Source of the DNA: an uncultured Planctomycetia bacterium
GTDB taxonomy: Bacteria > Omnitrophota > Gorgyraeia > 2-02-FULL-51-18
Length of the DNA: 64,000 nt
Direction of reading: 5' to 3'
Assembly: GCA_964642015.1 (NCBI GenBank)
Contig: CAZXLF010000001.1
Span: 43,946 to 107,945 of the forward strand
This document shows positions 1 through 64,000 of the stretch, in pieces. The translations under genes and the position numbers were made by a program. Below the pieces are notes generated by a model that was not told the DNA's origin, did not search any database, and saw only the letters and a program-made list of their open reading frames with translations. Each line of letters begins with the position of its first letter. Positions within the stretch are counted from its first letter, which is position 1.

Positions 1-751
1 CCGGCAGCCAGTTATGAAAAGGGAATTGAGCCGATTTTCCCATGACGCCTGTAAAAACAAGCAGACCCAAAATGGTCAAAAGTTTGGGTGAAAAAGCGTG
101 CTGCAATGAGCTTGCGGTCAAATCCACAAAATTCAACGAGCCAAAAAGGATAAAAATAAGGATTACACCCAGATAAAATCCCAGATCGCCAAGACGGTTG
201 ATCACAAATGCTTTTCGCGCGGCGGTCGCGGCACTTGGTTTCTCAAACCAGAATCCGATTAGTAAATACGAGGTGAGACCCACAAGCTCCCAGAAAAGGA
301 AGGTCTGCAGAAGATTATTTGACAGCACCAGGCCTGTCATCGAGAACGAAAAGAAACTTAAGAATCCAAAATAACGTGCCCGCGAATGATCTTCATTCAT
401 ATAATACACAGAGAATAACTGAACGAAGAATGAAATAACGGTGACGAGCCAGATCATCAGAAGATTCAACCGATCCATCAGAAAGCCGACTACTAAGGTA
501 TAATTTTGGATCGTGGTATGCGGCCAGAGCGGACCATCGGAGACGTGAAGCCAGGGATAAATAAACTGACTTGGCAGACCCTCACCATTCAAATGGCTTA
601 AGAAAAGTTTGGAACTGGCGGAAGCCGCTGTCAGAGCGCACAACACACCGATGATCGGGGCGATTTTTTTCAATGCTTTCGGTGTGATCTGAATCAATAG
701 AAACGCGGTTAAAGGCGCCAACTGAATTACCCAGAGAAGTTTTAAGTCCAT
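1..751 (-). CDS. nuoL: NADH-quinone oxidoreductase subunit L, N-terminal part (gene continues past window start)
   Basis: Reverse complement of 749-751 is ATG, directly after the nuoK stop. Translation MDLKLLWVIQ...FLFWELVGLTSYLLIGFW...AARKAFVINRLGDLGF carries hallmark NuoL/MrpA motifs. It is absent from the ORF track because there is no stop in the window. Confidence 0.8.
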   Translation of the reverse strand, partial: MDLKLLWVIQLAPLTAFLLIQITPKALKKIAPIIGVLCALTAASASSKLFLSHLNGEGLPSQFIYPWLHVSDGPLWPHTTIQNYTLVVGFLMDRLNLLMIWLVTVISFFVQLFSVYYMNEDHSRARYFGFLSFFSFSMTGLVLSNNLLQTFLFWELVGLTSYLLIGFWFEKPSAATAARKAFVINRLGDLGFYLGVILIFILFGSLNFVDLTASSLQHAFSPKLLTILGLLVFTGVMGKSAQFPFHNWLP

Positions 752-752
752 A

Positions 753-1067
753 TCACCCTTTCAGGTCTTTCGCTTCTTCAATGTTAATGGAATCTCTCCG
801 CCGATAGAGCAGCAGGATCAAACTTAGGCCGATGCATACTTCCGCGGCTGCCAATGCGATGATGAATACGACAAATACTTGACCAAGTGCTTTATTCGCA
901 AGGCAAAATTTGTTGAATGCCAGAAAATTGATACTTGCGGAGTTCAGGATAAGTTCCAGTGAAATCAGCATGGCCACAAGATTTCTTCTGAAAAGCAGGC
1001 CAAAAACTCCGATGGAAAACAGCCCCGCAGAAATGAATAAGTAGCTTTGGAGAGACTGGCTGATCAT
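753..1067 (-). CDS. nuoK: NADH-quinone oxidoreductase subunit K
   Basis: 104-aa three-helix membrane protein with NuoK-like sequence (LELILNSASINFLAF). It sits in the conserved J-K-L order and overlaps nuoJ by 4 nt. Confidence 0.85.
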   Translation of the reverse strand: MISQSLQSYLFISAGLFSIGVFGLLFRRNLVAMLISLELILNSASINFLAFNKFCLANKALGQVFVVFIIALAAAEVCIGLSLILLLYRRRDSINIEEAKDLKG

Positions 1068-1561
1068 GCAGAGTCCTTTGTGTTCGAGATCACCAACGCT
1101 CCGATAATAGCTACCAAAAGGATCAAAGAAACAACTTCGAAGGGTAATAAACTGTTACCCAAGAACATCCTACCGATCGCGCGGATCGAATAATCGCCTT
1201 CAATGGAAACTTGAGGCCACTGGGTTTTACGTATAACTTTCGTAAGTCCTACAAATAACGCGGTCCCGATCACCAAAGATCTGAGGATTTTTATCCCATT
1301 CCTTTTTTCGTGCTTCTGGAACATGGGCCGTGAAAGCATGATCGCGAAAATGATTGCGATAGAAATAGCGCCGATATAGATGATCACTTCCATGATCGCG
1401 AGGAACTCGCTGTTGAGATAGATGAAAAGACCGGCAACGCAGAAGAGGCAAAGGATAAGGGCTAGGGCGTTATAAAATACGTTCTTAAGCCATACTGCTA
1501 ATAAAGCGGCGATCAAAAGAATCGATGCTAAACCGACAAATACGATATCTGCGATGATCAT
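1064..1561 (-). CDS. nuoJ: NADH-quinone oxidoreductase subunit J
   Basis: 165-aa polytopic membrane protein located between nuoI and nuoK. Its 4-nt overlaps with both neighbours indicate translational coupling. Confidence 0.75.
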   Translation of the reverse strand: MIIADIVFVGLASILLIAALLAVWLKNVFYNALALILCLFCVAGLFIYLNSEFLAIMEVIIYIGAISIAIIFAIMLSRPMFQKHEKRNGIKILRSLVIGTALFVGLTKVIRKTQWPQVSIEGDYSIRAIGRMFLGNSLLPFEVVSLILLVAIIGALVISNTKDSA

Positions 1562-2106
1562 GCTTTAGGCGGCTCCGTCGCGCTTGTGGATGGTTTCGCT
1601 GCCGGAGCAGCGGCTGTTGCAGGAGCAGTTTGCCCTGGAGCTAAGACCGGAATCTTTGTCAGCGGTGTGCCGCGTTTCTCGAACGGCTCTAAAAGATCCA
1701 TGATCAATTCTTTTTGAGTCAGCGAAACCATGTCGTAATTCGGATCATCATGTTTCAGTGCGTCCGTAGGGCAGACGTCTATGCACAGACTGCATAGACT
1801 GCAAAGCATGTAGTTGACTTTGAAATCTGTCAACACTCTTTTGCCGTCAATAGCGCTTTTTTGAGCTTCCAGTGACATGCAGCGCGACGGGCAGGTTTTG
1901 ATGCAGGCGTTACAGGCGATACATTTGTGATCGCCCGTTTTTTCATCCACCACGAACGAGATCGGTCCTTTGAAGCGTTTCATCGGGATTCGTTCTTTGG
2001 GATAGATCACGGTGACCGGCTTCTTGAACGCGTAGCGGATCGTGATGCTCATTCCTACGATCAAGCTCCAGGCACCGTCGATAATGTCTTTGAAATATTT
2101 CATCAT
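1558..2106 (-). CDS. nuoI: NADH-quinone oxidoreductase subunit I (2x[4Fe-4S]) with Ala/Pro-rich C-terminal tail
   Basis: Two CxxCxxCxxxCP ferredoxin motifs (CIACNACIKTCP, CSLCSLCIDVCP). The likely start is at MMKYFKD (2106) rather than the ORF-track start at 2157, which overlaps nuoH. The C-terminal tail is PGQTAPATAAAPAAKPSTSATEPPKA. Confidence 0.85.
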   Translation of the reverse strand: MMKYFKDIIDGAWSLIVGMSITIRYAFKKPVTVIYPKERIPMKRFKGPISFVVDEKTGDHKCIACNACIKTCPSRCMSLEAQKSAIDGKRVLTDFKVNYMLCSLCSLCIDVCPTDALKHDDPNYDMVSLTQKELIMDLLEPFEKRGTPLTKIPVLAPGQTAPATAAAPAAKPSTSATEPPKA

Positions 2107-2107
2107 T

Positions 2108-3088
2108 TTATTTGAAGAAATGCTGGAATTGTAACATACACGCTGTAATGAAAACATTAAGAATCGCGAATGGGATCAATATTTTCCACGCGAATGCCAT
2201 TAATTGGTCGCTGCGCAGCCGCGGAAATGACCAGCGGATCCACATGATCACGAACACTAACGCATAAACCTTGATTAAAAACCATACGATACCGGGCAAA
2301 AATGGTCCACGCCAACCACCTAAGAAAAGCGTCGCTGAGATCGCCGATGAAACAAAGATGGCCGTATATTCTCCAAGAAAGAAAAGCGCAAAACGCATTC
2401 CGGAATACTCAGTATGGAATCCAGCGACGAGTTCTGACTCTGCTTCGGGAATATCAAAAGGTGCGCGGTTAGCTTCAGCGAGGCTTGCGCATAAAAATAT
2501 AAGGAACGCAAGCGGTTGCAGTATGATAAACCAGCTATCCTTTTGAGCGGCGACCAGTTCGGTTGTTTTGAGAGTGCCGGCGGTCATCACGACTCCCATC
2601 GTTGATAAAAGAAGGGGAATTTCATAAGAAATATTTTGAGCCACAGCGCGCATAGAGCCTAGTAGCGCATATTTATTATTCGATGACCAACCGGCTATGA
2701 ATATGCCGATGAAGCTGATATTGGTTAATGAAAACACGAAGAGAAAGCCCACGTTCAGATCGCGGATGATCCAGTGTTTGCTAAAAGGCATGATCAAGAA
2801 GGCCGATAAAACGGGCGCAAATACTAGCACCGGCGCCAGCCAATAACAAAATTTATCCGATTCTTTTGGAAATGACAGTTCTTTACTGATCAATTTGATC
2901 GCGTCTGCGGCGGTTTGAAGAAGACCGTGAATGCCGACATGCAACGGGCCACGGCGAAGCTGAATGCGCGCCGAGACTTTTCTTTCCATCCAAACAAGAA
3001 ACAGTGCATTTACTGAAACAAAAAGAACGACCAATGTTCCAAGAACGATAATTCTTATGATTTCTGTTAGGACGTTATTCATGTTCAA
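2108..3088 (-). CDS. nuoH: NADH-quinone oxidoreductase subunit H
   Basis: 326-aa polytopic membrane protein with NuoH/ND1 signature regions (EYTAIFVSS, GGWRGPF). It has a TTG start at 3088, or ATG at 3082. Confidence 0.9.
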   Translation of the reverse strand: MNMNNVLTEIIRIIVLGTLVVLFVSVNALFLVWMERKVSARIQLRRGPLHVGIHGLLQTAADAIKLISKELSFPKESDKFCYWLAPVLVFAPVLSAFLIMPFSKHWIIRDLNVGFLFVFSLTNISFIGIFIAGWSSNNKYALLGSMRAVAQNISYEIPLLLSTMGVVMTAGTLKTTELVAAQKDSWFIILQPLAFLIFLCASLAEANRAPFDIPEAESELVAGFHTEYSGMRFALFFLGEYTAIFVSSAISATLFLGGWRGPFLPGIVWFLIKVYALVFVIMWIRWSFPRLRSDQLMAFAWKILIPFAILNVFITACMLQFQHFFK

Positions 3089-3092
3089 TCTT

Positions 3093-3153
3093 CAGAAAAC
3101 AGACGTCAGAGAACAGATATTGCTTTAATCTGTACGCTGTCTTCTGTCTTCTG
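3093..3153. repeat. Imperfect hairpin of tandem heptamers, (CAGNNNN)3CAG - 13-nt loop - (CTGNNNN)3CTG, in the nuoCD-nuoH intergenic region
   Basis: The arm cagaaaacagacgtcagagaacag (3093-3116) matches the reverse complement of ctgtacgctgtcttctgtcttctg (3130-3153) at 18 of 24 positions. Confidence 0.5.
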
Positions 3154-3172
3154 AACACTTTCTTTAAATTAA

Positions 3173-4810
3173 TCAACGGTCGATCTCCGGCAACACGATA
3201 TCGATGCTTCCGAGCACCGCGACAACATCGGAAACCAGGCATCCGGGAAGCATGTCGATCATAGCGTTTAGATTTGAAAATGACGGTGTGCGAAGTTTCA
3301 TTCGGTAAGGATTTAAAGAGCCGTCGCTTACCAGGCAAATTCCGAAAGAACCGCGAGCTGATTCCACAGCAGAATAATACTCACCTTTAGGCACGTTTTT
3401 TGGCAGTTTTCCAAGCGTTACTTCGCCGGTTGGTATCTTATCGATGACCTGCGAAACGATTTTTAAGCTTTCTTCCATTTCCCGCGTGCGAATTTTGTAT
3501 CGTGAATAAACGTCTCCGCCTGTTTCAGTAGGGATGTTAAAATCAAGCTGAGGATAGATTGAATAGGGCTCGTCTCTTCTTAGATCGAACGGGATTCCGC
3601 TACCTCTCAAAGACGGGCCTGTCACACTGTATTTTAATGCGGTTTCTTTCGTGATGAGACCGAGTCCTTGGGTGCGCTTCCTGAAAATAATATTTTTTGT
3701 GACGAGCGCGTCATAATCGCGCAAGCGCTTCTTGAAATGGGGCATAAATTCTTTGATCGCCGGGATCATTTCAGCGGGAATATCTTTGTCCAGACCGCCG
3801 AAGCGGAAATAATCGTAGGTCAAACGCTCGCCGGTGGCCATTTCAAGGATGTCCAGTATTTTTTCCCGGTCATCGAAACAGTAAAAAAACGGCGTGAAAC
3901 CTCCGAGGTCCAGCAGAAAAGTACCCATCCACAAAAGATGTGATGCAATGCGATTAAGTTCTGTTGTGAGAACGCGAATGTATTCGACTCGCGGGGGAGG
4001 TTGGATACCCATAGCTTTTTCGATCAATACTGCATAGCCAAAGTTGTAACTCATCGCACCGACATAGTCGAGGCGTCCCATGTTAGGCCAGCAGGCCAGA
4101 TAATTCTGTATCTCCATCATTTTTTCATGATGACGATGGGAATAGCCGATGACCGGCTGGGCATCGATGACCCGTTCGCCGTCCAGATGAAGAAGTATTC
4201 TCAAGACCCCATGTGTGCTCGGGTGCTGAGGACCTAAATTTAGGTAATAATCTTTGCTGTTTTTCTTGTCTTGAATAACAACAGCATCCTTATATTGAGC
4301 GCTGAAACCTTCGGCGTCCTCTTCGATAAGCTTGAGCGATTGCGCGACATCAGCGCCTTTTGGCTCGCCTTTAAAGCTTTTGAGCAACGGAAATATGTCA
4401 GAGCTCTCTGGCAAAAGGAGGCGTTTGAGATTCGGATGATCGATGAATTTCACGCCAAACATGTCATAGATCTCGCGTTCTAGCCAATCAGCGGACCGAT
4501 AAATGGAGGAAATGCTGGGCGCAGTGTTTGATTCTTTTGGAACAAGGATCTTTACGCAGGATCTTTGCGTAGCTCCCCATTGATTAAAGTGGTAAACGAT
4601 CTCAAAACATTCAACAAAATCTACGGCTGTCAGAGATTCGAGAAAAAAGCCCTGGCTTAAATATTCTTTTGCAACATCACGGATCTTGGATTGGGGAACG
4701 ATCGCTTCGAATGAAATGCCGGAAGTCTTTAGATCTTTTTCATTAAATTCGTCAGGTTTTACAGTTTCCAGGAGCCAGCTTTTAATGTTTTTCTCTGTTA
4801 GAGTAGGCAT
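3173..4810 (-). CDS. nuoCD: Fused NADH-quinone oxidoreductase subunit C/D (30 kDa + 49 kDa)
   Basis: The N-terminal half is NuoC-like (DWLEREIYDMFGVKFIDHPNLKRLL). The C-terminal half is NuoD-like (LNLGPQHPSTHGVLRL...RLDYVGAMS...ATGERLTYDY). The start is at MPTLTEK (4810), not the upstream ORF-track Met. Confidence 0.85.
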   Translation of the reverse strand: MPTLTEKNIKSWLLETVKPDEFNEKDLKTSGISFEAIVPQSKIRDVAKEYLSQGFFLESLTAVDFVECFEIVYHFNQWGATQRSCVKILVPKESNTAPSISSIYRSADWLEREIYDMFGVKFIDHPNLKRLLLPESSDIFPLLKSFKGEPKGADVAQSLKLIEEDAEGFSAQYKDAVVIQDKKNSKDYYLNLGPQHPSTHGVLRILLHLDGERVIDAQPVIGYSHRHHEKMMEIQNYLACWPNMGRLDYVGAMSYNFGYAVLIEKAMGIQPPPRVEYIRVLTTELNRIASHLLWMGTFLLDLGGFTPFFYCFDDREKILDILEMATGERLTYDYFRFGGLDKDIPAEMIPAIKEFMPHFKKRLRDYDALVTKNIIFRKRTQGLGLITKETALKYSVTGPSLRGSGIPFDLRRDEPYSIYPQLDFNIPTETGGDVYSRYKIRTREMEESLKIVSQVIDKIPTGEVTLGKLPKNVPKGEYYSAVESARGSFGICLVSDGSLNPYRMKLRTPSFSNLNAMIDMLPGCLVSDVVAVLGSIDIVLPEIDR

Positions 4811-4817
4811 GGTTTGA

Positions 4818-5504
4818 TCAGACTTTCGCTTCTTGAGGAGCGGGAGTCGGCGGTGTGGGGGGTGCCGGTGGTTTTCTGAATTCTGCGCGCGAAATGGCAT
4901 TCTTGTATTCTGCGGGACGATTATCTTGTGAGTCTTTTACAGAAGCCGGTGACATGACACCTTGAGTTTTTCCTGAGAGAATTTGTTTTTGGAGTTCAAG
5001 GACCCCGGCGATCAATGCCTCGGGCCTTGGCGGACAGCCGGGAACATACACATTTACCGGAATGATCTTGTCGATACCTTCAAGAATGCCGTATTGGCCG
5101 GGATATTTGAAAGGGCCGCCGGCAGTCGCGCAGCCTCCAAGAGCAATGACATATTTAGGCGAAGGCATTTGATCATATAAAGTCTTGATACATGGGACCA
5201 TTTTTCTTGAAATAGTTCCGGCCACGATCATCAGATCTGCCTGTCGCGGCGACGGACGAAATACGCCGAACCCAAAACGGTCCATATCAAAACGTGCCGC
5301 GCCTCCGGCCATCAGTTCAATCGCACAGCAGGCCAAGCCGAATGTTAGCGGCCATAAAGAATTGGCTCTTGCTAAATTTAATACGTCTTCAACACGAAAA
5401 AGATTCACTAAACCTGGTGCGGGAGATTGAGTGTTTAGATAATTGGGGTCTTTGTTGATCTCAAGATTGGGATTTATTTCCATGCAAATAATCCTTTTTT
5501 CCAT
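4818..5504 (-). CDS. nuoB: NADH-quinone oxidoreductase subunit B (N2 [4Fe-4S]) with Pro-rich C-terminal extension
   Basis: [10 protein letters not shown]...[10 protein letters not shown]...PGCPPRP motifs. The tail is [17 protein letters not shown]. Confidence 0.85.
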
Positions 5505-5839
5505 GCATACAAAATTGCAAATGACAGTAACGCCAAAAAGATCCCAATCTCAAATAACGCTGCAAAACTCACTACCTCTTTATATATAACGAGGACCGGG
5601 AAAAGAAAAGCAGCTTCCACATCAAAGGCCAAGAAAATTAACGCGAAAAGATAATAGTTAATATCAAATTGAATCCACGCGCCGCCGATGGGCACTTCGC
5701 CGCTTTCATAAGGATCGCTGGCGCGGGAACCACGGCTTTTAGGGCTGATCAGGAGAGGAAGGAACGTGTTGACCACGACAAAACCAATGCCGATGATCAG
5801 GAATCCGAGAACATAAGAATAATCATGTAATAAAGACAT
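5474..5839 (-). CDS. nuoA: NADH-quinone oxidoreductase subunit A
   Basis: 121-aa protein with the NuoA motif [19 protein letters not shown]. It is the first gene of the minus-strand nuo operon. Confidence 0.85.
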
Positions 5840-6239
5840 TAAAGCAAAGCTCCGAACGTTTATAGCGCAACAGTATACAAAAAAGATAATGGCAAGTCAA
5901 CGCAGTTGGTTTTGATGGTTTTAGCGGAACGAAAAATTTTGGAATTTGTTGCAAAAGAGAATAAAAGCTAAGACAGGGCACGTAAAAAAGAGCATTTTCT
6001 ATCGCACAAGCCTTGACCACTATCTGGGTTCGTTCTTAGTGAATCGGAAAACTTGGATTTTTACAATAAAACACCTCAAATTTTTCAATTTAATATTTCA
6101 TAATATATTGAAATATAAAGAGTTATAGTTTATTTAAAGCGGTCCGAATATTTGTATTTTGACAGTATGGTCATGTATACTTTTGTTAAAATACGCTCAT
6201 GTTCATTTTGGTTCCACACTCTATAAATATTAATAGACT
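5840..6239. promoter_or_regulatory. AT-rich divergent intergenic region between the minus-strand nuo operon and the giant gene; promoters expected
   Basis: 400 bp of high AT content. It contains TTGACA (6159-6164), an extended -10-like TGtTAAAAT (6184-6192) and TATAAAT (6223-6229) only 11 nt upstream of the giant-gene ATG. No clear SD precedes that ATG. Confidence 0.3.
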
Positions 6240-6323
6240 ATGGCAAGAAAACACAAACAAATCATAAGATCCCTCTCTTTGCTGTTGGCGGTTTCTTTTT
6301 TTGCGTCGGAACTTGCTTATGCA
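6240..6323 (+). other. Sec-type signal peptide of the giant protein (MARKHKQIIRSLSLLLAVSFFASELAYA|AP)
   Basis: Basic n-region, hydrophobic h-region and an A-Y-A signal-peptidase I site. Confidence 0.6.
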
Positions 6324-9300
6324 GCACCTATTGATGCGCAGGCAGTGAGAGAAGTTCCGATACAAATCATCGCTCAAGATCCCACGCGTTTTGAAGCACC
6401 TGTTTCTTTTACAACTCTCAAGGAAATTCATAAAGGCAGCGAAAATACTTTGATCATTCATATTCAGGATGCGCATGCGAATTATAGCGGTCAGGAAAAT
6501 TTAGCTAACGCACTGGATGAGCTCATGACAAAGTACAAGATCAGTTTAGTTCTTGTCGAAGGCGGGACCAAAGACGATACGTTGACTCCCATTAAAAAAG
6601 TCGCATCACCCTTGGTTTGGAAAAAAGTTGCGAAGAAATTTCTTGGCGAGGGAAAGATCACAGGCGAAGAGTACCTTAATCTGATCTCTGATCATCCGAT
6701 GAAGATCATGGGGATCGAGGATAAAGCGCTTTATATGTCTAGCTTGAACGCTTATAAAGACCTGGCCGATAAAAGGGAAACAACCTTGGGCTATCTTAAG
6801 AAGATCCAAGCCGCAGTGGATAAAGTTAAGAAAAAAGTTTATCCAGTGGAACTTTTGGATTATGAGAAAGAAAAAAGTAAAACAAATACTGTGCTTAACG
6901 GAACACCGGCGTTCGAGAAAAATTTTGAGATTAATTTCAGGGGATTAATGAAACTGATTGCCGATATTCAAAATGCGGACAGCCATGGAGAGAATTTCCT
7001 GGCACCTTTTCCCGATCTTCAAAAATTAAAAGCCATTCAAGAAAAAGAGAGATCGATTGATTTTGACGCGGCCAATCTGGAGCAGGCGGCTTTGATAGAA
7101 GAGATCCAAAAACGAGGGGGAATTGAAGAGTTCAAAGATTATCTGAAGAAGCTTGGTCAGATGAAGGATCAAAGAGCTTGTCAATTTGCCTACTTTCAAA
7201 ATACTTTAAATATAGCCAAAAAAAAGGGGATCTCGATAGAAAAGTATCCCGATCTGATCATTTATGGCGAATACCTAAAGAATTTTCAAGAATTGGATTT
7301 AGACCTTGTGTTAGATCAGTTGGAGCGTGCCGAGGACCAGGTTTACGTAAGGCTTTTTCAGCGCAATGCCAAATTTCAGAACGACGCTCGCCTAGTCCGG
7401 TCAATAGACCGTTATATAGGTCTTCTTGATACTGCATATCGGATCAAGATGTCGACCAAGGAATTTAACCTCTTCAAAGTTAATGAACCGGATTTTACCA
7501 CTCCCAGTTATTTGGCTTTTCTAAATCGTAAGCTAGCCGAGTATGGATATTTTCAAGACCTGATCCCGTATCAAACAAAAGAGACAGGCAATCCGCTTGA
7601 AGAAGGAAAAAAAGCGTTGGAGGCGTTTTATGATTCCGTGAATCAAAGAGATATGGCATTTATCAAAAATACCGAAAGAATTTTGAAAAATGAAAACCAA
7701 CAAGTAGCGGTGCTTATTTCGGGAGGTTATCATACGCCGCATCTTAAGAAACTTTTCAAAGAAAAAAACTATTCCTACGCGGTCCTCACCCCTATCATTA
7801 CTTCTGAAACCGATCAGTCTAAATATGAAAAAATATTGCTCGAACCGATCAAAAAGGAATCTAAGGTTGTTGAGAATGTCCAAGGCGAGCGCAAGTCACA
7901 GGATAAATCGTTGAGCGATCTGGAGGAAGATTTGATCAAGCTTAAGAAGCAGTCTGATCAAGTCAGGCAAACGGAATTAGTGGAATCCGGTAGCCGACTG
8001 GCTGAGGTGTTGAAAGACATTGAGGCTAACGGAGCAGGTGAAGAAGCGGTTGCTGCGGCAAGTTTAAATCTTTTAAAAAATAATCCACGATCGGCAAGTG
8101 AGCCAGTTCCGGCTATGGCGGATACAAAACTCGCAAGCGCACCGCAAAATATTCCTTCCGGCGCACGTCTCTCATCTCAAAACGAAAATACCGAACGGCC
8201 AGACTCACGAGAGGTGAGAGGGACATTGCTTTTGGTTGAGAAAAGTTTTCTGTTGCCGAACTGGCTCGGTCTTTTTCTGACCAAAATACTGTTTCAATTC
8301 TATGCCAAGCGTAATTTTGGATTGATCAGGTGGAATACCAATACGGAGATTATCTGTCTGCCTTGGTCTGACCAGAAAATACGCGATACGCATCCAGAAT
8401 ATCATCGGAAGTTGTGGCAAGAATGGAAAGATGCGCACGGCCGCTATGACGATTGGAATGTGACGGTCAATCTGGTGAGCCGTTTCATGCCGACGCCTGC
8501 GGCAGTAGCGGTCTCGATGGAAGAAAAAAATATCAATGTTTTCATCAAAATGTCGCTATGGGATCGTCGAGATCTTTTTGGGCATATATTTGACAAAGCA
8601 GACGAATTTATCCAGCAAAGCGAATCTTCTCATGCCCAGGGTTCGCGGCTTGCGTTGAATCGTTTCAAGGCGCCTGTCTATATTGACGAGAAGGACTTTG
8701 ATAATGCGAACAGGTCATATCTTGATCGTCACCGAGATCAGTGGCAATGGATCCGAGAAAATATAATGCCGTACCTGATTGAACGGGCCCTAAAGAGGGT
8801 CCATGGATCTGAAAAACCAAGACTTGATGTGCTTGTGTTAGGCGCAAGCACCGGAGAAGAATTAGCTAGGACATTTTATGAAGTCACTACGGATCTTTCC
8901 GCCAGAGGTTATGATCCTAATCAGTGGATCTTGATGATTCATGGTTTTGATTCAGACCGGAATGTAGTTTCCGAAGGACAGAAAAGATTAAGAGGCCAGT
9001 CACCTTTCATTGGTGCGCGGCCCTTTCAAACAGAAGCGCAACTGGAGGATTATGCGGGGCGTGTCGTTTCACTGCTGAATCAATATCGTGAGAAAGTAGC
9101 AGAGAGTTTATTTTTGCACCAAAGAAATGTTCTGGATATCGCGCCGCTGAAGAATAGCTTCCCGAACGCGGACATTATTCTTGTGAATCATCTGATGAGG
9201 ATCTTGAAAAATAATCAGCGATTGGCGCTTATTCAGAATTTGAGTTTTGAATGGAAAGATGCGCTGCTTGCGATAGGTGATATGCCTAAATTCGAAAATG

Positions 9301-12300
9301 ATTGGCAGTCCCGAATGCAAAATCATATTTTGGAAAAATTGCCTCAGACCTCTACAAAAGAAACCCAGTATTTCTTTGGATTGCCGCAAGGCTATGTTGA
9401 AGAAAAAACTCATCCTGAGGGCGCGCGGTTAGCTGAGGAAAATAAGATACAATTTGTAACCGACAAAACTCAATATCCAAGACTGATCGTCAGTGTCGAA
9501 TCTTTAATAAGTCAATATGAAAGCGTTGACAAAAATGTCTCTGAAATGCTGCCAAATATTCAAAGCGATCTGCAAAACCCGCTTGCGGTATGGGTGGTCC
9601 GGGATGCTTTTAACCGCATCATCGGATTTAAAACTCTGAAAAAACCCCAATTTATCCAAGGCCTGACACAAGAAGCTCAAGATTTGATCAATGCGGGAGA
9701 AGGAATTGTTACCGGAGGATTTGTTGTGATGCCTGAAGCTCAAAGGCAAGGCCTTGGAAAACGTCTTATGGAGGAAAGCTTCCGGTACATTCAGGGTCTG
9801 GAGAAGCAAAATATACGCTACTATCTTGCCAGCATCGCATCTGACAATGCAGCATCATTCCGCGCTATTCACAGCGTTGCCGCTCAAATGGGTTTGACGA
9901 TGTACGGCCCATTCGTAAATGAAGGAAGCCGTCAATATGAATATTTGATAGATGTTTTTCCTGACAAAGCGCTTGGCGGACAAGCGGCCAATTTAATACA
10001 GCGTATGAATGCACTTCCGTCGAGTACAAAGGAAGCATGGGATCAGGCACAGCAAATAGCTGCTGGTAAAAGCGGCGGCTCCGCAACAGGCGCTCGTCTG
10101 ACCGGCACTTCAATCCAATGGGGAGACCAAGCGCCTATGCCTAATGCGGCTGCACACTCTTTGGCTTTTAAATCCGAAGATGAGATCGCCAAATTTATTC
10201 CCATCTGGCCTTTCGGTCCCCGAGTAACAGTCCGCAAAAATTCAGACACTCACATAGCGCTCTCCATTCGAGACAAGCGATTTAACATGATGACGATCGA
10301 ATTAAAACAAGATCCGTCAGATGAACATATGGTTTTTCTGGGGCATGGGCGGCCTGTTTATTCGGATCAGAGCTTATTACCTTCCGGGACGTCGACGGCA
10401 TCCTCAAATGCAGAGGCTTCAAAGCAGATTTTGTCACCTTTGATCAGAAATTGGATGAACAAATTTCTGCCCGATTGGTTGCTATCGAGAGGCTACAACA
10501 AGATCAAAGTTCAAATTCTATTTGATGATTCTCCGGAATTCTTTGATCGATTGGGCTTTAGAAGGCTGGACGACATGCATATGGTAAAAGACATCACACC
10601 TTCCCAAGGAGCTAGATTGGCGAAATCGACGATTGCGGGAGTGGAGTTGCCATTTGTTTTTTCCGATGCTGTCGGAGCCAATGGATTGTACGAGAGCATT
10701 ATATCGGATGCTAACGATGTGGCCGAGCAATTGCATAAATACATAGCCGAAACTTCCCGCACTAACCGAGAGATCGTGGATACTTCCACGTTAGCCATGA
10801 GTTCCGTAGCGCAAAGCGACCAAGTATTGCCGACGGTCTATATCGGAGATTTGCATGGAAGACTCGATGTTTTGTACGGCATTTTAAATGACGTGGTCGT
10901 CATTGATGGCAAAAAAATGAAAATCATCGAAGCGCTTTTAAACCGTCAGATTAAACTGCGTCAAGTGGGCGATAGTATCCACCCCGCCACAAGTAATAAT
11001 TATGAAAATAAAGAGGAACATTTAAGGAGTTTTGCGACTTACGTTTTTCTGATCACTTTGAAGAACCTTCGGCCAGATCTGGTGGATATTGTGATCGGTA
11101 ACCATGAAAATTCTGTGCTAAGCCGAGCGACTGTAGGTAAAAAAGTGCAGGACCGGTTGTTAAACTTAGGTGCATTTTTTAAAGAATCGATTGAGGATAG
11201 AAATAGCTGGCGAGGAAATGATTGGACGCAGATCCAATTCATGGACGACCAAAATCAAATGGTGACCTACAGCGCTGCCGAGACCGGCCAGCTATTGTAT
11301 GCCTTGTTTGCCAGAAGCGTAGAAGACCTCCCCGTCTATGTAAGGGATAAAACTTTTGACTCGACAATAGGAATGCTACACGCCGAAGTTCCATCAACAG
11401 ACACTGTTTTTACTTTGACTGATATGAAGGATGTATTGAGCAAGCCCTATTTGGAAGCGCATGGCATTGATCCTGATTATCTGAGGGACGCCCCTAATCA
11501 GCTTTATCAGCAGTTGCTATGGAACCGGAACTTTCAATATGACCCCCCGACAGGAGTGAAGTACTTAAACGCTTTTGCGGGTGATCCGCAAAAAGGAGCC
11601 GGGCTTATTTTTTCGGGCCACACACCTCCTTCGCATTTTTCTGATATGCCCGCAGAAGGAGTGTTGGTCTTGAAAGATCAGGCGGTCCCGCTTTTTGTCA
11701 CCATCAAAGATCCTCAAAGCGAAGCCAAACAGATCATTGGCGATGCCAGCGGAGATTACGACAGGGTCGGATACCTTTTGGTTGATGCCAGAAAAACTTT
11801 ACCATCTAATCCGCTCGATTTAAAAGCCCCTGATGATACTTCAGCTTTCAGAATTTTGGACCTTCAAGGCGCGTCTTATGTTTCAAGGCCTTTCGATATT
11901 GGCGCAGTACGCGCCGCAATTCCGGCATACGTCCCTACACCTGCCGATGCCAGGCAAGATCCGCGCATTTTTCGTGCGGGCACGCTTTGGTTCAAGATCC
12001 GGCTTCTAGGTGATGGTAAAATAATTTTGATCGACCCAGCTAGCAATGCTCCTTATGTTTCAACCGTCGCATCGGAAGTTTTCCCTGGCCATCCCTATCG
12101 AATAGGCAGAAATGTGGATTTTGAGGGCACGTTCCCCAATATCAATACTGTCTCCAGAACGCATGCGGAAATTATCAAGGATGGAGATGAATACAAGCTG
12201 GTGGATACCAATTCCAGCGCCGGAACTTTTGTAGGCGCTAAGCAGATCGTGAATCAAAATCCGGAAGTCTTGAATTTTGGCCCGCAGGGCGCCCGGTTGG

Positions 12301-15300
12301 CAATAGAACGGAATGAGAAAAGAGAAGATCTTGCTCGACGTCAAGCGGTGGACCGGATCATTGGTGATGTCACGGATTACATTAAATTCGAAAATGAAAT
12401 GAATAAGATCATCGATAAGATCAACCAGGGGATTCCGTTGAGCCAAACGGATGTGATCCGGTTGCAAGATAAATTAGCTTATCGTCTGCAGCTCAAAAAT
12501 TCTCTCGTGACGTTAAGAATAAAGGTGCATCAAGGCGATTATATCGTGGCTTTCAATCAACTCGGCCTTAAAACTCTGAACGATCTTCTCGGCACACCTG
12601 GCAATGACCGGGTCATTGCCAAGAGGCAGAATCTATTGATCAAGCTGATGACAGAAAATGGCTTGATTTCCTCTGGACGTAGCGAACGTTTAGAAAAAAA
12701 TTATAAGCAGGATAAATTCGTGATCCGGTCTTCAATCATCAGTAAACTCGGGATCGAAGAGGTCCAGAGAAGGTTGGATCTGGTATCAAAGGCTCTATCT
12801 GATCGGATGTCGAAATTTTTGATAGATGAGTACGGTAAAGAAAAAATGGTCAATTTTAAGTTTCAAACCTTGTATGGGATCAGCAATAAGGTTGAGAACG
12901 AAGATGACCAGGCCAAGATCACGTCAGACATTCAAGCGCTGCAGGCTTCAAAGATGGGCAGACGTCTTTTTGAAGAAAAACAAGTGAACGGTGAGCTTAT
13001 CTACGGAGCGAAGTTCAATCAAAATCAATTTGATGCACTGCAGCGCAGAGCTGCTTCTTTGGCGGAAGATTTAGGGATAACGCCTCGTCATTTTTTAAGC
13101 GAGATAGAAATGTCTGCGGTAAGAGGGATTTCCGAGGTGCAGATCCGGCAGGCGGTTTCAGACAAACGGATGCTCGAAAGAGATCTAAAGATAAAAACTT
13201 ACCTTGATATCATTGATCTGTTCGATTATCCGAAGACTTGGCCCGGGGCTGTCAGCGAGCGCACCGTTCGCGTGGATGAGATCCAGGCTTTGGTCGAGCT
13301 GTTTTTGAAAAATGTCAAACCGCGCGCGCCTCCGGACCAGCAGTGGTCAGTTGCAATACAAAAAGCTTTGGCTATTCTCAAAAGGAACTCAAAAAATCCT
13401 TCCATTACATCCGGAGAAGCGTTCCATGCTTATGCATCCGGGATCTCCGCCGCTGATCAGGAAAAAGGAAATGTCCACAATCATCGCTTTGTCGCCGTTG
13501 ACGTCATTGGATTTTGGGCGAGCATTCAAAGAAATCTGGGGAGAGCTCACGCGGCGTATTTTGATGCGATGCAACGAAATGCGCCGTCCGTTCAACGCCG
13601 TCAGGTACTTACTGACGAGGTATTGAAGGCTGACGACAAAGTGAAGAAGATGATCGCCGGTAAGATCAGACAGATCGACGGTTTCGTGAAGGCTGTCGGA
13701 GTTGAGCCTGAGAAAATGACATTGAACGACGGCTCTAAGGTATCAGCATTTTTCCAAGAAGGCGGCGACGAGATCGTTTTTATGATCCCGCCCAGTTTTG
13801 ATCTCAAGAAGACCAACGAACTTTTAGCCAAGATCCGTGCGCGTGGAATGGCCGCAGAAATCAGCTTTCAAGATCGTCCTGAACAGTCAACAGTGGCGCT
13901 CGGCCTTGCCCTTACCGAAATTAGAGCGGATGCTTTCGGAAGACCTTTCCAGAGCTCTCAAGCCGTTCAGGCGATCGATGCTTTTGTTAACGCCCAAAGC
14001 GCTGACGGATTGGCAAAGGAAATCGAAAAAGCGGGCGAGAAAGGTTTTGTTTCCTACGAGATCGTCAATCAGAATCAAAAAGCGAAACTTGTCCGCGAAG
14101 GAAAAATGACTGAGGGGAAGGACCGTGCATGGTTTGTTTATCGGCAAGCAGGCGCAGCCTCGCGGCGAGAGTTTTACGCAGATTACGCGAATAAAGTTCT
14201 AGCCGGAGCTCGTTTGGCATTCAAAGACTCCATGTCACAAGCGAATGAGCATGTCCAAAAAGCGCTTGAGATCATTAGAACAGCAGACCTGTTCTCAAGA
14301 ACGGATGTTGAAACTGCGCTAGAACAGATAGTTGAACAATTATCTCGAGTCGAGCAAATTCTTGCAGGCCAGAATGTTGATGAATCTGATCTGCTCCCAA
14401 TTCAGGCAAGACAAGATCTGGTGCAGGCCTTCTTGACCGCTATTTCGGTAATGAGAGACATCGATAAACTTACCGGGCTTTCGCTTGATCAGCGTTTGGA
14501 GCTTATCGGACAGTTAGCTAGAAGCGGATACAGCATTAATGATGCTTATAACGCTCTCTACGGAAGGCCAATAGGCGCTCGCCTGGCATCCCTGAGAGCG
14601 AAGTTGGTCGTTGCTTTTGCAGCTCTTGCAGGTGTCATTGCATTGATCTCCTTTGCGCCGAGACAGGCGCCCATCAAAGCCATAAAGCCTGCTCAGATCG
14701 AACGCATTGAGTCTAAACCTGCGCCTCAGCAGACAGAATCGCAAAAGACGATTACAGAAAAAGAACAGAAACCCGCAGACTTGCAAATATTGAAACAACA
14801 TGCGGAAGAACTTAAGAAACAATCCGATGATTTAAAGAAACAATCCAAAGTCCTTGAAAACAAAGCCATTTATCTCCAGAAAGAAAAAGAGCGGTTTCAA
14901 GAGAGTTTCAATTACCTTCAAACGGTTTATCTGCAGCAAATGCAAGTAAGCTGGTCTCTTGTCGGCGGGTTGAACCCAGAATCCAAGGTTGGGACAACGT
15001 TTGTTGATACGACCATCAAATTATTAGGAGGAGAAACTCTCAGAGTCCGTCAGGAACATGGCGTCTATCGTTTTCCAGAAGGATTTAACGTCCAAGATGT
15101 AAAAAGCAACGCAGCTTTTTCGCTGAATGAGAAAGGTATGATAACGGATCAATATGAAAATCTGGATAGCTTACCGGCTGAGATCCGTAAGGATCTGGAT
15201 GATATCAAGAAAGGATTTGCGTATCGCGGTCCGCAGTTCAGCGATCTGGCTTTGAAGCTGAATTCGGCTCTGGGTACTACCAATTTTAAAGCCAGTCATA

Positions 15301-18300
15301 TCCAGGAAATGCAGGGCCTTATCAAAGCCGGCTCATCTGTGGTTCAAGCTATTCAGAGCGTGGCCGATAAAGAGAGGATCACGATCAATACTGAAAATCT
15401 GAAGTCTGTGCCTGTCGAGCGTTTCGGAGCGTTGCTTCCGCACGCCGGCAGAGTCTATGCAAGGTATTTCGATTATATGATCGTTGATAAAAATCGCCAG
15501 ATTGTTGCGGCTTTTCGCAGAAAAAATTTGGAGAAAGGCGCCTCATTCAGAGATTTAGAAGTATTTCCCTCTTCTTTTAAAGATGAGAATCCGCTGCTTT
15601 TCGGAAGTTTTTTCAGCTATGACGAAAAATTTCCTGCTTCGATAGGGCGGACCCCGACGGATAAACGGGGTTATGAAATCGCCCAGAACAGCAATAATGA
15701 ATATCTTAAAACCTCTGAAGGAGTGCCTCTTTATTGGTTCAATGAGGATAAAGAAACGGGAGAGTTATCTGTATTAGACCGCGGCCGATACGCGCTAGTG
15801 TTCTTATCAGGAGTACGGCATCCGCTTATTCCGGATAAAAAAGGACCCATTAGCTATGATAACGGCACTCAGGTGACACATTTTAAAGTTTTGCCTGATT
15901 TATTTATCATCTCGGGATCACAAAGACTTCTTTGGACCAACCATTCAACTCTTGAAGGCCGAACAGTCGAGAGATATGAGAAGGCTTTGAGGGAGGGGGC
16001 GTGGTTTGCTCCTATAAAGTCCCGTAAGATGGCAGGGTGGAACGTACGTCCGCAGAATCAAGCTTTATACCCGTATTTTGAATCCCAAGAGAGCGACAAA
16101 GATAAGATCAAAGAAGAGACCGCTGAATTTGCGCGGAGAGAAGCCGAATTAAGACAGGCAATAGATAATGAGTCAAAAAAGCCTAATCCAGATTCTGAAA
16201 CATTGAAACTTCTGCAAAATGAGCTGAAAAGGCTAGGCACGCAGCATTTTATGATAGATGCAGATGGTTATATGCATGCAAGAACTCTGCCGTGGAAGCA
16301 TCTGCCGGGGGAGATGGATCGTATTGGGAATGAGCTCAGGGAAGTCGAGGGACAGAAAAAGGAAGCAGACGCTAACGAGGCAAAGATTAATGAACAGATT
16401 CAGGAGGCTTTGCAACAAATAGAAAAAATAGAAAAGGGCGCACTTCCTAATCCTTCACAAGTTGCTCCGGCCGGAGCGCGCCTTGCGGAAACACCAGGCT
16501 TCCTTTCTGAAAAATTGTTGGTCGAAGTAAAGAAAATAAATTCGCTCCGAGATCTCGATAATATCAATCAGTGGTTATCTTATGAAATCGCACAAAATCT
16601 GATCACCCCTGAACAGGTGGTAAATGCGTTGGCAAGTATTATCGATGATCATGGCAATGATGAACTCCGAGGGCCTTTTAAAGATATTGCTGATGCGGTT
16701 CAGAAATTGGTCAATGATCTGGAATCTGAGATGCCCGGATCTTTTAAAGATCAGTTGCACCGCATCTTGTTCAGCGATAAGAATTCGGTGAAAGAGATCA
16801 TGACTGTTATCAATCCGGATGGAATGCACATGAGGCCTTCTTATGGCGTAGCCCGATTATCATCAAAAATTAAAGATGAATTGAGTCTCGATGTTTATAT
16901 TCAAAATCTGAACAGGCATCAAAACGAGATAACGCATGCAAGCGAATCACTGTCAATGCAGGCTTTGGGAATTGAGCAGGGAGCGCAGATAAGGATCATC
17001 GTAACAAAGAGCGCTGATAAGCAATTATTGGCGAACGTTATTCAGATCATAAAAGATTTCCTTTTGGATGTCGCTGCACAACAAAATCCAGAGAGCCAAT
17101 TGGAGCCCTATCTAAATAGGATAAAAAATCTTGGCCAAACATCCAATAACGGCGCACGGCTTGCAGAGGCGGAGAACCAGGGAGCGATCTCCAAGGTAGT
17201 TCAATCTTTCTGGCGATCATATCGACGGGCTACTTATAAATTTTTACAAGCGCCGTTGCGCGTAGATGATCTGATCATTGCCGTCAACATCATGGATCTT
17301 GGCGCAGAGATCGAAAATGGCAGGGTGGTCACCAAAGACGCATTGAAAAAATTAAGGGAACTGATCCCTTCACTGAAGAAAATGGGCGCCGGTAAGGTTT
17401 ATATTTACGGTGGACTTTATCAGATGAGCGGTATTTCAAAAGGACTGCACTCAGACCCGGGTTTAAAACCCAGAACCGAGAATGGAGCCACTGTGGTCGC
17501 CGGCTATGACACCAAAAAAGAGACCGTAGACGGTATTGAATTCACCGATCGTTTTGGCAATCCTTTCTCAATTATGGGCATGGAAAATTTTAATCCTGAA
17601 CTTTCCAGCGGAAATGCCGAGCAGGATTACGCGAAAACCGTAGAGGCTCTGAAAAAAGAAGGCATTGAAGTTGTCGCGGATCTGGTTCCTTGGCTTTCGC
17701 CCAGCGCGATCAACGAGACGAATTACAAAGCAACATTTTATAGGGAGCTTAGCGGTGGATTGAATGACGAATTTCGAAGTGTGTCCGAAGAAAATAAAGT
17801 GAAATGGCTTGACGAAAAGGTCTTATCCAACAATCCTGGCTATGCCGCTGTTCGTATCAAAGAAAGAAATAATCAAGGCGCGCTTCAAGAAAGGGTCATT
17901 TTGGTCAAGCGTCTCGGGTTTTTTGGAATAGACAGCGGTGACCAAGTCATATTAAATCCTTTTCATCCGTGGACGCAGCAATATTATACGGATGCGGTCA
18001 ATAAGCAATTAAGTTTGGGAGTCAAAAATCTGCGCATTGATCTCGGCCATTTGGTCTTGAAGCGCCACATTCTCGGCTATTTTGATGAAATGCGAACAAA
18101 ATTATCCTCGGAAGGAAAAAGCATGGAAGATTGGCTCAGAGAAGCCGGTACTGATATCCAGCCTGGAGAAAGTTTTGACAGCTGGTTTCACAGATCTCCC
18201 GAAGTGTGGCGCGAAGTGATGGACAGGATCAGCGCCGATAAAACCCATGGCTATGATTATAAAGACATCAACCTCATCACTGAATCATATGATTCAAGTC

Positions 18301-21300
18301 CGAATGGAGACCAAAACGAGCTTTTTTTGCAGGGGGTGAAGAGCGGATATCAGATCAATTTCTTTAACGCTTTGTACGGGGTTCTTCGGAATGGCTGGTC
18401 GGCCAGGACTTTGAGAGATGCGGTCCAATTTGTGGTCAATATAAAACCTAGAGGCCTTATTTTCCCGACTAACTTTGATCAAACGCGCTTAGCAAGAATG
18501 GGACGAACCAGTGCCGGTGCGCTCCCGCTTAGCCTTGTGCTGGCGCATCTGGGAGTGCCTACGATGATCGATCTGGCGGATATCATGGGACTTCAGGGCC
18601 ACATGATCCCTATCCCCGGAGGAAATCACGACCCGAACGATGCGCATGCTCATCCCTATGTTACTTCAGATGATCTTAAGATGCGCAGAGATTTTGATTC
18701 ATTCAAGAGGGCGTTCGAAGAGAACAGTTTCATAACACTCTTCGACGAATTTCGAGGTAATGTCAGGACTGCGGAAGAAAAATATATCCAGATCCTCAAT
18801 AACAGCAATCTGGACCGTTACTTCACTTTGGCGTGGAAAGACGAGAGAAATGATTGGACTATTTTTATCTATGATACCAGGCCTTCGGAAAACAAGGGCG
18901 CTGAAAAGATCGAGTTGCCGTTTTCTGGAGATGAAACAGGATTCGCGGCCGCTGATTACGAAGCCTATGACTCTAAGACCGGAAAACAACTTGAAATATC
19001 TCGTTGGGAGCCCAGCAGATCCGATTCTGCGCCAATTGTACAAATAAATTTTGGGACCGAAGATCAGGGTTCCCAGTATCGGTTTATTCAATTGGCAAGA
19101 ACGCGCTATGTCCGTGAAGAAAGAAGACCGGTTGTTGAGCCATTGGATCAGGCCAGAGCGATGCTGACCCATTATTTGCCCGGTCAAAGATTGACGGAGC
19201 TTTCTAGGATTGTTGAAGAAGACCGTTTTGATCCGTTCCGAAATCAGGCTTTGCTTTTTGCGCTGCTGGATGAATATTTCGGTGTCAGAGCAAGGGCAGC
19301 GAACGTGATTGCCGGACGCAATTTCGGGCGCAGCGTGGCTGTCCCAGTGCGGGAGCTTTTATCTCATCTCGAAGATCCGCTTCAGCCGATCCAATTTTTC
19401 AATCAACAGCCGAAAATGATCAGGGACGTTGTTTTTGATCCGAAGCGAGGCGCAAGGAATTTGCGCTACGCGCTTTTATTTTCATTGGGAAAAATGTTGG
19501 CGGAACATCCTTCGAGAAACGAACAGATGTACATTGACCACTTGAGGGCTGAGCTTCGAAGGCAATTACAAAGAGAGACTCAAACATGGGATCAAAATAA
19601 GGATACTGAACTTCAACAGGTCGCAGCGGACCGCGATATGGCGCTAGGCCAAAATGAAAAAATGAGCCTGCTTGAAGTCTTGAGAACGGTCGTGTTGCGC
19701 AGCCGTAATTTTTCGGATGCAGAGAAAGATAAATTTCAATGGGTACGCGAGTCAGTGAATCAAATTTACCCCGAAACACAGGGAGATGAGGTATCCGACA
19801 TCATTTATAAACCTTACAGCGCCGCTGAAAACGGCGCACGGTTGGCTAAAGAAAAACCGACAGGAAGTATGTGGCATGATACCGATCTTCATGCGATTCA
19901 GGATTTTGTTAAAAAGAACAAAGGGCCTAAGCTTATTTTGATCTCAGGGATCGGTCCCGGTGTGGGAAAATCCACGCTTTTGAGACAAATGAGAGATGGA
20001 AATATCGATATCGGTCTGACCCGCCGCGATGAAAATTATTTTGCGGAAGGCAAGCAATTTGCCGACCTTTACAATGATTTTAGAACGGGCGAGCAAACTT
20101 CCGGAATATCGGATTATTCAAATCTACCGCTCCGTTTGCTGAGGTCAGACTATGATAAGACTCTTTTATCCAAGCCCTTGGCTTTTACCCATGAGATCGC
20201 GGTCGGCAGCTTTTTGACGTTTGTGTATGATCACGGGAAGGAACTTTTCTCCCCAAGGAACGACCGTCTCGTCGCGATAGAAGACTTTGGGACACATGGC
20301 TGGACCTCTGATCAATTGCAATGGCAGGTGTTGGCAAAAGAAAAGAATAAGTTGCCGGAGAAATTAGCCAACGCCTTCTTGAACATTTCGATCCTAAAAA
20401 TATATATCGATAATGACCCGCTCGATGCTGCCAAGCGCCGCATGGCATTCGAATCCACAACGATGCGTCAGGAAAGAGACGTCTACATTTCCCGGTCATC
20501 CGGCGCCAGATTGGCAAATGGAAATAATGTTCGATTTACTTTGATCGGCGGTGATCTGCCCGGAAGCGGAAACGCGATCCTGTTGAGATTGTCCGGAAAC
20601 AAAGCGGTGCTTTTGGATGCCGGCATTAAGTCCGATAAAAGACGAGTGTTAGAACAAGCGCTTGGGGCTGATAAATTAGCTGCCGTGATCATCACGCATG
20701 CACATTTGGATCATTCTGCCGGGGCTCCGTGGCTCCATCATTTTTATCCGGATGTTCCTATAGTCGTTTCTGAAACAACAGCCCGCATTTTGCCGCCGCT
20801 CTGGGACGATAATCTGCAATTTCAGGCCGGTGAATCGTGGAAAAGCACCAGGCACCATAATGCCGAGACAATGAGAGCGCTTGCGAAATTGCCGGTCGGT
20901 CAATGGTTCAAAGTAGACGACGATCTAAAAATCTATTTGAGCCATGCTGAACATGTGCCGGGCGCGGTCTCATTATTTTTAGCGACACGGAACGGTAACG
21001 TTCTTTATACCGGTGATACGTCCACCTCGGGGCAATTGACATTAGTGCCCAACGAGATTCTGCCGCCTCAAAAAGAAGCCGACACGCTGATCGTTGAAAC
21101 GACGAATGGCGGTCGAAATTTCGGACCGATCGAGGACAGAAGAGAAGAACTTATTCGTGAAGTCAAAGAAACTTTTGAAAAAGGCGGTAAGGTCCTGATA
21201 CCCGCTTTTGCGGTCGGTCGTTCAACGGAAGTCGCGATGATCCTGCAGAAAGCGATGGAAGAAGGAAAGCTTCCTCGCGCTACGATTTATTTGGATGGTA

Positions 21301-24300
21301 TGGCCCGAGGCATTGCGAAACAATTGCAGAAGGATCCCGATTTTCCCGATTTGCAATCCTGGTTTGAGCCGGGAAGTCTTGTTCAGGAAATGGTCGAAGA
21401 CGGTCAGAGATCGGCGGTAATGCGGTCCGGAGATCCGGCGATTTTGATCGCGGGCTCGGGAATGCTGAACGGCGGCTCAGCGCTCCGTTATTTGGCAAAT
21501 CTTATTGAAGACCAAAAAAATAAAATTATTCTTGTTGGTTATCAAGCCGCGGATTCTTTTGGAAAGATCATTCAAAGCGCTTCCTCGGGAGATAGAGTGA
21601 CCTTCCCTCAGAAAATAAGGCCGGTTGTCAAGATACCCGGAAGAAATCCTAACGATCTTGATTTTAGTTTGAACGCTGAAGTCAGGACGGTTTCGTTCAG
21701 TGCGCATGCGGGACACGATGGTTTAGTCGAGTTGATCTTGGGCGTAAATGCCAAAAATGTTTTTGGGGTGCACGGAAGCGATCAGGCAAAACAAGCTTTG
21801 AAGCAGGATCCTCGATTGAGTGGTGTCAATTTCGTTGAAGATTGGCAACTCGGACAGGAAAAAGATTTTCAAGCACCAGCGTCAAGAGCGGAAGAGTTTT
21901 CCGCTATTCAAGCGGAGCCGCTGCCTAAACCCGGCAAGGTTATACATCCTCTCGAAGACTTGGTCGCTGAAAACGTGCAAGAGTGGTTGAATCATTTCCT
22001 CGATATTGGAGCTTTGAGCTCGGATCAGATTGAGCGGATCGGAAGGGTCATCGATTTTCTCGAAGGTTATTTTAGAGTTGCCACGAGCGTCCAAAAGATC
22101 GAGGGGCTTTGGATAAAATTTTATGAAGCGTTCGAGTCAAAAAATCCAGCGACCGATCTTTTGCAATGGCTGGACGATCTCAAGTCGACAAAGAAAGTGA
22201 AGGTTCAAACCGTTAAGGCCGAGAAAAAAACCCGGACACCCGAAGAGATTATCGATGGGGAAGTGGCCGGATGGTCTGACAGTGTCAGAACTTTTTTGGA
22301 TATTGGATTACCTGAGGGATCAGCCCCTCAAAATATCAATGCTTTAAAAGGAGAGGTTCACCGGATCTCGGAATTTTTGCAAGGCACTGATTATGCGGAA
22401 CGCGCTCAAGATCTTTTTGATCGAGTAAGTCATGTCACAGAAATGAGCGAAGCGGCCCCATTTTTAAATTCGTCCCGGCAATGGGCTTCGGCTTTTATCG
22501 AGCAGATTTTGACCGCTTACTGGAGCCAGAATGTCGCTCGCGGTCAGTTGCGCAGAAGTTTGCAGCAAAATGGTACGGTTAGCCGTTGGCATAGCCAGGT
22601 TACGGAGAACAACACGGGATGGCAGTGGCTTAAAGAATCTTATCTTTGGTCGCAACGCTTTGAATCGGCTGGGACTGGAGATCCGCAAACTATTTATCCG
22701 GCTGTCAGAGGGTATTTCGAAAGGGCTATTACGACTGCTGAGCTTGAAGTCTTAGCGAATCAATTGGAAGCCGAAGTCAACGCGCAAGGAATAAATGCTG
22801 CCTGGGCTAGAATTTTGGCATCCGGACCAATTCAAGGCGCAAGACTTGCGATGAATGAACAAGAAGCTACAAGATTTTACGGAAACATCGCCGAATTATT
22901 TTTCCAATCTGCCTATCAATTGTTAAAGACATCCGATGAGTTGGGATTACCTCAAGTTCCCGGTTTTAATCAGTATAGTTTTCTTCTCAGTTATGTCGAC
23001 AGAGCGTTAGAAGGATTTTTAAAGGAAAGACAGATCACAAAGATCCAAAGAGGTATCGATAATATTTTGAGACGGCTCGATGAGCTTAAAGCAAGATCCT
23101 CGGCTTACGAAACCAATGACAATGTCCGCCAGTTCGAAACAGCCTTGACTTTACTGCAGCAAGATCTTTCGGAGATTGAAACGTCTGTGGCCAGTGACCG
23201 TTATACGATATTGGCTCATCTTTCGCCCTATCCTATGGACCTCAGCACAACAGCGCTTAGTATCCAGCAGATTCTGGAAAAGTACTTCGCCATTTTACAG
23301 AATTGGGCAGATCAAATGCAGATGTTGTATGAAGAGCGCAATATTTTTTACAAGTCTGAGGAGTTGTTGAGCGAGATCGCGGAAGGGGCTGATACTACAG
23401 AAAGTCCGTTCTCGGGATGGGCCATTTCGCTGAGGGACAATATTGTTCCGCAACTAGTTGATCTCGATAGATCGATTGGATATGAGGGGGATCGTGAGGT
23501 TCACGAAGCGTTCGCGGCGGTTGGTGAATCGTTGTTGTCTTTGGCGACTTATTTACGCATCGCGGCTTTGGTTAAACAAGGCGGAGCTGAAAATGCCGGC
23601 GCGCGATTAGCAGTACCGCTGAGCAAGAGCGCTGTATTCGCAACACTGGAAGATAAATTTCCTTTGGCGGTGATCGCTGTGAGTGCCGATGCTGTGAGCA
23701 GAAGGAACCGATATCTCGATGCTGTACCGTTTGCTTCGTCAGGTCCTTTTGAATATTCCTTCCGTATGGGGCAAGTCAACGATGAGTTGTTTTTCCACGG
23801 AGTAAGAGAGGCAACAAAATTTGCGGTTAAAGAGATCGTTAAGAACTGGCTCCATGTTTCAGATCAGATCAGTATCAAGAGCCCGGCCCGTTTGCGGATG
23901 AGTCATGATGATAAGGAGCTGATATTAGAATTTTTTAATCAAGGCCGTGCGTTCGATTTTGGATCAGCGACAGGTTATGGGGTGAGCGGTGCGCCGGGCA
24001 TCAGACGTCTCGGCGGAGTTCATTTCGGTTTCGGCATGGGACTGTTTTGGACCAGGATCCTGTTTGAACAATTGGGTCTCGGACACATGGAAGTGCATTC
24101 CGGAAATAAATTATGGCTTATCGATAAAGGGCATTTTGAAACAAGATCCGCCAGCTTCATAGACGGTACGTACATCATGCTGAATATTCCTCTGAATGCG
24201 GGAACGGTTCAGAAAAAACGAGAAATGAAATGGGAGGATCTGGTCAGGGAAGGTTATATGATCTCGGTTTCGCCGCTTCAGCAAGTGTTCGAAGGGATTT

Positions 24301-27300
24301 ATAGAGTCGATGTAGATGTATACGATAAAGAGCATGAAAAGATCTCGATCGGCGTCAATTTCTTTGTTTATGAAAAAGAAAAAATGATCGATGTCACTTC
24401 ATTTGCTCCCGGATTTCCTGAGCCTAGAAACGAAGAAGAGAAGGTCGGGCGCGGGAGAGCTTTGCTCGCGCATATTTTAAGTCCAGAAAAATATGGGAAT
24501 TATCTTGTATTTTCGGATGCTCTACCGAATTTCCGAAGATCGTTCTTGAAGATCCAAGCCTGGAACCCTAAAGCTAGTCTTGGGAAAGGCAAGCCTGAAT
24601 TCTTGGAACAAAAAGGAAGGATTTTAGAGCAGCTAACACTAAAGCGCGCCGATGCCAGATTGATCCAAGCTTTTCAAACGGCAAAAGTTATCGGAGTCAT
24701 ACCCGGAGTAATATCCGGCGCAAGATTGGCCGCCGGGGAGGTGAAAGAAGAAAAAACGGCCTCCGGTGACGGACTTTCATCGAAAACAGTGCGTGGAAAG
24801 ATCGCTTTCTTTTATCCAAAAAGCGCTGAAGAGATACTTTATGCGATCCCGCCTGAGAAGTTAGAGCAATCGCTGGATGAATTTAAAGATCTAATCAGGG
24901 AATTGGAAAGAGCGTTGGGAAATGAAAATACCGATCAAATCGATTATTTGAAGGCGAAATCGGAAAAAATCATCGCTTCTATAGAAGCGCAGATCGCCCA
25001 GGCAAGATCTTCGGCGGTGATCAATCCTGTAGCGCTTTTGATCAATGGAATAAAAGAAGATATTGAGCGGTCGGGCAATGGCGCTGGTGTTCTGTCGCGG
25101 AGCAAATTGGAAAATGTGCTTGACCTGACACGCGCTCAATCGATGGTTTTGTCCAGATTATTTTATTACAAGGACTTCAGCAGCCCCTCTTCATCTGAGT
25201 TGGCGGACGCGATGCGTGCAGCCAATCAAGAACTTGATAATGCCGATCAAATAATAGAGAAGTTCATTGATCAATATGACCAGATGGCTTTAGCTGCACA
25301 AAAAAGAGAAGCGGAGCTGACGAGAATCAAACAAAGTCTCGCCAATTCGATTAAAACCTTAAATCAAGATTTGCAGTCATTACAAGAAGCCAAGACGGCC
25401 CAATTTATGACCCAGAAAGAAATCGCGGACCGCCGGAAAGAAATCACCGAAAGGATCAAAGCCACCGAGGAACAGCTGAAGAAAATTCAAAGTGTTCTTC
25501 AACAGCAAATGAGCATTATCCTGAATTCTTTTAAAATGATGGCCGAGCAAATAAGAACAGAATATTTAGCCGCTGGTCAAACCAGAGAACGCACAAGAAA
25601 TCGTATGGTGGAGAGTAATAGAAATTTTGCAAGCATACTTTACGAGGATAAGTTAGTCAAACAGATGTTCCCGTTAAGAAGGCGCCTCATGGCTGGAGCG
25701 GCACAAGGAAAAACAAGCGACACCTATTTTCTTACAGGCACGAATGATGCTATTGCTCTTTTAAAAGAGATCATCAATGCTTTGGCGTCATCAGCGGAGA
25801 AAGTTTCAGAGACGCACAAGCTGGCCGCAGGAGATCATGAAGAAGATCTGATATTGGTCGTGAAGGATCCGTTAGGTGTAAGCACTTTGAGTCAAATATG
25901 GTCTAAGTACGGCCCGCGCATTAAGGGGGTCATTGCTACTAATGCCACGCGTAATACTCATTGGGTCATTGTTTCTCAGGGTTTTGCCGAACCTCCTGCT
26001 GTTTTGATCGTAAGCGATAAAGAAGCCGCGCAGCGGCTTACGCCTGGATTATCGGGTGATGACGCTATCCTTTTAAGTCAAGCATCCGGCGTCAGCACCG
26101 CTTATGTCAATCCGAGTCCCCAAAGTGTTCGCCACATGGAAATAGAAAATATCCGGCAATCTTTGGAACGCGAATTAGCTCTAAAGAAGAAGAATGATTC
26201 GACAGAATTCCGCATGCAAGCGAACGTTACGCCCGAAAATATCGAAGGATTGGATGAAAACGGAGCGGATGGCGTTGGTTTGGTGCGCACGGAGGATTGG
26301 GGCGCGTCCGTCGAGGCTTTGCTTGAGAAATATCTTGAAGCAACGCCTGAAGAGCGTCTGCTTTTGAGTCATGAGCTGAGGATCGAGCTCGCGAATAGTT
26401 ATGCCAAATTGATCAACCCCTCGCTTGCCGGAAAGGAGATCACATTCCGTACTTTTGATGTCCAGGAAGACAAGAACGAAAAATTCCTTACCAAATTAAA
26501 AAAGGCTGCCCAGAGAATGCCCGAGTTATTGTCAGGTGTCCCAAATATAGCAGGCTTTGATTTTTATAGGACAATGATAGGAAAGCGGATGCTGATCGAA
26601 CAGATCGCCGCGCTTTATACCGCCCAGAGTCGACTTGAAGAGAAAGAAAGGCCGCTTCTTAAGATCATGTTCCCACAAGTGAGGAACAGGGAAGATTTAA
26701 ATTACATCTATCACGAGATTTTACCTCAAGTCAGACTGACTTTAAGACGCTCTGGATTGTCGGCGTCGAGTGTTAACAAACTCACCAGATCCGTTATTTT
26801 TGGCGTCATGATCGAAACCAATGAGTCTCTGCAGAATATCAGTCAAATTTTGGAAAGCCCTCTGACGCGATTTCTAAGTGTCGGAACGAACGATTTGACC
26901 GCAGCGGTGGTTGGTGATTCCGTAGCGCGACTGGCTGCCAAGAGTACCGGCTCTTATGTGCCGGTAACGATCAATCGGGACTTACCGCAATTTGAAGATG
27001 TCTTTTCGAAATTGAATCCTGATGTTTTGCGGGCTCTTAAGAGTTTAGCGGAGGCCGTAGCGATCCACAACCAGACGAGCGGCCGGTCGGTTGAGCTGGG
27101 TTTCTGCGGAGAAATTGCTGGAGCGGACAAATTTTTGATCTTCCTGCTTTATTTGCAAAGGCAGTATGGGATACGGGTCTATTCCAGCATGTCGGCGGGC
27201 CGTATTCCGATGGCCAAATTCATGCTGCGGCAAGCATCGCGTATGAAACAAACCGTATATGCCAAGATATTCGATAGGCTGAGCGCAAGGACGGATCATT

Positions 27301-30300
27301 TCGGGGAGAAATTAGCAAGGGAATTGGTGGCAAATTCCAAGACTTATAAAAAAGAGGTGCTCAATAAAACGAGTGCAAGAGCGGCTGAGATCGAGGAAGC
27401 GGCGAGGCAGCAGGAAATCGCCGCAAGGAATATCGAAAAGATAGAGCTTTCTCAATCTGCCGATCTGTTTGGGGCACAGCCTTTGACAGACGGTGTCAGA
27501 GTATTCAGCAGTCAGATCAGATATACGCCCTTTTTAAACCGGGAACAACGTTTGGGCAATGCGGTGTATTTAGGTTCCTCAAGCTTTGCGCGCGCAGTGC
27601 TGGATGAGATCGTATTGAATGCGCTTGACGCGATGAGACATGCTTCTGAAAATCCTGACCCTTCTGCGGATGTTTCGATAGAGCTTTTCAATGAAGGGTC
27701 GATTCTGAAATTGACCGTGGTACAGGAAGGTGTGACGGATACGGATTGGGAAAAGCTCAAGTCAGTAGCGCAAAATTTTAAGGAACGAGGTACCGGTTAT
27801 CTTATTAGCTTAAGGGGTCTGCAGGGCAGTTCGTTTACTGGTATTTCCCGGGGTAACGGGTTTTATAACCTTGCGATGCTGATGCAGAGAACTCCCGCAT
27901 CCCTGACCTATTCGAAACAAGCCGGTTCGAATACTGTAAAGACAGAACTTATTTTTGATCTTGCGACTTACAATAAGTCCGGCGCACGCCTAGCTTCCTA
28001 TATGCCGTTTCCGCCGGAATTTGAAGGTAAAGAAATAATAAAAATTGGCGGCGAAATAACGCTCCGGGGTCCTGATGGCAAAAGGTCAATTTATGCGCAA
28101 AAGGATACCGCGTCGTTTAATTTTGATCAAAATGGGTTCACGCTCGCTGATCTGCCGTTCAGGATCGTTGCAGAAAAACAAATTAAACCGAAGAGCGAAG
28201 AACAAAAAGCCGGGCCTCAGGTCGCTAATGTCGAATACATTTTAGAGGCCTACGGCAGAGATAAGCAGTGGCACCGTCTGTTCGATGTTGATCTTCAAAA
28301 AGACAATCCGATCGCTATTTATCGCGGGGCAAGGCCTGAGAATCTGACCCCTCAGGGTTTCGAGCCGAATCATTTTGTTGACGGCGACGGGAATATTTAT
28401 ATTGATCTCGAAAAAGGGCCAACGGTGACCGGCGATCGAACATCGATCGCTTTTATTGCGAATGGTTTTAAACCAACTACTGTTTTACTGCCTATAGATT
28501 TGAGTTCAAATTTAATATCCAGACAGCGTATTTTAAGCAAAGGAGAGTATGTTCGCGGAAGGGACACGATCCGTCCAGGTGCCGAAAAAAGGTCATATGG
28601 TACTTACGCTTCCGATAAGGGTGAACGATTTGTCGTGTTTCCCGATTATAACCAACCGGCACACGCTGTTTTAACGGTCTTAGGCCCTGGCATTGCGCGT
28701 TTGGCAGATCTTGGAAGTATGAACGGAGCCTATATTTATCCGTTCGCGAAAAATAAACAAGCTGTTGTCGAGGCATCAGAGATCATTGAGCTGGTCTCGC
28801 GGGAGGGAGAGTCGCAATTTATTCTGCGTTCCCAATTAAATGAGAATTTAGATGAACTGTATTCCAATAATTCGATCCCGATCATCAGAAACGACAATCC
28901 TCAACAAAAATTCAAGGTCCAAGAGGCTCAGATCTACACCGCTTATGCTTCGATTGGAGAGCAGATCTTTGAACGGAAATTCTTTAAGGTAGAAGGTGGT
29001 TCTTTATTTGAATGGTCTCCGTCGGGTTGGCAGGCAAATCCTGGCAATAGACTGTTAGGCGGCGACGCTCCGCTTGAAGGCCAGAGATTCTTGAAAGAAA
29101 AAGACAGAAGCTTGGCGCCTTCCTATTTGATCCGATTATCCGACACAGAGGCCAATGTTATTATTATAAAAAGTTTTTCTGAAAGAGTTGTGATCAGGCC
29201 GGCGAATGATGATGAGAAGCGAAATCTCTCAGGCGCGCGATTGGCTTTGGGCAATATCGATCTGCATCTTCCTCAGAACGTGGAAGCTTCTACGGCAGCG
29301 CAACTTGAAGGCCTTCTTCTGCAATTAAAAGGTCTGCTCACAGCTTTTTATCGCAACACTTCGAAGAGCAGAGATTACAATTACCAGAAATTACTTGAAG
29401 TTTCGGCGAAGATCGAGGATATCGAAGAGTCTCTCGGGCTTAAATATGTCGATGAACGTTTTTGGGTTTCCAAGACATGGGAGACGACTACAGGTCCTCA
29501 GACCTATTTTAAGATTCATCCTTACCACAATGGTTTTCTGCCCGGCGTGCATTTTTTAGAACGCGAAAATGAGGCGATAGAGAGGATCAGGGAACGGGTG
29601 AGTGCGATCCGGAATACGCGTGGTAAAGATGAAATCGTCACACTAGCCATTGGCGGCCGGCCGGGAGTGGGTAAAACAACTTTCGCAGAAAGAATTCGGT
29701 CGAGCGGTCTTGAAGGATTATATGATGCGTCCGAGATCAAGGTTATCAATGTCGATAATTTCCTTGTGAACATCAATGCCGAACAGGTGGTGAATTTTTC
29801 TGATATTGAATATCAGATGAATTACCAGAAGGACCCCGAGATAAAACTAGTTGTTGTCGAAGGAACTCATTGGAGCCAGGTCTTTAATAAGTCGCGAGCA
29901 GTCGGTAATGCCAAAATTTTTGAGAGTAAACCGGACGTTTTTGTTTTCTTGGGTCTTGTCGATGAAGCGACCCGTTGGCACCGCATCTACGGACGCGAGA
30001 CAGATTTTGACCGTTACACGCGGCTTGAGCACTTCTTAAAAATGGCGATCCCGAGGAATATTTATGACCGTTACATCGGTATTGATGCGGAGTCTTTGAG
30101 CGCGGATGTCGTCTTGAATTATGAATCCAGGATCAGAGAAGAAAACGGCGCAAGACTGGCGGAACAGGATCTCAAGGATGCCATCGCGGAATTAAAAGCG
30201 ATCCAGGATATTTTGGGTACAACGCTTGAAGCGGTAGGTCATGGCGATATATTGCGAGCACTGTCTTTGTCGGACAGTGAGAAAGAATTTTTAGAGAGTC

Positions 30301-33300
30301 TATCAGAGATCATCTCGCGGGCAGAAAGCATTGCGAATGTGATGCGGGGACCGGAAGGTAAGCTTTTATATCCTCTATTTGAACCAATTTCCGGTTTCTT
30401 GATGAGTTTTTCCAACAGGATCGGCAGTTATCCGTTCCCTATCCAAGGCGTTTCCAAAGGAGCCGGCGGGATACTTTTTGTTTCCGACCGCCGGGAAGAG
30501 CTAGCAGATCTTTTTAGGCGCGCGTCCTATCATATGGATCTTTGGGTTTCCGGCCAGTCTCAGACAGCTGCATCGCTTCGGAATCCTTATGTCGCGGCGA
30601 AAAATGTCACGAGAACATTTGGTAGTGATGATGACATTGTCGGCCGTCGCATATCAAAAACGATCGGAGAGGTCCTTAAAACCAAACCGACAGCGGATGT
30701 GCTGATCATCGGTGCAGGAGCCGGCGAGATCGTGCGCACACTTGAGAATAAATACGGGAAGAAAGTGCACGTGACAGCGATCAATAAAGAAGCCGTGAAA
30801 ATATCGCCTGAAAAATATCTTCAAACAATACAAAGCCGGACAAGTCTTGCAAAGATCACGGAGTTTCTCGATCGTTTTAACCGTGATGTGATTATTCAGG
30901 ATGTTGATGGTAATCTGGCTATTGAAGGCAAGAGGGATGTGATCATTGTTTCATTTGAAACGCTGCGTTATATCAAAAATAAATTCCATCTGATCGCCCA
31001 AGCCAAAGAACTTTTGCGCAAAGACGGCGGACTATTTGTTATTGGAGGGCTCGACCTTATCACTTTGGAGTTATGGAAAGGTAAACGACGAACGAACCCA
31101 GATTGGTCTATAGAATCGTTTTTGAGTTTGATGAATGCAGAACATCGCGAGCCTCAATACGAGTATTTGCCTTATAAACACAGTTTAATTTTGACCAATC
31201 GTTATCCTGAGTCAACGTTCATGGACCTGCCTTTGATCGATTCAAAAGTGCGGCCTGATTTTGCTACTGATGACGGCGGGCAACAACAGCCTTTACCTCC
31301 CACCTATCAGGTCGTGTACAAATTCGATTCTTCAGGCGCCAGATTAGCGGCTGAGAAGGATCCCATGGATGAAGCGATGTCGGCCGTTCAGACTGCATTG
31401 CAAAATGTGATCAACGGCAACCGCGTTCTCTTTGAATTGGCTACGGGCCAAGCGAATGAATTGAAATTATTAACGGGTATGCAATTAGGAATGCTGGCAC
31501 GTCTCCATAAGAGTGGTCCTATTGTTCGTGATCTTCAACTGTTAAAAAATAACCCTCAAGATGCGGGCATTCGCGCGCGGGTTGTTTCCACGATTCAGGA
31601 AGTAAAAGCATCGGCGCAAAAATTGATTCAGGAATTCGAAGCGGTGCCCGAAAAAGCTCCCACGTTTGAATTTAATATTTTTAAAACCGAATATGGATTG
31701 GCGATAGCCAAGCTGGATGAAGCGTTGATCACTTTAGGCATCTCTCAAGGCGCGCGTCTTGCTGTATCTGAAGAGCCTGAAAATCAGGTCATTCCATTCC
31801 GCACAAAGAGGGTCGGCCCCAAAGGAGAATCGCCGGAGGAACGTTTGAGGTTTTATCAGGCGGAAGACGATGCGATCAACGCATTTTGGAAACAGCTTGA
31901 TCCAAAGAAAAATAAGGAAACCGACTATGCTCGCATTATTGAATCTCTGAATGCTGAATTCCGGAAAGCTCATCCGGAAGACGGAGCTTCACAGGTGATC
32001 AAGATAGGAAGTATTAAGGAGTTGACCCGATTTACCGAAGAGTTTCTCGGATATTATGAGCCTCGTTTGTTGCGAGGTTACGGAAAGCTTTATCATGCGA
32101 TCTGGTATTTGATCGAAAATGTTTGGCAGCATGCCGATGATTATGGGGCATTGATCATCAGGGCTCATGAAACGCGCGATGGACGAATTTCTTTTGTTGT
32201 GACCTTGCTTGATCGGGGCCAAGGTTTTGTGCGATGGGACGGCAGGCATGCGCCGATCCATCAAGCGGTACGTCAATTTACAAAATTGGGCAAGGGCGGG
32301 AACGCGGGTAATGGCCTGGCGAACACGGTACAAGATGCAAATTATATATCGATCCTGCAGATGAATAAACAGAAAGGCCTGACCTATTGGGAAAGAAATC
32401 CGGGTATAGTTAAAAATTGGACTGAATACCTGATCGAAAAGAAATTGCCTGATTCACAATCACCGGTAGAAACGGGAACAAAAGTCGTATTCATCATGAA
32501 TGATCTCCCGATCACTCCTCCTCAGCTCTATTTGAAAGCCGGCGCAAGACTTGCAAGCCGTGATCTTGGGTCTTTACGGAACCAGGTAAACTTTTTGGCG
32601 GGTGAAGTAAGAGCGCTTTTAAGAGAATTGAGACAGAATCAGGGAGCCTTAGATGAGACGATCGTGAACTATGCGAGGACTAAAGAACCCGGCATTGCGT
32701 GGACTCCGGCCTTAATTAAATACCGGACGGAGATAGAACAGCTTTTGAGCAGGTCTCGCGAGCAGCTTTTGCGTGCGAACCGTTTATTTGGATATGGACG
32801 CGATTATCAAGCGGTCTCTCAACTATTAAAGGCCTATGATGTCATCCAAGTGGAAATTGGTTTGTTTGTGAGGAAAATGTCGGAAGTCAAACAATCGGAA
32901 TACCGGCACTTGTCAGGCCGTTTCAATGAGGATTTTTCTTTTGACGAATTGCTGAATGACGTTGCGCAGTACCAGTATGAACATGGAAATCCTTATATTG
33001 CATATCGTTTGCACCTTCACGCCGCTTTAACGTGGTTCGATCAGATGGACCATACGTTGAGAGGAGTTTATTTCAAGAGACGTGTTGCTGATGTCAACCG
33101 TGTGCGTTTGGTAAAAGTCTCTCAAAAACTCATCGACAGCATCTTCAAGGCTTGGAAGCACTTGAAAGAAATCAAAGACGATGATCAAGATCAAAAGCGT
33201 TTCTTGAATATCCTTTTGCCTCAGCTGATAAGGCAATCTGATAGAATCCGTGAAAGTGTTGTAAGTAGCCAGAATGTATTTAGAGATGTCTTAAGTGATT

Positions 33301-36300
33301 TTACCCATGAGGATGGTTATCTTTATAAAGGTGCTCGTCAACTTTTAGCGATACAAACATTGCACGAAGAAGCCGGTGGCGGTGCAGCCCAGGGAGCAAG
33401 ACTTTCTTGGTTTAAAGAAGCATGGAACAAAATAAAGAATGTGTTAGTAAATCCGTTTACTGGCCCTGTAAATCTGGAGGATAATGCGGACTTTATTTTG
33501 CAACAACCAGTTCCGGGGCAAGCGGCGAATCGTCTGCCCAATACCGTAGAATTTACCCCACAGGATTTGACACCGCTTCGGATCTGGCAATGGTTGGAAA
33601 ACAACGGTACGATACGAGCGCTGGGCGAGGTGAATCTAGGTCTCGGCAGTCAGATCCAGCTCCAGATCCATCACTATGCGGCCAGAGGCGATCGTGTTTT
33701 TTCACCGGCCGATTTTAAGGATTATTTACGCGATAATATTGAGACTGAACCTTCGCTGATCGAGTTGAATCAAAATTATCGGGAAACCTTAGCTCGGTTG
33801 CAAGAAGCTTCAGAGCCCTACTTATTGAGCTTATATGTGCCTTTTGCCCGCGCGATTCAGCTAAACCCGGATATTTATAACTCTAAGCTCTTAGGTCGCT
33901 TTGGAAGCAGTTGGAACAACGCCATCCAAAATTTCCTTAAACAAGAAAACATCGCACCTGATCTGAACGTGGATCAATTGTATCCCATATTGTGGAGGAT
34001 CACACATGACAGCAAGCAAGGTGAGACCGCCAGGAAGCGTATGGCCGAAATGATTATCGATTCATTAGGTGTTGATCGGAGAGCGGTCCTTTATTCTCAG
34101 GTACAAGGGAAGTCATTTGTGCAACTTATAAACGAGGTCATGCCGCAGAATACATTTGAGGAGCTGGATAACTCTCTTAACCAGACCGGAGCCAGACTTG
34201 CCGGCCGGCCGGGTGAGGAACCTGAGAAAAAACTAACGAAACTTGATGCATTTCTGATCCGGATATCGCCGTTCCTGATCGCATCCATGATCGATTATGT
34301 CGTCTATGAAAAGATCCAAGCGGCTCAGAATGCTTCGCTCGTTTATTATTTGATCCATGCCGGCATAGCTGCAGCGTCCTCGATCGGCGCAGTATTTGCT
34401 TGGCGGTATTTAGGCCGCGTTTTAAAGGATAAAGCATCATTATTCCAAAATGAGCAAATCAAGGCAGCGGAAAAAGAAGCCAAATTCCGGGAACTGCGGG
34501 GCAAGCTCGATGAATTTGAGAAAGTTTTAGGAGGTCTGATCGACTCGATGCCGGAAGATGGCGAATTGACGTCGCTGCCGTTCGAACTGCGAGACCTGAG
34601 AACGCAGATCAGGATATTGAGGCCATACGTTACTTCGAACAGGCAACAGGAAGCTCTCAAAGAGATTTTTAATCTATGGACAAAAAATATTCCTAATCTT
34701 CAGGATCAGATCGTCATGATCCGCCAGCAGTCTTTTAGAAACGATCTGGCACGTTTTGCGGGAGCGATCGGGGATGTTCGGATCCCGGAACTTAAATCGC
34801 TTCTTAATCAATGGAGTTTATTGGCAGAATGGGAGATAAGTTATCGTTTGCATGCCAGCGTAGCATCTTTCCATCTGAACGCCGCGATCCAGCAGCTCTA
34901 CAACAGAGCGTTCCCAGGAGTTGCGACCGAGTACAAAATGGATTTGCGCGAGATCAGAAACGAAGTCAACCATTCACTAGGACCCGCGGAGCAAGATTTT
35001 AACTGGAGAGCCAGATACGACCTTTCTTATATGTACTGGGTCGGCCAATTGAAAAAACTGATTCCGGATATCCGTGATGATCAGATACTTTCTGACAGAC
35101 TTCGGCAGTCGTTGACCGGAGAAAATAGCGGCGTGCTTTACCGCGTACTCGAACAGTTCGAGCAATTGGAGATCCGATATGAAAACGAGCCTTACCCTCC
35201 TGCCGGCGCGCGGCTTGCGGCGGATAGAGCAGAAAAGGATCGCCAAGTTCGATCAAAGTATTTGGAGCTTATCCGCCAGGCTGTTAATCCCAATCAAGAA
35301 AATAAAGTAGGTTTGTATATCAACGCCGGGTCCAATGTTTATGATCCATTATTAGCTACGAATGCGACCGTTCTTATTATGACGGATCAGCTGGCTTTCC
35401 ATCCTGCCAATAGAGAAAGAACCTTGACGCCGGAACAAACCGGAAAAGTTTATGATTTGGCGGAATTTCCTGTCATGGCCGAAGACGCTCTGAAAGCCTT
35501 TACAGATAGCGGTGGCACTTTATATGAACTTTTCCTTTTATCACTTCATAAACTCGGCGTACCTACGGAATCGATTCAACCCGAACGAATTGAACCGGAA
35601 GTAACGGATCGGGATGATTGGAAGATCACATTCACATGGCGCCATCCATCGGAGAGCGTTGCCCGAGAACGTACTATTTATTTTTTGGGTTCAAGGAATT
35701 TGACAAATTTGAGAGCTGAGAACTTGCCCGAGCCGGTTCTTTTGTTGATCAGGAACAATGGCGGTTTGGATCTATTCATAGAAAAGGCACCGAATTATTA
35801 CGGCGAGTATCTGCGTCATGAACATTTTGCTTTCTTCCCTCGAGCCCTGATTCAGGCTGTCAATGATCTGAAAGCAGCTCTTTTAAAACGCGGAGCCTAT
35901 CTGCTCGGGGATAATGAACAATCTTCCGCATTTCCTTCATCGAATACTGCGCTCTTGGGAGCTAACTCCGATTTTGCCTGGATCAAGAAAACATGGGCGT
36001 TGTGGTTGGCGGAATGGAAATTTACGTGGCGCAGAGGTTATTTTGAGTCGCAAGTACAATGGGGGAATGGCAGTCTTGAGCTGGTCCAAAGGCAGAGAGG
36101 AACACCGACCATCTTGACTCAGGGTGGCGCGACCGGAGCGCGTCTGGCTGAATCTACTGTGTCTGGCGTCAAGCCCGCGCTGTTTTCACATCCGATCCTA
36201 AGTTCGATCGTTTTATTGAAACGTCTAGGCCTATCGGGGAACTTTTTTACCCATGCTGAAAATCGCCTGCTTGCGCTGAATCAATCTGAGAGAGCGCTTT

Positions 36301-39300
36301 CTCAGTGGGCAATTTCTTATAACCAATTCAGCGCTGCCTATAGAAAGTCATCCGGACCGACAGCTATATTCGCAGAAAAGCCCGCGGTTTTTTCGTACGT
36401 ACCCGGAAGACAATTTAACGATACCGAACTTAAAGAGCCATTTAAACAAGGAAACGATGTTGTTGTCGGAGAAAATAATATTGTATTTGTACCTTCGGAA
36501 TATTTATCGCCTGATCGCGTACTAATGACTTCGCATGTTCGAAATTGTTGTTATGTTTTTGGATTGCTGACCACACCTGACAACAGAACCGTCGTGATGC
36601 TTTCGCATGAGCTGCCTGGCCTTTTCCAAAGGATCACGGGGCAATCTTTAGAGTATTTGTTCAGAAGCGGGGCCATCGTAAAAGCCAGTTTATTTGTAAG
36701 CCCGCAAAATGTAAGAGAGGAAGCGGCTATTCGGCAGTCGATCGAGGATATAAGAACGAATAATCCGGCTTTTGAGTTATCTTCCGAAATGGGTTTCCAC
36801 AAGTATGGTGTTGCTGTTACCGCTACCAGAACGAAGGAAGGGCAGAGCGCTTGGATTCATGCGCATGAGTGGAGCTTTATGCATGTAGCCAAGCCGATGT
36901 ATGAAGCGGTGAATTTTAGCAGAGGTTGGGCGCGAGTTATCCGTGAAGAAAAAGAAATCGGCATCGCGCAATCCGCCCAGGGAGAGAAAACCGTCTCCCG
37001 ATCAGGAGTGCGGCTCGCTACAATAGAAAAGCCGAGCTTTGCGCCTGCCAGAATTAGTGAGCAAGCGGCGCCCTATGCCAATCTGGCGGGTGCGCGTCTG
37101 GCTGAAGTATCTGCCGAAGAATTGAGGGCAGCCGAGCAAAGACTCGATAGGATCTTTACTGACGATCTCAGCGCTGATGAAGTATTGGCAATCCTTCGGT
37201 CGGCTGATCAGGAATTGAGAGCGGCGCCATTTAAAGATGTTCATTCCGGCGAGGCGCGACGAGTGATCGTTTTTGGCGATGTGCACGGTCATAATGAAAA
37301 CCTTTCCTATATTCTCAAGACTCATCTCAGAGAGATCTTGAGCGGCGAAGCGATCCTTGTATCTTTGGGTGATCTTTTGCATCCTCGGAGATCTTCACTG
37401 ATAAGTCATCAGGATAGTTTACGGTCTCTGCTTGCTATTCTTTCGCTCGTACCCTTTGCGCCGAATAATATTCATATCGTTCTTGCAGATCATGAAAATG
37501 CACATGCGGGTGGAGACGATGTTTCTGCCGGAAGAGCCATACAGAATTTTGGTTTTACGATGGAGATGGGGAAGATATACGGCGCACGGGCTGATGAACA
37601 AATAGAAAGTTTGCTTTCGGACGTCATTGAGAAGTTCCCCGCTGTTTTGCGTATTCAAAACGACCAACCAAAAGGCAGTTCGGATCTCGTGTTTTTACAT
37701 GGTGATGCTCCAAGGGTCAACGCACGCGATGATCTTGATCATATTTTTGAAAGAGGAAGAAAGACTAAGGACGGCGAAAACCCCGCTCTCAGGTTTGTTC
37801 TTTGGGGCAGAGACTTTGACACGGCCACAAGGACAAGATTTCTTAGCACGTTGACACGCAACGAAAAATCGACACCGATCCTTTTTTCGGGACACACTCC
37901 TCCGGTGCCGGAATATTTCGAAGGTTTACAGGCCAGGATTTACAAAAATCAGTCTGTAGCGATTACTCAAGATCAAAAGCAGATTATTTTAGACCTTTCA
38001 AAAGAAGGAGAATTTACTTACGTGGCGCTCGATTTGAATCAGCCTTTCCAAGGAAGTCCTGTTTCGTGGACGAATGCAGACAATCAGCCGGCACTCAAAT
38101 ATGTGCGGATCGCCAGCGATCAAATATCCGGCGCCTACACTAAAAAAGACCGCCTTTATCCTAACGGCCAGGAATCAATCTATATAAGCCAGGGGACTAC
38201 GAAGATCGTTTTGATCGGCGGTGACCGTTTTGTGATAAGAAGGCCTAAAGAAGACGCTATCGTCTATCAGCGTGACGGCGAAAGAGGGACAACGGTGCGT
38301 TCGGGAGAAAAATCTCTTTATACCAGGATCAACGAAGCGCCCGGAAAATCCACGATCCAAATAGGATGGGAATCATTAAAAGACAATATCAGGAAATTAT
38401 TTACGAAAATGCCTATTCCGCTTAGACCTGGACAGTCGATCGCTTATCAGTTCAATTTAAGTTTTGCTCATGGCACTGCTGTGATTCATAACATTTCGGG
38501 CCGCATCATAGAGTTCCGCCTAGAACAAGAAAGGCTGGTCCCTCTAATTCTTGAAACCAAAGACGAAATTAAATTAGCTAATTTCTTAATCCACGCGCAA
38601 TTGGCGACGGACGACCAAAATCGCGAAACCATCACATTTTCGGTAAAAGACCAAAATGGAAATGTCGTGCAAGGTTTTCCGCGTGAGTTCACAGGTCAGA
38701 TAAGCTTCACAATAGGCAGAGAACAAGATAATGATATCGTTATCAGCTCGAACGTCGTTAGCGGGCACCACGCCCGAATTTATAAGTCGCCTGCCGGTTG
38801 GTTTGCAGAAGACCTGGGATCAAGGAACGGCACATTTGTGAATGGACTGCCTGTGAGGGAGCCTCAAAGTCTTACGATTGGTACTTTGCAAAGACCGACT
38901 GGAGCGCGGCTTGCGAGCGCTGTCTTAAGTCGAGAGATCTCGCCGTCGGAAGTAACTCAGCGATTTGAAGCAGTTCGAAATAATGCTGCTGGAAATATTT
39001 TAATCGGACTGATCAGGAACAATGGGAAGATCGAGCCGGTTTTCTCGGACACAGCCAGTTTTAAGAGCATGAGAAGTGATCTCGAAGAGCAGGCGGTGGG
39101 GTGGAATCCTAACCGATCCGCTAAAAAAGTGCCTTTGGAATCGCATCATCTGGGACGGACCTTTTTATCCATCAACAAAGGATCTCAGTGGCAGGCATTG
39201 CCGGAGGATATCCGTGAGCTATTTGAGCAGGGAAATTTCTTGATCACTTCAAAGGAAACCAAAAGCCGCTATTCATTATTCATGAGTCAAACCGACAATG

Positions 39301-42300
39301 AAACCCGTAAGACGCGTTTGGGCCGCAGCGGCATCTTATTCAGAGATGGTTTGCCGGTCGTTTTGGAAATAGGGAATACAGAATATTTGATCAGTCTAAA
39401 AGGCGCTGGCACTCCTGAAGCAGAATTTGTGATAGAAAATGGCGTGCTTGCAGGCGGGATGTCTAAATATCACGCTAACTATGAGATTAAAAACATGGAT
39501 TCAAGGCCGGATATCGTGGATCGCGTTCAGGCAGCAGGGAGTCTTTCGTTCAACGGCCGAGTGGCAAATTTACCTGTTCCATTCGATATGGGGCAGGCTG
39601 TTTCTTTTGTCCCAGGCAGTCTTCGTTCATCGTTCATGAATAATAAATCTCTGCCTCAGATCAAAACTGAAGAGCAAGCCAGACAGATTGCGCAAGAGAT
39701 CGGGCGACTTGTAGTGGAAGGAAAGATTCCGCTGACGCACGCTGAAAATTTCATCACCGTAGATAAGGGATCTAAGTTGGTGATCACGGATTACTCAGAC
39801 ATTCATCTTATTGAGGATTTTCCGTTGGTGTTGGAAGGGCGCGAATACAGTCCGATCGAAGCCATCAGAGCCAGTGTGCAAACGATTACGGAATTACCAA
39901 TGTATCAAGATTATGGCCCTGCCTATTTTAACGTGTTTCTGGAAGGATTGGCGGAAGGCCTGGCCGAGAGTGGGAAATTGAGCGAAGACCAACGAAAGCA
40001 GCTTTTTGCTTCGAGGAATTTTGAACAACTAGCAGATTTTCTCTGGACGAACTATTTGGTCACAGATTATGTGAGATCGCGGAAAGAAAGAGCATGGATC
40101 CCTTCGGCATTTTCACCTTTCCAACCCAAAGAAGGCGAAGATATTATTCAGGGGTATATCAAGTACACGCAGGGTCAGGCTCGAGCGGTATACTCCGCTC
40201 TAAAAGACCGCGAAAGATCTTTGGAGTTATTACCTAAGAATGAATTGGTCGAGCAGGAGCTTCAAAGGACCCAGAGCGATATTCAGGCGTTTGAGTTCAC
40301 GAATTTCGAAATAAGGAAGATCATCGCTTTGATGCTGAAAAAGATGACGCAGAATGAAGTATTCGCGAGAAATCTTCTTGAGAATCCCGAATTCATGGTT
40401 TTTGCGCTTTCGACTTACTATGGATCGGACTACAGAAGATTTATTACGGGCTATTTGAGCAATCCTAATTACCTGAATTTACTTAAGGCTGACATCGGTT
40501 ACCGCCTATCGACTAGCAATGGCGCTCGTTTAGCGGACGAAAATAGTGCGGCCTACGAACTTTTGTCCGCAATCGGTTTGCGGGATGTCCGTTTCTTCAG
40601 CAAGATCGGCATTGATCTTCGAGAAGGTCCTGAAGGAACGGCGATCCAACGAATCCGCATTCCCGAACAAACTTTCAAGGCGCCGATTCCCGAAGGGTTG
40701 GACATCTTGCGGCAAGAGCTGGCTGATACGAGGGAATTCGACCTGATCTACAATGATGAAGCGGAAGTGATCGCGATATTTCCTGCTCCTACCGATGAAC
40801 TGAAAAAGGTCTTGGAGAAATCGAAAGTCCAGCCTCAATATTTTGACTTGAGTCATTTTAATTTTGAGATCCCTAGGCTTGATGATAAAGAAGCGGAGAA
40901 AAAATGGTCCAATTTTGCAAAGAAGTGGGAGAGAGACCAAAAGGCGATCAGTGAATATAAGAGGCAATATGGAGGCGAATTTTCTTTTGGTGATGCCGGA
41001 AGTCGTTCCAGACCGTTCGTCTACGCAGCTCTGGACCAGCAAACCGGAGAGATGGATGCCAGAGAATTCCCTCCGAGCAATTTCAGCTATATTCTTGAAA
41101 CGTCTAAAAAAGCGGCCGGCAAACATCAGATCATATTCCCGGTTTATCCGACCGTTTATTCACCGGCGGGCGGGAATCTGGCCAGTGATATTCATTATTT
41201 TACCGCGATCTCTAAAGATGAAAAGTTCAACCTGAAAGAAAACGACGAATTATTAGTTGTAGGGCCCGGTTCCGGCATCGATGCGTGGGCAGCTTCGTTC
41301 AAGACGAAAAATAAGATCTACGCTATTGGGATAAGCCCGTTAGAAATTGCGAATTTGCGTGCGACGCTTAAGATAGCCGGTGCGGATTTTGAGGCGACGG
41401 CTCACGATAATATTATTTCAAGTGAAGGCAAACCCGCGTTTGAAAAACGTTTCGATAAGGTGATGTGGAATGCGCCTTATTACGATGATCTTGTTAAACA
41501 GCCGAGACAGTTCAAGCATTATTGGGACGGAGACTTTGAAGCCCGCTCACTCAGACGTTTCGCAGAAGGATTGCCCAAAGTTGTTAAGCCTGGCGCCGAC
41601 AGCAGAGTGCTTTTATGGGGCAGGGCTTATCTTATTCAGCCCGTCGCTTCTTTGCAATACCCTCACAGTGGTTCCGTCGATCTTTTTGAGGAGACATTGA
41701 GGACAGAAGGTCAATTCAACGTTGTTACGAGAAGTCTTTCAGATATAAGAAGCAAGTTCAACTATCGTTTAAATGTGTCCAAAGAGTACTTTTTGGATCA
41801 CGCCGCCGGCGAACGTGTCGGCGCCTCAACGGCTATCTATGTGGTCTCCGGTTTTGAAAATACAACAAGTCAACCATCATCTTTGGCAGCTCAGGCAGTT
41901 GAGGTGAAGACAGATCAAGCGCTGAGAAGCTTGAATACTTTGGCGGATCTGTTGAACAGCGGGTACCGGACTTCAGCGGCTATTCCGCCCGGCACACTAA
42001 TCAAACCAATAAGCGATCTTGAGCCGGATATCACGGAGCCGATATTCCGTATCGCAGAAACTTTTGATAATCCAAACAAAGCTGACCAGGTTTCTCGCAT
42101 TGATCGGGCTGTCGCGTCGATCAATAGAGAGATCAAATCTTTGGGTTTGGCTTTACGTTTTGACGCGGGAGCCGGGAAACCATTTATTGTTGAAAGGTCA
42201 AGCACCGCATCATCGCCTCAAGGCACACGGCTTGCGGGCGGACTTGCTCCGCGTGACGAAGGTTTAGAGCGGCATAATGCGGATAAAAGAAAGTATTTGG

Positions 42301-45300
42301 CGAACACGGATAATGTTGCTGCGGCATTGCTAAAATATATAGCAGGCGATCGTGACAAAGTGACCCGTATCGTCTATCCGGCAGCGCATTACGATCAATT
42401 GGCTGTATTGAGTTTGGTCAAGCTGTTTCCGAATGTGCGTCAAGTCGTGGTCATCTCGCTTTATGGTGTGAATGGTCCTGAGGGTTTAAAAGATCTTCAA
42501 AAGCGCTGGACGCAAGGTTTCTTTGAGAGAGCCGAGCGGATAGGATTGAACGCAGAAGAACTTAAGAAGAACATCGAAATCAAGATCGTCGATCAGGATT
42601 ATAACCTCGCCGCAGAAGTTGCTGCCACACGCCCCCCGGAGGGTTTGACGGCCATTATTGATAAATATCCCGGGAGAGATTCCTCTCTAAGGGCAGACCC
42701 TCGTTTTCGCCGATCCATATTGAGAGATACTAGGCCCGGAGACCTGATCTTTTCGTTGAGAGATAATCTAGTGCCCGGTTTAAATTGGTCGGACAAGCCT
42801 ATCGCAGAGAACCTGAGCGTCCCATTTCTTTATGAATCACAGAACAAGTGGAGCATTACCAGATTTTCTGAAAAAGATTATGAAACGCCGGCCGGCGCCC
42901 GTCTTGCGCAAGCAAAACCTCGCTATCTTCATTGGGATAACGTGATGCGTGATCTGGTCGTGCAGGATACGGATCTGCAGGGACAATTAGTGGCGGAGCT
43001 TGAAAAGGAAAAAGCGCTTTATGATAGGAGCGTTCGTGAGGGGATTCCTTATTCAAAGAAGAAGCTTTTTGTCATCGGCGCAGGAGCCGGCCGCGCACTT
43101 TATGACTTATGGACGCGTTACGGAGCGTTTCTTGAGTTTACCGTTATTAACAAGGAACCGCTTGAAGAGATCAATGCTCCTGAAAATGTTTTTCTTGATT
43201 CGGTTTTAAGCGCTTATCATGGTAAAGGCAGGTCAGATGAAGAGATTGCGCGATCCGTTAAAGAATTCCGTTCTTTCTACGCGCAAAATGCAAAAGCTTT
43301 AGATATAGAAAGCAAAGCAGTTAACGGAAAGTATCATTATGTATTGCTTTCATCGGCCGTGATGCCTTATCTGCAAAATAAACTTAAAACGGTCAATAAT
43401 CTAAAAAATATGCTTTATGCGGGCGGAACCGCTTTTGTTTCGGACTTCGAAGGCGTTGTTTTTGATGATAGATCATTTACTCCAGGTTCGTTTTTCGCGT
43501 CGTTGAATCAGCAAGAAGCCGTTTTGTTGGGGCTTGAACGACCGCAGTACAATCTGTTGGAAGGAAAAACGCCGGCGCTTATCGTGAAAAATCTCAAACC
43601 AAATGAAGACTTGCCCGTGCCGAATTTAGTTGAAGCGAGAAAATTGGAAGAACCCGGTTTTCCCGCACATTATGATTCTATTTACTCGGTCCGTTCTGCG
43701 CAATCGCTTTTGGGATTTGTTTCTTCGGGAGCACGGTTGGCTTCGGCAGAACAAGAGGCGACCGTAACGGCGGAACAAGGCATTCATTTCAGACCGCTTG
43801 CGGATATTGCGCAAGTGGCTCAATGGTTGAAACAAGACAATGGAGTCACTCTTTTCATCAGGAAAGCCGATCAAGCCAAATTTTCGCAGGCCGAAAGCAT
43901 GGTGGCGATGCTGGCATTTGGCGCAAATAAGGACGAAAAGATCATCGTAAGGGGTGAAGCGCCAGAAGGTGTTTCCGGGGAAAAATTAAGCGAAGCCGTT
44001 GAGGTTTTATCTGCGCTGATTCGATCGAAAGATATCGGAAGCATGGCGATCGACATGTTTCGGTTCAACTACAAACAGAGGATATTGGAAAATGCTCGAA
44101 ATGAATCGGGCGCGCGGCTTTCCGCAGAGGATACTAGGTCAGTCGTTCTAAATAAGGCGCTGCGCAATTTGGTCCAGCATGTGATCAATAGCAGAGCCCA
44201 AGCGCTGCAGACTTACTCCAATCCCGGCATTAAACGAGCGTCGGATGAAATATCCGCTGAAATACTTAGCCAAGTCAATGAGGCTCGTGTTCAACTGGCA
44301 GATCTTGCCGAGGTCTTTAGGCCGGCATCACGAAGGCCGCTATTAATTTTAAGGACCGAAGGCGAACCGCCGGCCATTTTTGTCAAGGGGCGCACGCCGG
44401 GGTTTGAAGGCAAAACCGGCGAAGAAATTTCCAGAGCAGAGCTGAACCGAGCGGTTGACTTACAGGCTGTTGAAGAGATATTGAGCCAGGGTCTTTCGGA
44501 ATTCGATAAAACGGCGGAGCCTTTGATGGCCGAGCTCCAAACAAAACCAGCCGATCTCACAGATGCGAGAGGTCATGCATTTGTGTTAGTGGACATCTTG
44601 GTGAATATTGTCGATCGCATCAATCAGCACACGACTGATCGGCAGAGCGGGCGATCTTTTATTTCACAGTCTGTCCAGGATGTTCTAAATGATGAGTTAA
44701 ACGCCCAAATCGCGCCGGAGGTGCCGAGGTCTTTTATTTTCAAAATAGACTCTGCCGGTGTGAAAAATGCGTCACAGGAAATGAGCGATAAGCATCAACA
44801 TCGGCTACAGAACAAAAATTGGAAAATAGTTGGTACGGGTATTTCAGGTTTGATCTCTGAGGAACAGGTGGAGACGTCGATGCCTTTATTAACCACATGT
44901 TTGACATGTCCTGCGGTCTATATTTATAACACAGAAACCAGGGAGACATACTATGCACACTCGCTTGGTTATGATTTTAGAGTTTTGCGGGCGACGTTAA
45001 ATGATGCGAAAGAGCGTTTTCAGAAGAACAAAGATAAAGTGGTGGTGTTCGTAGGTGGTAATACATTAACGACTGTTGCTGGGGTGGGATGGACAGAATC
45101 AACTTTGAAAGAAAGACAGGCTATTGTGAAGGAAATTTCAGACGCTGGATTTAAGCCGATCGTGGCTTTTCCGCATTTCTCTGGATTAGCGATAGAGCCT
45201 TATTTCGATGCGGCCGATGGTATCTTGATTATTCAAGAATACAATGCTTTCACGGGGCCGGGATACGGCTTGTCCGAAGATAGGTTTTTGGAATTTTTGC

Positions 45301-48300
45301 GGTCAGGTGCACGGCTTTCGCAAAGCGATATTACGCTTCAACAAGAACTCCGGAATTTCCATGTAGAGTCAAACGATAAAAAAGTGGATTATTCTAAAGT
45401 AAGTCCCGAAGCGACTTGGGTCATGCACGGAATAAGAGACGTAGAACGAGGCGTGATCATCACGGATATGGCTCAATCGCCTGAAGTCTCGTTGAAATAT
45501 CCTTTTGGAGAAAATTTACCGGTTGTAGCGCCGCCTGGTGAGAATTCGGCCGGAGTTTTTCTCAATATCGCTGCGATAAACAATATTTCACAGCCGGTCG
45601 TTATTAAAAAGTTTCTCAGCGGCTCGACGAACGCATTCATCCGGCGGGAAATCATCAATTCCCAAGTGTTGGATCGTTTAGGTGTGGGTCCTCGTTTTTA
45701 TGGCGTCGTCAGAAATGGTTCAGGAGCGATTGTTGGGTATGCCATGCAAATAGTGAAAGGTGAGTATGTGAATGGGTTATTGGTGATCGGCAAAAAACAT
45801 CCAGATGTTATCGAGATCCGGAATAGACTCGAGGGGATCGGTCTGTCATCAGTCACAGATTATATTCATACACCTTCGGACCGTTATATTGTGATCGACG
45901 CGGGAAGTGTGGAACCGCTGGATGTTTTTGACAATGGAAAATTCGAAGAATTCATTAGAGAATCTTCCGGCGCCCGACTGTCTTCGCAGAAGAAATGGTA
46001 TCAGGAGGAAGTTCACGAAAAGCTCGACTCGAAACTTGTGATGAGCAATTTGGAAAGGATCCGCGCGATCTTGGGAACGATCCTGCATCAAATCAGCAAT
46101 CCTGATCAATGGCTCGAAAAAGAGCATTTGGAACCGGTAGTGATCCGTCAATATGGCCGTGCGATTAAGAGGTTCAACGACGTGGTTTTAAACAAAAAGC
46201 ACATGACAGTGTTGCAACTCGAAAAAGAATACAAACATCTTCATGCGCTATTGGGTGAGAAGGGCTATATTCGTAGCCCGGGCGATTATGTCTCTGTCAA
46301 TGAGCAGGATGTGAAGGAGTTATTTGAGTATCTTTTTTCTGAAAGCACCGAGCAAAAGATCAAAGTAGATGAGGCAGGCGCGATTGATGTGGCGGCACAC
46401 GTCTATGTGACCCTTGTGAATCTCCAGCCTTTTTATGACGGGAATAAACGGACAGCAAGCCTCATTATGAATTATGTCTTGATGAAGTCTGGATACACAC
46501 CATTCATTCTTAATGAAGACAATGTCGTGCGCTATGCGGAGATCGTATACCCGGTCAATGAAGAAAATAAGATCTCAGAAAGTGCATTCAGAGAATTTTT
46601 GGAAAGTCAGGTTCAGATCTCAGGCGCGCGGTTAGCAGCCGCACCGATTCATGACAATGAAGCACAAAGGTTGAGAGACTATTTAACTCAAGCACATTCT
46701 GTTTCGACGGTCAATTTGGCCCACACGATCGATAAAAATAATGTTTTGCAGGCATTCCATAACGGTCAAACGTTGGAATTGGCGCTCAATGATGTTTACA
46801 GGCGCGGGCAAAATAATTACTTATTGATCCGCGAAGCGTTGGATCAGATCTCCGGTACGCTTGCGGGTTTTCCGGAAGAAAAGCAGGTGATCTTGGAGCT
46901 TCTCACGAATGCTTTCGCGCATGGTAATAAGCAAAATCGGAACTTGCCGATATTTGTCCGCGCGGATTTTGGCGTGTCCGGTGAGATCCGGAATATCGAA
47001 GTGTTTGATACAAAATCGAATGCAAATGTGAGCCCGCAAGAGATACAAGCCGTAAAAGACGCTGGTATTGCATTTGCAGGCGAAGGTATTTCGAATATCG
47101 CTCAGCATGGGTTCTTTTATCAAAGGCAGGATTTGAAGGGAGATAATATTGTGATCGGGACCAAAGCCACTGCGACAAGGCGAGAGCAAACGGCTCCAGC
47201 TAAAGTTGATTCAAGTGCAAAACCGGAAGAAGAATCCGCTTCGAGCTTTGGGCAAACTTTTGGTGCAAGGTTGGTCAGTAAAACCAGCGCTTCACCATCC
47301 GAAGAGATATCGCATCCTGTCATTCGAAATTTATTCCTGGGCATTTTGTTGGAACGTGCCGAAAAGGAAGCGGGCGAAAAGCTGAATTTATTGGGCGATC
47401 AGGGCATTTTGACATTTACAGTGCAGCCGCTGAAAGGTCGCGAAAATGAATACGCACAGATCAATTTTCTCGCGGGAGTCGATGCGGCGTCGCCTGTGGT
47501 CCATTCCGAGATCATCACCCAAGCCGAACTGAATGCGTTCAGAGAAGCGCAGAAGAAGATCGAATTGGGCAGATCTTTACAAAAGACGGAAGTGGCCAAG
47601 ACAGAACTTTTATCCAAAATATCTCAAACACCCGCTGTTCAATTACTCTCTTCCGAAAATGAGATTAAGGCGGTTACTTTTGAAGAAAACCGCCAGATGC
47701 GCGTCTTCGACAATGCCGCGAATGTCATTTTGTCCAAAATCGGCAAATCTTCTCTTGAGGGTATGCTTGAGGTTAATGTGGATAAATTGAACGTGGCCAA
47801 TGCATCCGAAGTCACAAAGACGTTTGAACAGAATGTCGAGATTCTGGCCATTGCGATCACCGCCATTAAATCTGACGCGCGTTACAAAGATGTTAAGCTC
47901 CATTTTTACAGCGCTTCTAAAAACGAGGCTTTAATGGCTCATGTCAGCTCGATTACTAATCTTTACCGGTATCAATCAAGCGAAAATGAGGTGCGTGCTG
48001 CGCTGAAGGTCAGGATTACCGGCTTGGATGATATCGTCAAAGACATCGGTTATGCCAACATCGCCAATGCCGAAAAAGGTTATTTGCTGCCGATCAGGCC
48101 GATCGTTCATTACGCTATTTATCTTTTGAGTCTTAAGAATCTTTCGCAGGCGACTCCTTTGGATGTACGCGAATCGGTGATCCAGGAAGTCCGCCGCTTG
48201 TCGGGCAATTTCACGGACAAGGACCTCGAGAAAGAGAATATATTGGGCTTTGCGCTTGGTATCATCAATGATGTCAATAAGAGCGTTGCGGACAGATTTA

Positions 48301-48383: not shown

Positions 48384-48392
48384 GGCCTTTCC

Positions 48393-48421
48393 TTTACAAA
48401 CCAAACCGAGTGACCTATAAT
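48393..48421 (+). promoter_or_regulatory. Sigma70-like promoter for plus-strand nuo operon: TTTACA -17 bp- TATAAT
   Basis: TTTACA at 48393-48398 and TATAAT at 48416-48421, separated by a 17-bp spacer. It lies 50 nt upstream of the nuoA ATG. Confidence 0.5.
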
Positions 48422-48430
48422 GCCTCTTTT

Positions 48431-48439
48431 TGCTATAAT
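48431..48439 (+). promoter_or_regulatory. Second, extended -10 element TGcTATAAT upstream of nuoA
   Basis: TG at 48431-48432 and TATAAT at 48434-48439. The SD AGGGGAC lies 5-11 nt before the ATG at 48472. Confidence 0.4.
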
Positions 48440-48471
48440 AGTTCTTGTAATAGATTATTTTCAGGGGACTT

Positions 48472-48849
48472 ATGGAACAGCCCGGCGAATATCTAGGTTT
48501 GCTTGTCACTTTCCTCATCGCGGTGAGCATCGCGGCGCTCATTATTTTTCTAAACGGGCTATTAGGTCCAAAAAACAAATCTTCTAAAAGTAAATCCGAG
48601 CCTTTTGAATGCGGTGTCGCACCCGTAGATTCGGGACGCAACCAGCCTGCCGGATTTTCGGTAAAATTCTATCTGATCGCAATGTTCTTTATCCTTTTTG
48701 ATGTCGAGATCGTCTGGCTTTTTCCATGGGCGGTCATCCTAAGAGAATTGAAATGGATTGGCATCATTGAAATGTTCTCATTTCTCGCGGTACTCGCCCT
48801 TGGATTTATTTACGCGTGGAAGAAGGGAGCGCTAGAATGGGAAAAATAA
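48472..48849 (+). CDS. nuoA: NADH-quinone oxidoreductase subunit A (second paralog)
   Basis: NuoA motif FYLIAMFFILFDVEIVWLFPWA. Confidence 0.85.
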   Translation: MEQPGEYLGLLVTFLIAVSIAALIIFLNGLLGPKNKSSKSKSEPFECGVAPVDSGRNQPAGFSVKFYLIAMFFILFDVEIVWLFPWAVILRELKWIGIIEMFSFLAVLALGFIYAWKKGALEWEK

Positions 48850-49340
48850 CCGCTCCTCCTCCGCCGAATACCCAGCCCAATTTAGAAAAATTCAATTTCA
48901 TGACAACATCTTTGAATGAGGCGATCGGATGGGCAAGAAAATTTTCCATCTTTCAATACCCTTTTGTCACGGCTTGCTGCGGCATGGAGTACATGGCGAC
49001 GGCCTGCTCGCATTATGACGTCGACCGTTTTGGAGCGGGATTCCCGCGTTTTTCACCGAGGCAGTCCGACGTGCTTTTTGTTGTCGGCACTATCAGTCAT
49101 AAGATGGCGCCGGTCTTAAAAAAAGTTTATGAACAAATGTGCGAGCCAAAATGGGTCGTTGCGTTCGGCGTCTGTACCTGCACCGGCGGATTTTATGATA
49201 ATTATGCGACCGTGATGGGGATCGATACCATTATTCCGGTGGATATTTATATTCCCGGATGTCCGCCGCGTCCTGAAAATGTGATGGACGGTCTGATGAA
49301 ACTTCAGGCGAAGATCCAGGCGCAGAAGCAAGAGGTTTAA
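48837..49340 (+). CDS. nuoB: NADH-quinone oxidoreductase subunit B (second paralog)
   Basis: CCGMEYMA ... GVCTCTGG ... PGCPPRP. The ORF track starts at 48816. An ATG at 48837 preceded by SD AGGGAG is more likely, though the start is uncertain. Confidence 0.8.
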   Translation: MGKITAPPPPNTQPNLEKFNFMTTSLNEAIGWARKFSIFQYPFVTACCGMEYMATACSHYDVDRFGAGFPRFSPRQSDVLFVVGTISHKMAPVLKKVYEQMCEPKWVVAFGVCTCTGGFYDNYATVMGIDTIIPVDIYIPGCPPRPENVMDGLMKLQAKIQAQKQEV

Positions 49341-49832
49341 ATGGCTGATATTTCATTAGCGGAACGGATCAAAGGTAGATTTCCCAATCTTATTCTCGAA
49401 ACGAAGGAGAATAAAGGCGATCAGATGATCGTTATCAGAAAAGAAGGGATTAAAGACATCGCGACTGTATTGAAGAATGATCCGAACTATCAATTCAACG
49501 TGCTGATGGATCTGACCGCGGTCGATTATCTGCATTGGGAGGAGAAAGAAGATCGATTCGAGGTCATTTACAATCTTTTTTCTGTTCCAAAAAATATTCG
49601 TTTATTTATCAAAGCACTTGTAAAGGAAGAAGAGGCCGAGATCGATTCGGTGGCTTCTATTTGGCCGGCTGCGGATTGGTTTGAACGCGAGGTGTGGGAC
49701 ATGTTCGGCATCCGCTTTAAAGGGCATCCTAATCTTAAGCGTATCCTGATGTATGAGGAATTTACAGGTCACGCGCTAAGAAAAGATTATCCATATAACA
49801 AAAGGCAGCCTCTTGTGGGGCCGGTAAACTAA
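49341..49832 (+). CDS. nuoC: NADH-quinone oxidoreductase subunit C
   Basis: DWFEREVWDMFGIRFKGHPNLKRIL. Confidence 0.85.
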   Translation: MADISLAERIKGRFPNLILETKENKGDQMIVIRKEGIKDIATVLKNDPNYQFNVLMDLTAVDYLHWEEKEDRFEVIYNLFSVPKNIRLFIKALVKEEEAEIDSVASIWPAADWFEREVWDMFGIRFKGHPNLKRILMYEEFTGHALRKDYPYNKRQPLVGPVN

Positions 49833-50863
49833 TGAGCACCAGGGCACCAGAGCAACAGAGCGCCAGAAGGTTTGAAGGCCAATCATCGAATTTTTGTCGT
49901 TTTTTTCGTTCAGGAGCTTTGACTTTTCTGATTTTTTGGTGTTCTGGTTTTCTAATGCTCTGGTGCTCTAATTCTGCGTTTGCAGCCCGGGCGGATAAGA
50001 AAAATTTTCTGCAGGAAGCGGACGAGGCCTATCGCGAAGGCAGCGTCAATCAGTCCGTAGGTCTTTATCAAAAAGCGCTCGACGCTAATCCGCAAAATGC
50101 CGCAGCGGCCCAAAGTCTCGGTGTTACTTATGCCGAGCAAGGCGAGTGGGACAATGCGATCGACAATTTACAAAAGTCGCTGGCGATCAATCCGAAGAAT
50201 CCCGAGGTTTATATCGATCTGTCGCTGGCTTATGCTGAAAAGAAGGATTTTCAGAAATCTGTCAGTTATGCGCAAAAAGCCGTGGATATCGCGCCGAAAA
50301 GAGCGGATTCTTATTTGACATTGGGTTTAGCTTACGAAGGATTGGGCAATAATAAAAGTGCGCTAGAAACCTATCAGCAGGGGATCGAGGCCAATCCTAA
50401 GAGTTCCGACCTTTATCTGACGATGGGCAATCTTTACGGTAAACAAGGTCTCTTTGACAGCGCGATCAAGGCGTATAAATCCGCGATCGCGAAAAATCCG
50501 AAAGACACATTCGCTTATTCCAACCTGGCTTATGCCTATGAAGCCAAAAAAGATCTAAAGAGCGCGATCGATGCGCTTACGCAAGGTGTTCAGGCGAATT
50601 CCGATGATGCGGTGCTTTGGTATGATCTCGGCGACGCTTACGGAAAAGCTGGAAATACGGCAAAAGCGATAGAAAATTACAAGAAAAGTTTCGACATGAA
50701 TCCGCAATCTTACAAAACTTGTGTCAGTTTGGCGATGGCCTATGAAAAACAGAGGAATCTGGAAAAGGCGGCCGAATATTATGTCAAAGCAATGGGCTTG
50801 ACGAATGACCCGAAATTAAAAGAAGCGATCTTAAGACAGATAAGCCGTACGAATAATAAGTAA
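49832..50863 (+). CDS. TPR-repeat protein inserted between nuoC and nuoD (N-terminal hydrophobic segment; true start uncertain)
   Basis: Nine or more 34-residue TPR units (e.g. AYAEQGEWDNAIDNLQKSLAINPKNPEVY). taATG overlaps at both ends (49830-49834 and 50861-50865) indicate translational coupling. The 5' 140 nt overlap an inverted-repeat element, so the start may be an internal TTG at 49919 or ATG at 49955. Confidence 0.7.
   Translation: MSTRAPEQQSARRFEGQSSNFCRFFRSGALTFLIFWCSGFLMLWCSNSAFAARADKKNFLQEADEAYREGSVNQSVGLYQKALDANPQNAAAAQSLGVTYAEQGEWDNAIDNLQKSLAINPKNPEVYIDLSLAYAEKKDFQKSVSYAQKAVDIAPKRADSYLTLGLAYEGLGNNKSALETYQQGIEANPKSSDLYLTMGNLYGKQGLFDSAIKAYKSAIAKNPKDTFAYSNLAYAYEAKKDLKSAIDALTQGVQANSDDAVLWYDLGDAYGKAGNTAKAIENYKKSFDMNPQSYKTCVSLAMAYEKQRNLEKAAEYYVKAMGLTNDPKLKEAILRQISRTNNK
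49835..49978. repeat. Inverted repeat built from tandem 8-mers: (RGCRMCAG)x4 at 49835-49866 versus complementary (YTCTGGTG-like)x4 at 49938-49978
   Basis: The forward arm is agcaccag ggcaccag agcaacag agcgccag. The arm gctctggtgctc (49958-49969) is the exact reverse complement of gagcaccagagc. Confidence 0.5.
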
Positions 50864-52215
50864 TGGGAAAACCTTTAGCTCCGCATTTAAAAGCGACCGA
50901 GTCGCGGTCGATGTTATTGAATATCGGCCCGTCGCACCCGGCGATGCATGGCATTGTACGCATCATCACTGAATTGGACGGTGAGACCGTCGTCGATGCC
51001 GATGTAGAAATAGGTTATCTTCATCGCGCATTCGAGAAGATGTGCGAACAAGGCCCTTACAACAACGCAATCCCTTATACTGACCGCCTGAATTATGTGT
51101 CTCCTCTGATCAATAATATCGGCTACTGCATGGCTGTCGAGAAACTCCTTGGGATCGAGACGACGGAGCGTTGCAAATATATCCGTGTGATCATGAGCGA
51201 AGTATCGCGCATCACGGATCATTTGACTTGCATCGGCGCATCTGCAATGGAACTTGGCGCGTTCACGGTTTTCCTTTATATGATCAAAGCCAGAGAATTT
51301 CTTTACGAACTGATCGATGATGTGACCGGCGCGCGTTTGACCATCTCCTATGCGCGGGTGGGAGGTCTTAAATCAGACCTGCCGGATGGCTTTGAGGAGA
51401 AGTTATTAAAAGCCATTGGCGAGACACGCGGTATATTAAAGGAAGTTGAAGGACTTTTGAATAAAAACCGCATCTTTGTTGACCGTATGAAGGATGTTGG
51501 CGTGATATCCAAGGAGGATGCGCTGGCTTACTCGATCACCGGGCCTTTTTTGCGTTCAACAGGTGTTGATTATGACGTCCGGAAATCGCAGCCGTATCTT
51601 GTGTATGATCAATTGGATTTTGATATCCCGGTTGGTGAGCACGGTGATAATCTCGACCGTTATTATGTTCGTATGGAAGAAATGGTCCAGAGCATGCGGA
51701 TCATTGAGCAGGCCATTCAGAAAATGCCGAAAGGCGCTATTTTGGTGGACGAAAAGGGGCGGACGATCCCCGCGGCTTTGATGGTCGACGAAGCCAAAAT
51801 GGGCCAGACGGAAGGATTTAAAAGTTTAAAGGTTGATCTTGATCCGACATTGGAAGGTTCGACAAAAAGTTACCACGATAACGTTTACGCGAAAGAAAAG
51901 AATGTTTCGCTTCCGGCAAAAGAAGACGCTTACGGCAATATCGAGGGGTTGATGAATCATTTCAAGCTCGTGATGTATGGGCACGGCATTAAACCGCCGA
52001 AAGGCGAAGCGTATTTTCCGGTGGAAGGTGCTAATGGTGAGCTTGGATTTTATATTGTGAGCGACGGCACTGAGAGACCATACCGCGTGCGTGTACGTCC
52101 GCCTTGTTTTCCGATCGTCGCGGCTTTGCCGGTGATGCTGAAGGGAGACATGGTTGCGGATATTGTCCCGACATTCGGGTCAGTCAATATGATCGGCGGG
52201 GAATTAGACCGGTGA
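50863..52215 (+). CDS. nuoD: NADH-quinone oxidoreductase subunit D
   Basis: LNIGPSHPAMHGIVRI ... RLNYVSPL ... VTGARLTISY. Confidence 0.9.
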   Translation: MGKPLAPHLKATESRSMLLNIGPSHPAMHGIVRIITELDGETVVDADVEIGYLHRAFEKMCEQGPYNNAIPYTDRLNYVSPLINNIGYCMAVEKLLGIETTERCKYIRVIMSEVSRITDHLTCIGASAMELGAFTVFLYMIKAREFLYELIDDVTGARLTISYARVGGLKSDLPDGFEEKLLKAIGETRGILKEVEGLLNKNRIFVDRMKDVGVISKEDALAYSITGPFLRSTGVDYDVRKSQPYLVYDQLDFDIPVGEHGDNLDRYYVRMEEMVQSMRIIEQAIQKMPKGAILVDEKGRTIPAALMVDEAKMGQTEGFKSLKVDLDPTLEGSTKSYHDNVYAKEKNVSLPAKEDAYGNIEGLMNHFKLVMYGHGIKPPKGEAYFPVEGANGELGFYIVSDGTERPYRVRVRPPCFPIVAALPVMLKGDMVADIVPTFGSVNMIGGELDR

Positions 52216-52259
52216 GCGGTTTTTGGTTAGTGGTTTGCGCAAACCGAACACCGAACACC
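52216..52259. repeat. nuoD-nuoE intergenic element containing a perfect 14-bp palindrome GGTTTGCGCAAACC (52232-52245)
   Basis: Read directly from the sequence. The palindrome is flanked by ggtttttggttagt and gaacaccgaacacc. Confidence 0.5.
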
Positions 52260-52274
52260 TAAAACAAAATCTTT

Positions 52275-52748
52275 ATGGATAAAGACATTTTTAAGCAATT
52301 GGACAAGGAAGCTCAGTTAATTGTTGCCAAGTATGACAAAAAACACGCAGCTGTTTTGACTTTGCTTCATCTGGCGCAGGATAGAGTCGGCTATGTGACG
52401 CCCGAAATCGAGGCATGGGTATCACAGTGGACCGAAGTTCCGGTCGTGCATGTGCGGGAAGTCGTGACCTTTTATTCGATGTATCACAAGAAGCCTGTCG
52501 GCAGGCACCATATTCGTTTTTGCACGACGACCAGCTGCATGCTAATGGGCGGTGAAAAGGTTCTGGAGCATTTGAAAAAGAAGATCGGCGTTGAGAATGG
52601 GCAGACGACCGCTGACGGAAAAATATCTCTGGAAGAGGTCGAATGTCTCTGCGCCTGCGAAGCGGCACCCATGATGCAAGTGAATGATAAATATTATGGC
52701 GATTTGAGTGAGAAAAAAATAGATGAGCTTATTGATAAACTTAAGTAG
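52275..52748 (+). CDS. nuoE: NADH-quinone oxidoreductase subunit E (Trx-like [2Fe-2S])
   Basis: Cys motifs CTTTSC ... CLCACEAAP. Confidence 0.85.
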   Translation: MDKDIFKQLDKEAQLIVAKYDKKHAAVLTLLHLAQDRVGYVTPEIEAWVSQWTEVPVVHVREVVTFYSMYHKKPVGRHHIRFCTTTSCMLMGGEKVLEHLKKKIGVENGQTTADGKISLEEVECLCACEAAPMMQVNDKYYGDLSEKKIDELIDKLK

Positions 52749-52815
52749 TGTGCCAGCACACCAACGCACCAGGCACCAGTTAGTTTTTTCCGGTGCTCTA
52801 GTGCTCAGGTGCTCA
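52749..52815. repeat. nuoE-nuoF junction hairpin: (GCACCAG-type)x3-4 arm, 12-nt loop, (GGTGCTCN)x3 arm
   Basis: tgtgccagcacaccaacgcaccaggcaccag / ttagttttttcc / ggtgctctagtgctcaggtgctca. The 3' arm overlaps the nuoF GTG start region. Confidence 0.5.
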
Positions 52816-54119
52816 TAGCGAAACTTATGAAAGAACCCATTTTATCCCGCAATTTCAATATTCCCGATTCGTGGAAGATAGGTATTGCCGAAAACAGAGG
52901 CGCTTACCAAACGGCCAAAAAAGTCGTCACGACAATGAGGCCGGATGAAGTGACCGCTGCGGTTTTGGCGTCTAATCTTCGCGGGCTTGGCGGAGCCGGA
53001 TTTCCTACGGGAAAGAAGTGGCAGTTCTTACCCAAGGACAATAAGAAGCCCGTTTATCTTGTGATCAACGCCGATGAAGGCGAGCCAGGGACTTTTAAAG
53101 ACAGGTATATTCTCGAACGCGACCCGCATCAACTGATCGAGGGGATCATTATCAGCGCTTTTGCGATCGGTTCGCATAAATCCTATATTTATATCCGCGG
53201 GGAATACGTCGAGCCCTGTCGGCGCTTGCAGGCGGCCGTCGATGAGGCTTATGCGAAAAATTATCTGGGAAAAAACATTTTTGGAAACTCTTATGCTTTG
53301 GATCTTGTCGTTCACCGTGGTGCGGGCGCGTATATCTGCGGAGAGGAGACCGCGCTTTTGGAATCTCTCGAAGGTAAACGAGGACTCCCGCGTCTTAAAC
53401 CGCCATTCCCGGCGATTGTCGGCCTTTTTGGATGTCCGACGATCATCAATAACGTCGAGACGATGGCTTGTGTCCCTCATATTTTAAAGAATGGTGCTGA
53501 GTGGTTCGCAAAGCTGGGCAGCGCCGGAAACGGCGGCACGCATTTATTTAGCATCTCGGGTCATGTGAAGAAACCCGGTGTTTATGAACTCCCGATGGGC
53601 ACGCCGCTTCGCGAGATGATCTATACGCATGCCGGAGGGATTCGCGACGGCCATACACTTAAGGCGGTGATTCCCGGAGGTATTTCGGCGAAGATCCTGA
53701 CCGCAAATGAGATCGACGTAAAAATGGATTACGATTCACTTCGAGCGATAGGTACCATGCTTGGTTCCGCCGGCGTGATCGTGATGGATGAGACAACTTC
53801 GATGGTCAAGGCGCTTCTTGTTGCTTGTAAATTTTTCGCGCACGAATCCTGCGGGCAATGCTCTCCTTGCCGCGAAGGCACCGGCTGGGCTTATAAGATC
53901 GTTCAGCGTGTTTATAACGGCGAAGGCAGTTTAAAAGACCTTGAAACACTTTTGACGATCGCACGGAATATGGAAGGACGCACGATCTGCGTTTTTGCGG
54001 ATGCTGCCGCATGGCCGATACAGAGCTACATCACGAAATTCAGAAGCGAATTCGAAGAATACATAAAAAATAAAAAGGGAGCACCAGATCACCAGGCACT
54101 CGAACACCATACGATATAA
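52809..54119 (+). CDS. nuoF: NADH-quinone oxidoreductase subunit F (FMN, NADH-binding, [4Fe-4S])
   Basis: GGAGFPTGKKW and CGQCSPCREGTGW. There is a GTG start at 52809, with an alternative ATG at 52827. Confidence 0.9.
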   Translation: MLIAKLMKEPILSRNFNIPDSWKIGIAENRGAYQTAKKVVTTMRPDEVTAAVLASNLRGLGGAGFPTGKKWQFLPKDNKKPVYLVINADEGEPGTFKDRYILERDPHQLIEGIIISAFAIGSHKSYIYIRGEYVEPCRRLQAAVDEAYAKNYLGKNIFGNSYALDLVVHRGAGAYICGEETALLESLEGKRGLPRLKPPFPAIVGLFGCPTIINNVETMACVPHILKNGAEWFAKLGSAGNGGTHLFSISGHVKKPGVYELPMGTPLREMIYTHAGGIRDGHTLKAVIPGGISAKILTANEIDVKMDYDSLRAIGTMLGSAGVIVMDETTSMVKALLVACKFFAHESCGQCSPCREGTGWAYKIVQRVYNGEGSLKDLETLLTIARNMEGRTICVFADAAAWPIQSYITKFRSEFEEYIKNKKGAPDHQALEHHTI

Positions 54120-54147
54120 TATTTGGTGTTCTGGCGCGCTAGTGCCA
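54081..54147. repeat. nuoF-nuoG junction hairpin of the same GCACCAG/CTGGTGC family
   Basis: The 5' arm gcaccagatcaccaggcactcgaacacca lies inside the last 13 nuoF codons. The loop atacgatataatattt follows, then the 3' arm ggtgttctggcgcgctagtgcca. Confidence 0.5.
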
Positions 54148-54162
54148 AGCGCTCATTAGAAG

Positions 54163-55788
54163 ATGGTTAATATTTCGATAGATGGAAAATCGTACACCGT
54201 TAAAGACGGGATCACGATCATCGAGGCGATTGATCAGATAAAATCCGATCTTCCGCGTTATTGCTACCATCCCGGCCTGTCGATTGCGGGAAATTGTCGT
54301 ATCTGCCAGGTGGAAGTGGAAAAAATGCCGCGCACTGTGATTGCGTGCAATACGCGCGTCGCCGAAGGTATGGCAATCCATACGAATTCCCCTAAAGCGA
54401 AAGAATCCCAACAGGTTGTTTTGGAATTCCTTCTCGCGAACCACCCGCTTGATTGTCCCGTCTGCGATCAGGCTGGTGAGTGTAAGCTTCAGGATTACTA
54501 CATGGACTACGGTCTTTACGATCCAAAATTCAATGAAGAGAAGGTCAAGAAAACAAAAAAAGCTTTTTCTATCGGCCCGACAGTGATGCTGGATCAGGAA
54601 CGCTGTATTTTATGTTCGCGCTGCGTGCGTTTCGGAGATGAAATAACGAAGACGCATGATTTCGGCATTTTTAACAGAGGTGATCACGCCGAGATCAATA
54701 TTTATCCTGGGGCGGAATTGAACAATAAATATTCCGGCAATGTCGTGGATATTTGCCCGGTCGGCGCACTCACCGACAAAGATTTCCGTTTCAAGATGCG
54801 TGTTTGGTATCTGGGTTCGACGGAGTCGATCTGTCCGGGCTGTTCACGCGGCTGCAATATCAATATCGAATATGAAAAATCAAGGCCTTACCATTTGAAG
54901 AACGATCGCGTGATGCGTCTTAAGCCTCGTGAGAATCAAGAGGTGAATAAATGGTGGATCTGCGATGAAGGTCGTTATGCTTATAAATCCATTGATCAGA
55001 ACCGGTTAAAAAAAATATCCGGAGCTTCCTGGACTGAGACGCTTTTAAAGATCGCTTCTCTGATAAAAAATGACAAGGCACCGAATTCCTGGGGACTTCT
55101 GGCATCCACTCAGAATACGAACGAAGAACTTTATTTGGTCAAAAAAATCTTCAAGGATGCTTTAAAATGGAAAAATATAGCGTTCAAAACCTCTCTTTCA
55201 GACGGCTATGAAGATAATTTTTTGATCAAGAAAGATAAAAATCCCAATTCGACCGGTGCCTCCAAGATCCTGGGACTCGGCAAAGAATCCGAAGATATTG
55301 CTTTGGTGATCGAGAAAGCGAAACGAGGTGAGCTGGAAGGGCTTTTTATTTTTCATCATGATATCGCAAAGCTTTTTGGCAGCGAAACTCTAACAACGAT
55401 ACGCCAGAAAGTTAAGACGATCATTTACGAAGGATCTAACGAAAATCCGACGGCTACCCTGGCTGATCTTGTGTTGCCCAGCGCCTCTTATGCTGAAAAA
55501 GAGGGTACGTTTACGAATTTTGAGGGAAGGATCCAGCGGATACGAAAGGCGTTTGAGCCGCTTGGTCAATCAAGGCCCACTTGGCAAGTTCTCCTTGAGC
55601 TTGGGATCCATTTAGGGCTTACATTTACGCATGAAAAGCCAGAAAGTATTTTCATGGCTCTTGCCAAAGAAAATGAGGCTTTCCAAGATCTTAATTATAG
55701 GAAGATAGCAGACAAAGGCATTCTCTGGCATTCCGCAAATTCGCATAAGAGCGTGGCGGATGCTTTAGCTATGAGTTCATCCGGATAA
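54163..55788 (+). CDS. nuoG: NADH-quinone oxidoreductase subunit G (short 541-aa form)
   Basis: N-terminal 2Fe-2S CYHPGLSIAGNCRICQVEV, then HPLDCPVCDQAGECKLQ and the 4Fe-4S cluster CILCSRCVRF. Confidence 0.85.
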   Translation: MVNISIDGKSYTVKDGITIIEAIDQIKSDLPRYCYHPGLSIAGNCRICQVEVEKMPRTVIACNTRVAEGMAIHTNSPKAKESQQVVLEFLLANHPLDCPVCDQAGECKLQDYYMDYGLYDPKFNEEKVKKTKKAFSIGPTVMLDQERCILCSRCVRFGDEITKTHDFGIFNRGDHAEINIYPGAELNNKYSGNVVDICPVGALTDKDFRFKMRVWYLGSTESICPGCSRGCNINIEYEKSRPYHLKNDRVMRLKPRENQEVNKWWICDEGRYAYKSIDQNRLKKISGASWTETLLKIASLIKNDKAPNSWGLLASTQNTNEELYLVKKIFKDALKWKNIAFKTSLSDGYEDNFLIKKDKNPNSTGASKILGLGKESEDIALVIEKAKRGELEGLFIFHHDIAKLFGSETLTTIRQKVKTIIYEGSNENPTATLADLVLPSASYAEKEGTFTNFEGRIQRIRKAFEPLGQSRPTWQVLLELGIHLGLTFTHEKPESIFMALAKENEAFQDLNYRKIADKGILWHSANSHKSVADALAMSSSG

Positions 55789-55791
55789 ATT

Positions 55792-56895
55792 ATGCTCGCG
55801 ATCATCATTATCAAAACAATACTCGCCGCTGTTTTTTTGGGCATGATCCTTAATTTGGCAGGCCTCTTGACTTGGGTCGAGCGCAAGCAAAGTGCTGTGA
55901 TGCAGGACCGCATCGGTGCCAACCGTGCGTGGATCGAATTCAAGCCCAAATGGCTTGTTCCGCTTAATTGGCTTTTGAGGCCGCTGAATGTGCTGGGCCT
56001 TTTTCATTCTTTAGCCGACGCGGTGAAAATGTTCTTAAAAGAGGATTTCATTCCCGATGGCGCGGATAAATTTTTACATACTCTGGCGCCGGCGATCTCG
56101 GTGATCTTCGCGCTAATGGCTTTTGCGTCGATCCCGTTTGGCGACACTCTTCACATTGCCGGCCGTTCGATCGAATTGCAGGTAGCCAATGTGAATGCGG
56201 GTATGTTGTTCGTCTTTGCGATGATGTCGCTTGGGGTTTACGGCGTGATCCTGGGCGGTTTTTCTTCAAATAACAAATACGCTTATCTGGGCGGGATGCG
56301 CGCCGCGTCACAGATGCTTTCCTATGAAATTACGATGGGTATTTCGATCATGGGTATCGTGCTTTGTTATGGGACATTGAATCTACAGGAGATCGTACGG
56401 CATCAATCGCATCTTTGGGGTTTCGTGGTGCAGCCTTTCGCGTTCCTGCTTTTTATGACCGCGGCTTTGGCGGAGACCAAACGCGTGCCGTTCGATCTGC
56501 CGGAAGGCGAATCGGAAATCATCGGTTACTTTGTGGAGTATAGCGGCATGAAGTTCGGCATGTTCTTTCTCACAGACCTCGTAGAGACGGTTTTGGTCGC
56601 TTGCCTTATGACGACATTTTTCTTTGGTGGTTGGCAAGTACCTTTTCTTTCGCCGGACGGATTTCATTTTCCCTGGGGCTTTTCCGCGCTTCCTCACGGA
56701 GTCGTGATCGCTTTGGGAGTGATCTCGTTCATGGTGAAGGTCGCGTTCTTTAATTGGCTTTTTATGGCGATCCGTTGGACGTTGCCGCGTTTCCGTTACG
56801 ACCAGCTAATGCATTTAGGCTGGAAAATATTATTTCCGGCATCGCTTTTGAATGTGCTTGTGACAAGCGTCATTGTTGTAATGAGGGTGCACTGA
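55792..56895 (+). CDS. nuoH: NADH-quinone oxidoreductase subunit H (second paralog)
   Basis: FFLTDLVETVLV ... GGWQVPFL. Polytopic membrane protein. Confidence 0.85.
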   Translation: MLAIIIIKTILAAVFLGMILNLAGLLTWVERKQSAVMQDRIGANRAWIEFKPKWLVPLNWLLRPLNVLGLFHSLADAVKMFLKEDFIPDGADKFLHTLAPAISVIFALMAFASIPFGDTLHIAGRSIELQVANVNAGMLFVFAMMSLGVYGVILGGFSSNNKYAYLGGMRAASQMLSYEITMGISIMGIVLCYGTLNLQEIVRHQSHLWGFVVQPFAFLLFMTAALAETKRVPFDLPEGESEIIGYFVEYSGMKFGMFFLTDLVETVLVACLMTTFFFGGWQVPFLSPDGFHFPWGFSALPHGVVIALGVISFMVKVAFFNWLFMAIRWTLPRFRYDQLMHLGWKILFPASLLNVLVTSVIVVMRVH

Positions 56896-57428
56896 TGGCG
56901 ACCAAGGTCTTAAAACGGCAGGAGCTCAGTTTTTGGGACAGGACCTATGTCCCATCGGTATTCTTGGGCCTTTGGATTACATCCAGACATTTTTTCAGGA
57001 ATCTTTTGATCCACACGCTTCACAGCATAGGTCTATTCAAAAACGTAAGAGCTTCCGTGACATTCCAATATCCGGAAGAGCAGCGGCCGCTCGCAAAACG
57101 CGCACGCACGCGCCATCGTTTGACGCAGCGTGAAGACGGCACACCGCGCTGTGTGGCTTGCATGATGTGCGAGACGGTGTGTCCGGCACGTTGTATCAAT
57201 ATTGTTGCAAAAGAACATCCGGATCCGAACATCGAAAAAATGCCGGCTTCGTTCGATCTGGATCTCGGTATGTGCGTTTACTGCGGTTTTTGCGTGGAAG
57301 TCTGTCCGGAAGACGCGATCCGCATGGATACGCATATTTTGGATACAGCCGCTTACAGCCGTTCGGAAATGAAGCTCGATATGCAGGAGCTTCTGAATCC
57401 TCGTTCTTCGCTTCTTTACAAGAAATAG
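56895..57428 (+). CDS. nuoI: NADH-quinone oxidoreductase subunit I (second paralog)
   Basis: CVACMMCETVCP and CVYCGFCVEVCP. The ATG at 56895 (tgATG overlap with the nuoH stop) is preferred over the ORF-track start at 56754, which overlaps nuoH. Confidence 0.85.
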   Translation: MATKVLKRQELSFWDRTYVPSVFLGLWITSRHFFRNLLIHTLHSIGLFKNVRASVTFQYPEEQRPLAKRARTRHRLTQREDGTPRCVACMMCETVCPARCINIVAKEHPDPNIEKMPASFDLDLGMCVYCGFCVEVCPEDAIRMDTHILDTAAYSRSEMKLDMQELLNPRSSLLYKK

Positions 57429-57508
57429 CCCGCCAGCATTAATAACTTCTTCTGAATTCAAAAGATTTGTTATAATGAGCACGATAATTTCAAGTAAGGC
57501 AGCCATCG

Positions 57509-57856
57509 ATGCATATAGCCATTAGCACTAACTCTAATTGCCAGGGCAGTGAAGAGTTTATTTTTAAAGAACTGGAAAAGCCGCGAAAGATAAAAGGGAT
57601 CCGCGTTTCAGAAGACGGAAAGGACGTTGATTGCGATGTGGTCGGCGTCAATGCCAAAGGCGGTTTTGTGGACGCATTTGCGGTAAAGATCGCGGATTCG
57701 GGAGCAGGCTTTGCCTATGTCATTTACGGCGGTGGCTGGGGAGTAAGGATCAGACCTTCATTTTTTTCTGACAGTCCGTGGAATTTAGCCGATGCGCGGC
57801 AATGGGGCGAACCTTTTAAAATATATGGCAGCGAAGAGGACATTATCTATGACTAA
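57509..57856 (+). CDS. Hypothetical protein (115 aa)
   Basis: Intact ORF following the nuo operon. No recognisable motif. Confidence 0.4.
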   Translation: MHIAISTNSNCQGSEEFIFKELEKPRKIKGIRVSEDGKDVDCDVVGVNAKGGFVDAFAVKIADSGAGFAYVIYGGGWGVRIRPSFFSDSPWNLADARQWGEPFKIYGSEEDIIYD

Positions 57857-57872
57857 AGATAAGGGGGTGTTC

Positions 57873-58301
57873 ATGGCGGGGAGGATCATCTTTTTGGCGA
57901 TGGCGGGTCTTTGGCTTTTGCCGGTCACAGCACGCGCGGAGACGATCGTTGCGCATGAGACTGAGAAATATTTTTACAGTGACGGGAAGATGGACAAATT
58001 CGAAGGTCAATATGAAAATACCTATTATTTGGACCTTGAAAAAGGCACTTTGACCCGAACACGCGTTTACGATTATCAAACAAGAAAGATCAGGCCTGAT
58101 GAGACAGTTTATCCGCTAGAGACTTCTCTGCGTTCTCATCCGACGCATGCGATCCGTTATGGTCTTCCTCAAGTCATCCGGGCGGTCGGAAGACCGGATA
58201 AGGATTCCGTCGAGATAGTTACAATTGATGATGATTATGTAACGACCAGCACTTCGACATCAAAGAATTTTGTGATTTCCCGCGCCAAACGCCTCAAGTA
58301 G
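57873..58301 (+). CDS. Hypothetical secreted protein (signal peptide MAGRIIFLAMAGLWLLPVTARA|E)
   Basis: SD AAGGGGG lies 6 nt upstream of the ATG at 57873. The ORF-track start at 57792 overlaps the previous gene. Confidence 0.55.
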   Translation: MAGRIIFLAMAGLWLLPVTARAETIVAHETEKYFYSDGKMDKFEGQYENTYYLDLEKGTLTRTRVYDYQTRKIRPDETVYPLETSLRSHPTHAIRYGLPQVIRAVGRPDKDSVEIVTIDDDYVTTSTSTSKNFVISRAKRLK

Positions 58302-58304
58302 TCC

Positions 58305-58589
58305 ATGGAAGTTTCATCACCTCGATTTCTCAAATATATTTTTGTCTGTGAAAATGAAAGACCTGAAGGTGATTGCTGCGCGCTGAAAGGCGTCCAGCTG
58401 AGAGAAGCTTTGAAAAAAACGGTCAAGGAAAGAGGCCTTGCGGGTAAAATCCGTGTCAGCCGCTCCGGCTGTATGGATGTCTGTAGTGAAGGTCCGAATG
58501 TTCTTCTGATGCCGGACAATATCTGGTTCAAGCATGTGGAAGAGAAAAACATAGAAGAGATAATAAAAAAAGCTACGGTAGGTCTATAA
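58305..58589 (+). CDS. Thioredoxin-like [2Fe-2S] ferredoxin
   Basis: VCENERPEGDCC ... RSGCMDVCSEGPNVL Cys pattern of the Trx-like ferredoxin family. Confidence 0.65.
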   Translation: MEVSSPRFLKYIFVCENERPEGDCCALKGVQLREALKKTVKERGLAGKIRVSRSGCMDVCSEGPNVLLMPDNIWFKHVEEKNIEEIIKKATVGL

Positions 58590-58590
58590 A

Positions 58591-59046
58591 ATGTTTTGGT
58601 TGATGAAAAGCGAGCCCGGTGTTTATTCTATTGATGATCTTTCTCGTGACAAAAAGACTTATTGGGATGGCGTGCGGAATTTCCAAGCACGTAATTTCAT
58701 GCGGGACAAGATGAAGATCGGAGATCTCGTTCTTTTTTACCATTCGAACGCGGAACCTTCAGGGGTGGCGGGTATTGCTAAAGTATGTAAAGCGGGCTAC
58801 CCTGATTTTACCGCTTGGGATAAGAAAGATGTTCATTTTGATCCCAAGTCGATTGAGGCCAAACCGCAATGGTACATGGTCGACGTTCAATTCGAGGAAA
58901 AGTTCAAACATTTTGTCTCGCTCGAAGAGCTAAAATCAAACCTAGCTCTAAAAGGGATGATGGTGACTCAGAGGGGATCGCGTCTGTCTGTCCAGCCTGT
59001 GGACAAAAAACATTTCGAGATCGTCAGGAACATGGGAAAAAAATAA
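58591..59046 (+). CDS. EVE (PUA-like) domain protein
   Basis: WLMKSEPGVYSIDDL ... WDGVRNFQARNFMR ... GDLVLFYHS. Confidence 0.75.
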   Translation: MFWLMKSEPGVYSIDDLSRDKKTYWDGVRNFQARNFMRDKMKIGDLVLFYHSNAEPSGVAGIAKVCKAGYPDFTAWDKKDVHFDPKSIEAKPQWYMVDVQFEEKFKHFVSLEELKSNLALKGMMVTQRGSRLSVQPVDKKHFEIVRNMGKK

Positions 59047-59346
59047 ATGTGGATCAAGGCCGGAAAGTTTTCTGATATTGAAGAGGGAAAATCGCAGATC
59101 GTCAACGCTGAAAATAAGGAGATCGCGATTTTTAAGATAGAAGGCAAGGTCTACGCGATAGAAAATACTTGCCCGCACCGAGGCGGCCCTTTGGCCGAGG
59201 GTTATGTCGAGGGGACGGAAGTGACCTGCCCTTGGCATGCTTGGGCATTTGACTTAAAGACCGGAGCTTGTCAATCGGCGCCTGAATTTAAGCAACCGGT
59301 TTTTAAGATCAAGATCGAAAATAACGAGATTTTAATCGAGGTTTGA
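59047..59346 (+). CDS. Rieske [2Fe-2S] protein, NirD-like small subunit
   Basis: CPHRGGPL ... CPWHAWAF. Confidence 0.75.
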   Translation: MWIKAGKFSDIEEGKSQIVNAENKEIAIFKIEGKVYAIENTCPHRGGPLAEGYVEGTEVTCPWHAWAFDLKTGACQSAPEFKQPVFKIKIENNEILIEV

Positions 59347-59347
59347 A

Positions 59348-59983
59348 ATGAAGCACATCATCAACGAATCCATCGAAGATTATGCTTTAAAACATTCAGC
59401 CCCAGAATCTCAGATATTTCGCAGACTCTCGCAAGAAACCCATCAGAAAACGACGCTTCCTCAAATGATGGTCGGGCCGGTCGAGGGAGGTTTTTTGAAA
59501 TTACTTGTGAATTTGATCAAAGCGCGCCGCGTCCTTGAAATAGGAACATTCACAGGTTACAGCGCGCTTTGCATGGCCGAGGCGCTGCCGAAAGACGGAA
59601 CACTTTTTACGCTCGATATCAATCCGAAAACAGCGGAGATCGCCAAACGCGCTTGGGCGAAAAGCGCTCACGGAAGAAAGATCCGCTCTATCATCGGCAA
59701 TGCCAAAGAGTCTTTGAAGAAGATCAAAGGGCCTTTGGATCTAGTATTCATTGACGCTGATAAAACGAATTACATCCGTTATTGGGAAGCCTGCGTACCG
59801 AAGGTCAAGCGCGGAGGACTTTTAGTTGCTGATAACGTGTTGTGGAGCGGTCGGGTTTTACATCCGAAAGACAAGGATGATCATGCGATCGTGAGATTTA
59901 ATCAGCATGTTTCGAAAGACAAACGCGTCGAAGCGGTGATGCTGACAGTCCGCGACGGAATGACTTTGGCGGTCAAGAAATGA
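59348..59983 (+). CDS. Class I SAM-dependent O-methyltransferase (family 3, caffeoyl-CoA OMT-like)
   Basis: VLEIGTFTGYSALCMAEAL ... LVFIDADKTNY ... GGLLVADNVLW. Confidence 0.8.
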   Translation: MKHIINESIEDYALKHSAPESQIFRRLSQETHQKTTLPQMMVGPVEGGFLKLLVNLIKARRVLEIGTFTGYSALCMAEALPKDGTLFTLDINPKTAEIAKRAWAKSAHGRKIRSIIGNAKESLKKIKGPLDLVFIDADKTNYIRYWEACVPKVKRGGLLVADNVLWSGRVLHPKDKDDHAIVRFNQHVSKDKRVEAVMLTVRDGMTLAVKK

Positions 59984-59986
59984 CCG

Positions 59987-60961
59987 TTAAATATGAGGAT
60001 CTTTTTTTAAGAGGTGATTCTGGACGTAATCGCGCACGCCTTCATCCAGATCCTTGAATTTCGAGGGGCATCCGGTCTGCTTTAGTTTATTCAGATCCGC
60101 TTCGGTGAAATACTGATACTGGTTCTTGATCGAGTCAGGCATTTCAATATATTCGATGTTCTTCGGCTTTCCCATTGCTTTGAATAGCGCGTCCGCCAAT
60201 TCATTCCAGCTCTGTGCGACGCCGCGCCCAAGATTATAGATCCCTTGGATCTTGGGGTGCTGATAGAACCATATCATCGCGTCCACGACATCTTTGACGT
60301 AGATAAAATCCCTTTCTTGCCCGCCATCAGGGTATTCTTTTTTGTATGACTTGAAAAGCCGTAGTTTGCCGGTATCGCGTACCTGTTCAAAACCTTTCTG
60401 AACCATGCTGCGCATCGCACCTTTGTGGTATTCGTTCGGCCCGTAGACGTTGAAAAAGCGGAAGCCGGTGATTTGCTTTTCCAACTTATTTTTCAAGACC
60501 CAAATATCGAAATCAAGTTTTGATTGACCGTACGGGTTTAAGGGTTTGAGTTTCGGGGTCAGCGCGTCATCGTCTGAAAAGCCGGATTCGCCGTCACCGT
60601 ACGTTGCGGCACTTGAGGCATAGCAGAGATAAACTTTGTTTTCGACAGCCCAACGCGTGATCCTTTCGGAATATCCGGAATTGTTTTCTCTGAGATAATT
60701 TTTATCCATCTCTGTGGTATCGGAGCAGGCGCCCATATGGAAGATCGCGGAGATCTTTCCGTTGAATTCCTTTTTTTCAAGCTTCTCAATGAACTCACCG
60801 GATTCCAGATAGATGTCAAACGTGCATTTTTTGATATTATCCCATTTTGCGGATTTCCGGGCATCCTGATCGACGATAAAAAGGTTTTTATGGCCCAGTT
60901 GATTGAATTTCCAGGCCAATACACTGCCGATAAATCCGGCTCCGCCGGTAATAACGATCAT
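59987..60961 (-). CDS. hldD: ADP-L-glycero-D-manno-heptose 6-epimerase
   Basis: MIVITGGAGFIGS ... MGACSDTTE ... NVYGPNEYHKG match HldD/RfaD throughout. Convergent with the OMT gene, with a 3-nt gap. Confidence 0.85.
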   Translation of the reverse strand: MIVITGGAGFIGSVLAWKFNQLGHKNLFIVDQDARKSAKWDNIKKCTFDIYLESGEFIEKLEKKEFNGKISAIFHMGACSDTTEMDKNYLRENNSGYSERITRWAVENKVYLCYASSAATYGDGESGFSDDDALTPKLKPLNPYGQSKLDFDIWVLKNKLEKQITGFRFFNVYGPNEYHKGAMRSMVQKGFEQVRDTGKLRLFKSYKKEYPDGGQERDFIYVKDVVDAMIWFYQHPKIQGIYNLGRGVAQSWNELADALFKAMGKPKNIEYIEMPDSIKNQYQYFTEADLNKLKQTGCPSKFKDLDEGVRDYVQNHLLKKDPHI

Positions 60962-61039
60962 GATTTATTCCTTCGCTGTTCTGTGTGATAATAGGAAAAC
61001 ACATTTTAACATAATCGGTTATAGGAAAGAATATTTGTC

Positions 61040-61885
61040 TTGAAAACGCTTATCGTTGGTTGCGGATATCTCGGTTCAATGCTTGGTGAACGGCTTATTT
61101 CGTCGGGCCATGAAGTTTGGGGTCTGCGACGAAGCTCACCGGCCTTGAATGAACTCGAGAAAAAAAATATCAAACCCGTCAAGGCCGACCTGTCAACACC
61201 GGAAACTTTGAAATATCTTCCTTTGGTTGATCAGGTGGTTTTATGCCAGGCGCCTTCGGGGAAAGGGGATGATTATCGGACGACTTATTGTGAAGGGACT
61301 CAAAATATTTTAAACGCGTTATCTGAAAACATGCCCGACAAATTGATATTTATCTCCAGCACCAGTGTTTATTCCGCGAAGGACGGGCGGTGGGTAGATG
61401 AGAAGACTGACCCAAGGGCCGGCGGGATCGCCGCCGAAGAGGCTAATCTTTTATTAAAAGCGGAAGAGCTTGCTCTTGAGTCCGCTCCGTCGATCGTATT
61501 CCGTCTGGGAGGAATATACGGACCCGGGAGAAATCGCTTGGAGGCCTTGAAAACAGGCCGGTTAAAACCTTCGTTTTCGGACGCTTTTGTGAACCGCATC
61601 CATGCGGAGGATGCGGCGGCAGGGATCGAGCTTCTTTTAAAAAAGGGCAGAATAGGAGAAATTTATCTAGGCGTGGACGATGATCCTTGCACGCAAAAAG
61701 AATTTTATGAGTGGATCTGCGAAAAACTTCCAATACCGAAAATAGAAGACGGGCCTGTAAAAAATATTGAACGAATTTCGAATAAACGCTGTTCAAACAG
61801 AAAGATCAAAGAATTGGGACTGAAATTAAAATACCCCACCTTCAGGGAAGGGTATGAGTCATTAATGGAAGAGGTCAGGAGTTGA
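61040..61885 (+). CDS. NAD(P)-binding SDR-family epimerase/dehydratase-like protein
   Basis: TTG start at 61040. Rossmann motif LIVGCGYLGS. Confidence 0.6.
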   Translation: MKTLIVGCGYLGSMLGERLISSGHEVWGLRRSSPALNELEKKNIKPVKADLSTPETLKYLPLVDQVVLCQAPSGKGDDYRTTYCEGTQNILNALSENMPDKLIFISSTSVYSAKDGRWVDEKTDPRAGGIAAEEANLLLKAEELALESAPSIVFRLGGIYGPGRNRLEALKTGRLKPSFSDAFVNRIHAEDAAAGIELLLKKGRIGEIYLGVDDDPCTQKEFYEWICEKLPIPKIEDGPVKNIERISNKRCSNRKIKELGLKLKYPTFREGYESLMEEVRS

Positions 61886-62304
61886 TGGATATTTCAATTT
61901 TACCCACAGTCAATGCGTCGCTGAATGCCGTTACGGCAGTTTTTTTAGTTACCGGATATATTCTTATCCGAAAGAAGCTGATCACAGCGCACAAGACCAT
62001 GATGCTTTCCTCGTGCGCCACTTCGGCGCTTTTTTTGACTTCCTACCTTTATTATCATGCGCATCATGGGCTGACCCGTTTTCAGGGAAAAGGTATTCTG
62101 CGCACCGCTTATTTTGCGATCCTGATTTCGCACACGATTTTAGCCGTTGTTATTGTGCCGCTTGTTATCATCACATTAACCTTGGCTTTTAAGGGTGCTT
62201 TTTTGAAGCATAAAGCCATCGCTAATATCACGTTTCCTTTATGGTTATATGTGTCAATTACGGGAGTTGTGGTCTATATAATGTTGTATAAGTTAATGAT
62301 ATAA
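61882..62304 (+). CDS. DUF420 family membrane protein
   Basis: Four TM helices. LPTVNASLNAVTAVFLVTGYILI is typical of DUF420. Confidence 0.65.
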   Translation: MMDISILPTVNASLNAVTAVFLVTGYILIRKKLITAHKTMMLSSCATSALFLTSYLYYHAHHGLTRFQGKGILRTAYFAILISHTILAVVIVPLVIITLTLAFKGAFLKHKAIANITFPLWLYVSITGVVVYIMLYKLMI

Positions 62305-62330
62305 AATAGGTTACATTAATATATTAACCG

Positions 62331-62359
62331 TAGACAAATTATAGGCGTTGAGGTATACT
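62331..62359 (+). promoter_or_regulatory. Candidate promoter TAGACA -17- TATACT upstream of the iscA-rrf2-sufB genes
   Basis: TAGACA at 62331-62336 and TATACT at 62354-62359. Confidence 0.35.
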
Positions 62360-62407
62360 TTATGTGTGTCTAAATATGCTCTTTTTAGGCCATTTTTTTT
62401 GAGTTTC

Positions 62408-62432
62408 AATTCGGATGTTTTTAGTCCGAATT
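62408..62432. promoter_or_regulatory. 8-bp perfect inverted repeat AATTCGGA-N9-TCCGAATT between the promoter and RBS; candidate Rrf2 operator (or terminator hairpin for the DUF420 gene)
   Basis: Read from the sequence. It is followed by T-rich cttatttg and lies 20 nt upstream of the ATG at 62452. Confidence 0.4.
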
Positions 62433-62451
62433 CTTATTTGCGAGGTGAACT

Positions 62452-62775
62452 ATGATACAGCTGACAGATATTGCGAAAGAGGAAGTTAAAAAGCTGCTCG
62501 AACGCGAGAATAAGCCCGAGGCCTTTTTAAGGGTAGGCGTCAAAGGCGGCGGTTGTTCGGGGCTAAGTTATGATGTCAAATTAGACGACAAGATGAATGA
62601 ATACGACAGAGTTTACGACATCAATGGTGTCAAAGTAGTCTGCGATTCTAAGAGTTTCATTTATCTGGACGGTATGGCGATCGATTATTCGAGAGAGCTT
62701 GTGGGCGGGGGATTTAGATTTATCAATCCAAACGCGACCGGTACCTGCGGTTGCGGTACTTCATTTTCGGCTTAG
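62452..62775 (+). CDS. Fe-S cluster A-type carrier (HesB/IscA/SufA/ErpA family)
   Basis: GGGCSGLSY ... GTCGCGTSF, the three conserved Cys residues. Confidence 0.85.
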   Translation: MIQLTDIAKEEVKKLLERENKPEAFLRVGVKGGGCSGLSYDVKLDDKMNEYDRVYDINGVKVVCDSKSFIYLDGMAIDYSRELVGGGFRFINPNATGTCGCGTSFSA

Positions 62776-62784
62776 GAGGCGTCT

Positions 62785-63231
62785 ATGCGCTACACCACTA
62801 AAACGGAATACGGTTTGATCTGCATGGTCTATATGGCCAAACATCAGGAAAAAGAATGGACCTCGATCAAAGAGATCGCGAAGGAAGAGAATTATTCCGT
62901 TGCTTACATTGAAAAGATCCTGCAGGCGCTCCGCCAAGCGAATCTCGTCACATCTCAAGCGGGCAATCACGGCGGATACGCATTGGCTCGCCGTCCTTCA
63001 GAGATCACTCTGAGGCAGATCATTGACGCGCTCGAAGGCAGCACATTTGATGCATTTTGTGAGCCGCAAGTGCGCGAGGAGATCGTCTGCAATCACATCT
63101 GTATGTGCGGTGCCAAGCCGATCTGGAGAAAGACCAAGGAAGTGCTTGATCATTTTTACGATTCTATCAATTTGGAAATGCTCGCGAAACCGCAAGCCGA
63201 AGTTCAGGGAATAATGGCCGCGCGCGGTTAA
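62785..63231 (+). CDS. Rrf2-family transcriptional regulator (IscR-like)
   Basis: N-terminal wHTH MRYTTKTEYGLICMVYMA and Cys cluster CEPQVREEIVCNHICMC. Confidence 0.8.
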   Translation: MRYTTKTEYGLICMVYMAKHQEKEWTSIKEIAKEENYSVAYIEKILQALRQANLVTSQAGNHGGYALARRPSEITLRQIIDALEGSTFDAFCEPQVREEIVCNHICMCGAKPIWRKTKEVLDHFYDSINLEMLAKPQAEVQGIMAARG

Positions 63232-63240
63232 AGGGGAATT

Positions 63241-64000
63241 ATGGGCAATAAGACAGCGCAAGACTTCGCGAATCAGGAATACAAATACGGTTTTAAGACC
63301 GATATAGAATCGGAGACTATTCCCAAGGGCTTGACAGAGGACACGATTCGACTGATTTCGAGCCGAAAGAATGAACCGGAATTTATGCTTGAGTTTCGTC
63401 TTAAAGCTTTCAGGTATTGGCAAAAAATGACGGAGCCGAAATGGGCGAATGTTCACTATCCGCCTATTGATTACCAGGATATCATTTACTATTCCGCACC
63501 CAAGAAATCAGCTGAAAAACTTAAAAGCATGGACGAAGTGGACCCGGAGCTTAAGAAAACTTTCGAAAAGCTCGGCATTCCTCTGATGGAGCAGAAAAAA
63601 CTGGCTGGCGTAGCAGTCGACGCGATCTTTGACAGCGTCTCTGTTGCCACAAGCTATAAGCAGAAGCTTCTCGAAGTCGGCGTCGTGTTCTGCTCGTTCT
63701 CTGAAGCGGTTGAAAAATATCCCGATCTTGTCAAAAAATACATGGGTTCCGTGGTGCCGTATACCGATAATTATTTTGCGGCGCTTAATTCCGCGGTATT
63801 CTCGGACGGCTCTTTCGTTTATATTCCGAAAGGCACAAAGTGCCCGATGGAGCTGTCGAGTTATTTCAGGATCAACACAGAGGGTTCAGGGCAGTTCGAG
63901 CGTACACTTATCATCTGCGAAGAGAAAAGTTATGTGAGTTATCTGGAAGGCTGCACGGCTCCGAAGTTTGATTCGAACCAACTTCATGCGGCGGTCGTCG
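63241..64000 (+). CDS. sufB: Fe-S cluster assembly protein SufB (5' part; continues beyond window end)
   Basis: ATG at 63241. Translation ...[12 protein letters not shown]...[15 protein letters not shown]...[18 protein letters not shown] is SufB-like. No stop within the window. Confidence 0.8.

Follow-up and report, generated by a model that had tools for sequence, protein, structure and literature searches.

The uncultured Omnitrophota bacterium represented by the 64,000-nucleotide stretch of DNA analyzed here (the window), a relative of "2-02-FULL-51-18," very probably encodes two separate and complete complex I-type enzymes, judging from gene content at three loci: an 11-subunit operon on the minus strand (set 1), a nuoA-I operon on the plus strand (set 2), and a nuoJ-N operon elsewhere. 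Both sets looked "partial" in a preliminary description because operon 1 leaves the window and the membrane arm of operon 2 sits at a third locus. Neither operon appears to be a remnant, and exotic sharing of subunits is therefore not needed. Two isozymes of 11 and 14 subunits together with a split operon constitute an already known and fairly ordinary situation; the minor novelties are a gene for a periplasmic TPR protein within operon 2 and an insertion in NuoD. Curated NCBIfam models confirmed every nuo gene that the preliminary description had placed, and its claim of two deeply diverged complex I sets flanking a giant gene was borne out, with 25 to 44% identity between paralogs.

The minus-strand operon

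Operon 1 starts with nuoA1 (5474..5839, minus strand, 121 amino acids [aa]; NuoA models, 7e-25). A candidate sigma-70-like promoter, TTGACT-17-TATACT (5872..5900, minus strand), lies 33 nt upstream of the nuoA1 start and was recognized in a consensus scan by its match alone (10 of 12 positions). The genes that follow on the same strand are nuoB1 (4818..5483, 221 aa; NF005012, 222 bits against a cutoff of 116), a fused nuoCD1 (3173..4810, 545 aa; matched by NuoC and NuoD models alike), nuoH1 (2108..3082, 324 aa; NF004741, 373 bits against 305), nuoI1 (1558..2103, 181 aa, with the start codon as called in contig L001; TIGR01971, 2e-29), nuoJ1 (1064..1561, 165 aa; NuoJ models, ~5e-30), nuoK1 (753..1067, 104 aa; NF004320, 96 bits against 57), and the N-terminal 250 codons of nuoL1 (1..751; NF005141, 9.7e-71). 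Past the left edge of the window, the operon was followed on Logan contig L001, which is 100% identical to window positions 1 to 11067. There, nuoL1 reaches its full length of 632 aa and is succeeded by nuoM1 (485 aa) and nuoN1 (476 aa), whose products exceed the TIGR01972 and TIGR01770 cutoffs, and then by unrelated genes. Across the window and L001, the gene order is nuoA-B-CD-H-I-J-K-L-M-N, a complete 11-subunit operon, and no nuoE, nuoF, or nuoG was detected in it with NCBIfam models. The EFG-less 11-subunit layout ascribed to this strand in the preliminary description is thereby upheld; the label "partial" is not, since nuoL, nuoM, and nuoN continue on L001. The same 10-gene operon recurs in two relatives (L100 and L102).

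The predicted proteins retain the expected motifs, including both membrane Glu motifs of NuoK1 (motif scan), two CxxCxxCxxxCP motifs in NuoI1, and the cluster N2 ligand motifs of NuoB1, PGCPPRP among them. NuoCD1, a fusion kept in 120 Omnitrophota homologues, has a D part of the short type with the quinone-site motifs GPQHPSTHG and RLDYV, and it ends in ...EIDR, without NiFe-ligand cysteines. The extra tails remarked upon earlier are real and conserved in close relatives: that of NuoI1 comprises ~35 Pro/Ala-rich residues at the C terminus and is kept in L100, and that of NuoB1, also C-terminal and ~45 aa long, is kept in L100 and L012.

The plus-strand nuoA-I operon and the probable nuoJ-N locus

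Operon 2 has the order nuoA-B-C-[TPR gene]-D-E-F-G-H-I, and its nuo genes match NCBIfam models with E values from 1e-25 to 1e-186. Two overlapping sigma-70-like promoter candidates (48393..48439, plus strand), TTTACA-17-TATAAT (11 of 12 positions) and GTGACC-18-TATAAT with an upstream TG, are placed by consensus matches alone within the 88-bp gap that precedes nuoA2. Tested against the 14-subunit Nuo enzyme, all nine products A to I match Nuo models, with B, C, D, E, F, and I surpassing the curated cutoffs. The first three genes, all on the plus strand as are those below, are nuoA2 (48472..48849, 125 aa; NuoA/Ndh3 models, 1.8e-33), nuoB2 (48816..49340, 174 aa; NF005012, 212 bits against 116, with N2 ligand motifs), and an unfused nuoC2 (49341..49832, 163 aa; TIGR01961, 142 bits against 122). 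Inserted before nuoD2 is a gene for a 343-aa TPR-repeat protein (49832..50863; Pfam TPR_1/2/8 and related families), which has a signal-peptide-like N terminus and overlaps both nuoC2 and nuoD2 through a TAATG stop/start at each end. Orthologues occupy the same slot in 23 close relatives, mostly with Sec-like N termini. The product of nuoD2 (50863..52215, 450 aa; TIGR01962, 485 bits against 459) carries the quinone-site motifs GPSHPAMHG (His) and RLNYV (Tyr) and an insertion of ~47 aa at residues ~300 to 346, as mapped against mouse NDUFS2, that is kept in relatives. The TPR reading frame and the NuoD2 insertion, like the extension of the minus-strand operon beyond base 1, had been overlooked in the preliminary description.

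The remaining genes are nuoE2 (52275..52748, 157 aa; TIGR01958, 178 bits against 142, with 2Fe-2S Cys motifs), nuoF2 (52809..54119, 436 aa; TIGR01959, 619 bits against 559, with the motifs GLGGAGFPTG, GAGAYICGEE, and CGQCSPCREG), nuoG2 (54163..55788), nuoH2 (55792..56895, 367 aa; NuoH models, 1.8e-92), and, as the last nuo gene, nuoI2 (56895..57428, 177 aa; TIGR01971, 113.4 bits against 113.05, with two CxxCxxCxxxCP motifs), whose start codon was set by the L095 gene call and a TGATG overlap with nuoH2. NuoG2 is a short form of 541 aa that scores slightly below the TIGR01973 cutoff (449 bits against 470); N1b, N5, N4, and N7-like Cys motifs were found in it, and the short length is kept in relatives. 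As described previously, the plus-strand set includes EFG, ends at nuoI, and is followed in the window by unrelated genes, here small open reading frames (ORFs) and genes for EVE, Rieske, methyltransferase, epimerase, DUF420, IscA, Rrf2, and SufB proteins. A nuoJ-N block directly to the right, which had been raised as a sign of simple operon continuity, was found neither in the rest of the window after nuoI2 nor in the adjoining ~6 kb, which holds suf genes. Among 80 related loci, operon 2 stops at nuoI in every Omnitrophota locus that displays its end.

Dedicated JKLMN operons were present in every relative examined. A convergent cluster just downstream of nuoI in a distant clade proved, once extended, to be a stand-alone J-K-L-M-N operon. 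In the close clade, the A-G genes of the metagenome-assembled genome GCA_001804125.1 are on contig 9 (L003) and its L-M-N genes on contig 56, and an ENA contig whose NuoN is identical to that of GCA_001804125.1 carries J-K-L-M-N; further stand-alone JKLMN loci were also found. A set-2-type NuoN (P0038) was detected on contigs from runs SRR12313479 and SRR12313480, which also hold the window's own contigs. The companion contig, L093, encodes the C-terminal 375 aa of NuoL2 together with NuoM2 and NuoN2, all of the set 2 lineage. Its GC content is 0.459, compared with 0.460 for the window, and its tetranucleotide correlation with the window (0.970) is the highest of all fetched loci, other Omnitrophota loci reaching at most 0.918. 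From the shared samples and composition, we infer that L093 belongs to the genome of the window. The nuoJ2 and nuoK2 genes of the window organism were not recovered, as the two Logan contigs each end within nuoL2, at the conserved AMEGPTPVSALIHAATMV motif; set-2-type nuoJ and nuoK, seen in close relatives only, would presumably precede nuoL2-M2-N2 in this organism as well. The earlier suggestion that the EFG set obtains its membrane arm from elsewhere thus holds in that J-N lie at another locus, while borrowing of the other complex's subunits is needless.

Paralog divergence, the two predicted enzymes, and alternatives

In blastp comparisons of set 1 with set 2, identities were 38.6% over 83 aa for NuoA (for which "about one-third" had been a fair estimate by eye), 44% for B, 42% for C, 41 to 44% for D, 37% for H, and 25% for I. 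NuoJ1 and NuoJ2 are ~30% identical and NuoK1 and NuoK2 48%, and L2, M2, and N2 are 37 to 42% identical to L1, M1, and N1, the same distance as that separating the A-I paralogs. Within Omnitrophota, loci with more similar A-I subunits also have more similar J-N subunits. A motif scan found that both sets keep the N2, N6a, and N6b cluster ligands as well as the His and Tyr of the quinone site, which correspond to H38 and Y87 of Thermus thermophilus Nqo4. The FMN/NADH site is confined to set 2, in which the scan of NuoF2, E2, G2, I2, and B2 recovered ligands for N1a, N3, N1b, N4, N5, N6a/b, and N2. Among solved structures, NuoD2 matched 49-kDa/Nqo4/NuoCD chains with E values of 1e-80 to 1e-103, and NuoCD1 matched complex I entries of the PDB at ~1e-98 compared with 1e-44 for MBH and 7e-46 for FHL; for both NuoD copies, hydrogenase chains were matched far more weakly than complex I 49-kDa subunits.

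Enzyme 1 would consist of NuoA, B, CD, H, I, J, K, L, M, and N from a single operon, with no N module and hence no NADH-oxidizing module. It would possess the full Fe-S path from N6a/N6b to N2, a complex I-type quinone site, and three antiporter-like subunits, and it would pass electrons from a low-potential donor, most likely one such as reduced ferredoxin, to membrane quinone while pumping protons. Enzyme 2 would be a classical 14-subunit NADH:quinone oxidoreductase with its genes split between nuoA-I, which has its own promoter-like site, and nuoJ-N. Electrons would flow from NADH to FMN (NuoF), through the clusters of NuoE/F/G to NuoI, to N2 (NuoB), and finally to quinone at NuoD/B/H; the NuoL/M/N proteins of the matching lineage would couple this flow to the pumping of protons.

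Other arrangements of the same subunits were considered. The single NuoEFG of operon 2 might also dock on the 11-subunit core, such that both enzymes oxidize NADH and differ only in their Q and P modules. We regard this as very unlikely, although none of the counterpoints is decisive: the docking subunits NuoI, NuoC/D, and NuoB are only 25 to 44% identical between sets, CD1 has a short-type NuoD without the segment enlarged in NuoD2, NuoB1 and NuoI1 have conserved tails of their own, and 11-subunit enzymes are common in genomes without nuoEFG (PMC11238625). It is also very unlikely that nuoA-I (encoding the N and Q modules with NuoA and NuoH) and nuoJ-N are separately inherited, exchangeable cassettes. 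A-I and J-N form separate transcription units in Omnitrophota, and Acidobacteriota-labeled genomes contain an A-I cassette about as close to that of the window as are those of distant Omnitrophota (NuoB 87%, NuoD 70%); the J-N cassette linked with it shows no more than 28 to 42% identity and includes two NuoL-like genes. If such cassettes mixed within a cell, two peripheral and two membrane arms could give up to four combinations, and on this reading the periplasmic TPR protein might serve in assembly or as a specificity factor. Very unlikely as well, finally, is a single J-N set, that of operon 1, on which A2-I2 would build with NuoJ1-N1 so that two peripheral arms compete. The end of operon 2 at nuoI2 and the missing J2 and K2 of the window organism would fit such sharing, but the same two runs yielded the nuoL-M-N contig of the set 2 lineage, which resembles the window most closely in composition, every relative examined has its own JKLMN operon, and the would-be partners are distant (A and H, 37 to 39%; J and K as given above).

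Between the operons lies a giant ORF of 14,047 aa from the ORF list (6240..48383, plus strand), considered here as context and not as part of complex I. Relatives have versions of 9,204 and 10,120 aa in the same position. In GCA_022072175.1, the 10,120-aa gene is divergent from the 11-subunit operon, and nuoA2-I2 lies ~30 kb away on the same 1.59-Mb contig; one ENA and one JGI contig have the 9,204-aa gene in this place. In L014 and L026, nuoA2 is directly preceded by a giant-like C terminus; in L012 and L027, A1 and A2 adjoin each other in divergent orientation. Short-read contigs cover window positions 1 to 11067 (L001) and 52785 to 64000 (L095) and fail to span the whole giant gene, which would leave room for separate loci or organisms to have been joined into a chimera there, but the order of operon 1, giant gene, and operon 2 in two independent relatives, the related arrangements just listed, and the even GC and tetranucleotide composition along the window make the misassembly that the preliminary description had also raised a negligible prospect.

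Overall, the reading with two complete enzymes suggests that one Omnitrophota lineage, at the least, maintains two full complex I enzymes that pump protons, one used for NADH and the other for a different donor, probably ferredoxin. The lifestyle indicated is respiratory and flexible in its redox chemistry, whereas Omnitrophota are often assumed to live purely by fermentation or as parasites. In surveys based on KO or single Pfam assignments, genomes of this kind can be recorded as having a "fragmentary" complex I or simply as "complex I present." Complex I was scored as fragmentary in a recent survey of 176 complete Omnitrophota genomes, which drew on other habitats and used stringent KO cutoffs (bioRxiv 10.64898/2026.06.07.730766). 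Two features, the conserved position of the operons on either side of a giant gene and the presence of a TPR gene within operon 2, provide small but concrete leads on complex I assembly and on giant genes.

Comparison with known complex I-type enzymes

Set 2 resembles Escherichia coli Nuo, T. thermophilus Nqo, and Paracoccus NDH-1 in its peripheral arm (B-G and I) and in A and H, and it shares the FMN/NADH, Fe-S, and quinone-site motifs of the classical 14-subunit Nuo. Whereas the classical enzyme is encoded by one operon, set 2 is divided into a nuoA-I locus and a nuoJ-N locus, and it further differs in the secreted-type TPR gene at nuoC/nuoD, the NuoD insertion, and the short NuoG. Set 1 has the gene content and order of 11-subunit enzymes, without nuoEFG, and a NuoD of the complex I type, with the quinone-site His/Tyr and without NiFe ligands, as in those enzymes. 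It departs from them in its fused NuoC/NuoD and in the conserved C-terminal tails of NuoB and NuoI. The electron donor of the 11-subunit family is not yet known, and its members often occur in genomes that lack any nuoEFG (PMC11238625). Unlike these, set 1 shares its genome with what is very probably a full 14-subunit enzyme, and that genome is likely to be small; the genome of a close relative is ~1.5 Mb.

Candidate identities with more specialized relatives were rejected. FpoD scored 336 to 374 bits against a cutoff of 600, with Fpo "exception" models far below their cutoffs for both sets; cyanobacterial NdhH scored 323 to 360 bits against 583 and NdhI 55 to 65 bits against 302. Group 4 [NiFe] hydrogenases (Ech/Mbh/Hyc), whose large subunit binds NiFe through Cys pairs at its N and C termini, were set aside because both NuoD proteins are without the C-terminal DPCxxC-type motif and match hydrogenase chains more weakly. 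No FpoF/FpoO-like or NdhS-type genes adjoin the operons. Cyanobacterial and chloroplast NDH-1 and archaeal Fpo, with an 11-subunit core lacking NuoEFG and fed by ferredoxin or F420H2, nevertheless offer the functional analogy for set 1.

Two complex I isozymes occur in ~3% of bacterial genomes, and one genome combines a single nuoEFG with two copies of the remaining complex I genes; the survey includes no cases from Omnitrophota or the PVC group (PMC4453560). The organism of the window shares with such genomes the possession of two divergent complex I sets, but here the operons are conserved, divergent neighbors, often with a giant gene between them. Split or opposed nuo operons are likewise documented, and Sulfurospirillum multivorans and other epsilonproteobacteria have two complex I versions per genome, one of which is encoded in two opposed operons and probably uses ferredoxin or flavodoxin (PMC11238625). 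That version is split into nuoABCDEF and nuoGHIJKLMN with atypical NuoE/F, whereas the division described here falls between A-I and J-N, with canonical NuoE/F.

Gene content and motifs of the two nuo sets

A six-frame ORF list showed two nuo-like gene blocks flanking a 14,047-aa ORF (the giant gene, 6240-48383, plus strand), and NCBIfam scans confirmed every nuo assignment on both strands, bearing out the two gene sets of the preliminary description. The minus-strand block (set 1, or operon 1) comprises nuoA1 (5474-5839), nuoB1 (4818-5483), a fused nuoCD1 (3173-4810), nuoH1, nuoI1, nuoJ1, nuoK1, and the first 250 codons of nuoL1, which runs off the window at base 1. The plus-strand block (set 2, or operon 2) comprises nuoA, B, C, D, E, F, G, H, and I at 48472-57428, with curated NCBIfam cut-offs exceeded by its NuoC, D, E, F, B, and I. 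Paralogs of the two sets within the window share 25-44% identity. The C-terminal tails of NuoB1 and NuoI1 are kept in close relatives and are candidate docking elements.

The nuo genes listed for set 2 in the preliminary description all stood, but that list had passed over a 343-aa TPR-repeat gene between nuoC2 and nuoD2 (49832-50863, plus), joined to its neighbors at both ends by TAATG start/stop overlaps. Gene-order analysis of NuoD2 loci showed that this gene is restricted to the closest clade; 23 close relatives have an orthologue in this place. Because most of these orthologues have Sec-signal-like N-termini, the TPR protein is implied to be periplasmic; nothing specific was found in the literature on a TPR gene inside nuo operons. 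NuoD2 (gene 50863-52215, plus) contains an insertion of ~47 aa relative to mouse NDUFS2 (residues about 300-346), the motifs of which, AAxMVDxAKMG and DPTLxG, are common to all Omnitrophota and Acidobacteriota-labelled relatives. At the corresponding site, NuoCD1 is missing the canonical helix segment.

Motif scans showed that cluster N2 ligand motifs are kept in both NuoB copies and two CxxCxxCxxxCP motifs in each NuoI copy. Both NuoD copies have the His and Tyr motifs of the quinone site and are devoid of NiFe ligands, and both matched the 49-kDa subunits of solved complex I structures (about 1e-98 to 1e-103), with hydrogenase subunits matching much more weakly. Model scores and motifs ruled out Fpo, cyanobacterial Ndh, and hydrogenase identities for either set. 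Since NuoE, F, and G, with their FMN/NADH and Fe-S motifs, are found in set 2 only, set 2 together with its membrane-arm genes (J2-N2) would form a classical NADH:quinone oxidoreductase, and set 1 would form a separate N-module-less enzyme with another donor. By likeness to other 11-subunit enzymes, that donor is most plausibly reduced ferredoxin. For 11-subunit enzymes in general, the electron donor is unresolved (PMC11238625). Sigma-70-like promoter matches lie directly upstream of each operon, at 5872-5900 (minus) for operon 1 and, for operon 2, between the giant gene and nuoA2 (48393-48439, within a gap of 88 bp), making it plausible that operons 1 and 2 are transcribed independently.

Extent and conserved neighborhood of operons 1 and 2

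An exact look-up of NuoK1 recovered a contig of run SRR12313479 from the Logan collection that is 100% identical to window positions 1-11067 and that adds, past the left edge, the rest of nuoL (632 aa in full), nuoM (485 aa), nuoN (476 aa), and then unrelated genes. NuoM1 and NuoN1 exceed the cut-offs of TIGR01972 and TIGR01770. Operon 1 is thus a complete nuoA-B-CD-H-I-J-K-L-M-N operon of the 11-subunit, EFG-less type, and these ten genes and their downstream neighbors recur in relatives with NuoCD identities of 87% and 71%.

For operon 2, species-representative genomes were scanned with NuoD2, yielding 80 loci, nearly all from Omnitrophota MAGs, at 66-85% identity. Same-strand J-N genes after nuoI were not found in any Omnitrophota relative of this 80-locus set. 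The clade closest to the window shares the window's genes downstream of nuoI2, while a more distant clade has nuoN, M, and L in convergent orientation just downstream of nuoI. Simple operon continuity into a J-N block immediately beyond the sequenced region, a possibility raised in the preliminary description, was not borne out on the right side, where a 100%-identical contig extends ~6 kb with a suf operon and no nuo genes. Directly 3' of nuoI2 are three small ORFs (57509-58589, plus) with synteny kept in the close clade, two without a Pfam match and the third a 94-aa Cys-rich ORF with a weak DUF1636 match; no terminator-like site was found between nuoI2 and these ORFs. Farther on, DUF420, an IscA-like gene, and an Rrf2 regulator, then a full cluster of sufB-C-D-S, nifU, nfu, and peroxiredoxin, occupy 61882-64000 (plus) and continue past the right edge in the fetched contig L095, so located 3' of the Fe-S-rich operon 2.

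The order of leftward 11-subunit operon, rightward giant gene, and rightward nuoA2-I2 is kept in relatives. On a 1.59-Mb contig of GCA_022072175.1, a 10,120-aa gene begins next to nuoA1 and, as deduced from its length, ends just before nuoA2; ENA and JGI contigs carry a 9,204-aa gene at the same position; giant-like C-termini abut nuoA2 in two further loci (L014 and L026); and nuoA1 and nuoA2 are directly divergent in another two (L012 and L027), with nothing between them. This conservation among relatives rules out a mis-assembly joining two loci, which had been entertained earlier. It also shows that operons 1 and 2 are old neighbors between which a variable large gene was inserted.

The giant ORF itself contains 35 copies of the motif G[AT]RL[ASTV], mostly GARLA, compared to about 0.19 expected from composition; their spacing of 123-1088 aa divides heterogeneous enzyme-like segments. 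Its position holds fragments or nothing in some relatives, and in one close relative (L029, 18017-19405) a homologue of the giant N-terminus (46% over 488 aa) lies downstream rather than upstream of nuoA2-I2.

A probable third locus and the Acidobacteriota-labelled operons

Extension of one convergent case from the more distant clade showed that its nuoJ-K-L-M-N genes form an operon of their own and do not belong to the end of an 11-subunit operon. The close-clade MAG GCA_001804125.1 has nuoA-G and nuoL-M-N on separate contigs (nuoA-G on L003), and an ENA contig with an identical NuoN carries a full J-K-L-M-N unit with unrelated genes on either side. Additional stand-alone JKLMN loci were found; that of one relative is immediately preceded by genes for an ECF sigma factor and a FecR-like anti-sigma protein (L098, 7318-9152). 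All 120 listed homologues of the set-2-type NuoN are just 34-42% identical to the window's NuoN1.

One of these homologues, P0038, is encoded on contigs of SRR12313479 and SRR12313480, the runs that also hold the window's own contigs. As NuoN2 of this organism, P0040, P0036, P0075, and P0028 were rejected, being encoded in other runs. The P0038 contig (21.6 kb) carries the C-terminal 375 aa of nuoL, cut at the contig end, nuoM (504 aa), and nuoN (482 aa), followed by mgtE, mscS, H+-pyrophosphatase, and others. Its GC content (0.459, compared to 0.460) agrees with that of the window, and no other fetched locus equals its tetranucleotide correlation with the window (0.970), the maximum for other Omnitrophota being 0.918. 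Its L2, M2, and N2 match NuoL/M/N models and are 42%, 41%, and 37% identical to L1, M1, and N1, the same distance as that between the A-I paralogs. Among Omnitrophota, the closer the A-I proteins are to those of the window, the closer the J-N proteins are to those of this contig, as would be expected for partners. Overall, the window's organism appears to carry a third locus with second-lineage nuoJ-N. A hint of a haem-copper oxidase comes from DUF420 in the window and SCO1/SenC close to J2-N2.

A NuoJ2 search based on the close clade did not yield this organism's nuoJ2 and nuoK2, since its best candidate came from another sample. Two independent assemblies, L093 (SRR12313479_30564) and L094 (SRR12313480_34409), both break at position 1, at the same point within nuoL2. 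This point is the highly conserved AMEGPTPVSALIHAATMV motif, and the shared break is probably an assembly-graph break caused by paralogous nuoL/M/N sequence.

Two MAG contigs labelled Acidobacteriota/Terriglobia (L065 and L070) have the permuted same-strand order nuoJ-K-L-L'-M-N-A-B-C-D-E-F-G-H-I, with two NuoL-like genes. Their A-I resemble the window's as much as those of distant Omnitrophota do (NuoB 87%, NuoD 70%), while identity of their J-N is just 28-42%, suggesting chimerism or transfer at the level of modules. These contiguous loci were discarded as a tie between J2-N2 and A2-I2, their J-N being too distant from both sets.

The operons described initially as partial are instead very likely to represent two complete complex I enzymes, of 11 and 14 subunits, encoded at three loci, with operon 1 continuing beyond the left edge; what doubt there is concerns whether the third locus is physically linked to the window, and J2 and K2, which were not observed.

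Comparison with known complex I systems

Published Omnitrophota surveys scored complex I by a single Pfam or strict KOs alone (PMC10066038; bioRxiv 10.64898/2026.06.07.730766), and no description of two complex I isozymes or of an A-I/J-N split in Omnitrophota was found in the literature, including those surveys. The closest named relative, of lineage 2-02-FULL-51-18, has a genome of 1.53 Mb. We conclude that the finding is real and ordinary in kind, with three minor new features: a secreted-type TPR gene within the operon, an insertion in NuoD2 that relatives share, and a giant gene whose flanking by the two operons is conserved. Enzymes of the 11-subunit type are widespread, and Sulfurospirillum multivorans likewise has two versions of complex I, one of them split over two opposed operons (PMC11238625).

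Follow-up and report, generated by a model that had tools for sequence, protein, structure and literature searches.

A giant open reading frame between two nuo operons

The window, the whole 64-kb stretch of DNA that was analysed, carries a giant chromosomal gene between two nuo operons (Table 1). Its frame opens at position 6237, with the ATG at 6240, and translation of the window bore out the single 42,144-nt stop-free frame of the preliminary description, with 14,047 residues and one terminal stop only. The flanking NuoD is 66‒85% identical to loci mostly from Omnitrophota genome bins. The flanks of the giant gene consist of the nuo operons and contain no ABC, MFP or TolC genes.

The contig is metagenome-derived, and beyond this nothing was found in favour of a false fusion of many genes through an assembly or frame error. 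A 42-kb open frame cannot have a chance origin, and independent per-run assemblies (Logan SRR12313480, SRR12313477, and SRR12313478) exactly reproduce 9.6 kb at the 5′ side, including the first 7 kb of the ORF, and the 3′ end, matching window positions 3627‒13266 and 48168‒62215 with 99.9‒100% identity. More than 12 further Omnitrophota genome bins have syntenic giant genes with the conserved motif described below, lying ahead of the same nuo operon, and full-length relatives of 2.5‒7.8 kaa have the same N- and C-terminal frame. The giant ORF is thus genuine, and the probability of an artefact is negligible.

Table 1 Coordinates of the giant ORF, its domains and its pentapeptide junctions in the window.
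Feature	Position (nt)	Strand	Remark
Giant ORF, 14,047 aa + stop codon	6240..48383	+	Translation without internal stop
Sec-type signal peptide, aa 1‒28, MARKHKQIIRSLSLLLAVSFFASELAYA followed by AP	6240..6323	+	Hydrophobic segment aa 8‒26; cleavage position inferred
TIKI/TraB/EreA-superfamily domain, aa 55‒545	6402..7874	+	Large helical insert; candidate processing protease
D77-A78-H79 (QDAH), catalytic-motif candidate	6468..6476	+	Invariant in alignment; end of model strand E17-23
E107-G108, candidate catalytic Glu	6558..6563	+	Invariant; 28 residues past H79
R470-D471, conserved basic residue of TIKI enzymes	7647..7652	+	Invariant
G495-G496-Y497-H498, second catalytic His motif (GxxH)	7722..7733	+	G, G, H invariant; 28 after R470
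GSRLA, aa 584, extra junction directly after TIKI domain	7989..8003	+	Aligns with L021 junction; low pLDDT
GARLS junction, aa 641	8160..8174	+	pLDDT about 30, coil
GSRLA, aa 801, extra junction preceding CheR-like domain	8640..8654	+	k-mer scan
CheR-like SAM methyltransferase domain, M2	8727..9296	+	Weak match, E 1e-3, below Pfam cut-off
GARLA junction, aa 1061	9420..9434	+
GNAT acetyltransferase domain, M3	9516..9857	+	E 4e-7
GARLT junction, aa 1284	10089..10103	+
GARLA junction, aa 1457	10608..10622	+
FHA domain, C-terminal end of M5	12096..12275	+	E 3e-10
GARLA junction, aa 2017	12288..12302	+
GARLA junction, aa 2656	14205..14219	+
GARLA junction, aa 2779	14574..14588	+
Strong hydrophobic helix, aa 2789‒2807, M8	14604..14660	+	Mean Kyte-Doolittle 2.45 over 19 aa
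GARLA junction, aa 3412	16473..16487	+
HPr domain, M9	16794..17054	+	E 2e-8
GARLA junction, aa 3638	17151..17165	+
GARLA junction, aa 4532	19833..19847	+
GARLA junction, aa 4755	20502..20516	+
Metallo-beta-lactamase/beta-CASP/RMMBL ribonuclease domain, M12	20559..21806	+	Pfam; 2ycb E 3e-39
GARLA junction, aa 5533	22836..22850	+
GARLA junction, aa 5787	23598..23612	+
GARLA junction, aa 6160	24717..24731	+
PTS enzyme I-like PEP-utilising domain, M15	26184..27236	+	Pfam, PDB sequence matches
GARLA junction, aa 7248	27981..27995	+
GARLA junction, aa 7665	29232..29246	+
GARLA junction, aa 7970	30147..30161	+
SAM methyltransferase-like domain, M18	30648..31040	+	Weak match (Pfam); paralogue of M30
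GARLA junction, aa 8366	31335..31349	+
GARLA junction, aa 8504	31749..31763	+
GARLA junction, aa 8768	32541..32555	+
GARLS junction, aa 9052	33393..33407	+
GARLA junction, aa 9317	34188..34202	+
GARLA junction, aa 9656	35205..35219	+
GARLA junction, aa 9966	36135..36149	+
GVRLA near-copy, aa 10256	37005..37019	+	28 aa ahead of next junction; k-mer scan
GARLA junction, aa 10284	37089..37103	+
Calcineurin-like phosphoesterase domain, M26	37260..37907	+	E 8e-7
FHA domain, C-terminal end of M26	38709..38882	+	E 5e-18
GARLA junction, aa 10888	38901..38915	+
GARLA junction, aa 11428	40521..40535	+
GTRLA junction, aa 11995	42222..42236	+	Aligned to GARLA of L003
GARLA junction, aa 12219	42894..42908	+	Aligned to GARLA of L003
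GARLA junction, aa 12497	43728..43742	+
HPr domain, M31	43749..44024	+	E 3e-9; profile positions 2‒80 of 81
GARLS junction, aa 12624	44109..44123	+
GARLS junction, aa 13023	45306..45320	+	Aligned to GARLS of L015, GARTA of L017
GARLS junction, aa 13244	45969..45983	+	Aligned to GARLV (L015), GARVA (L017), RSExR/SAGLE sites of Fic-module homologues
Fic domain, M34	46224..46481	+	E 9e-10; FICD match in PDB search
GARLA junction, aa 13462	46623..46637	+	Homologues: RAEVR, RSEVR or AAGLE at same position
GARLV junction, aa 13675, final junction	47262..47276	+	V/I at position 5 also at the last junction of relatives
Conserved uncharacterised C-terminal module, M36, ending ...KAIGTAA	47274..48380	+	Always last in family

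The protein begins with a Sec-type signal peptide whose n/h/c pattern and YA/AP site recur in the relatives P0048, P0019, P0051, and P0015. Besides the signal peptide, a hydropathy scan found one strong TM helix. Only 7 of the 14,047 residues are Cys, namely the catalytic Cys of the EI-like module, a CC pair, a CxxC pair, and single Cys residues in the TIKI-like and CheR-like modules. TM helices are few and SecA-like and dockerin domains absent, which sets the protein apart from the Omnitrophota giants described before. As in the multi-enzyme class of Nielsen & Lui, the protein comes from Omnitrophota, exceeds the length of at least 10 kaa, has many Pfam domains with none dominating, and carries a signal peptide and a TM helix. 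The window ORF belongs to a family of modular Omnitrophota proteins of giant size and low Cys content, whose frame consists of a Sec-type signal peptide, an N-terminal TIKI/TraB/EreA hydrolase domain, a variable module train, and a C-terminal module ending in -x-A-A.

The train of the window protein comprises CheR-like and other methyltransferases, GNAT, two Metallophos+FHA modules, two HPr modules, a beta-CASP RNase, a PTS-EI-like module, and Fic, amounting to about 10 distinct domain families by Pfam. Each interval had been proposed to hold a different complete domain. Pfam and PDB sequence searches recognised a domain in about 11 modules, among them the predicted HPr domain of the 127-aa module, but three module pairs are paralogous (M5/M26 and M18/M30 by module comparison, and the HPr pair M9/M31 also by Pfam). 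M15 retains the equivalents of EI His189 and Cys502 (GFCGEIAG aligned to GMCGELAG), and the entire Fic module M34 is conserved in 27 long proteins. Although a Sec signal peptide precedes them, these modules are enzymes of cytoplasmic type that need ATP, SAM, acetyl-CoA or PEP. The terminal Ala of M36 is invariant in 15 syntenic giants, and Pfam searches with each of the 15 members, as well as a profile search against the PDB, gave noise only. As single sequences, M36 and a 1,456-aa query retrieved no relatives in the protein homology search, whose word index misses the family from single sequences. A contig scan of GTDB species representatives with M12‒M15 also gave no relative, so the genome that holds the window is not among these representatives.

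A pentapeptide selected as a peptide at module boundaries

The regular expression G[AT]RL. returns exactly 35 sites, at the nucleotide and residue positions already described, which comprise 27 GARLA, 5 GARLS, 1 GARLT, 1 GTRLA, and 1 GARLV. From the protein's own composition, 0.04 copies of GARLA and 0.48 of GARL are expected, against 27 and 34 observed, and outside the motif no other 4‒6-mer recurs more than five times in the protein. Three near-copies, two GSRLA and one GVRLA (Table 1), extend the earlier list, and GSRL[AS] is a junction in relatives too. In a logo of 102 sites the flanks are otherwise unrelated, as proposed, except that Ser/Ala is favoured at position −1 and Pro/Ser at −2. 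The motif lies only 1‒6 aa from the flanking domain cores, so the linkers are short, and the first two junctions are non-globular in the AF2 model, with low confidence (pLDDT 30‒59).

The codon variety among copies was also confirmed, with six codons used for Arg and six for Leu, and the third positions of motif codons 2‒5 hold only 0.03‒0.32 bits. The one qualification is the Gly codon: GGC is expected at 10.5 of the 35 sites and stands at 24. This bias, and hence the over-representation of GGCGC, would agree with the 15-nt junction being a recombination/shuffling or RNA-processing site and peptide conservation a by-product, and module shuffling between genomes does occur at the junction points. 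However, the third positions of codons 2‒5 are essentially random, the nucleotides flanking the motif lack conservation, TRF found no tandem repeats in 6240‒48383, Rfam gave no match, and the variants between lineages are conservative as amino acids (e.g. Leu to Met, Ala to Ser). A nucleic-acid element is therefore very improbable, and selection acts at the peptide level, as the preliminary description had argued.

The relatives carry the same motif or variants of it. L025 has 8 GARL[AS] sites in 2,366 aa, L023 lacks GARL and has GARMA at 8 sites instead, AARLA is the form in L020 and L024, and L017 shows GARTA and GARVA at junctions aligned to window sites. More distant relatives have other pentapeptides: 10 giants together hold 119 R[SA]E[VMLIA]R sites, and P0006 holds 8 SAGLE sites. 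The Fic module, flanked by GARLS and GARLA in the window, is flanked in the same register by RAEVR, RSEVR or RSEMR in P0007, P0010, and P0057, and by SAGLE/AAGLE in P0006. The motif variant switches in concert across a genome, and unrelated pentapeptides stand at the same junctions in other lineages.

Modules also move as motif-bounded units. M29 matches L003 1360‒1584 and M33 matches L015 646‒875, with both ends on motifs; M15 is homologous to L003 410‒1325, itself between two motif sites, and M3 to P0106 1938‒2138, a copy flanked by RSExR sites. For 13 near-full-length homologies, 10 of the projected module starts and 10 of the projected module ends come within 15 aa of a motif (median 2‒3 aa), while 8.6% of random positions do so (median 117 aa). 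An 80-aa winged-helix-like module of L026 runs exactly from motif to motif, and mini-modules of 10‒35 aa occur between tandem motif copies. Since modules shuffle as motif-bounded units and the pentapeptides differ at the same junctions, the motif is peptide-level punctuation between modules and neither a DNA repeat nor part of a repeated fold. The proposed linear motif at module junctions is thereby borne out, and the motif is selected as a peptide and coincides with module boundaries.

The junctions match natural protein termini. The HPr domain of M31 starts 3 aa past its junction, and the M12 junction falls at a natural N-terminus, because the alignment with the free-standing RNase TTHA0252 pairs its residue 12 with residue 17 of the module. 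The L026 module fits the same pattern, as does the hydrophobic helix of M8, which starts 7 aa past the GARLA junction at aa 2779 and looks like an N-terminal signal anchor of that module.

The N-terminal TIKI-like domain

No protease domain had been recognisable by eye in the giant protein. This has to be corrected, since the module conserved at the N-terminus, a candidate protease, is a hydrolase domain of the TIKI superfamily whose catalytic set is intact. Its AF2 model (pLDDT 90.7) shows the TIKI alpha/beta fold with a parallel beta-sheet core in a fold search, and a helical insert of about 300 residues separates the two halves of the catalytic core. The 2His/2Glu set and the basic residue of the superfamily are matched by D77-x-H79, E107, R470, and H498, with Asp in place of Glu as the first acidic residue; the invariance listed in Table 1 was scored over 16 diverse family members. 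RRSP has E3900-x-H3902, E3930, R4001, and H4030 at these places (PMC6254334). The H-to-E and R-to-H spacings are both 28 in the window protein and 28 and 29 in RRSP.

The helical insert and the Asp distinguish the domain from TIKI1/2, RRSP, and TraB/PrgY. Sequence similarity to the superfamily is only marginal, since curated Pfam models match below threshold (DUF5694, E 0.02; ChaN, E 0.06; Erythro_esteras, E 0.009) and a profile of the module found no superfamily member among PDB sequences. The PDB matches that did appear, e.g. Mediator subunit 31, are confined to the helical insert and were rejected as spurious. The alignment of 16 TIKI-like sequences did retrieve relatives when used as a query in the protein homology search. 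On the predicted fold, the N-terminal module is a new divergent family within the TIKI superfamily. The domain is N-terminal in all 19 type-1 and type-2 members whose gene calls reach the N-terminus, and the first junction follows 90‒130 aa past the GGxH motif in the family.

Two members of the TIKI superfamily, TIKI and RRSP, are site-specific endopeptidases, and TIKI cuts a Leu-Ala bond in Wnt3a. The superfamily also holds esterases (Ere), the haem-binding ChaN, and inactive members (PMT). When aa 55‒660, the domain with its natural tail, were modelled together by AF2, the GSRLA and GARLS sites did not gain the confidence that a docked substrate would bring (pLDDT 30‒59); the result agrees with a flexible linker and carries no weight for or against docking. 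Profile searches for other proteases, which the preliminary description had proposed for C80, subtilase and further families, found none: no peptidase family matched in the 36 modules at E≤0.01 (Pfam), nor did one when the cut-off for unannotated modules was relaxed to E≤2, a PDB sequence search of the whole protein gave none, five related giants had none either, and C80, C39, and S8 domains are absent from the giant protein.

Proposed cleavage at the motif and its alternatives

Site-specific endoproteolysis at the motif is the most likely reading, and cleavage seems the best explanation of the punctuation as read from the sequence. The giant protein would therefore be a polyprotein released as about 36‒39 separate products. 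The most likely scissile bond would be Leu-Ala/Ser, because position 5 is always small, as is typical of P1′. Where R[SA]ExR is used, a small residue likewise follows the motif, and the SAGL/E type has Leu at the fourth position, as in GARLA. One recognition factor per genome would read every junction, and the N-terminal TIKI-like domain would process the chain in cis, or act on sister chains after export. We regard this domain as the best protease candidate because of its analogy with TIKI and RRSP; the proposed substrate differs from that of the TIKI endopeptidases in being the enzyme's own polypeptide. Among bacterial proteins, the giant is thus at present the strongest candidate for a polyprotein that has defined sites for cutting and carries a putative protease of its own. 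The joint reading, in which a genuine member of the giant family is punctuated by GARLA and likely cut at the motif, with the TIKI-like domain as candidate protease, appears moderately probable.

Several observations count against this reading. Mini-modules of 10‒35 aa would be odd as released products, the motif stands only a few residues from the domain cores in short linkers, and the modules are cytoplasmic-type enzymes behind a Sec signal peptide. The Asp at the first acidic position, the esterases, haem-binding and inactive members of the superfamily, and the exceptions in the distribution of the domain given below weigh against the TIKI-like domain as the protease.

Several other processing routes were considered and rejected. 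The [SA]-G-A/R sequence fits the −3/−1 rule of signal peptidase I, but an h-region is absent and RSExR is unfit. C39 double-glycine processing, as in C39/PCAT systems, fails since there is no C39 domain and no leader periodicity, the upstream hydrophobic periodicity of such leaders (positions −4, −7, and −12) being absent from the 102-site logo, and since AARLA breaks the −2 Gly rule. Inteins and GPS or SEA self-cleaving modules do not agree with the unrelated flanks, Met or a start context for internal translation is absent after the junctions, and a 2A-like role, which had been suggested, finds no NPGP-like sequence.

The motif may instead be cut by a protease that the bacterium encodes separately or that a host or prey cell supplies. 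In that case the TIKI-like domain would have another job, either attack on a target protein or ester or processing of the N- or C-terminal frame only. The distribution of the domain agrees with this, in that P0006 is punctuated by SAGLE and lacks a TIKI-like domain, P0053, P0033, and P0032 have the domain without detectable punctuation, and the TIKI-like protein of L086 stands apart as a separate secreted protein beside an unpunctuated giant. The link between domain and motif is not one-to-one, since both kinds of exception occur, and their association is confounded by shared ancestry. TIKI-family effectors such as RRSP and HopBA1 hit host proteins (PMC6254334). On the other hand, the window giant and five related giants contain no other protease domain, the 64-kb window with its nuo flanks contains no protease gene, and no catalytic module other than the TIKI-like domain is invariant among type-1 and type-2 proteins. 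We consider a separate protease unlikely.

In another alternative, the chain stays intact and the motif is a recognition or docking element along it, for export, chaperone binding or anchoring, or a hinge that insulates folding. Short linkers suit this explanation, tandem motif copies 10‒35 aa apart fit binding sites as well as cleavage sites, and giants of this kind have been treated as membrane-associated single polypeptides (10.64898/2026.06.07.730766). However, a passive hinge needs neither five near-invariant residues nor the concerted switch from GARLA to GARMA, AARLA, RSExR or SAGLE, the M8 helix fits a free N-terminus best, and the modules equal complete free-standing proteins. Nor is any system for export or chaperoning known to us in which an internal pentapeptide is recognised every 120‒1,100 aa, which also counts against an uncleaved chain. 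This explanation seems slightly less probable still than a separate protease.

A link to the MARTX/TcdB cysteine protease domain (CPD), as first suggested, would have an InsP-activated C80 protease cut after Leu between effectors inside a eukaryotic cell. CPDs prefer Leu at P1 and Ala or Ser at P1′, matching the motif, and the array of effector-like enzymes and the low Cys content resemble MARTX (Vibrio RtxA family). The array is exchangeable and bounded by Leu and Ala/Ser, and release of its units, as in MARTX, would be a further parallel. This link fails, since C80 is found neither in any module, even at E≤2, nor in relatives, only 7 Cys exist (one of them the EI catalytic Cys), the A/B/C glycine-rich repeats are absent and Pfam recognised no repeat family, and a Sec signal peptide replaces the T1SS architecture. 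Moreover, a CPD requires P1 Leu alone whereas five positions are conserved here, and the corresponding position is Thr or Val in L017 and Arg in other lineages. The TIKI-like domain, one optional effector in MARTX, belongs to the conserved N-terminal frame of the giant, and no eukaryotic host is known for this Omnitrophota bacterium. A MARTX-like mechanism is hardly credible.

Comparison with known polyproteins and significance

The proposed polyprotein resembles those of viruses (picornavirus 3C, coronavirus Mpro, and alphavirus nsP2) in its unrelated units within one ORF, its short consensus with a small P1′, its lineage-specific consensus that changes at all junctions together, and its internally encoded protease, which is a candidate in the giant. 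Unlike them, the giant protein is cellular and chromosomal, is 3‒6 times longer than the largest viral polyproteins, has 35‒38 junctions, and has a candidate protease from a family that viruses do not use; its processing is likewise a candidate one. P. gingivalis RgpA/Kgp/HagA are secreted polyproteins cut at defined residues by their own N-terminal protease domain into products of several domains, and the giant is likewise a candidate secreted polyprotein with an N-terminal protease candidate. RgpA/Kgp/HagA differ in that they are cut after a single Arg/Lys by C25, have few adhesin domains, use the T9SS, and are far smaller.

The closest setting is given by the Omnitrophota multi-enzyme giants and Archaeovorins, which share with the window protein the phylum, many distinct Pfam domains with methyltransferase and GNAT among them, a signal peptide, and poor sequence conservation, and in which proteolytic processing is likewise suspected and undefined. 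West-Roberts et al. (2023; 10.1101/2023.11.21.568195) suspected cleavage at unknown points, a lack that blocked informatic dissection, and pointed to C39 and S8 domains, which the window giant lacks; they report neither a junction motif nor a TIKI-like domain. The preprint text of Nielsen & Lui (2026; 10.64898/2026.06.07.730766), which defines the multi-enzyme class, likewise reports no junction motif or TIKI-like domain, and a text search of it found no mention of motifs, cleavage, GARL or TIKI.

The punctuation motif supplies an explicit segmentation rule, which divides the window protein into 36‒39 units and extends to hundreds of related giants once the lineage pentapeptide is known, making structure prediction, annotation, and proteomic searches tractable. 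Whether bacterial giants of 10‒150 kaa are one chain or many products is now a testable question. If cleavage holds true, cellular organisms would be making large-scale use of polyprotein expression, which is a hallmark of viruses, an autoprocessing branch would be added to the TIKI superfamily, and co-evolving pairs of protease and five-residue site would be orthogonal tools like TEV protease. More tentatively, and with some doubt, Omnitrophota may possess a new class of secreted polyproteins, in which dozens of enzyme or effector modules follow a single signal peptide, lineage-specific pentapeptides (GARLA, RSEVR, SAGLE, and others) stand between them, and a new family of highly sequence-specific TIKI-fold proteases, encoded as first module, releases them and co-evolves with the pentapeptides into orthogonal pairs. 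The combination of a Sec signal peptide with Fic, GNAT, methyltransferases, EI/HPr, and RNase in ultra-small, possibly host-dependent bacteria is a puzzle, and it might be read as an arsenal of effectors for delivery to another cell.

A single reading frame punctuated by a pentapeptide

The giant ORF comprises 14,047 codons in one frame with a sole stop at its end, as the preliminary description had reported. Retranslation and a motif scan also recovered all 35 pentapeptide sites of that description at exactly the nucleotide and residue positions claimed: 27 GARLA, five GARLS and one each of GARLT, GTRLA and GARLV, which divide the protein into modules M1 to M36, numbered from the N-terminus. 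From the composition of the protein, GARLA is expected 0.04 times, and a k-mer count found no other recurrence in the giant comparable to that of the pentapeptide. Three near-copies were absent from the earlier list (GSRLA at aa 584, GSRLA at aa 801 and GVRLA at aa 10256); GSRL[AS] is likewise a junction form in relatives. In a logo of 102 sites, the flanks are unrelated, as had been stated, except that S/A at position -1 and P/S at -2 are favoured.

An assembly artefact can be dismissed for the giant ORF: window 3627-13266 and 48168-62215 are matched at 99.9-100% by three per-run assemblies made independently (SRR12313477, SRR12313478 and SRR12313480), and the false fusion that had been named as a possible refutation was not found. 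The earlier claim that conservation acts on the peptide rather than the DNA stands: codons 2-5 of the motif have essentially random third positions, and the neighbouring bases lack conservation. The one oddity in the DNA is the Gly codon, which is GGC at 24 of the 35 sites, where 10.5 are expected, and GGG at none. Codon-pair context could underlie this excess, as could a common origin of the junctions or microhomology exploited in module shuffling. TRF found no tandem repeats, and Rfam gave no match in the window.

Tandem copies of the motif, 10-35 aa apart, often lie immediately past the TIKI-like domain at the N-terminus. The "mini-modules" between them are too short for domains and may act as spacer peptides, be set free as peptides or reflect site redundancy.

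An NADH dehydrogenase (nuo) operon lies on each side of the giant gene, and the two operons are divergent. The flanking NuoD shares 66-85% identity with its homologues in 80 loci, most of them titled Omnitrophota genome bins (several other titles look mislabelled), and RIFCSPHIGHO2_02_FULL_51_18 is among the closest. At least 13 of these loci contain a giant ORF, open at the locus edge, that terminates just upstream of nuoA, as in the window.

Coordinates of the locus, the modules and the related genomic loci (L) and proteins (P)
Feature	Position	Strand	Remarks
Giant ORF	window 6240-48383	+	
nuo operon	window 1064-5839	-	fused nuoC-nuoD gene at 3173-4900, 575 aa
nuo operon	window 48472-57428	+	contains nuoE/F/G
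TPR protein gene	window 49832-50863	+	343 aa, inserted between nuoC and nuoD
Compared TIKI-like regions	window aa 74-90 and 490-505		and homologues
Tandem motif copies	P0048 aa 588/605/615		
Tandem motif copies	P0151 aa 556/573/598		
Tandem motif copies	L026 ORF aa 264/282/315		
Tandem motif copies	window aa 10256/10284		
M15 equivalent	L003, between its sites 359 and 1338		
M29 equivalent	L003 1360-1584		
M33 equivalent	L015 646-875		
M32 terminal helix	window 45240-45305		…DRFLEFLRS, then GARLS
M33 terminal helix	window 45910-45968		…GKFEEFIRESS, then GARLS
M34 terminal helix	window 46560-46622		…SAFREFLESQVQIS, then GARLA
C-terminal end	window 48360-48380		…KAIGTAA, then stop
Two-ORF family version	L087 236-3945		JGI 3300027835
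Two-ORF family version	L088 108-3817		JGI 3300000571
Separate TIKI-like gene and giant	L086 10001-21794		GCA_016177405.1, JACOVG010000021.1

Module boundaries and lineage variants of the motif

The preliminary description had proposed a search for orthologous giant genes, and the syntenic giants found keep the motif with lineage variants. The same pentapeptide is repeated in L025 (8 sites in 2,366 aa), L021 (6) and L015 (6), GARMA is used in L023 (8 sites, no GARL) and L004, and AARLA in L020 and L024. These variants hold throughout a given genome, and GARTA and GARVA of L017 align with GARLS junctions of the window. In 0.86 million residues of six-frame ORFs outside the giants, the motif is about as frequent as chance would predict. 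Many module-homologous relatives without GARLA bear another recurrent pentapeptide: R[SA]E[VMLIA]R, found 119 times across ten proteins, or SAGLE, found 8 times in P0006. Giants with the GARLA-like motif are hereafter type 1, and those with RSExR type 2. In the window, GARLS and GARLA bracket the Fic module (M34). Its homologues have RAEVR, RSEVR or RSEMR in these places in P0007, P0010 and P0057, and SAGLE/AAGLE in P0006. The register does not vary: the leading motif stands 1-4 residues ahead of the first conserved Trp, and the trailing one follows the last conserved helix at a distance of 2-6 residues. P0062 (MFC1645998.1, Omnitrophota, 6,224 aa) contains SSSP[VAI] 20 times against 0.14 expected; this recurrence may represent a further, fourth type of punctuation, or just Ser/Pro-rich linkers. 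With 26 Cys, it is not Cys-poor, unlike the other giants.

Module content and order are wholly different between genomes, and single modules recur as motif-bounded units. An exhaustive HMMER search with M33-M36 retrieved 265 proteins, many of 2-7.8 kaa, in which the match limits are the module limits. Among 13 near-full-length module homologies, 10 projected ends on each side lie no more than 15 aa from a punctuation motif, at a median distance of 2-3 aa; for random positions the median is 117 aa, and 8.6% fall within 15 aa. Since module ends track the motifs and unrelated pentapeptides occupy the same junctions, the motif is an independent, genome-specific mark between modules and not part of a repeated fold, the arrangement that had been put forward as counter-evidence.

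Most modules of the window giant lack annotation in Pfam and PDB sequence searches. The remainder comprise a CheR-like and a second methyltransferase (both weak), a GNAT acetyltransferase, two mutually paralogous Metallophos+FHA modules, two HPr domains, a beta-CASP/RMMBL ribonuclease, a PTS enzyme-I-like module (M15) retaining the equivalents of His189 and Cys502, weak P-loop matches and the Fic domain. Modules of related giants include LOG-like, PMI, sigma-70 region 4, Glu-dehydrogenase-like and HEAT. The junctions match natural protein termini. HPr begins 3 aa past a motif, the start of the RNase module aligns with residue 12 of free-standing TTHA0252, an 80-aa winged-helix-like unit in L026 runs exactly from motif to motif, and M8 has a strong signal-anchor-like helix from 7 aa past its junction.

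The C-terminal ends of M32, M33 and M34 share a short helix, F-x-E-F-[LI]-[RE], directly before the junction. This helix, also present in L015, L017 and Fic-module homologues, may be a C-terminal cap common to a subset of modules. The window giant contains only 7 Cys in 14,047 residues (aa 314, 706, 6956, 10103, 10104, 12887 and 12890), and its relatives are likewise depleted. The lone Cys of M15 is the catalytic Cys502 equivalent, and Cys seems to be retained only where essential.

The conserved frame and its TIKI-like domain

Relatives whose N-terminus lies in the gene call have a Sec-type signal peptide with a YA/AP-like site. The first module, with the TIKI-like domain (aa 55-545), is conserved N-terminally in 22 members of the family, including all 19 type-1 and type-2 proteins with the N-terminus in the gene call. 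D77-A78-H79, Q85, E107, R470-D471 and G495-G496-x-H498 are invariant in 16 diverse members. Pfam matches of single members are marginal, and all are to Tiki-superfamily families (DUF5694, ChaN and erythromycin esterase). The confident AlphaFold2 model from a 46-sequence alignment of Omnitrophota homologues (pLDDT 90.7, pTM 0.84) combines a parallel-sheet core with a helical insert of ~300 residues. The first junction comes 90-130 residues past the GGxH motif, and the tail with GSRLA584 and GARLS641 (pLDDT 30-59, model of aa 55-660) fits a flexible linker and is uninformative on docking.

At the other end, the last module (~240-410 aa) is conserved in the family, with no match in Pfam or PDB. 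The 15 syntenic giants, without exception, and most of the long relatives (e.g. P0007, P0008 and P0012) end in -x-[A/S]-A with an invariant terminal Ala, which may be a C-terminal signal. About 25 residues before this Ala, [KR][IV][DP]W..[LF]..[YF] is conserved, and L017, L024 and P0024 have a motif copy 5-9 aa before the stop (GARLAVGAAA).

L087 and L088 contain a minimal form of the family: two ORFs with an overlap of 16 nt. The first (618 aa) encodes a signal peptide, the TIKI-like domain and tandem GSRLA/GSRVV/GARMA, and the second (622 aa), without its own signal peptide, has one GARMS and ends in VWTSA. This arrangement, seen on 6 contigs, might reflect a frameshift, either programmed or marking a pseudogene. 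In L086, the gene for a free-standing TIKI-like protein (597 aa) precedes, by 27 nt, a giant ORF (at least 3,324 aa) in which no pentapeptide punctuation was detected; both have their own signal peptides, and sugar-uptake and GH94 genes lie upstream of the pair.

Proposed cleavage at the junctions and its candidate protease

GAR[L/M][A/S] is a peptide-level, lineage-specific punctuation between the modules of secreted Omnitrophota giants, and we consider this observation solid. Since the sites switch in concert and unrelated motifs hold the same junctions elsewhere, we infer that all junctions of a genome are read by one factor. Site-specific proteolysis would be the most economical mechanism, making the giant a polyprotein. 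We somewhat favour the proposal in this form, and cleavage of any kind, including by a trans-acting protease, seems quite probable.

In this proposed mode of working, the giant resembles MARTX toxins and viral polyproteins. Unlike MARTX toxins, however, it has no CPD (C80), glycine-rich repeats or T1SS architecture, and the MARTX-like link drawn in the preliminary description is not upheld. Profile searches for protease families, which that description had recommended, detected no C80, C39, S8 or other peptidase family in the window giant or five related giants. The TIKI-like domain is tentatively the best protease candidate; TIKI and RRSP are site-specific endopeptidases (PMC6254334; PMC8191133). 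This role comes with caveats: the superfamily includes non-proteases, the domain occurs without detectable punctuation in P0053, P0033 and P0032 and as a separate gene in L086, and the SAGLE-type P0006 lacks it. Beside the catalytic motifs, residues differ consistently by motif type, with QDAHxNxSGQ and GGYHTx[HN]L in type 1 and QDAHx[IV]P[DE]AQ and GGFH[AT]xG in type 2. These differences may be specificity determinants, in a comparison confounded by phylogeny.

The Leu-Ala/Ser bond is most likely the scissile one, because a small residue always occupies position 5 and a small one (A/T/S/N/G) also follows RSExR, and because SAGLE has Leu fourth, before Glu. Cleavage may instead fall between Arg and Leu, as Arg is the most invariant motif residue and Thr or Val replaces Leu in L017. 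A suggested reporter carries the junction stretch IRESSGARLSSQKK between MBP and GFP.

The window giant falls within the Omnitrophota "multi-enzyme" giant proteins of Nielsen & Lui (10.64898/2026.06.07.730766). Neither the junction motif nor the TIKI-like domain is mentioned by them, by West-Roberts et al. (10.1101/2023.11.21.568195), who explicitly call the cleavage points unknown, or by Seymour et al., and a full-text literature search on polyproteins and Omnitrophota found nothing relevant. The presence of cofactor-dependent, cytoplasmic-type enzymes behind a Sec signal peptide hints at delivery into another cell. The comparative evidence extends the observation to a general rule with several motif types, and the outcome is a concrete hypothesis that pairs a protease with its site.

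Follow-up and report, generated by a model that had tools for sequence, protein, structure and literature searches.

A 14,047-residue Omnitrophota protein of cysteine-poor modules separated by a GARL delimiter: a possible exported polyprotein

The giant genes of Omnitrophota are among the largest genes known. Whether their products persist as single chains or are cleaved is an open question, and the missing cleavage points kept the authors who raised it from splitting the proteins for structure prediction (bioRxiv 10.1101/2023.11.21.568195). The same question is posed by a gene occupying 42 kb of the 64-kb stretch of DNA analysed here (the window). An initial annotation had read its product as a signalling and effector toolkit resembling the arsenals of multifunctional toxins or, alternatively, as an enormous partner-switching or phosphorelay scaffold. 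The span that it assigned to the gene is exact, and every literal motif that it quoted is present at the position it had given.

6240..48383, + strand: giant gene, a single open reading frame from ATG to stop; 14,047 aa, open over 42,144 nt

Judging by its relatives, the gene is a chromosomal gene of an Omnitrophota bacterium. The homologues of its N-terminal head domain and the syntenic loci carry the names Candidatus Omnitrophota or Omnitrophica. Two nuo operons flank the gene, and the flanks within the 64-kb window contain, besides the nuo genes, genes for a TPR protein, an EVE protein, an O-methyltransferase and epimerases; no secretion-system gene is found in them. At least 413 metagenomic relatives exist, and none was found on a viral contig. 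A phage or plasmid origin was rejected on the basis of the chromosomal nuo flanks and the absence of viral relatives.

The probability that the frame is an artefact, either an assembly chimera or non-coding sequence open by chance, is negligible. No positive support for it was found. It is true that giant genes often break assemblies, and that the relatives mostly run off contig ends, but here the frame stays open for 42 kb, more than ten significant domain matches all fall in one frame, the catalytic residues are conserved, and the same plan recurs in relatives from many samples. This plan is fixed in the family: a signal-peptide-like N-terminus, a head of about 540 aa, a hypervariable string of cassettes and, in some members, a conserved tail module. 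The cassettes are autonomous, and each is bounded by the pentapeptide G-A-R-L-[A/S].

The gene belongs to the known kind of Omnitrophota giant proteins, described by West-Roberts et al. (2023; bioRxiv 10.1101/2023.11.21.568195) and by Nielsen and Lui (2026; 10.64898/2026.06.07.730766), an assignment that the initial annotation did not make. It shares with them the phylum, a length of more than 10,000 aa, a predicted signal peptide and transmembrane segment, many Pfam families tiled with long dark stretches, methyltransferase and GNAT domains (together with a GHKL-like one), and uniqueness at the sequence level. About 12 distinct Pfam families are represented. Recognised domains make up about 19% of the 14,047 aa, and about 80% is without recognisable function. 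The co-occurrence module of the long multi-enzyme class in this phylum comprises MTase, HATPase_c, GNAT, HAD and HD (10.64898/2026.06.07.730766); here MTase and GNAT are present, HATPase_c is weakly or indirectly supported, and HAD and HD have no Pfam match anywhere in the protein. The Archaeovorin type is longer than 30,000 aa, with SecA_DEAD, numerous transmembrane helices, and glycosyltransferase, glycoside-hydrolase, peptidase and NUDIX domains (10.1101/2023.11.21.568195). It was rejected because none of its Pfam families is matched at E ≤ 5, the protein is shorter than 30,000 aa, and there is one strong internal hydrophobic helix. The Dockerin type (West-Roberts 2023) was rejected for want of any of its defining Pfam matches. 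The gene differs from the described giants in its surroundings, where genes of respiratory complex I stand in place of type II secretion, pilus or CAZyme genes. Neither paper mentions in its text a TIKI-like head, a GARL delimiter or a depletion of cysteine.

The modules were identified by Pfam searches of protein tiles, with matches listed to E ≤ 5, alongside NCBIfam and PDB searches. All lie on the + strand:

8640..9419, +: module with the CheR-like motif LDVLVLGASTGEE, aa 801-1060; putative methyltransferase at motif level, the motif conserved in three homologues
9525..9857, +: GNAT acetyltransferase, aa 1096-1206; Pfam Acetyltransf_1 E 3e-6, motif A QRQGLGKRL
10815..11852, +: PPP-type metallophosphatase 1, aa 1526-1871; GDLHG, GNHE, IFSGHTPP; internal BLAST to PPP 2 E 7e-8
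12096..12275, +: FHA domain 1, aa 1953-2012; Pfam FHA E 9e-10
16794..17054, +: HPr-like module 1, aa 3519-3605; Pfam PTS-HPr E 1.7e-7 and NCBIfam; GMHMRP with the active-site His
19890..20006, +: P-loop NTPase 1 (GIGPGVGKST), aa ~4551; AAA_16 E 0.002, guanylate kinase 0.04, NB-ARC 0.3
20559..21809, +: metallo-beta-lactamase, beta-CASP and RMMBL nuclease (HAHLDH), aa 4774-5190; Pfam E 5e-21, 7e-17 and 1e-10
25824..27266, +: PTS Enzyme-I-like module, phospho-His and PEP-binding domains, aa 6529-7009; PEP-utilizers_C E 2e-28, PTS_I_fam 5e-23
27582..27959, +: GHKL-like motif set (EIVLNALDA ...), aa 7123; motif level, no profile support
29640..30128, +: P-loop nucleotide-kinase-like module (Walker A GRPGVGKT), aa 7801-7963; (d)CMP kinase E 0.001, AAA_18 and NB-ARC 0.03
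30648..31043, +: class I SAM methyltransferase, aa 8137-8268; Methyltransf_12 E 9e-4, Methyltransf_23 0.004, MTS 0.01
32007..32540, +: GHKL-like ATPase module, aa 8590-8767; N, G1, G2 and G3 boxes ENVWQHA, DRGQGF, GGNAGNGL, GTKVVF
36135..37088, +: module W25, fold unrecognised, TSHxxxC...MLSH; invariant Cys10103 and His residues
37260..37907, +: PPP-type metallophosphatase 2, aa 10341-10556; Pfam Metallophos E 8e-7; GDVHG, LFSGHTPP
38709..38882, +: FHA domain 2, aa 10824-10881; Pfam FHA E 6e-18, FhaB 1e-16
41232..41603, +: HemK2/MTQ2-type amino-methyltransferase, aa 11665-11788; TIGR00537 E 8e-7, NAPY motif IV at aa 11744
43065..43727, +: SAM methyltransferase, aa 12276-12502, paralogue of aa 8154-8371; internal BLAST E 4e-11
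43749..44024, +: HPr-like module 2, aa 12504-12595; Pfam PTS-HPr E 1.5e-7; GIHFRP with the active-site His; GARL-to-GARL unit of 127 aa
45306..45968, +: kinase-N-lobe-like module (VVIKKF), unconfirmed; Choline_kinase E 0.25, five family homologues
46224..46535, +: Fic/Doc-type module, aa 13329-13432; XopAC E 3e-9, Pfam Fic 8e-9, DOC_P1 3e-5
46827..47189, +: GHKL-like motif set (ELLTNAFAHG), aa 13553; motif level
47262..48380, +: C-terminal tail module, also the last module in the complete relatives L052 and L040

The profile searches largely support the inventory that had been drawn up by eye. The acetyltransferase, the beta-CASP nuclease (aCPSF1 E 5e-61 in NCBIfam; PDB matches to CPSF and RNases at 1e-39), the Enzyme-I-like module, the two HPr-like modules and three SAM methyltransferases are recognised by profile or internal BLAST, as are the two phosphatase and FHA pairs, with the qualification that the first phosphatase has no Pfam match and is identified by its motifs and its similarity to the second. 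The two modules called P-loop kinases match their profiles weakly. Four GHKL ATPases had been counted; one, at aa 8590-8767, is weakly supported, two are motif sets, and a fourth was not found with a three-sequence HMM of the GHKL-like motif sets. The supported copy has 14 homologues among 1.84 billion protein representatives, one of which scores HATPase_c at E 0.006. As a lone query it found nothing in the PDB, while 24 of the 26 weak matches to its family profile are Hsp90, TRAP1 or RsbW (best E 0.05, range 0.05-2). The Fic fold is of the Doc type as proposed, but its motif, QPFYDGNKRTA, retains the Doc-type NKR and has Gln in place of the catalytic His. Three calls are not borne out by any profile: searches of the PDB with profiles found nothing for the CheR-like or the kinase-N-lobe-like module, and the suggested GH13-like TIM barrel has no profile match.

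A phmmer search of the PDB with aa 1-2900 found nothing, neither aa 12497-13674 nor a chimeric query of five dark modules has a homologue in a word-indexed database, and AF2 without an alignment gave a pLDDT of 33 for aa 13023-14047. The picture of a toolkit holds in its inventory and general character: protein- and nucleotide-modifying modules stand beside phospho-signalling ones, and some types occur twice.

Such an inventory may be read as that of an uncleaved, membrane-tethered multi-enzyme scaffold, in which the modules are arranged like beads on a string, the kinase, phosphatase, FHA, Enzyme I and HPr modules signal in cis, and GARL is a conserved linker or a docking motif for a chaperone, a translocon or a partner protein. 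We regard this development of the earlier phosphorelay proposal as unlikely. It is favoured by the presence of cooperating pairs (Enzyme I with two HPr, PPP with FHA, and GHKL-like modules resembling RsbW) and by the intact catalytic residues: in a residue-level alignment with E. coli Enzyme I the His aligns with His189 and Cys6956 with Cys502, and both HPr modules keep their His. In addition, membrane association is predicted for 94% of long Omnitrophota proteins, and MTase, HATPase and GNAT have been grouped as a signal-transduction module (10.64898/2026.06.07.730766). The partners that it calls for, however, are missing. STAS and PP2C have no Pfam match in the protein at E ≤ 5, a receiver domain has none either, and no sugar-specific Enzyme II component is found in the protein or the window. 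The PTS_I_fam match covers model positions 147-549 of 565 and does not take in the N-terminal HPr-binding alpha subdomain. A partner-switching system proper (an RsbW/SpoIIAB-type kinase with STAS and PP2C) was rejected, because there is no STAS or PP2C and only one, weakly RsbW-like, GHKL module.

The tetrapeptide GARL occurs 34 times in the protein, against an expectation of 0.48, and divides the 14,047 aa into about 35 units of 123-1,088 aa each.

8160..47273, + strand: 34 GARL delimiters of 12 nt each, between domains
Starts of sites 1-17, +: 8160, 9420, 10089, 10608, 12288, 14205, 14574, 16473, 17151, 19833, 20502, 22836, 23598, 24717, 27981, 29232, 30147
Starts of sites 18-34, +: 31335, 31749, 32541, 33393, 34188, 35205, 36135, 37089, 38901, 40521, 42894, 43728, 44109, 45306, 45969, 46623, 47262
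Variant sites: GSRLA at aa 584 and 801, GVRLA at aa 10256, GYRLS at aa 11420, GTRLA at aa 11995

The sites use all six Arg, all six Leu and all four Ala codons. Therefore, selection acts on the GARL peptide and not on the DNA, and a DNA or RNA signal was rejected. A signal-peptidase I or lipobox site was also rejected, because no hydrophobic region precedes the motif and it contains no Cys. No site lies inside a Pfam envelope, against about 6 expected (P ~1e-3). Homology to the cassettes of relatives begins and stops at GARL, with the sites in register with the homology blocks; for example, the 127-aa HPr unit matches a 127-aa unit in relative L013, and module W32 matches aa 2716-2945 of L012. 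Over 94 loci of the family, 256 GARL sites are found against 9.4 expected, and in most relatives a site comes after the head.

Some relatives have delimiter variants of their own, such as GTRL, found 10-12 times in L055, and GARM, 13-14 times in L082. Overall, 77% of sites carry the majority variant of their own protein, compared with 65.5% in shuffles (maximum 67.8%). An invariant motif of four residues without flanking conservation, with protein-specific variants, is typical of a recognition site and not of a passive linker, which argues against the uncleaved scaffold. Some head-bearing relatives (L040, L041 and P0039) have few or no recognisable delimiters, and this counts against a polyprotein. 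No Omnitrophota polyprotein and no GARL motif turned up in searches of the literature.

The region preceding the first GARL has three parts:

6240..6326, +: signal-peptide-like or signal-anchor N-terminus MARKHKQIIRSLSLLLAVSFFASELAYA|AP; hydropathy peak at aa 8-26, AF2 helix at aa 4-28
6327..7862, +: conserved head, aa 30-541; TIKI/TraB/ChaN/erythromycin-esterase-like alpha/beta core with a helical insert of ~320 aa (aa 162-485)
7863..8159, +: low-confidence linker from the head to the first GARL; pLDDT <50 at aa 542-595 and aa 612-640, variant GSRLA at aa 584

In a 27-sequence alignment the signal-like pattern is kept, and D77, H79, E107 and H498 of the head are invariant, in the pattern D-x-H...E...H. 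The AF2 model of the head (pLDDT 80) has the parallel beta-sheet alpha/beta core of the TIKI/TraB/ChaN/erythromycin-esterase superfamily. Its Pfam scores are below threshold (DUF5694, the best, at E 0.0018; Cofac_haem_bdg at E 0.073), no significant match to the TraB_PrgY_gumN, Erythro_esteras or Cofac_haem_bdg models was obtained, and a Foldseek search of the PDB returned only non-significant helical-bundle matches. The weakness of this Pfam and Foldseek support for the head counts against a polyprotein. Differences from the TIKI/TraB/PrgY/GumN/ChaN/erythromycin-esterase superfamily are the long helical insert, the lack of a significant TraB match, and an Asp at the position of the first acid, which is Glu in the active members.

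The invariant residues D77-x-H79, E107 and H498 appear, on comparison of the sequences, to match the 2His/2Glu set of RRSP, an effector of MARTX toxins (E3900, H3902, E3930 and H4030; PMC6254334), and the spacing from His to Glu is 28 residues in both. RRSP and Tiki1 are proven endopeptidases with a TIKI fold, and the head may be taken as a candidate protease, so that the question of cleavage becomes a simple biochemical and proteomic test. The head could instead be an esterase or a binding domain, since ChaN, EreC and HopBA1, members of the same superfamily, are not proteases.

The topology of the chain bears on which protease would act.

14604..14660, +: the sole strongly hydrophobic internal segment, LVVAFAALAGVIALISFAP, aa 2789-2807; Kyte-Doolittle 19-residue mean 2.45

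This segment begins 10 aa past the GARL at aa 2779, and a signal- or anchor-like helix opens module W08 immediately behind a GARL site. Were the head periplasmic and transfer halted by the helix at aa 2789, the majority of GARL sites would be cytoplasmic and beyond the reach of the head, which counts against cleavage by the head. A different protease might then cut at GARL: the Cys/His module W25, a separately encoded peptidase, or a host protease after delivery. Besides the topology, this possibility draws on the invariant Cys and His that W25 keeps in an otherwise cysteine-free protein, and on activation by the host cytosol in MARTX toxins and TcdB (the MARTX protease is activated there by InsP6; PMC2900308). 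We consider it very unlikely. W25-type modules occur in only two other sampled family members, whereas head and delimiter are found throughout the family; the protein-specific variants of the delimiter are consistent with a reader that the gene itself encodes; and the W25 profile gives no meaningful PDB match and matches no known peptidase.

The protein contains 7 cysteines in 14,047 aa (0.05%), against 0.91% in 364 neighbouring ORFs, an 18-fold depletion; the family average is 0.14%. One of the seven is Cys6956, the residue aligned with the catalytic Cys of Enzyme I. Depletion with retention at a catalytic position may serve as an independent and easily surveyed marker for giants that leave the cytoplasm. 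It is left without explanation by the uncleaved scaffold.

The cassette string itself turns over completely. In the positional orthologues L003, L006, L007 and L013 the flanking Nuo proteins are 67-89% identical and the heads 39-54%, but the module arrays are not colinear, and the head alone is common to them. Dependence of modules on their neighbours, as in a scaffold, should preserve module order; instead, both order and content are wholly different. Within the gene, paralogues are only 23-25% identical. Where relatives are available, cassettes in other genes resemble each copy more closely than its paralogue does. Recent tandem duplication inside the gene was rejected on these grounds, and the duplication that had been deduced from the FSGHTPP motif shared by the two phosphatases is not upheld.

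These observations also bear on the proposal of a cytoplasmic polyprotein for the producer's own use, in which the chain is cut at GARL and the products serve its regulation and metabolism. The advantage would be compact co-expression of many proteins from one promoter in a reduced genome, with only some products, such as W08, exported. Every recognisable enzyme requires a cytoplasmic cofactor (acetyl-CoA, SAM, ATP or PEP), and the signal-like helix of W08 right after a site would make sense if cutting precedes export. A cut after Leu would leave Ala or Ser at the new N-terminus, and both residues are stabilising there under the N-end rule of bacteria. Nonetheless, own use is improbable in our judgement. 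The conserved N-terminal signal on the head would send the chain out of the cytoplasm, and the depletion of cysteine is unexplained for cytoplasmic proteins when the neighbours contain so much more. Housekeeping modules should also be conserved, but for four of the five modules in aa 8366-9565 a search of 1.84 billion protein representatives gave no homologue, and the arrays turn over between close relatives.

The reading that we favour, at a little short of an even chance, is that the giant protein is exported as a polyprotein and that cutting at GARL turns it into enzymes directed against a host or prey cell. We infer that the whole chain would be exported via its N-terminal signal and cut at the GARL sites, most likely after Leu and most likely by its own head domain. 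Some 35 nearly cysteine-free proteins, many of unrecognised fold, would be released, among them an acetyltransferase, methyltransferases, PPP phosphatase/FHA pairs, P-loop and GHKL-type kinases, an RNase, an Enzyme I/HPr phosphotransfer pair and a Doc-like module. Their targets would be proteins and RNA in the host or prey cell to which episymbiotic Omnitrophota attach. For the family as a whole, a tentative and on balance doubtful proposal is that of a bacterial self-processing polyprotein system, in which an N-terminal TIKI-fold protease may cut its own chain at G-[ATS]-R-[LM]-[AS], freeing dozens of cysteine-free enzymes, most of unrecognised fold, against host or prey.

Of the two readings in the initial annotation, the delivered arsenal agrees better with the new evidence than does a phosphorelay scaffold for housekeeping, because of the signal-like N-terminus, the 18-fold cysteine depletion, the delimiter repeated between modules and the turnover of the array between orthologues, and because the Fic module and the head best match type III effectors (XopAC and HopBA1) and the MARTX effector RRSP. 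Delivery itself would be an inferred step. The flanks without secretion-system genes and the Fic module without its catalytic His stand against the polyprotein, and the likeness to multifunctional toxins stops short of any feature that defines MARTX or polymorphic toxins.

In MARTX toxins, processing takes place at a short Leu motif, located in the unstructured linkers that join the effectors (PMC2900308). By analogy, the giant protein resembles them and the large clostridial toxins in having a modular effector-like array, unstructured linkers and a short motif ending in Leu followed by a small residue; the effector content of MARTX toxins is likewise shuffled between strains, and one effector, RRSP, has a TIKI fold. 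In contrast, the MARTX motif has a small residue at P2 (small-Leu-small) where GARL has Arg, a MARTX array has up to 5 effectors where this protein has about 35 modules, and the putative protease here is N-terminal and of another fold. The glycine-rich RTX repeats that MARTX toxins have at both ends, the C80 cysteine protease, a type I secretion signal or genes, and an adjacent acyltransferase are all absent: neither RTX or HemolysinCabind repeats nor Peptidase C80 has a Pfam match, and none of the 7 cysteines lies in a recognised C80 context. These defining features were looked for and are lacking, and membership among the MARTX toxins was rejected.

The viral polyproteins of picornaviruses and alphaviruses offer a second analogy, with unrelated units in one reading frame, a short conserved recognition motif that co-varies within the genome, and a protease in the chain (here putative). 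The giant gene differs in being cellular and chromosomal, with no relatives on viral contigs, and its processing is a proposal. Polyvalent or polymorphic toxin systems (PMC3482391) share the conserved N-terminal part, the exchange of variable enzymatic cassettes, and modules of the conflict type (Fic/Doc, nuclease, methyltransferase and acetyltransferase). They differ in having a single C-terminal toxin with an adjacent immunity gene, and Rhs, filamentous haemagglutinin or PAAR, all of which are absent here, and no mobile element carries the giant gene.

Selected at the peptide level and located at the borders of domains and homology blocks, GARL provides a concrete rule for splitting giants. 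If the self-processing reading is true, it would become the first cleavage code to be defined in an Omnitrophota giant protein and a rule for delimiting functional units. The GARL-delimited units, most of which appear to lack homologues among the 1.84 billion protein representatives, are a defined set of candidate new folds or effectors; for one cassette, stand-alone versions of 210 and 366 aa exist.

The giant gene is a single ORF of 14,047 uninterrupted codons with an ATG start (nt 6240-48383, +). Its flanks are chromosomal, with two separate complex I (nuo) clusters on either side of it (window coordinates):

1064-5839, - strand: nuoA-B-CD-H-I-J cluster, upstream of and divergent from the giant gene
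48816-57428, + strand: nuoB-C-(TPR protein)-D-E-F-G-H-I cluster, downstream of the giant gene
58591-59046: stand-alone EVE-domain protein (Pfam E 2.5e-53), downstream of the nuo cluster

In the upstream cluster nuoCD is fused and the E, F and G genes are absent; the downstream cluster has E, F and G, and its TPR protein sits between nuoC and nuoD. The EVE-domain gene adjoins an O-methyltransferase gene, which is followed by two epimerase genes. No tRNA genes were found within the window, and no secretion genes in the giant-gene flanks within it. GC content and skew are even along the ORF except in its lower-GC first 2 kb; GC is 0.393 at window 6001-8000 (the coding region of the conserved N-terminal head), compared with 0.44-0.48 in the remaining ORF.

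The module inventory of the initial annotation, which had been compiled by eye, is largely confirmed, and every literal motif that it quoted is present. The protein was tiled in windows of 1,000 aa and scanned against Pfam (strict and relaxed thresholds), NCBIfam and PDB sequences. Recognised domains account for about 19% of it. The modules are as follows (aa of the giant protein, all on the + strand):

1096-1206: GNAT, by profile search
1953-2012 and 10824-10881: two FHA domains, by profile search
10341-10556: Metallophos, the second PPP module, by profile search
First PPP module: by paralogy to the second (BLAST E 7e-8) and motifs, a weaker support
3519-3605 and 12504-12595: two HPr modules, by profile search
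4774-5190: MBL, beta-CASP and RMMBL nuclease (aCPSF1 E 5e-61)
6529-7009: Enzyme-I-like module (PTS_I_fam E 5e-23)
8137-8268: class I methyltransferase, by profile search
12276-12502: paralogue of the class I methyltransferase, confirmed
11665-11788: HemK2/MTQ2-type methyltransferase with NAPY, by profile search
13329-13432: Fic/Doc, by profile search
Two P-loop modules, by weak profile matches (AAA_16 E 0.002; CMP kinase E 0.001)
8590-8767: GHKL-like module with all four Bergerat-fold boxes, in order
7123 and 13553: two further GHKL-like motif sets, by motifs alone

The fourth of the four proposed GHKL motif sets was not found in the giant protein. A search of 1.84 billion representatives yielded just 14 homologues of the GHKL-like module at aa 8590-8767; over the part homologous to it, one of them scores E 0.006 for HATPase_c. 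In a PDB search with the 14-sequence profile, 24 of the 26 weak matches are Hsp90, TRAP1 or RsbW (best E 0.05). This module also occurs in stand-alone form (P0044, 210 aa; P0045, 366 aa). The suggested CheR-like motif is real and kept in three homologues; neither this module nor the supposed protein-kinase-like N-lobe matched a solved structure in profile searches, and the GH13-like barrel is unsupported in profile scans. Five modules bounded by the tetrapeptide GARL lie between aa 8366 and 9565 (window 31335-34934); apart from the GHKL-like one, none has a homologue at E ≤ 1e-3 in that set of 1.84 billion representatives.

Catalytic residues are generally retained. Both HPr modules keep the histidine of G-x-H-x-R-P. 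When the Enzyme-I-like module is aligned residue by residue with E. coli Enzyme I, one of its His residues coincides with His189, and Cys6956 with the catalytic Cys502. HAHLDH is present in the nuclease, GDxHG in the PPP modules (with GNHE additionally in the first), QRQGLGKRL in the GNAT module, and the core residues in both FHA domains. The exception is the Fic module, in which QPFYDGNKRTA has a Doc-like NKR but a Gln at the catalytic His position.

GARL occurs 34 times in the giant protein, against 0.48 expected from composition, with five more near-matches; it is directly followed by Ala or Ser at 32 of the 34 sites. Because the sites use nearly all synonymous codons (every Arg, Leu and Ala codon, and all but one for Gly), the constraint acts on the peptide. 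Around the motif only a small residue at position -1 is conserved. No site falls inside a Pfam envelope (about six expected), and segment homology to relatives begins and stops at GARL: a 127-aa HPr unit pairs with a 127-aa unit in locus L013, module W32 matches L012 aa 2716-2945, and W25 and W28 match neighbouring units of L003. The 94 family loci (207,911 aa) together contain 256 copies of GARL, where 9.4 would be expected. Single proteins favour variants of their own (GTRL in L055; GARM in L082, L060 and L073; GARA in L001), and 77% of sites carry the majority variant of their protein, compared with 65.5% in label shuffles (maximum 67.8%, 2,000 shuffles).

The first 1,200 aa retrieved 31 proteins, every named one from Candidatus Omnitrophota or Omnitrophica. 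Relatives were found at 13 loci in a GTDB genome scan, and at least 413 in a metagenome scan, of which 79 loci were retrieved; none lies on a viral contig. Complete members have about 1.5 to 3.8 kAA, and many members run off contigs. Homology among relatives is confined to the first ~590 aa (33-68% identity), apart from scattered cassettes beyond it; the last module of the giant protein is also the last in two complete relatives. In L003, L006, L007 and L013 the head gene has the same position, divergent from nuoA; the flanking Nuo proteins share 67-89% identity with their counterparts in the window, the heads only 39-54%, and the arrays are not colinear. A second insertion site, between two epimerase genes, holds a head-family gene of about 1.9-3.7 kAA in L004, L005, L010 and L015; in the window it is unoccupied (79-bp gap, 60961-61040). 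Each HPr module scores better against an L013 cassette than against the other HPr module; for the FHA end of the first PPP+FHA module, an L060 cassette is a stronger match than FHA2. Therefore, the evidence is against recent duplication inside the giant gene; duplication there had been proposed from the shared PPP+FHA motif.

Giant genes of Omnitrophota have been described (West-Roberts et al. 2023, bioRxiv 10.1101/2023.11.21.568195; Nielsen and Lui 2026, bioRxiv 10.64898/2026.06.07.730766). Nielsen and Lui distinguish a multi-enzyme class and find that methyltransferase, HATPase_c and GNAT domains form a co-occurrence module, so that the inventory as such is of a known kind and, the gene belonging to a described class, not new by itself. 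The giant gene does not show the features stated for the Archaeovorin type (SecA_DEAD, glycosyl enzymes, NUDIX, >30 kAA, many TM helices) or the Dockerin type. Neither preprint mentions a delimiter of the GARL kind, and West-Roberts et al. state that cleavage points of giant proteins are unknown. Delimiter, head and cysteine depletion define a variant undescribed in the two preprints, and together they make the question whether Omnitrophota giants are cleaved directly testable.

The giant protein has 7 Cys (0.05%), compared with 0.91% in 364 neighbouring ORFs across loci; family members average 0.14%, and one relative is free of cysteine over a fragment of 6,782 aa. The seven include the catalytic Cys6956 of the Enzyme-I-like module and the invariant Cys of W25 (aa 10103). 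That cysteine is so rare, yet kept at functional positions, points to selection against it. Proteins that are exported from the cytoplasm, or translocated in an unfolded state, are usually depleted in this way.

In an AF2 model of the head (27 sequences; pLDDT 80), the stretch ahead of the first GARL is disordered. D77-x-H79, E107 and H498 are invariant in the alignment and correspond to the 2His/2Glu residues of RRSP, an endopeptidase with the TIKI fold (PMC6254334), including the 28-residue His-to-Glu spacing. Since model and invariant residues fit, while sequence models are weak (DUF5694 E 0.002; ChaN E 0.07) and Foldseek gave no significant match, the head quite probably has a TIKI-like fold, and it is a putative protease. 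The head insert (aa 162-485, window 6723-7694) is all-helical; its best Foldseek matches, none significant (E ≥ 0.1, probability ≤ 0.28), are the ClyA-type alpha-pore-forming toxin components AhlB, YaxA and SmhB.

The best-supported reading of these analyses is a polyprotein: a signal-bearing TIKI-like head would lead a chain that is cut at GARL into about 35 autonomous proteins, which would serve in conflict with another cell. MARTX offers the nearest working analogy: one of its effectors has the TIKI fold, and its effectors are freed where unstructured linkers carry a short Leu motif (PMC2900308). A cut after Leu (GARL/A) would leave an Ala or Ser N-terminus. Under the bacterial N-end rule an N-terminal Leu is destabilising; GARL/A is favoured because a cut after Arg would expose that Leu. 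Tiki1 reportedly cuts Wnt3a at a Leu-Ala bond. Eight residues are removed from Wnt3a by Tiki1 (cited in PMC8191133).

Of the two interpretations first offered, the toxin-like arsenal is the better and the phosphorelay or partner-switching scaffold the poorer. Rivals to the polyprotein reading are an uncleaved scaffold, a polyprotein serving the producing cell itself, and cutting by a protease other than the head. Weak points of the reading are that some head-bearing relatives have few delimiter sites and that the flanks are without secretion genes. The only strongly hydrophobic internal helix starts 10 residues past a GARL (GARLASLRAKLVVAFAALAGVIALISFAP; window 14574-14660, aa 2779-2807). A cut at this GARL (aa 2779) would make it an N-terminal signal or anchor; if the helix (aa 2789) is instead a stop-transfer, most GARL sites would lie across the membrane from the head, a further weak point.

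Some minor observations may be added. W25 (aa 9966-10283, window 36135-37088), of unrecognised fold and with no PDB match to its profile, has Cys and His residues (TSHxxxC...MLSH) invariant in all three homologues; it may be an enzyme of Cys/His type, perhaps a peptidase. A CxxC pair (aa 12887-12890, window 44898-44909), two of the seven Cys, lies in a dark module (aa 12624-13022) and may be a metal or redox site. Two head-family relatives (P0003, P0006) have an intein splicing domain (PF14890, E 7e-19) and no exact GARL sites, GARV being used in P0006. P0030, a predicted 673-aa protein on a 2.6 kb JGI contig, fuses the N-terminal ~200 aa of the head with NuoC/NuoD domains; it reflects either chimeric assembly or a rearrangement where the nuo genes and the giant gene meet. 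Inside or overlapping the giant gene are antisense ORFs of 162-221 aa (window 18699-19187, 40530-41126 and 47976-48641, -), probably shadow ORFs.

Follow-up and report, generated by a model that had tools for sequence, protein, structure and literature searches.

In the structural polyprotein of alphaviruses and the polyprotein of flaviviruses, one translation product is split at short motifs; signals or anchors are exposed by the cuts or adjoin them, and other products are cytosolic. MARTX toxins are large multimodule bacterial proteins whose variable effectors are freed when a cysteine protease domain (CPD) of the toxin itself cuts after a leucine that precedes a small residue. Members of the TIKI/TraB/PrgY/ChaN/erythromycin-esterase superfamily are commonly located outside the cytoplasm. 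RRSP, a MARTX effector, is a TIKI-family endopeptidase with the catalytic set E3900, H3902, E3930, and H4030 (PMC6254334). TIKI1 removes eight N-terminal residues of Wnt3a (PMC8191133).

Among the giant proteins of the Omnitrophota, 39% of 916 long proteins were predicted by DeepTMHMM to have a signal peptide plus transmembrane (TM) helices (West-Roberts et al. 2023; bioRxiv 10.64898/2026.06.07.730766). Posttranslational cleavage of such giants has been suspected, and missing data on cleavage points blocked further work (bioRxiv 10.1101/2023.11.21.568195). Here, we describe a giant open reading frame (ORF) from an uncultured Omnitrophota bacterium, found in a window of 64,000 nucleotides (the whole stretch of DNA that was analyzed), together with its relatives. 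The evidence bears on whether Omnitrophota giants are single chains or cut pieces, and it suggests that this chain is cut into separate proteins, each of which would be sent to its own location in the cell.

Results

The giant ORF encodes 14,047 amino acids (aa). Its start codon, an ATG, is the first that is possible past the upstream stop (Table 1). Its neighbors are nuo genes. A promoter and terminator scan and an Rfam search of its 5' region gave nothing above background, and Pfam found no peptidase domain in the ORF. The tetrapeptide GARL occurs in it 34 times against 0.48 expected from composition, which rules out chance, and the codon listing for the 34 sites shows varied synonymous codons, which rules out a DNA-level repeat. 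There are 34 to 36 candidate sites in the giant protein. They separate whole-protein-sized modules, and the junction consensus is [S/A/T]-G-A-R-[L/M]↓[A/S], with the arrow marking the predicted scissile bond.

Table 1. Positions of the features discussed, numbered from the first letter of the window
Feature	Position (nt)	Strand	Basis
Sec/SPase-I type signal peptide, aa 1-28, predicted cut AYA↓AP	6240..6323	+	sequence features; conserved in homologs
Giant ORF, putative polyprotein of at least 35 modules linked by GARL[A/S] junctions	6240..48383	+	ORF and motif scan
Head module (aa 29-644), predicted exported alpha/beta hydrolase-like domain with large helical insert	6324..8171	+	conservation
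Variant junction GSRLA (aa 584-588), in disordered tail of head module	7989..8003	+	motif scan
GARL↓S junction 1 (aa 641-645)	8160..8174	+	motif
Variant junction GSRLA (aa 801-805)	8640..8654	+	motif scan
GARL↓A junction 2	9420..9434	+	motif
GARL↓T junction 3	10089..10103	+	motif
GARL↓A junction 4	10608..10622	+	motif
GARL↓A junction 5	12288..12302	+	motif
GARL↓A junction 6	14205..14219	+	motif
GARL↓A junction 7 (aa 2779-2783), directly 5' of membrane anchor	14574..14588	+	motif
Module 7 (633 aa)	14586..16484	+	N-terminal anchor, Pro/Gln/Lys-rich linker, coiled coil, orphan globular domain
n-region ASLRAK (+2) of module 7, positively charged	14586..14603	+	sequence
TM/signal-anchor segment LVVAFAALAGVIALISFAP, aa 2789-2807	14604..14660	+	KD, Hessa scale
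GARL↓A junction 8	16473..16487	+	motif
GARL↓A junction 9	17151..17165	+	motif
GARL↓A junction 10	19833..19847	+	motif
GARL↓A junction 11	20502..20516	+	motif
GARL↓A junction 12	22836..22850	+	motif
GARL↓A junction 13	23598..23612	+	motif
GARL↓A junction 14	24717..24731	+	motif
GARL↓A junction 15	27981..27995	+	motif
GARL↓A junction 16	29232..29246	+	motif
GARL↓A junction 17	30147..30161	+	motif
GARL↓A junction 18	31335..31349	+	motif
GARL↓A junction 19	31749..31763	+	motif
GARL↓A junction 20	32541..32555	+	motif
GARL↓S junction 21	33393..33407	+	motif
GARL↓A junction 22 (aa 9317-9321)	34188..34202	+	motif; L061 homology of upstream module stops exactly here
Module 22 (339 aa), orphan	34200..35216	+	homolog search
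Module 22 helix 1, AFLIRISPFLIASMIDYVV, aa 9337-9355	34248..34304	+	KD 1.72; contains R and D
Module 22 helix 2, LVYYLIHAGIAAASSIGAV, aa 9367-9385	34338..34394	+	KD 1.59; contains H
GARL↓A junction 23	35205..35219	+	motif
GARL↓A junction 24	36135..36149	+	motif
GARL↓A junction 25	37089..37103	+	motif
GARL↓A junction 26	38901..38915	+	motif
GARL↓A junction 27	40521..40535	+	motif
GARL↓A junction 28	42894..42908	+	motif
GARL↓A junction 29, HPr-like module begins directly after	43728..43742	+	motif, Pfam
GARL↓S junction 30	44109..44123	+	motif
GARL↓S junction 31	45306..45320	+	motif
GARL↓S junction 32	45969..45983	+	motif
GARL↓A junction 33	46623..46637	+	motif
GARL↓V junction 34	47262..47276	+	motif

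For comparison, we used a set of 91 related Omnitrophota polyproteins (169 kaa). Their 321 sites gave the logo G-[A>S]-R-[L 245/M 68]-[A 257, S 31, T 16, V 12, G 5], and Pro is absent at positions +1 and +2. Outside the polyprotein ORFs of the same loci, the motif matched 37 times in ~368,000 aa. Of these matches, 26 belong to three ORF pieces which again represent polyprotein ORFs, so that about 11 remain. It is a short motif conserved at module boundaries, with selection acting at the protein level. Two other roles for it were rejected. The junctions are not internal translation starts, as CTT or TTA encodes the Leu at 17 of the 34 sites and the G-A-R codons show nothing that looks like a Shine-Dalgarno sequence. 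Nor does GARLA plus a TM segment fit the C-terminal signals used by sortases or exosortases: the basic residues come ahead of the hydrophobic core instead of behind it, a TM segment is present at only ~6% of junctions, and there is no enrichment upstream. Our literature search found neither the GAR(L/M) junction motif nor such an arrangement described; no paper joined Omnitrophota with polyproteins, and the search for bacterial or prokaryotic polyproteins returned nothing relevant.

Module types in the giant protein and its family include GNAT, FHA, HPr, RNase-J-like MBL, PEP-utilizing, methyltransferase, phosphoesterase, and Fic. DnaJ and HTH modules were also seen and, like the HPr and PEP-utilizing modules, look housekeeping or regulatory. 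The modules other than the head (GNAT, SAM methyltransferase, HPr, and Fic among them) are cytoplasmic types, in agreement with the original prediction made from this sequence. Both the HPr-like domain and the MBL/beta-CASP domain start right at fragment starts. When the window was compared with one relative (L061), homology ended exactly at GARL, and module order and content differ even from those of the closest relative. Cargo turnover is very fast, and the locus is conserved. In these comparisons, the modules act as whole proteins and the junctions as breakpoints.

The N terminus had been predicted to be a Sec signal peptide, and we found this to be correct. The sequence, MARKHKQIIRSLSLLLAVSFFASELAYA↓AP, lies at the true N terminus, has complete n-, h-, and c-regions, and obeys the −3/−1 rule. 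Its n-region M1-R10 (MARKHKQIIR) carries R3, K4, K6, and R10 plus H5; the h-region S11-S23, SLSLLLAVSFFAS, has a 12-residue Kyte-Doolittle (KD) mean of 2.18; and the c-region E24-A28 (ELAYA) has Ala at −3 and −1, with a residue other than Pro at +1. The predicted cut is A26-Y27-A28↓A29-P30. The pattern [A/S]-x-[A/S]↓A-P recurs in most homologs, and the M-x-R-K-H-K start is conserved in relatives. Overall, the signal peptide is kept in 81 of 82 distinct homologous N termini, a set that takes in stand-alone head homologs of 490 to 600 aa. Residues 1 to 28 are thus a genuine, conserved predicted Sec/signal peptidase I signal peptide. A signal peptide on a chain of cytoplasmic enzymes seems a paradox, which is resolved because the signal is a property of the first (head) module only.

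We then turned to the hydrophobic segments inside the chain, using KD windows and the Hessa scale (approximate values), which are cruder than trained predictors. The signal peptide and the regions after sites 7 and 22, all three flagged in the original prediction, supply the three lowest-scoring windows on the Hessa scale; besides the signal peptide, the most hydrophobic 19-residue windows are aa 2789-2807 and aa 9367-9385. Only six windows in 14,047 aa have a KD19 of at least 1.6. The site numbers used in the original prediction (7 and 22) agree with the motif positions. Site 7 has its GARL at aa 2779-2782 (nt 14574-14585), and the TM-like segment predicted directly after it is there: it begins 6 residues past GARL↓, after ASLRAK, and has at least about 19 consecutive apolar residues without charge, as a TM segment or signal-anchor would. 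Its KD19 of 2.45 is the highest of 14,029 windows and its summed Hessa value is ~0. Positions no more than 6 residues downstream of a site make up ~1.7% of the protein. The charges flanking it (+2 before, +3 after) are ambiguous for orientation. A homolog search with module 7 gave a single match, which is without the N-terminal anchor.

The segments predicted after site 22 (GARL at aa 9317-9320, nt 34188-34199) are present but weaker than had been implied. Helix 1 begins 16 residues past the site, and helix 2, the third lowest window on the Hessa scale, is followed by the basic flank RYLGRVLKDK. Both helices are marginal because polar or charged residues lie inside them. An exhaustive HMMER search with module 22 found zero homologs in 1.8 billion representative proteins. 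If the chain were cut at GARL, hydrophobic membrane segments would stand at the N termini of fragments 7 and 22, as anticipated. Such post-junction signals are few in the giant protein (2 of 34 sites).

The relatives provided larger numbers. Of 53 fragments with a TM segment, 19 have the first one at most 25 aa from the fragment start, where 5.3 would be expected (P < 1e-5). When sites were placed at random, 7.7 anchors were expected on each side; 19 were observed downstream (P < 2e-4), while the 6 observed upstream are no excess. The flank between junction and TM segment is basic (mean +2.5, compared to +0.5 after the TM segment; N>C in 15 of 21). In its sequence layout, a basic flank ahead of the TM segment is that of an N-terminal signal or anchor, and its being more basic family-wide implies an N-in orientation. 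Tat-like motifs occur at most 30 aa after the junction in 12 of 37, against 2.1 expected, with GARM↓AGMSRRDFLLLGMGAAAG and GARL↓AGMSRRAFLSAAAGAAASLIPALLTA as examples. An S/T-R-R-x-F-L-K motif with a mildly hydrophobic h-region at the module start was found in relatives only; the giant protein of the window has no Tat-like signals. Ten of the relatives' Tat-like sequences were tested with Pfam, and five gave subthreshold matches to TAT_signal or UCR_Fe-S_N. The best TAT_signal scores of four were 15 to 18 bits against a cut-off of 22.7 (E values of 0.002 to 0.02), which is below the curated threshold, and the fifth matched UCR_Fe-S_N only, also below its cut-off. Pfam gave weak hints only, such as NAGPA, for the signal-bearing modules of relatives.

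To our knowledge, Tat signals act at free cytoplasmic N termini; internal signal-anchors are able to work without one. Targeting signals that lie downstream, not upstream, of a conserved motif are sequence-level evidence that the junctions create new N termini. A different reading of the same signals is that they are relics. At some junctions in relatives, a vestigial Met stands ahead of the Tat motif (GARLAGM-SRR...), which implies that modules were captured from stand-alone genes. The modules would then derive from independent genes fused in frame, their hydrophobic or Tat-like N termini would be leftovers, GARLA would be merely a conserved linker or interaction motif, and the chain would stay uncut. 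We consider this very improbable. The five-residue motif persists at 321 sites, in relatives that are 30 to 80% divergent and with varied codons, which points to a specific recognition factor. In addition, the signals retain an intact n- and h-region architecture in fast-evolving orphan modules, and folding and sorting would be difficult for an uncut chain of 14,047 aa that contains internal Tat and Sec signals.

The head is the sole module common to all relatives, and its homologs also occur as stand-alone predicted secreted proteins of ~490 to 600 aa. Residues D77, H79, E107, and E160 are invariant and H498 is near-invariant; D77-x-H79, E107, and H498 (in GGYHT) are each at the end of a predicted beta-strand, and a 320-residue helical insert divides the core. 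The 2His/2Glu constellation is matched at the sequence level, with Asp instead of the first Glu, and the head is possibly a TIKI/TraB/ChaN relative. Its profile matches no TIKI clan family above threshold. All Pfam matches are subthreshold (DUF5694, 0.0018; Cofac_haem_bdg, 0.011; Erythro_esteras, 0.25), Foldseek against the PDB with the full-length model and the N-terminal half gave no meaningful match and no TIKI-fold structure, and neither a PDB profile search nor NCBIfam was informative. A head HMM found no internal paralog in the giant protein. One relative (L005) contains an internal compact ChaN/TIKI-like module that has no counterpart in the giant protein. The bond that TIKI1 cuts in Wnt3a would be Leu↓Ala. 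The head is a weak candidate for the cutting protease. Since it is predicted to be exported, it would, if it were the protease, be separated from most sites by the membrane.

In an alternative reading, the whole chain would be threaded through the membrane. Sec would export the first ~2,760 residues (modules 0 to 6), the site-7 helix would be a stop-transfer sequence (N-out, C-in), the rest would be cytoplasmic save for the loop of the module-22 hairpin, and the exported head, possibly a TIKI-like peptidase, would cut periplasmic junctions only. TIKI-family proteases are typically extracytoplasmic, and a head shared by all polyproteins would suit this role. Since aa 29 to 2788 contain no hydrophobic segment, a signal peptide, one TM segment, and a hairpin would be self-consistent in an uncleaved chain. 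Also, TM-7 has slightly more positive charge in its C-side flank than in its N-side flank, and the invariant D-x-H...E...H of the head resembles the TIKI 2His/2Glu motif with a 28-residue spacing as in RRSP (PMC6254334). However, 27 of the 34 conserved junctions would be beyond the reach of this protease, the head's assignment to TIKI is weak by the Pfam and Foldseek results above, the family-wide flank charges speak for N-in, and post-junction Tat-like signals, as in relatives, would be senseless on a chain already in the periplasm. Enzymes with cytoplasmic cofactors lie between the signal peptide and the first internal TM segment, namely, GNAT (acetyl-CoA), along with FHA, here and SAM methyltransferases in two relatives (L001 and L007). 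Threading would make them periplasmic, which argues against Sec transport of the whole chain. We judge this reading unlikely. Export of the giant protein as a whole, which the original prediction had envisaged, is not supported, given these cofactor needs and a signal that belongs to a head also found standing alone.

Another possibility is an effector polyprotein resembling MARTX, which would be delivered, whole or in large part, to prey or a host and cut there into effectors (Fic, GNAT, phosphoesterase, and RNase-like). The hydrophobic segments after junctions would target fragments to the membrane of that cell or help them cross it; the original prediction had likewise named translocation into a target membrane as an option. 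At the junction, a long hydrophobic residue (L or M) is followed by a small one, which is reminiscent of the MARTX CPD with its Leu↓small specificity. The effector-type domains Fic, GNAT, and FHA are among the modules, and conflict systems typically show such fast turnover of cargo at a conserved locus. A predatory or parasitic way of life is considered likely for Omnitrophota, and their giants have been linked to host attack (PMC10066038; bioRxiv 10.1101/2023.11.21.568195). On the other hand, Pfam detected no C80/CPD, RTX repeats, T1SS, or other secretion genes in the ORF or its neighbors in the window, and the HPr, PEP-utilizing, DnaJ, and HTH modules do not look like effectors but like housekeeping or regulatory proteins. 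The canonical Tat-like signals in relatives indicate the producer's own export machinery, and a strongly hydrophobic internal helix would arrest Sec export. Delivery of this kind therefore seems to us improbable.

Discussion

We favor the reading that the giant chain is a polyprotein cut at GAR(L/M)↓A on the cytoplasmic side, with its products sorted independently, and we put its probability at roughly 0.55. A site-specific endoprotease would cut the junctions on that side during or soon after translation, and each product would then be sorted on its own. The signal peptide would serve only the head, which Sec would deliver to the periplasm or the cell surface. Module 7, with ASLRAK and a 19-residue hydrophobic core, would insert through its N-terminal anchor, as a membrane protein or an exported one. 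For module 22, a weak hairpin of two helices may provide attachment, leaving both ends cytoplasmic, and the remaining modules would stay cytoplasmic. We infer the cleavage, the scissile bond, the membrane side, the protease, and the final topology from these sequence patterns. Of the export and tethering proposed originally, anchored processed fragments are the best reading, based on the downstream-only enrichment of anchors and Tat-like signals, while export of the entire protein is not supported.

A broader statement would be that some Omnitrophota carry dozens of unrelated cellular proteins in one chain behind a conserved secreted head. The contents would be cytoplasmic enzymes, Sec-anchored membrane proteins, and Tat substrates (the latter in relatives), released by a dedicated protease at GAR(L/M)↓A and each sorted by its exposed N-terminal signal, with modules reshuffled at the junctions while the locus stays fixed. 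We would give this joint reading about an even chance. The sites make up a testable cleavage map, with 34 to 36 positions here and 321 in relatives. If the reading is true, this would be the first cleavage map for Omnitrophota giant proteins, it would suggest that there is a new site-specific protease whose recognition tag is portable, and it would be a cellular counterpart of viral polyprotein expression, Sec and Tat substrates included.

Compared to the TIKI/TraB/PrgY/ChaN/erythromycin-esterase superfamily, the head shares a spacing of 28 (D77-x-H79...E107, as in E3900-x-H3902...E3930 of RRSP) but differs in having Asp for the first Glu, the 320-residue helical insert, and no HMM match above threshold. 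[quoted passage not shown] 2023; bioRxiv 10.64898/2026.06.07.730766). The hallmarks of Archaeovorin/Dockerin-type giants (SecA_DEAD, C39/S8 peptidase, dockerin/discoidin, and numerous TM segments) were not found in the giant ORF, whose protein has only one to three TM-like segments, each right after a junction. MARTX toxins are likewise large multimodule bacterial proteins, and at the junctions studied here L or M is also followed by a small residue. However, the G-A-R-L/M motif is far more strictly conserved, and the Omnitrophota protein has an N-terminal Sec signal peptide. The likeness of the Omnitrophota ORF to viral polyproteins lies in a long single product, short conserved junction motifs, and anchors adjoining them. 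In contrast to the viral cases, the Omnitrophota gene is chromosomal and encodes 14,047 aa with 34 to 36 junctions and unrelated cellular-type enzymes, and its signals are of the bacterial Sec type here and also of the Tat type in relatives.

Signal peptide and hydrophobic segments of the giant protein

The giant open reading frame (ORF) starts at the earliest available start codon past an upstream stop. Residues 1 to 28 of its product are MARKHKQIIRSLSLLLAVSFFASELAYA, and AP comes next. A basic n-region (R3, K4, K6, and R10, with H5 as well) leads into an apolar core of 12 to 13 residues; in the c-region, positions −3 and −1 are Ala and position +1 is not Pro. These features, and a layout kept in homologues, bear out the original prediction of a Sec signal peptide at this N terminus.

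That prediction had also placed transmembrane-like segments directly after GARL sites 7 and 22, and its coordinates and site numbers were correct. We scanned the whole giant in 19-residue windows on the Kyte-Doolittle (KD) scale and found only six windows with a mean of ≥1.6, the first being the N terminus. The segment after site 7 begins six residues past GARL, is directly preceded by ASLRAK, and is unambiguous on hydrophobicity scales. Polar or charged residues in both of its helices make the site 22 segment marginal. On the Hessa scale, the three windows with the lowest values lay at aa 2789, in the signal peptide, and at aa 9367, the same three regions originally flagged. The anchor-bearing modules after sites 7 and 22 are orphans.

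Features of the giant gene and its surroundings in the window
Feature	Position (nt)	Strand	Residues (aa)	Remarks
Upstream nuo cluster	2108-5504	−		nuoH, nuoCD (fused), nuoB
Giant ORF	6240-48383	+		14,047 codons
Segment after site 7	14604-14660	+	2789-2807	KD 2.45, strongest in giant
Helix 1 after site 22	34248-34304	+	9337-9355	KD 1.72; 16 residues past site
Helix 2 after site 22		+	9367-9385	KD 1.59
Last module of giant	47274-48380		13679-14047	
Antisense ORFs, inside or overlapping giant gene	18699-19187, 40530-41126, 47976-48641	−		162-221 aa; most likely spurious
Downstream nuo cluster	48816-56895	+		nuoB, nuoC, TPR protein (343 aa), nuoD, nuoE, nuoF, nuoG, nuoH

GARL junctions and module boundaries

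GARL is the commonest tetrapeptide of the giant, with 34 occurrences where composition predicts 0.48, and is followed by A (27), S (5), T (1), or V (1). Two GSRLA variants occur at aa 584 and aa 801. Since many different synonymous codons encode the sites, the constraint is on protein rather than DNA. The resulting 35 fragments (123 to 1,088 aa) contain Pfam domains of whole-protein type, several starting directly at a fragment start: GNAT, two FHA, two HPr, MBL/beta-CASP/RMMBL, PEP-utilizers_C, methyltransferase, metallophosphoesterase, and Fic. Two pairs of fragments are distant paralogues (about 22 to 25% identity): 4 (aa 1461 to 2020) and 25 (aa 10288 to 10891), both with FHA at the end, and the methyltransferase-like 17 (aa 7974 to 8369) and 28 (aa 12223 to 12500).

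A related locus, L061, has a homologue of the module that precedes site 22; the alignment reaches ...QTGARL in the window and ...NSGARL in L061, and the sequences are unrelated beyond. Past the head module (the first fragment), there was no collinearity even with the closest relative, in which the neighboring nuoB is 92% identical and the head 66%. Cargo matches to loci L017, L061, L019, and L001 comprised only scattered modules at about 30% identity and in altered order. The giant gene is flanked by two nuo (NADH dehydrogenase) clusters, and the divergent nuoB-nuoCD beside the polyprotein gene is kept in at least 17 related loci. Homology ending exactly at GARL, together with the scattered cargo, implies that junctions act as shuffling breakpoints within a fixed locus. 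These alignments indicate that the junctions are module boundaries.

The last module of the giant is homologous to that of two complete relatives (L036 and L046) and to a fragment in L008, and may be a recurrent C-terminal “tail” in part of the family. In some genomes the polyprotein genes come in twos: L042 with L076 (contig ORJL010668517.1) and L030 with L070 (Ga0209515_10000025). In L071, a GARLA-rich ORF (nt 2 to 9815, 8 sites) ends just before the next head module, which implies tandem genes.

The signal peptide and the head module

All homologues of the first fragment came from Omnitrophota metagenome-assembled genomes, a few carrying other labels. Those labeled “uncultured Planctomycetia” or “Candidatus Eisenbacteria” (L001, L002, L004 to L006, L008, and L009) have the same head and locus, which suggests mislabeled bins. 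The signal-peptide layout was common to 81 of 82 distinct head N termini, the exception being 5′ truncated: an n-region rich in K/R, a core of 12 residues with KD of 2 to 3, and a c-region of [S/Q/T]-[E/D]-[L/I/V]-S-[Y/F/H/W]-[A/S] followed by A-P. Among the 82 are stand-alone proteins of 490 to 600 aa that terminate after the head. When all junction-delimited fragments were compared with one another, the head was the only module common to all polyproteins (56 loci). Judged by this conservation, the signal peptide belongs to the head module. In locus L014, the stand-alone head P0027 precedes a 384-aa protein (11552 to 12706) that has its own signal peptide and no assigned function and could be a partner or substrate.

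The AlphaFold model of the head (pLDDT 79) has an alpha/beta core split by a helical insert of ~320 residues and a disordered tail holding the first two junctions. D77, H79, E107, and E160 are invariant and H498 (in GGYHT) nearly so, each at a predicted strand end. They resemble the 2His/2Glu constellation of TIKI-family hydrolases, and the 28-residue H-to-E spacing equals that of RRSP, a TIKI-family MARTX effector (PMC6254334). Three Pfam families of the TIKI clan matched, all below threshold, and Foldseek against the PDB returned no TIKI-fold structure for either the full model or the N-terminal half modeled alone. We regard membership of the TIKI family as a lead, not a result. The complete L005 polyprotein (3,736 aa) has a compact ChaN/TIKI-like module (VLVGESH...ALEIP...LVGDFHV; aa 2072 to 2284, about nt 8045 to 8683 of that locus) between two GARL junctions and without a signal peptide, possibly a cytoplasmic hydrolase; the window has no counterpart.

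Putative sorting signals after junctions

The family set comprised 91 nonredundant ORFs (169,296 aa, 321 junctions), with relatives read for about 3,900 residues each. Enrichment tests used simple hydrophobicity thresholds and took sequences as independent once near-duplicates were removed. The junction logo over the 321 sites was [S/A/T]-G-[A>S]-R-[L 245/M 68]-[A 257, S 31, T 16, V 12, G 5]. In other ORFs of the same loci, GAR[LM][AS] was rare, with 37 matches in about 368,000 aa; 26 came from three ORF pieces that themselves represent polyprotein ORFs, leaving about 11. Across the junctions of loci L001 to L079 and the window, the residues after L/M (A, S, T, V, and G) are the small ones permitting initiator Met removal.

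A segment with KD of ≥1.6 lay no more than 25 residues from the start of the fragment in 19 of 53 segment-bearing fragments (5.3 expected; P < 1e-5), and one with KD of ≥1.9 did so in 11 of 25 (2.9 expected). With random site placement, hydrophobic segments were enriched downstream of junctions (19 versus 7.7; P < 2e-4) with no excess upstream (6 versus 7.7). Mean net charge was +2.5 between junction and core and +0.5 past the core, the N side being higher in 15 of 21 cases. By sequence, this layout is that of an N-terminal signal or type II anchor. A C-terminal sorting signal was rejected, as the basic stretch is N-terminal to the core and the upstream side shows no excess.

Among the relatives, 12 of 37 Tat-like (twin-arginine) motifs lay within 30 residues past a junction (2.1 expected), such as AGMSRRDFLLLGMGAAAG after GARM, AGMSRRAFLSAAAGAAASLIPALLTA after GARL, and ...GRRDFLKGATG; the window had none. 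Pfam TAT_signal or UCR_Fe-S_N matched 5 of 10 such sequences, all under gathering thresholds. These enrichments point to hydrophobic and Tat-like signals after junctions as a family trait. Some junctions read GAR(L/M)-A-G-M-SRR..., in which the Met appears to be the former start residue of a Tat-substrate gene that was captured.

A signal peptide combined with internal anchors fits three models. We slightly favor (probability of roughly 0.55) one in which the polyprotein would be cut at junctions on the cytoplasmic side and each released product then sorted separately; we infer the cleavage, its scissile bond (after L/M or R), and the topology. It accounts for the enrichment being downstream only, for the basic N-flanks and Tat-like signals, and for the place of the signal peptide on the head, a module secreted when alone. 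A head acting as protease is predicted to be on the wrong side of the membrane. Sec could instead thread the first 2,760 residues until the site 7 helix stops transfer, which accommodates both signal peptide and anchors, but an exported protease could not reach 27 conserved junctions, the periplasm would receive the GNAT domain of the window and the SAM methyltransferases of L001 and L007, and Tat-like signals would be unusable. MARTX-like delivery into a target cell is likewise compatible with signal peptide and anchors, yet it leaves the Tat-like signals unexplained, and neither the Pfam domains of the giant nor its flanking nuo genes provide any secretion or CPD signature.

Comparison with known systems

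Giant Omnitrophota ORFs with signal peptides and transmembrane helices have been described (PMC10066038), and 39% of 916 long Omnitrophota proteins were classed as having both (bioRxiv 10.64898/2026.06.07.730766). Their cleavage has been suspected, without known cleavage points (bioRxiv 10.1101/2023.11.21.568195). We found no paper in the searchable literature combining Omnitrophota with polyprotein. The giant does not qualify as an Archaeovorin- or Dockerin-type protein or as a MARTX toxin. The closest mechanistic analogues are MARTX toxins and those viral polyproteins in which cleavage uncovers internal signal sequences.
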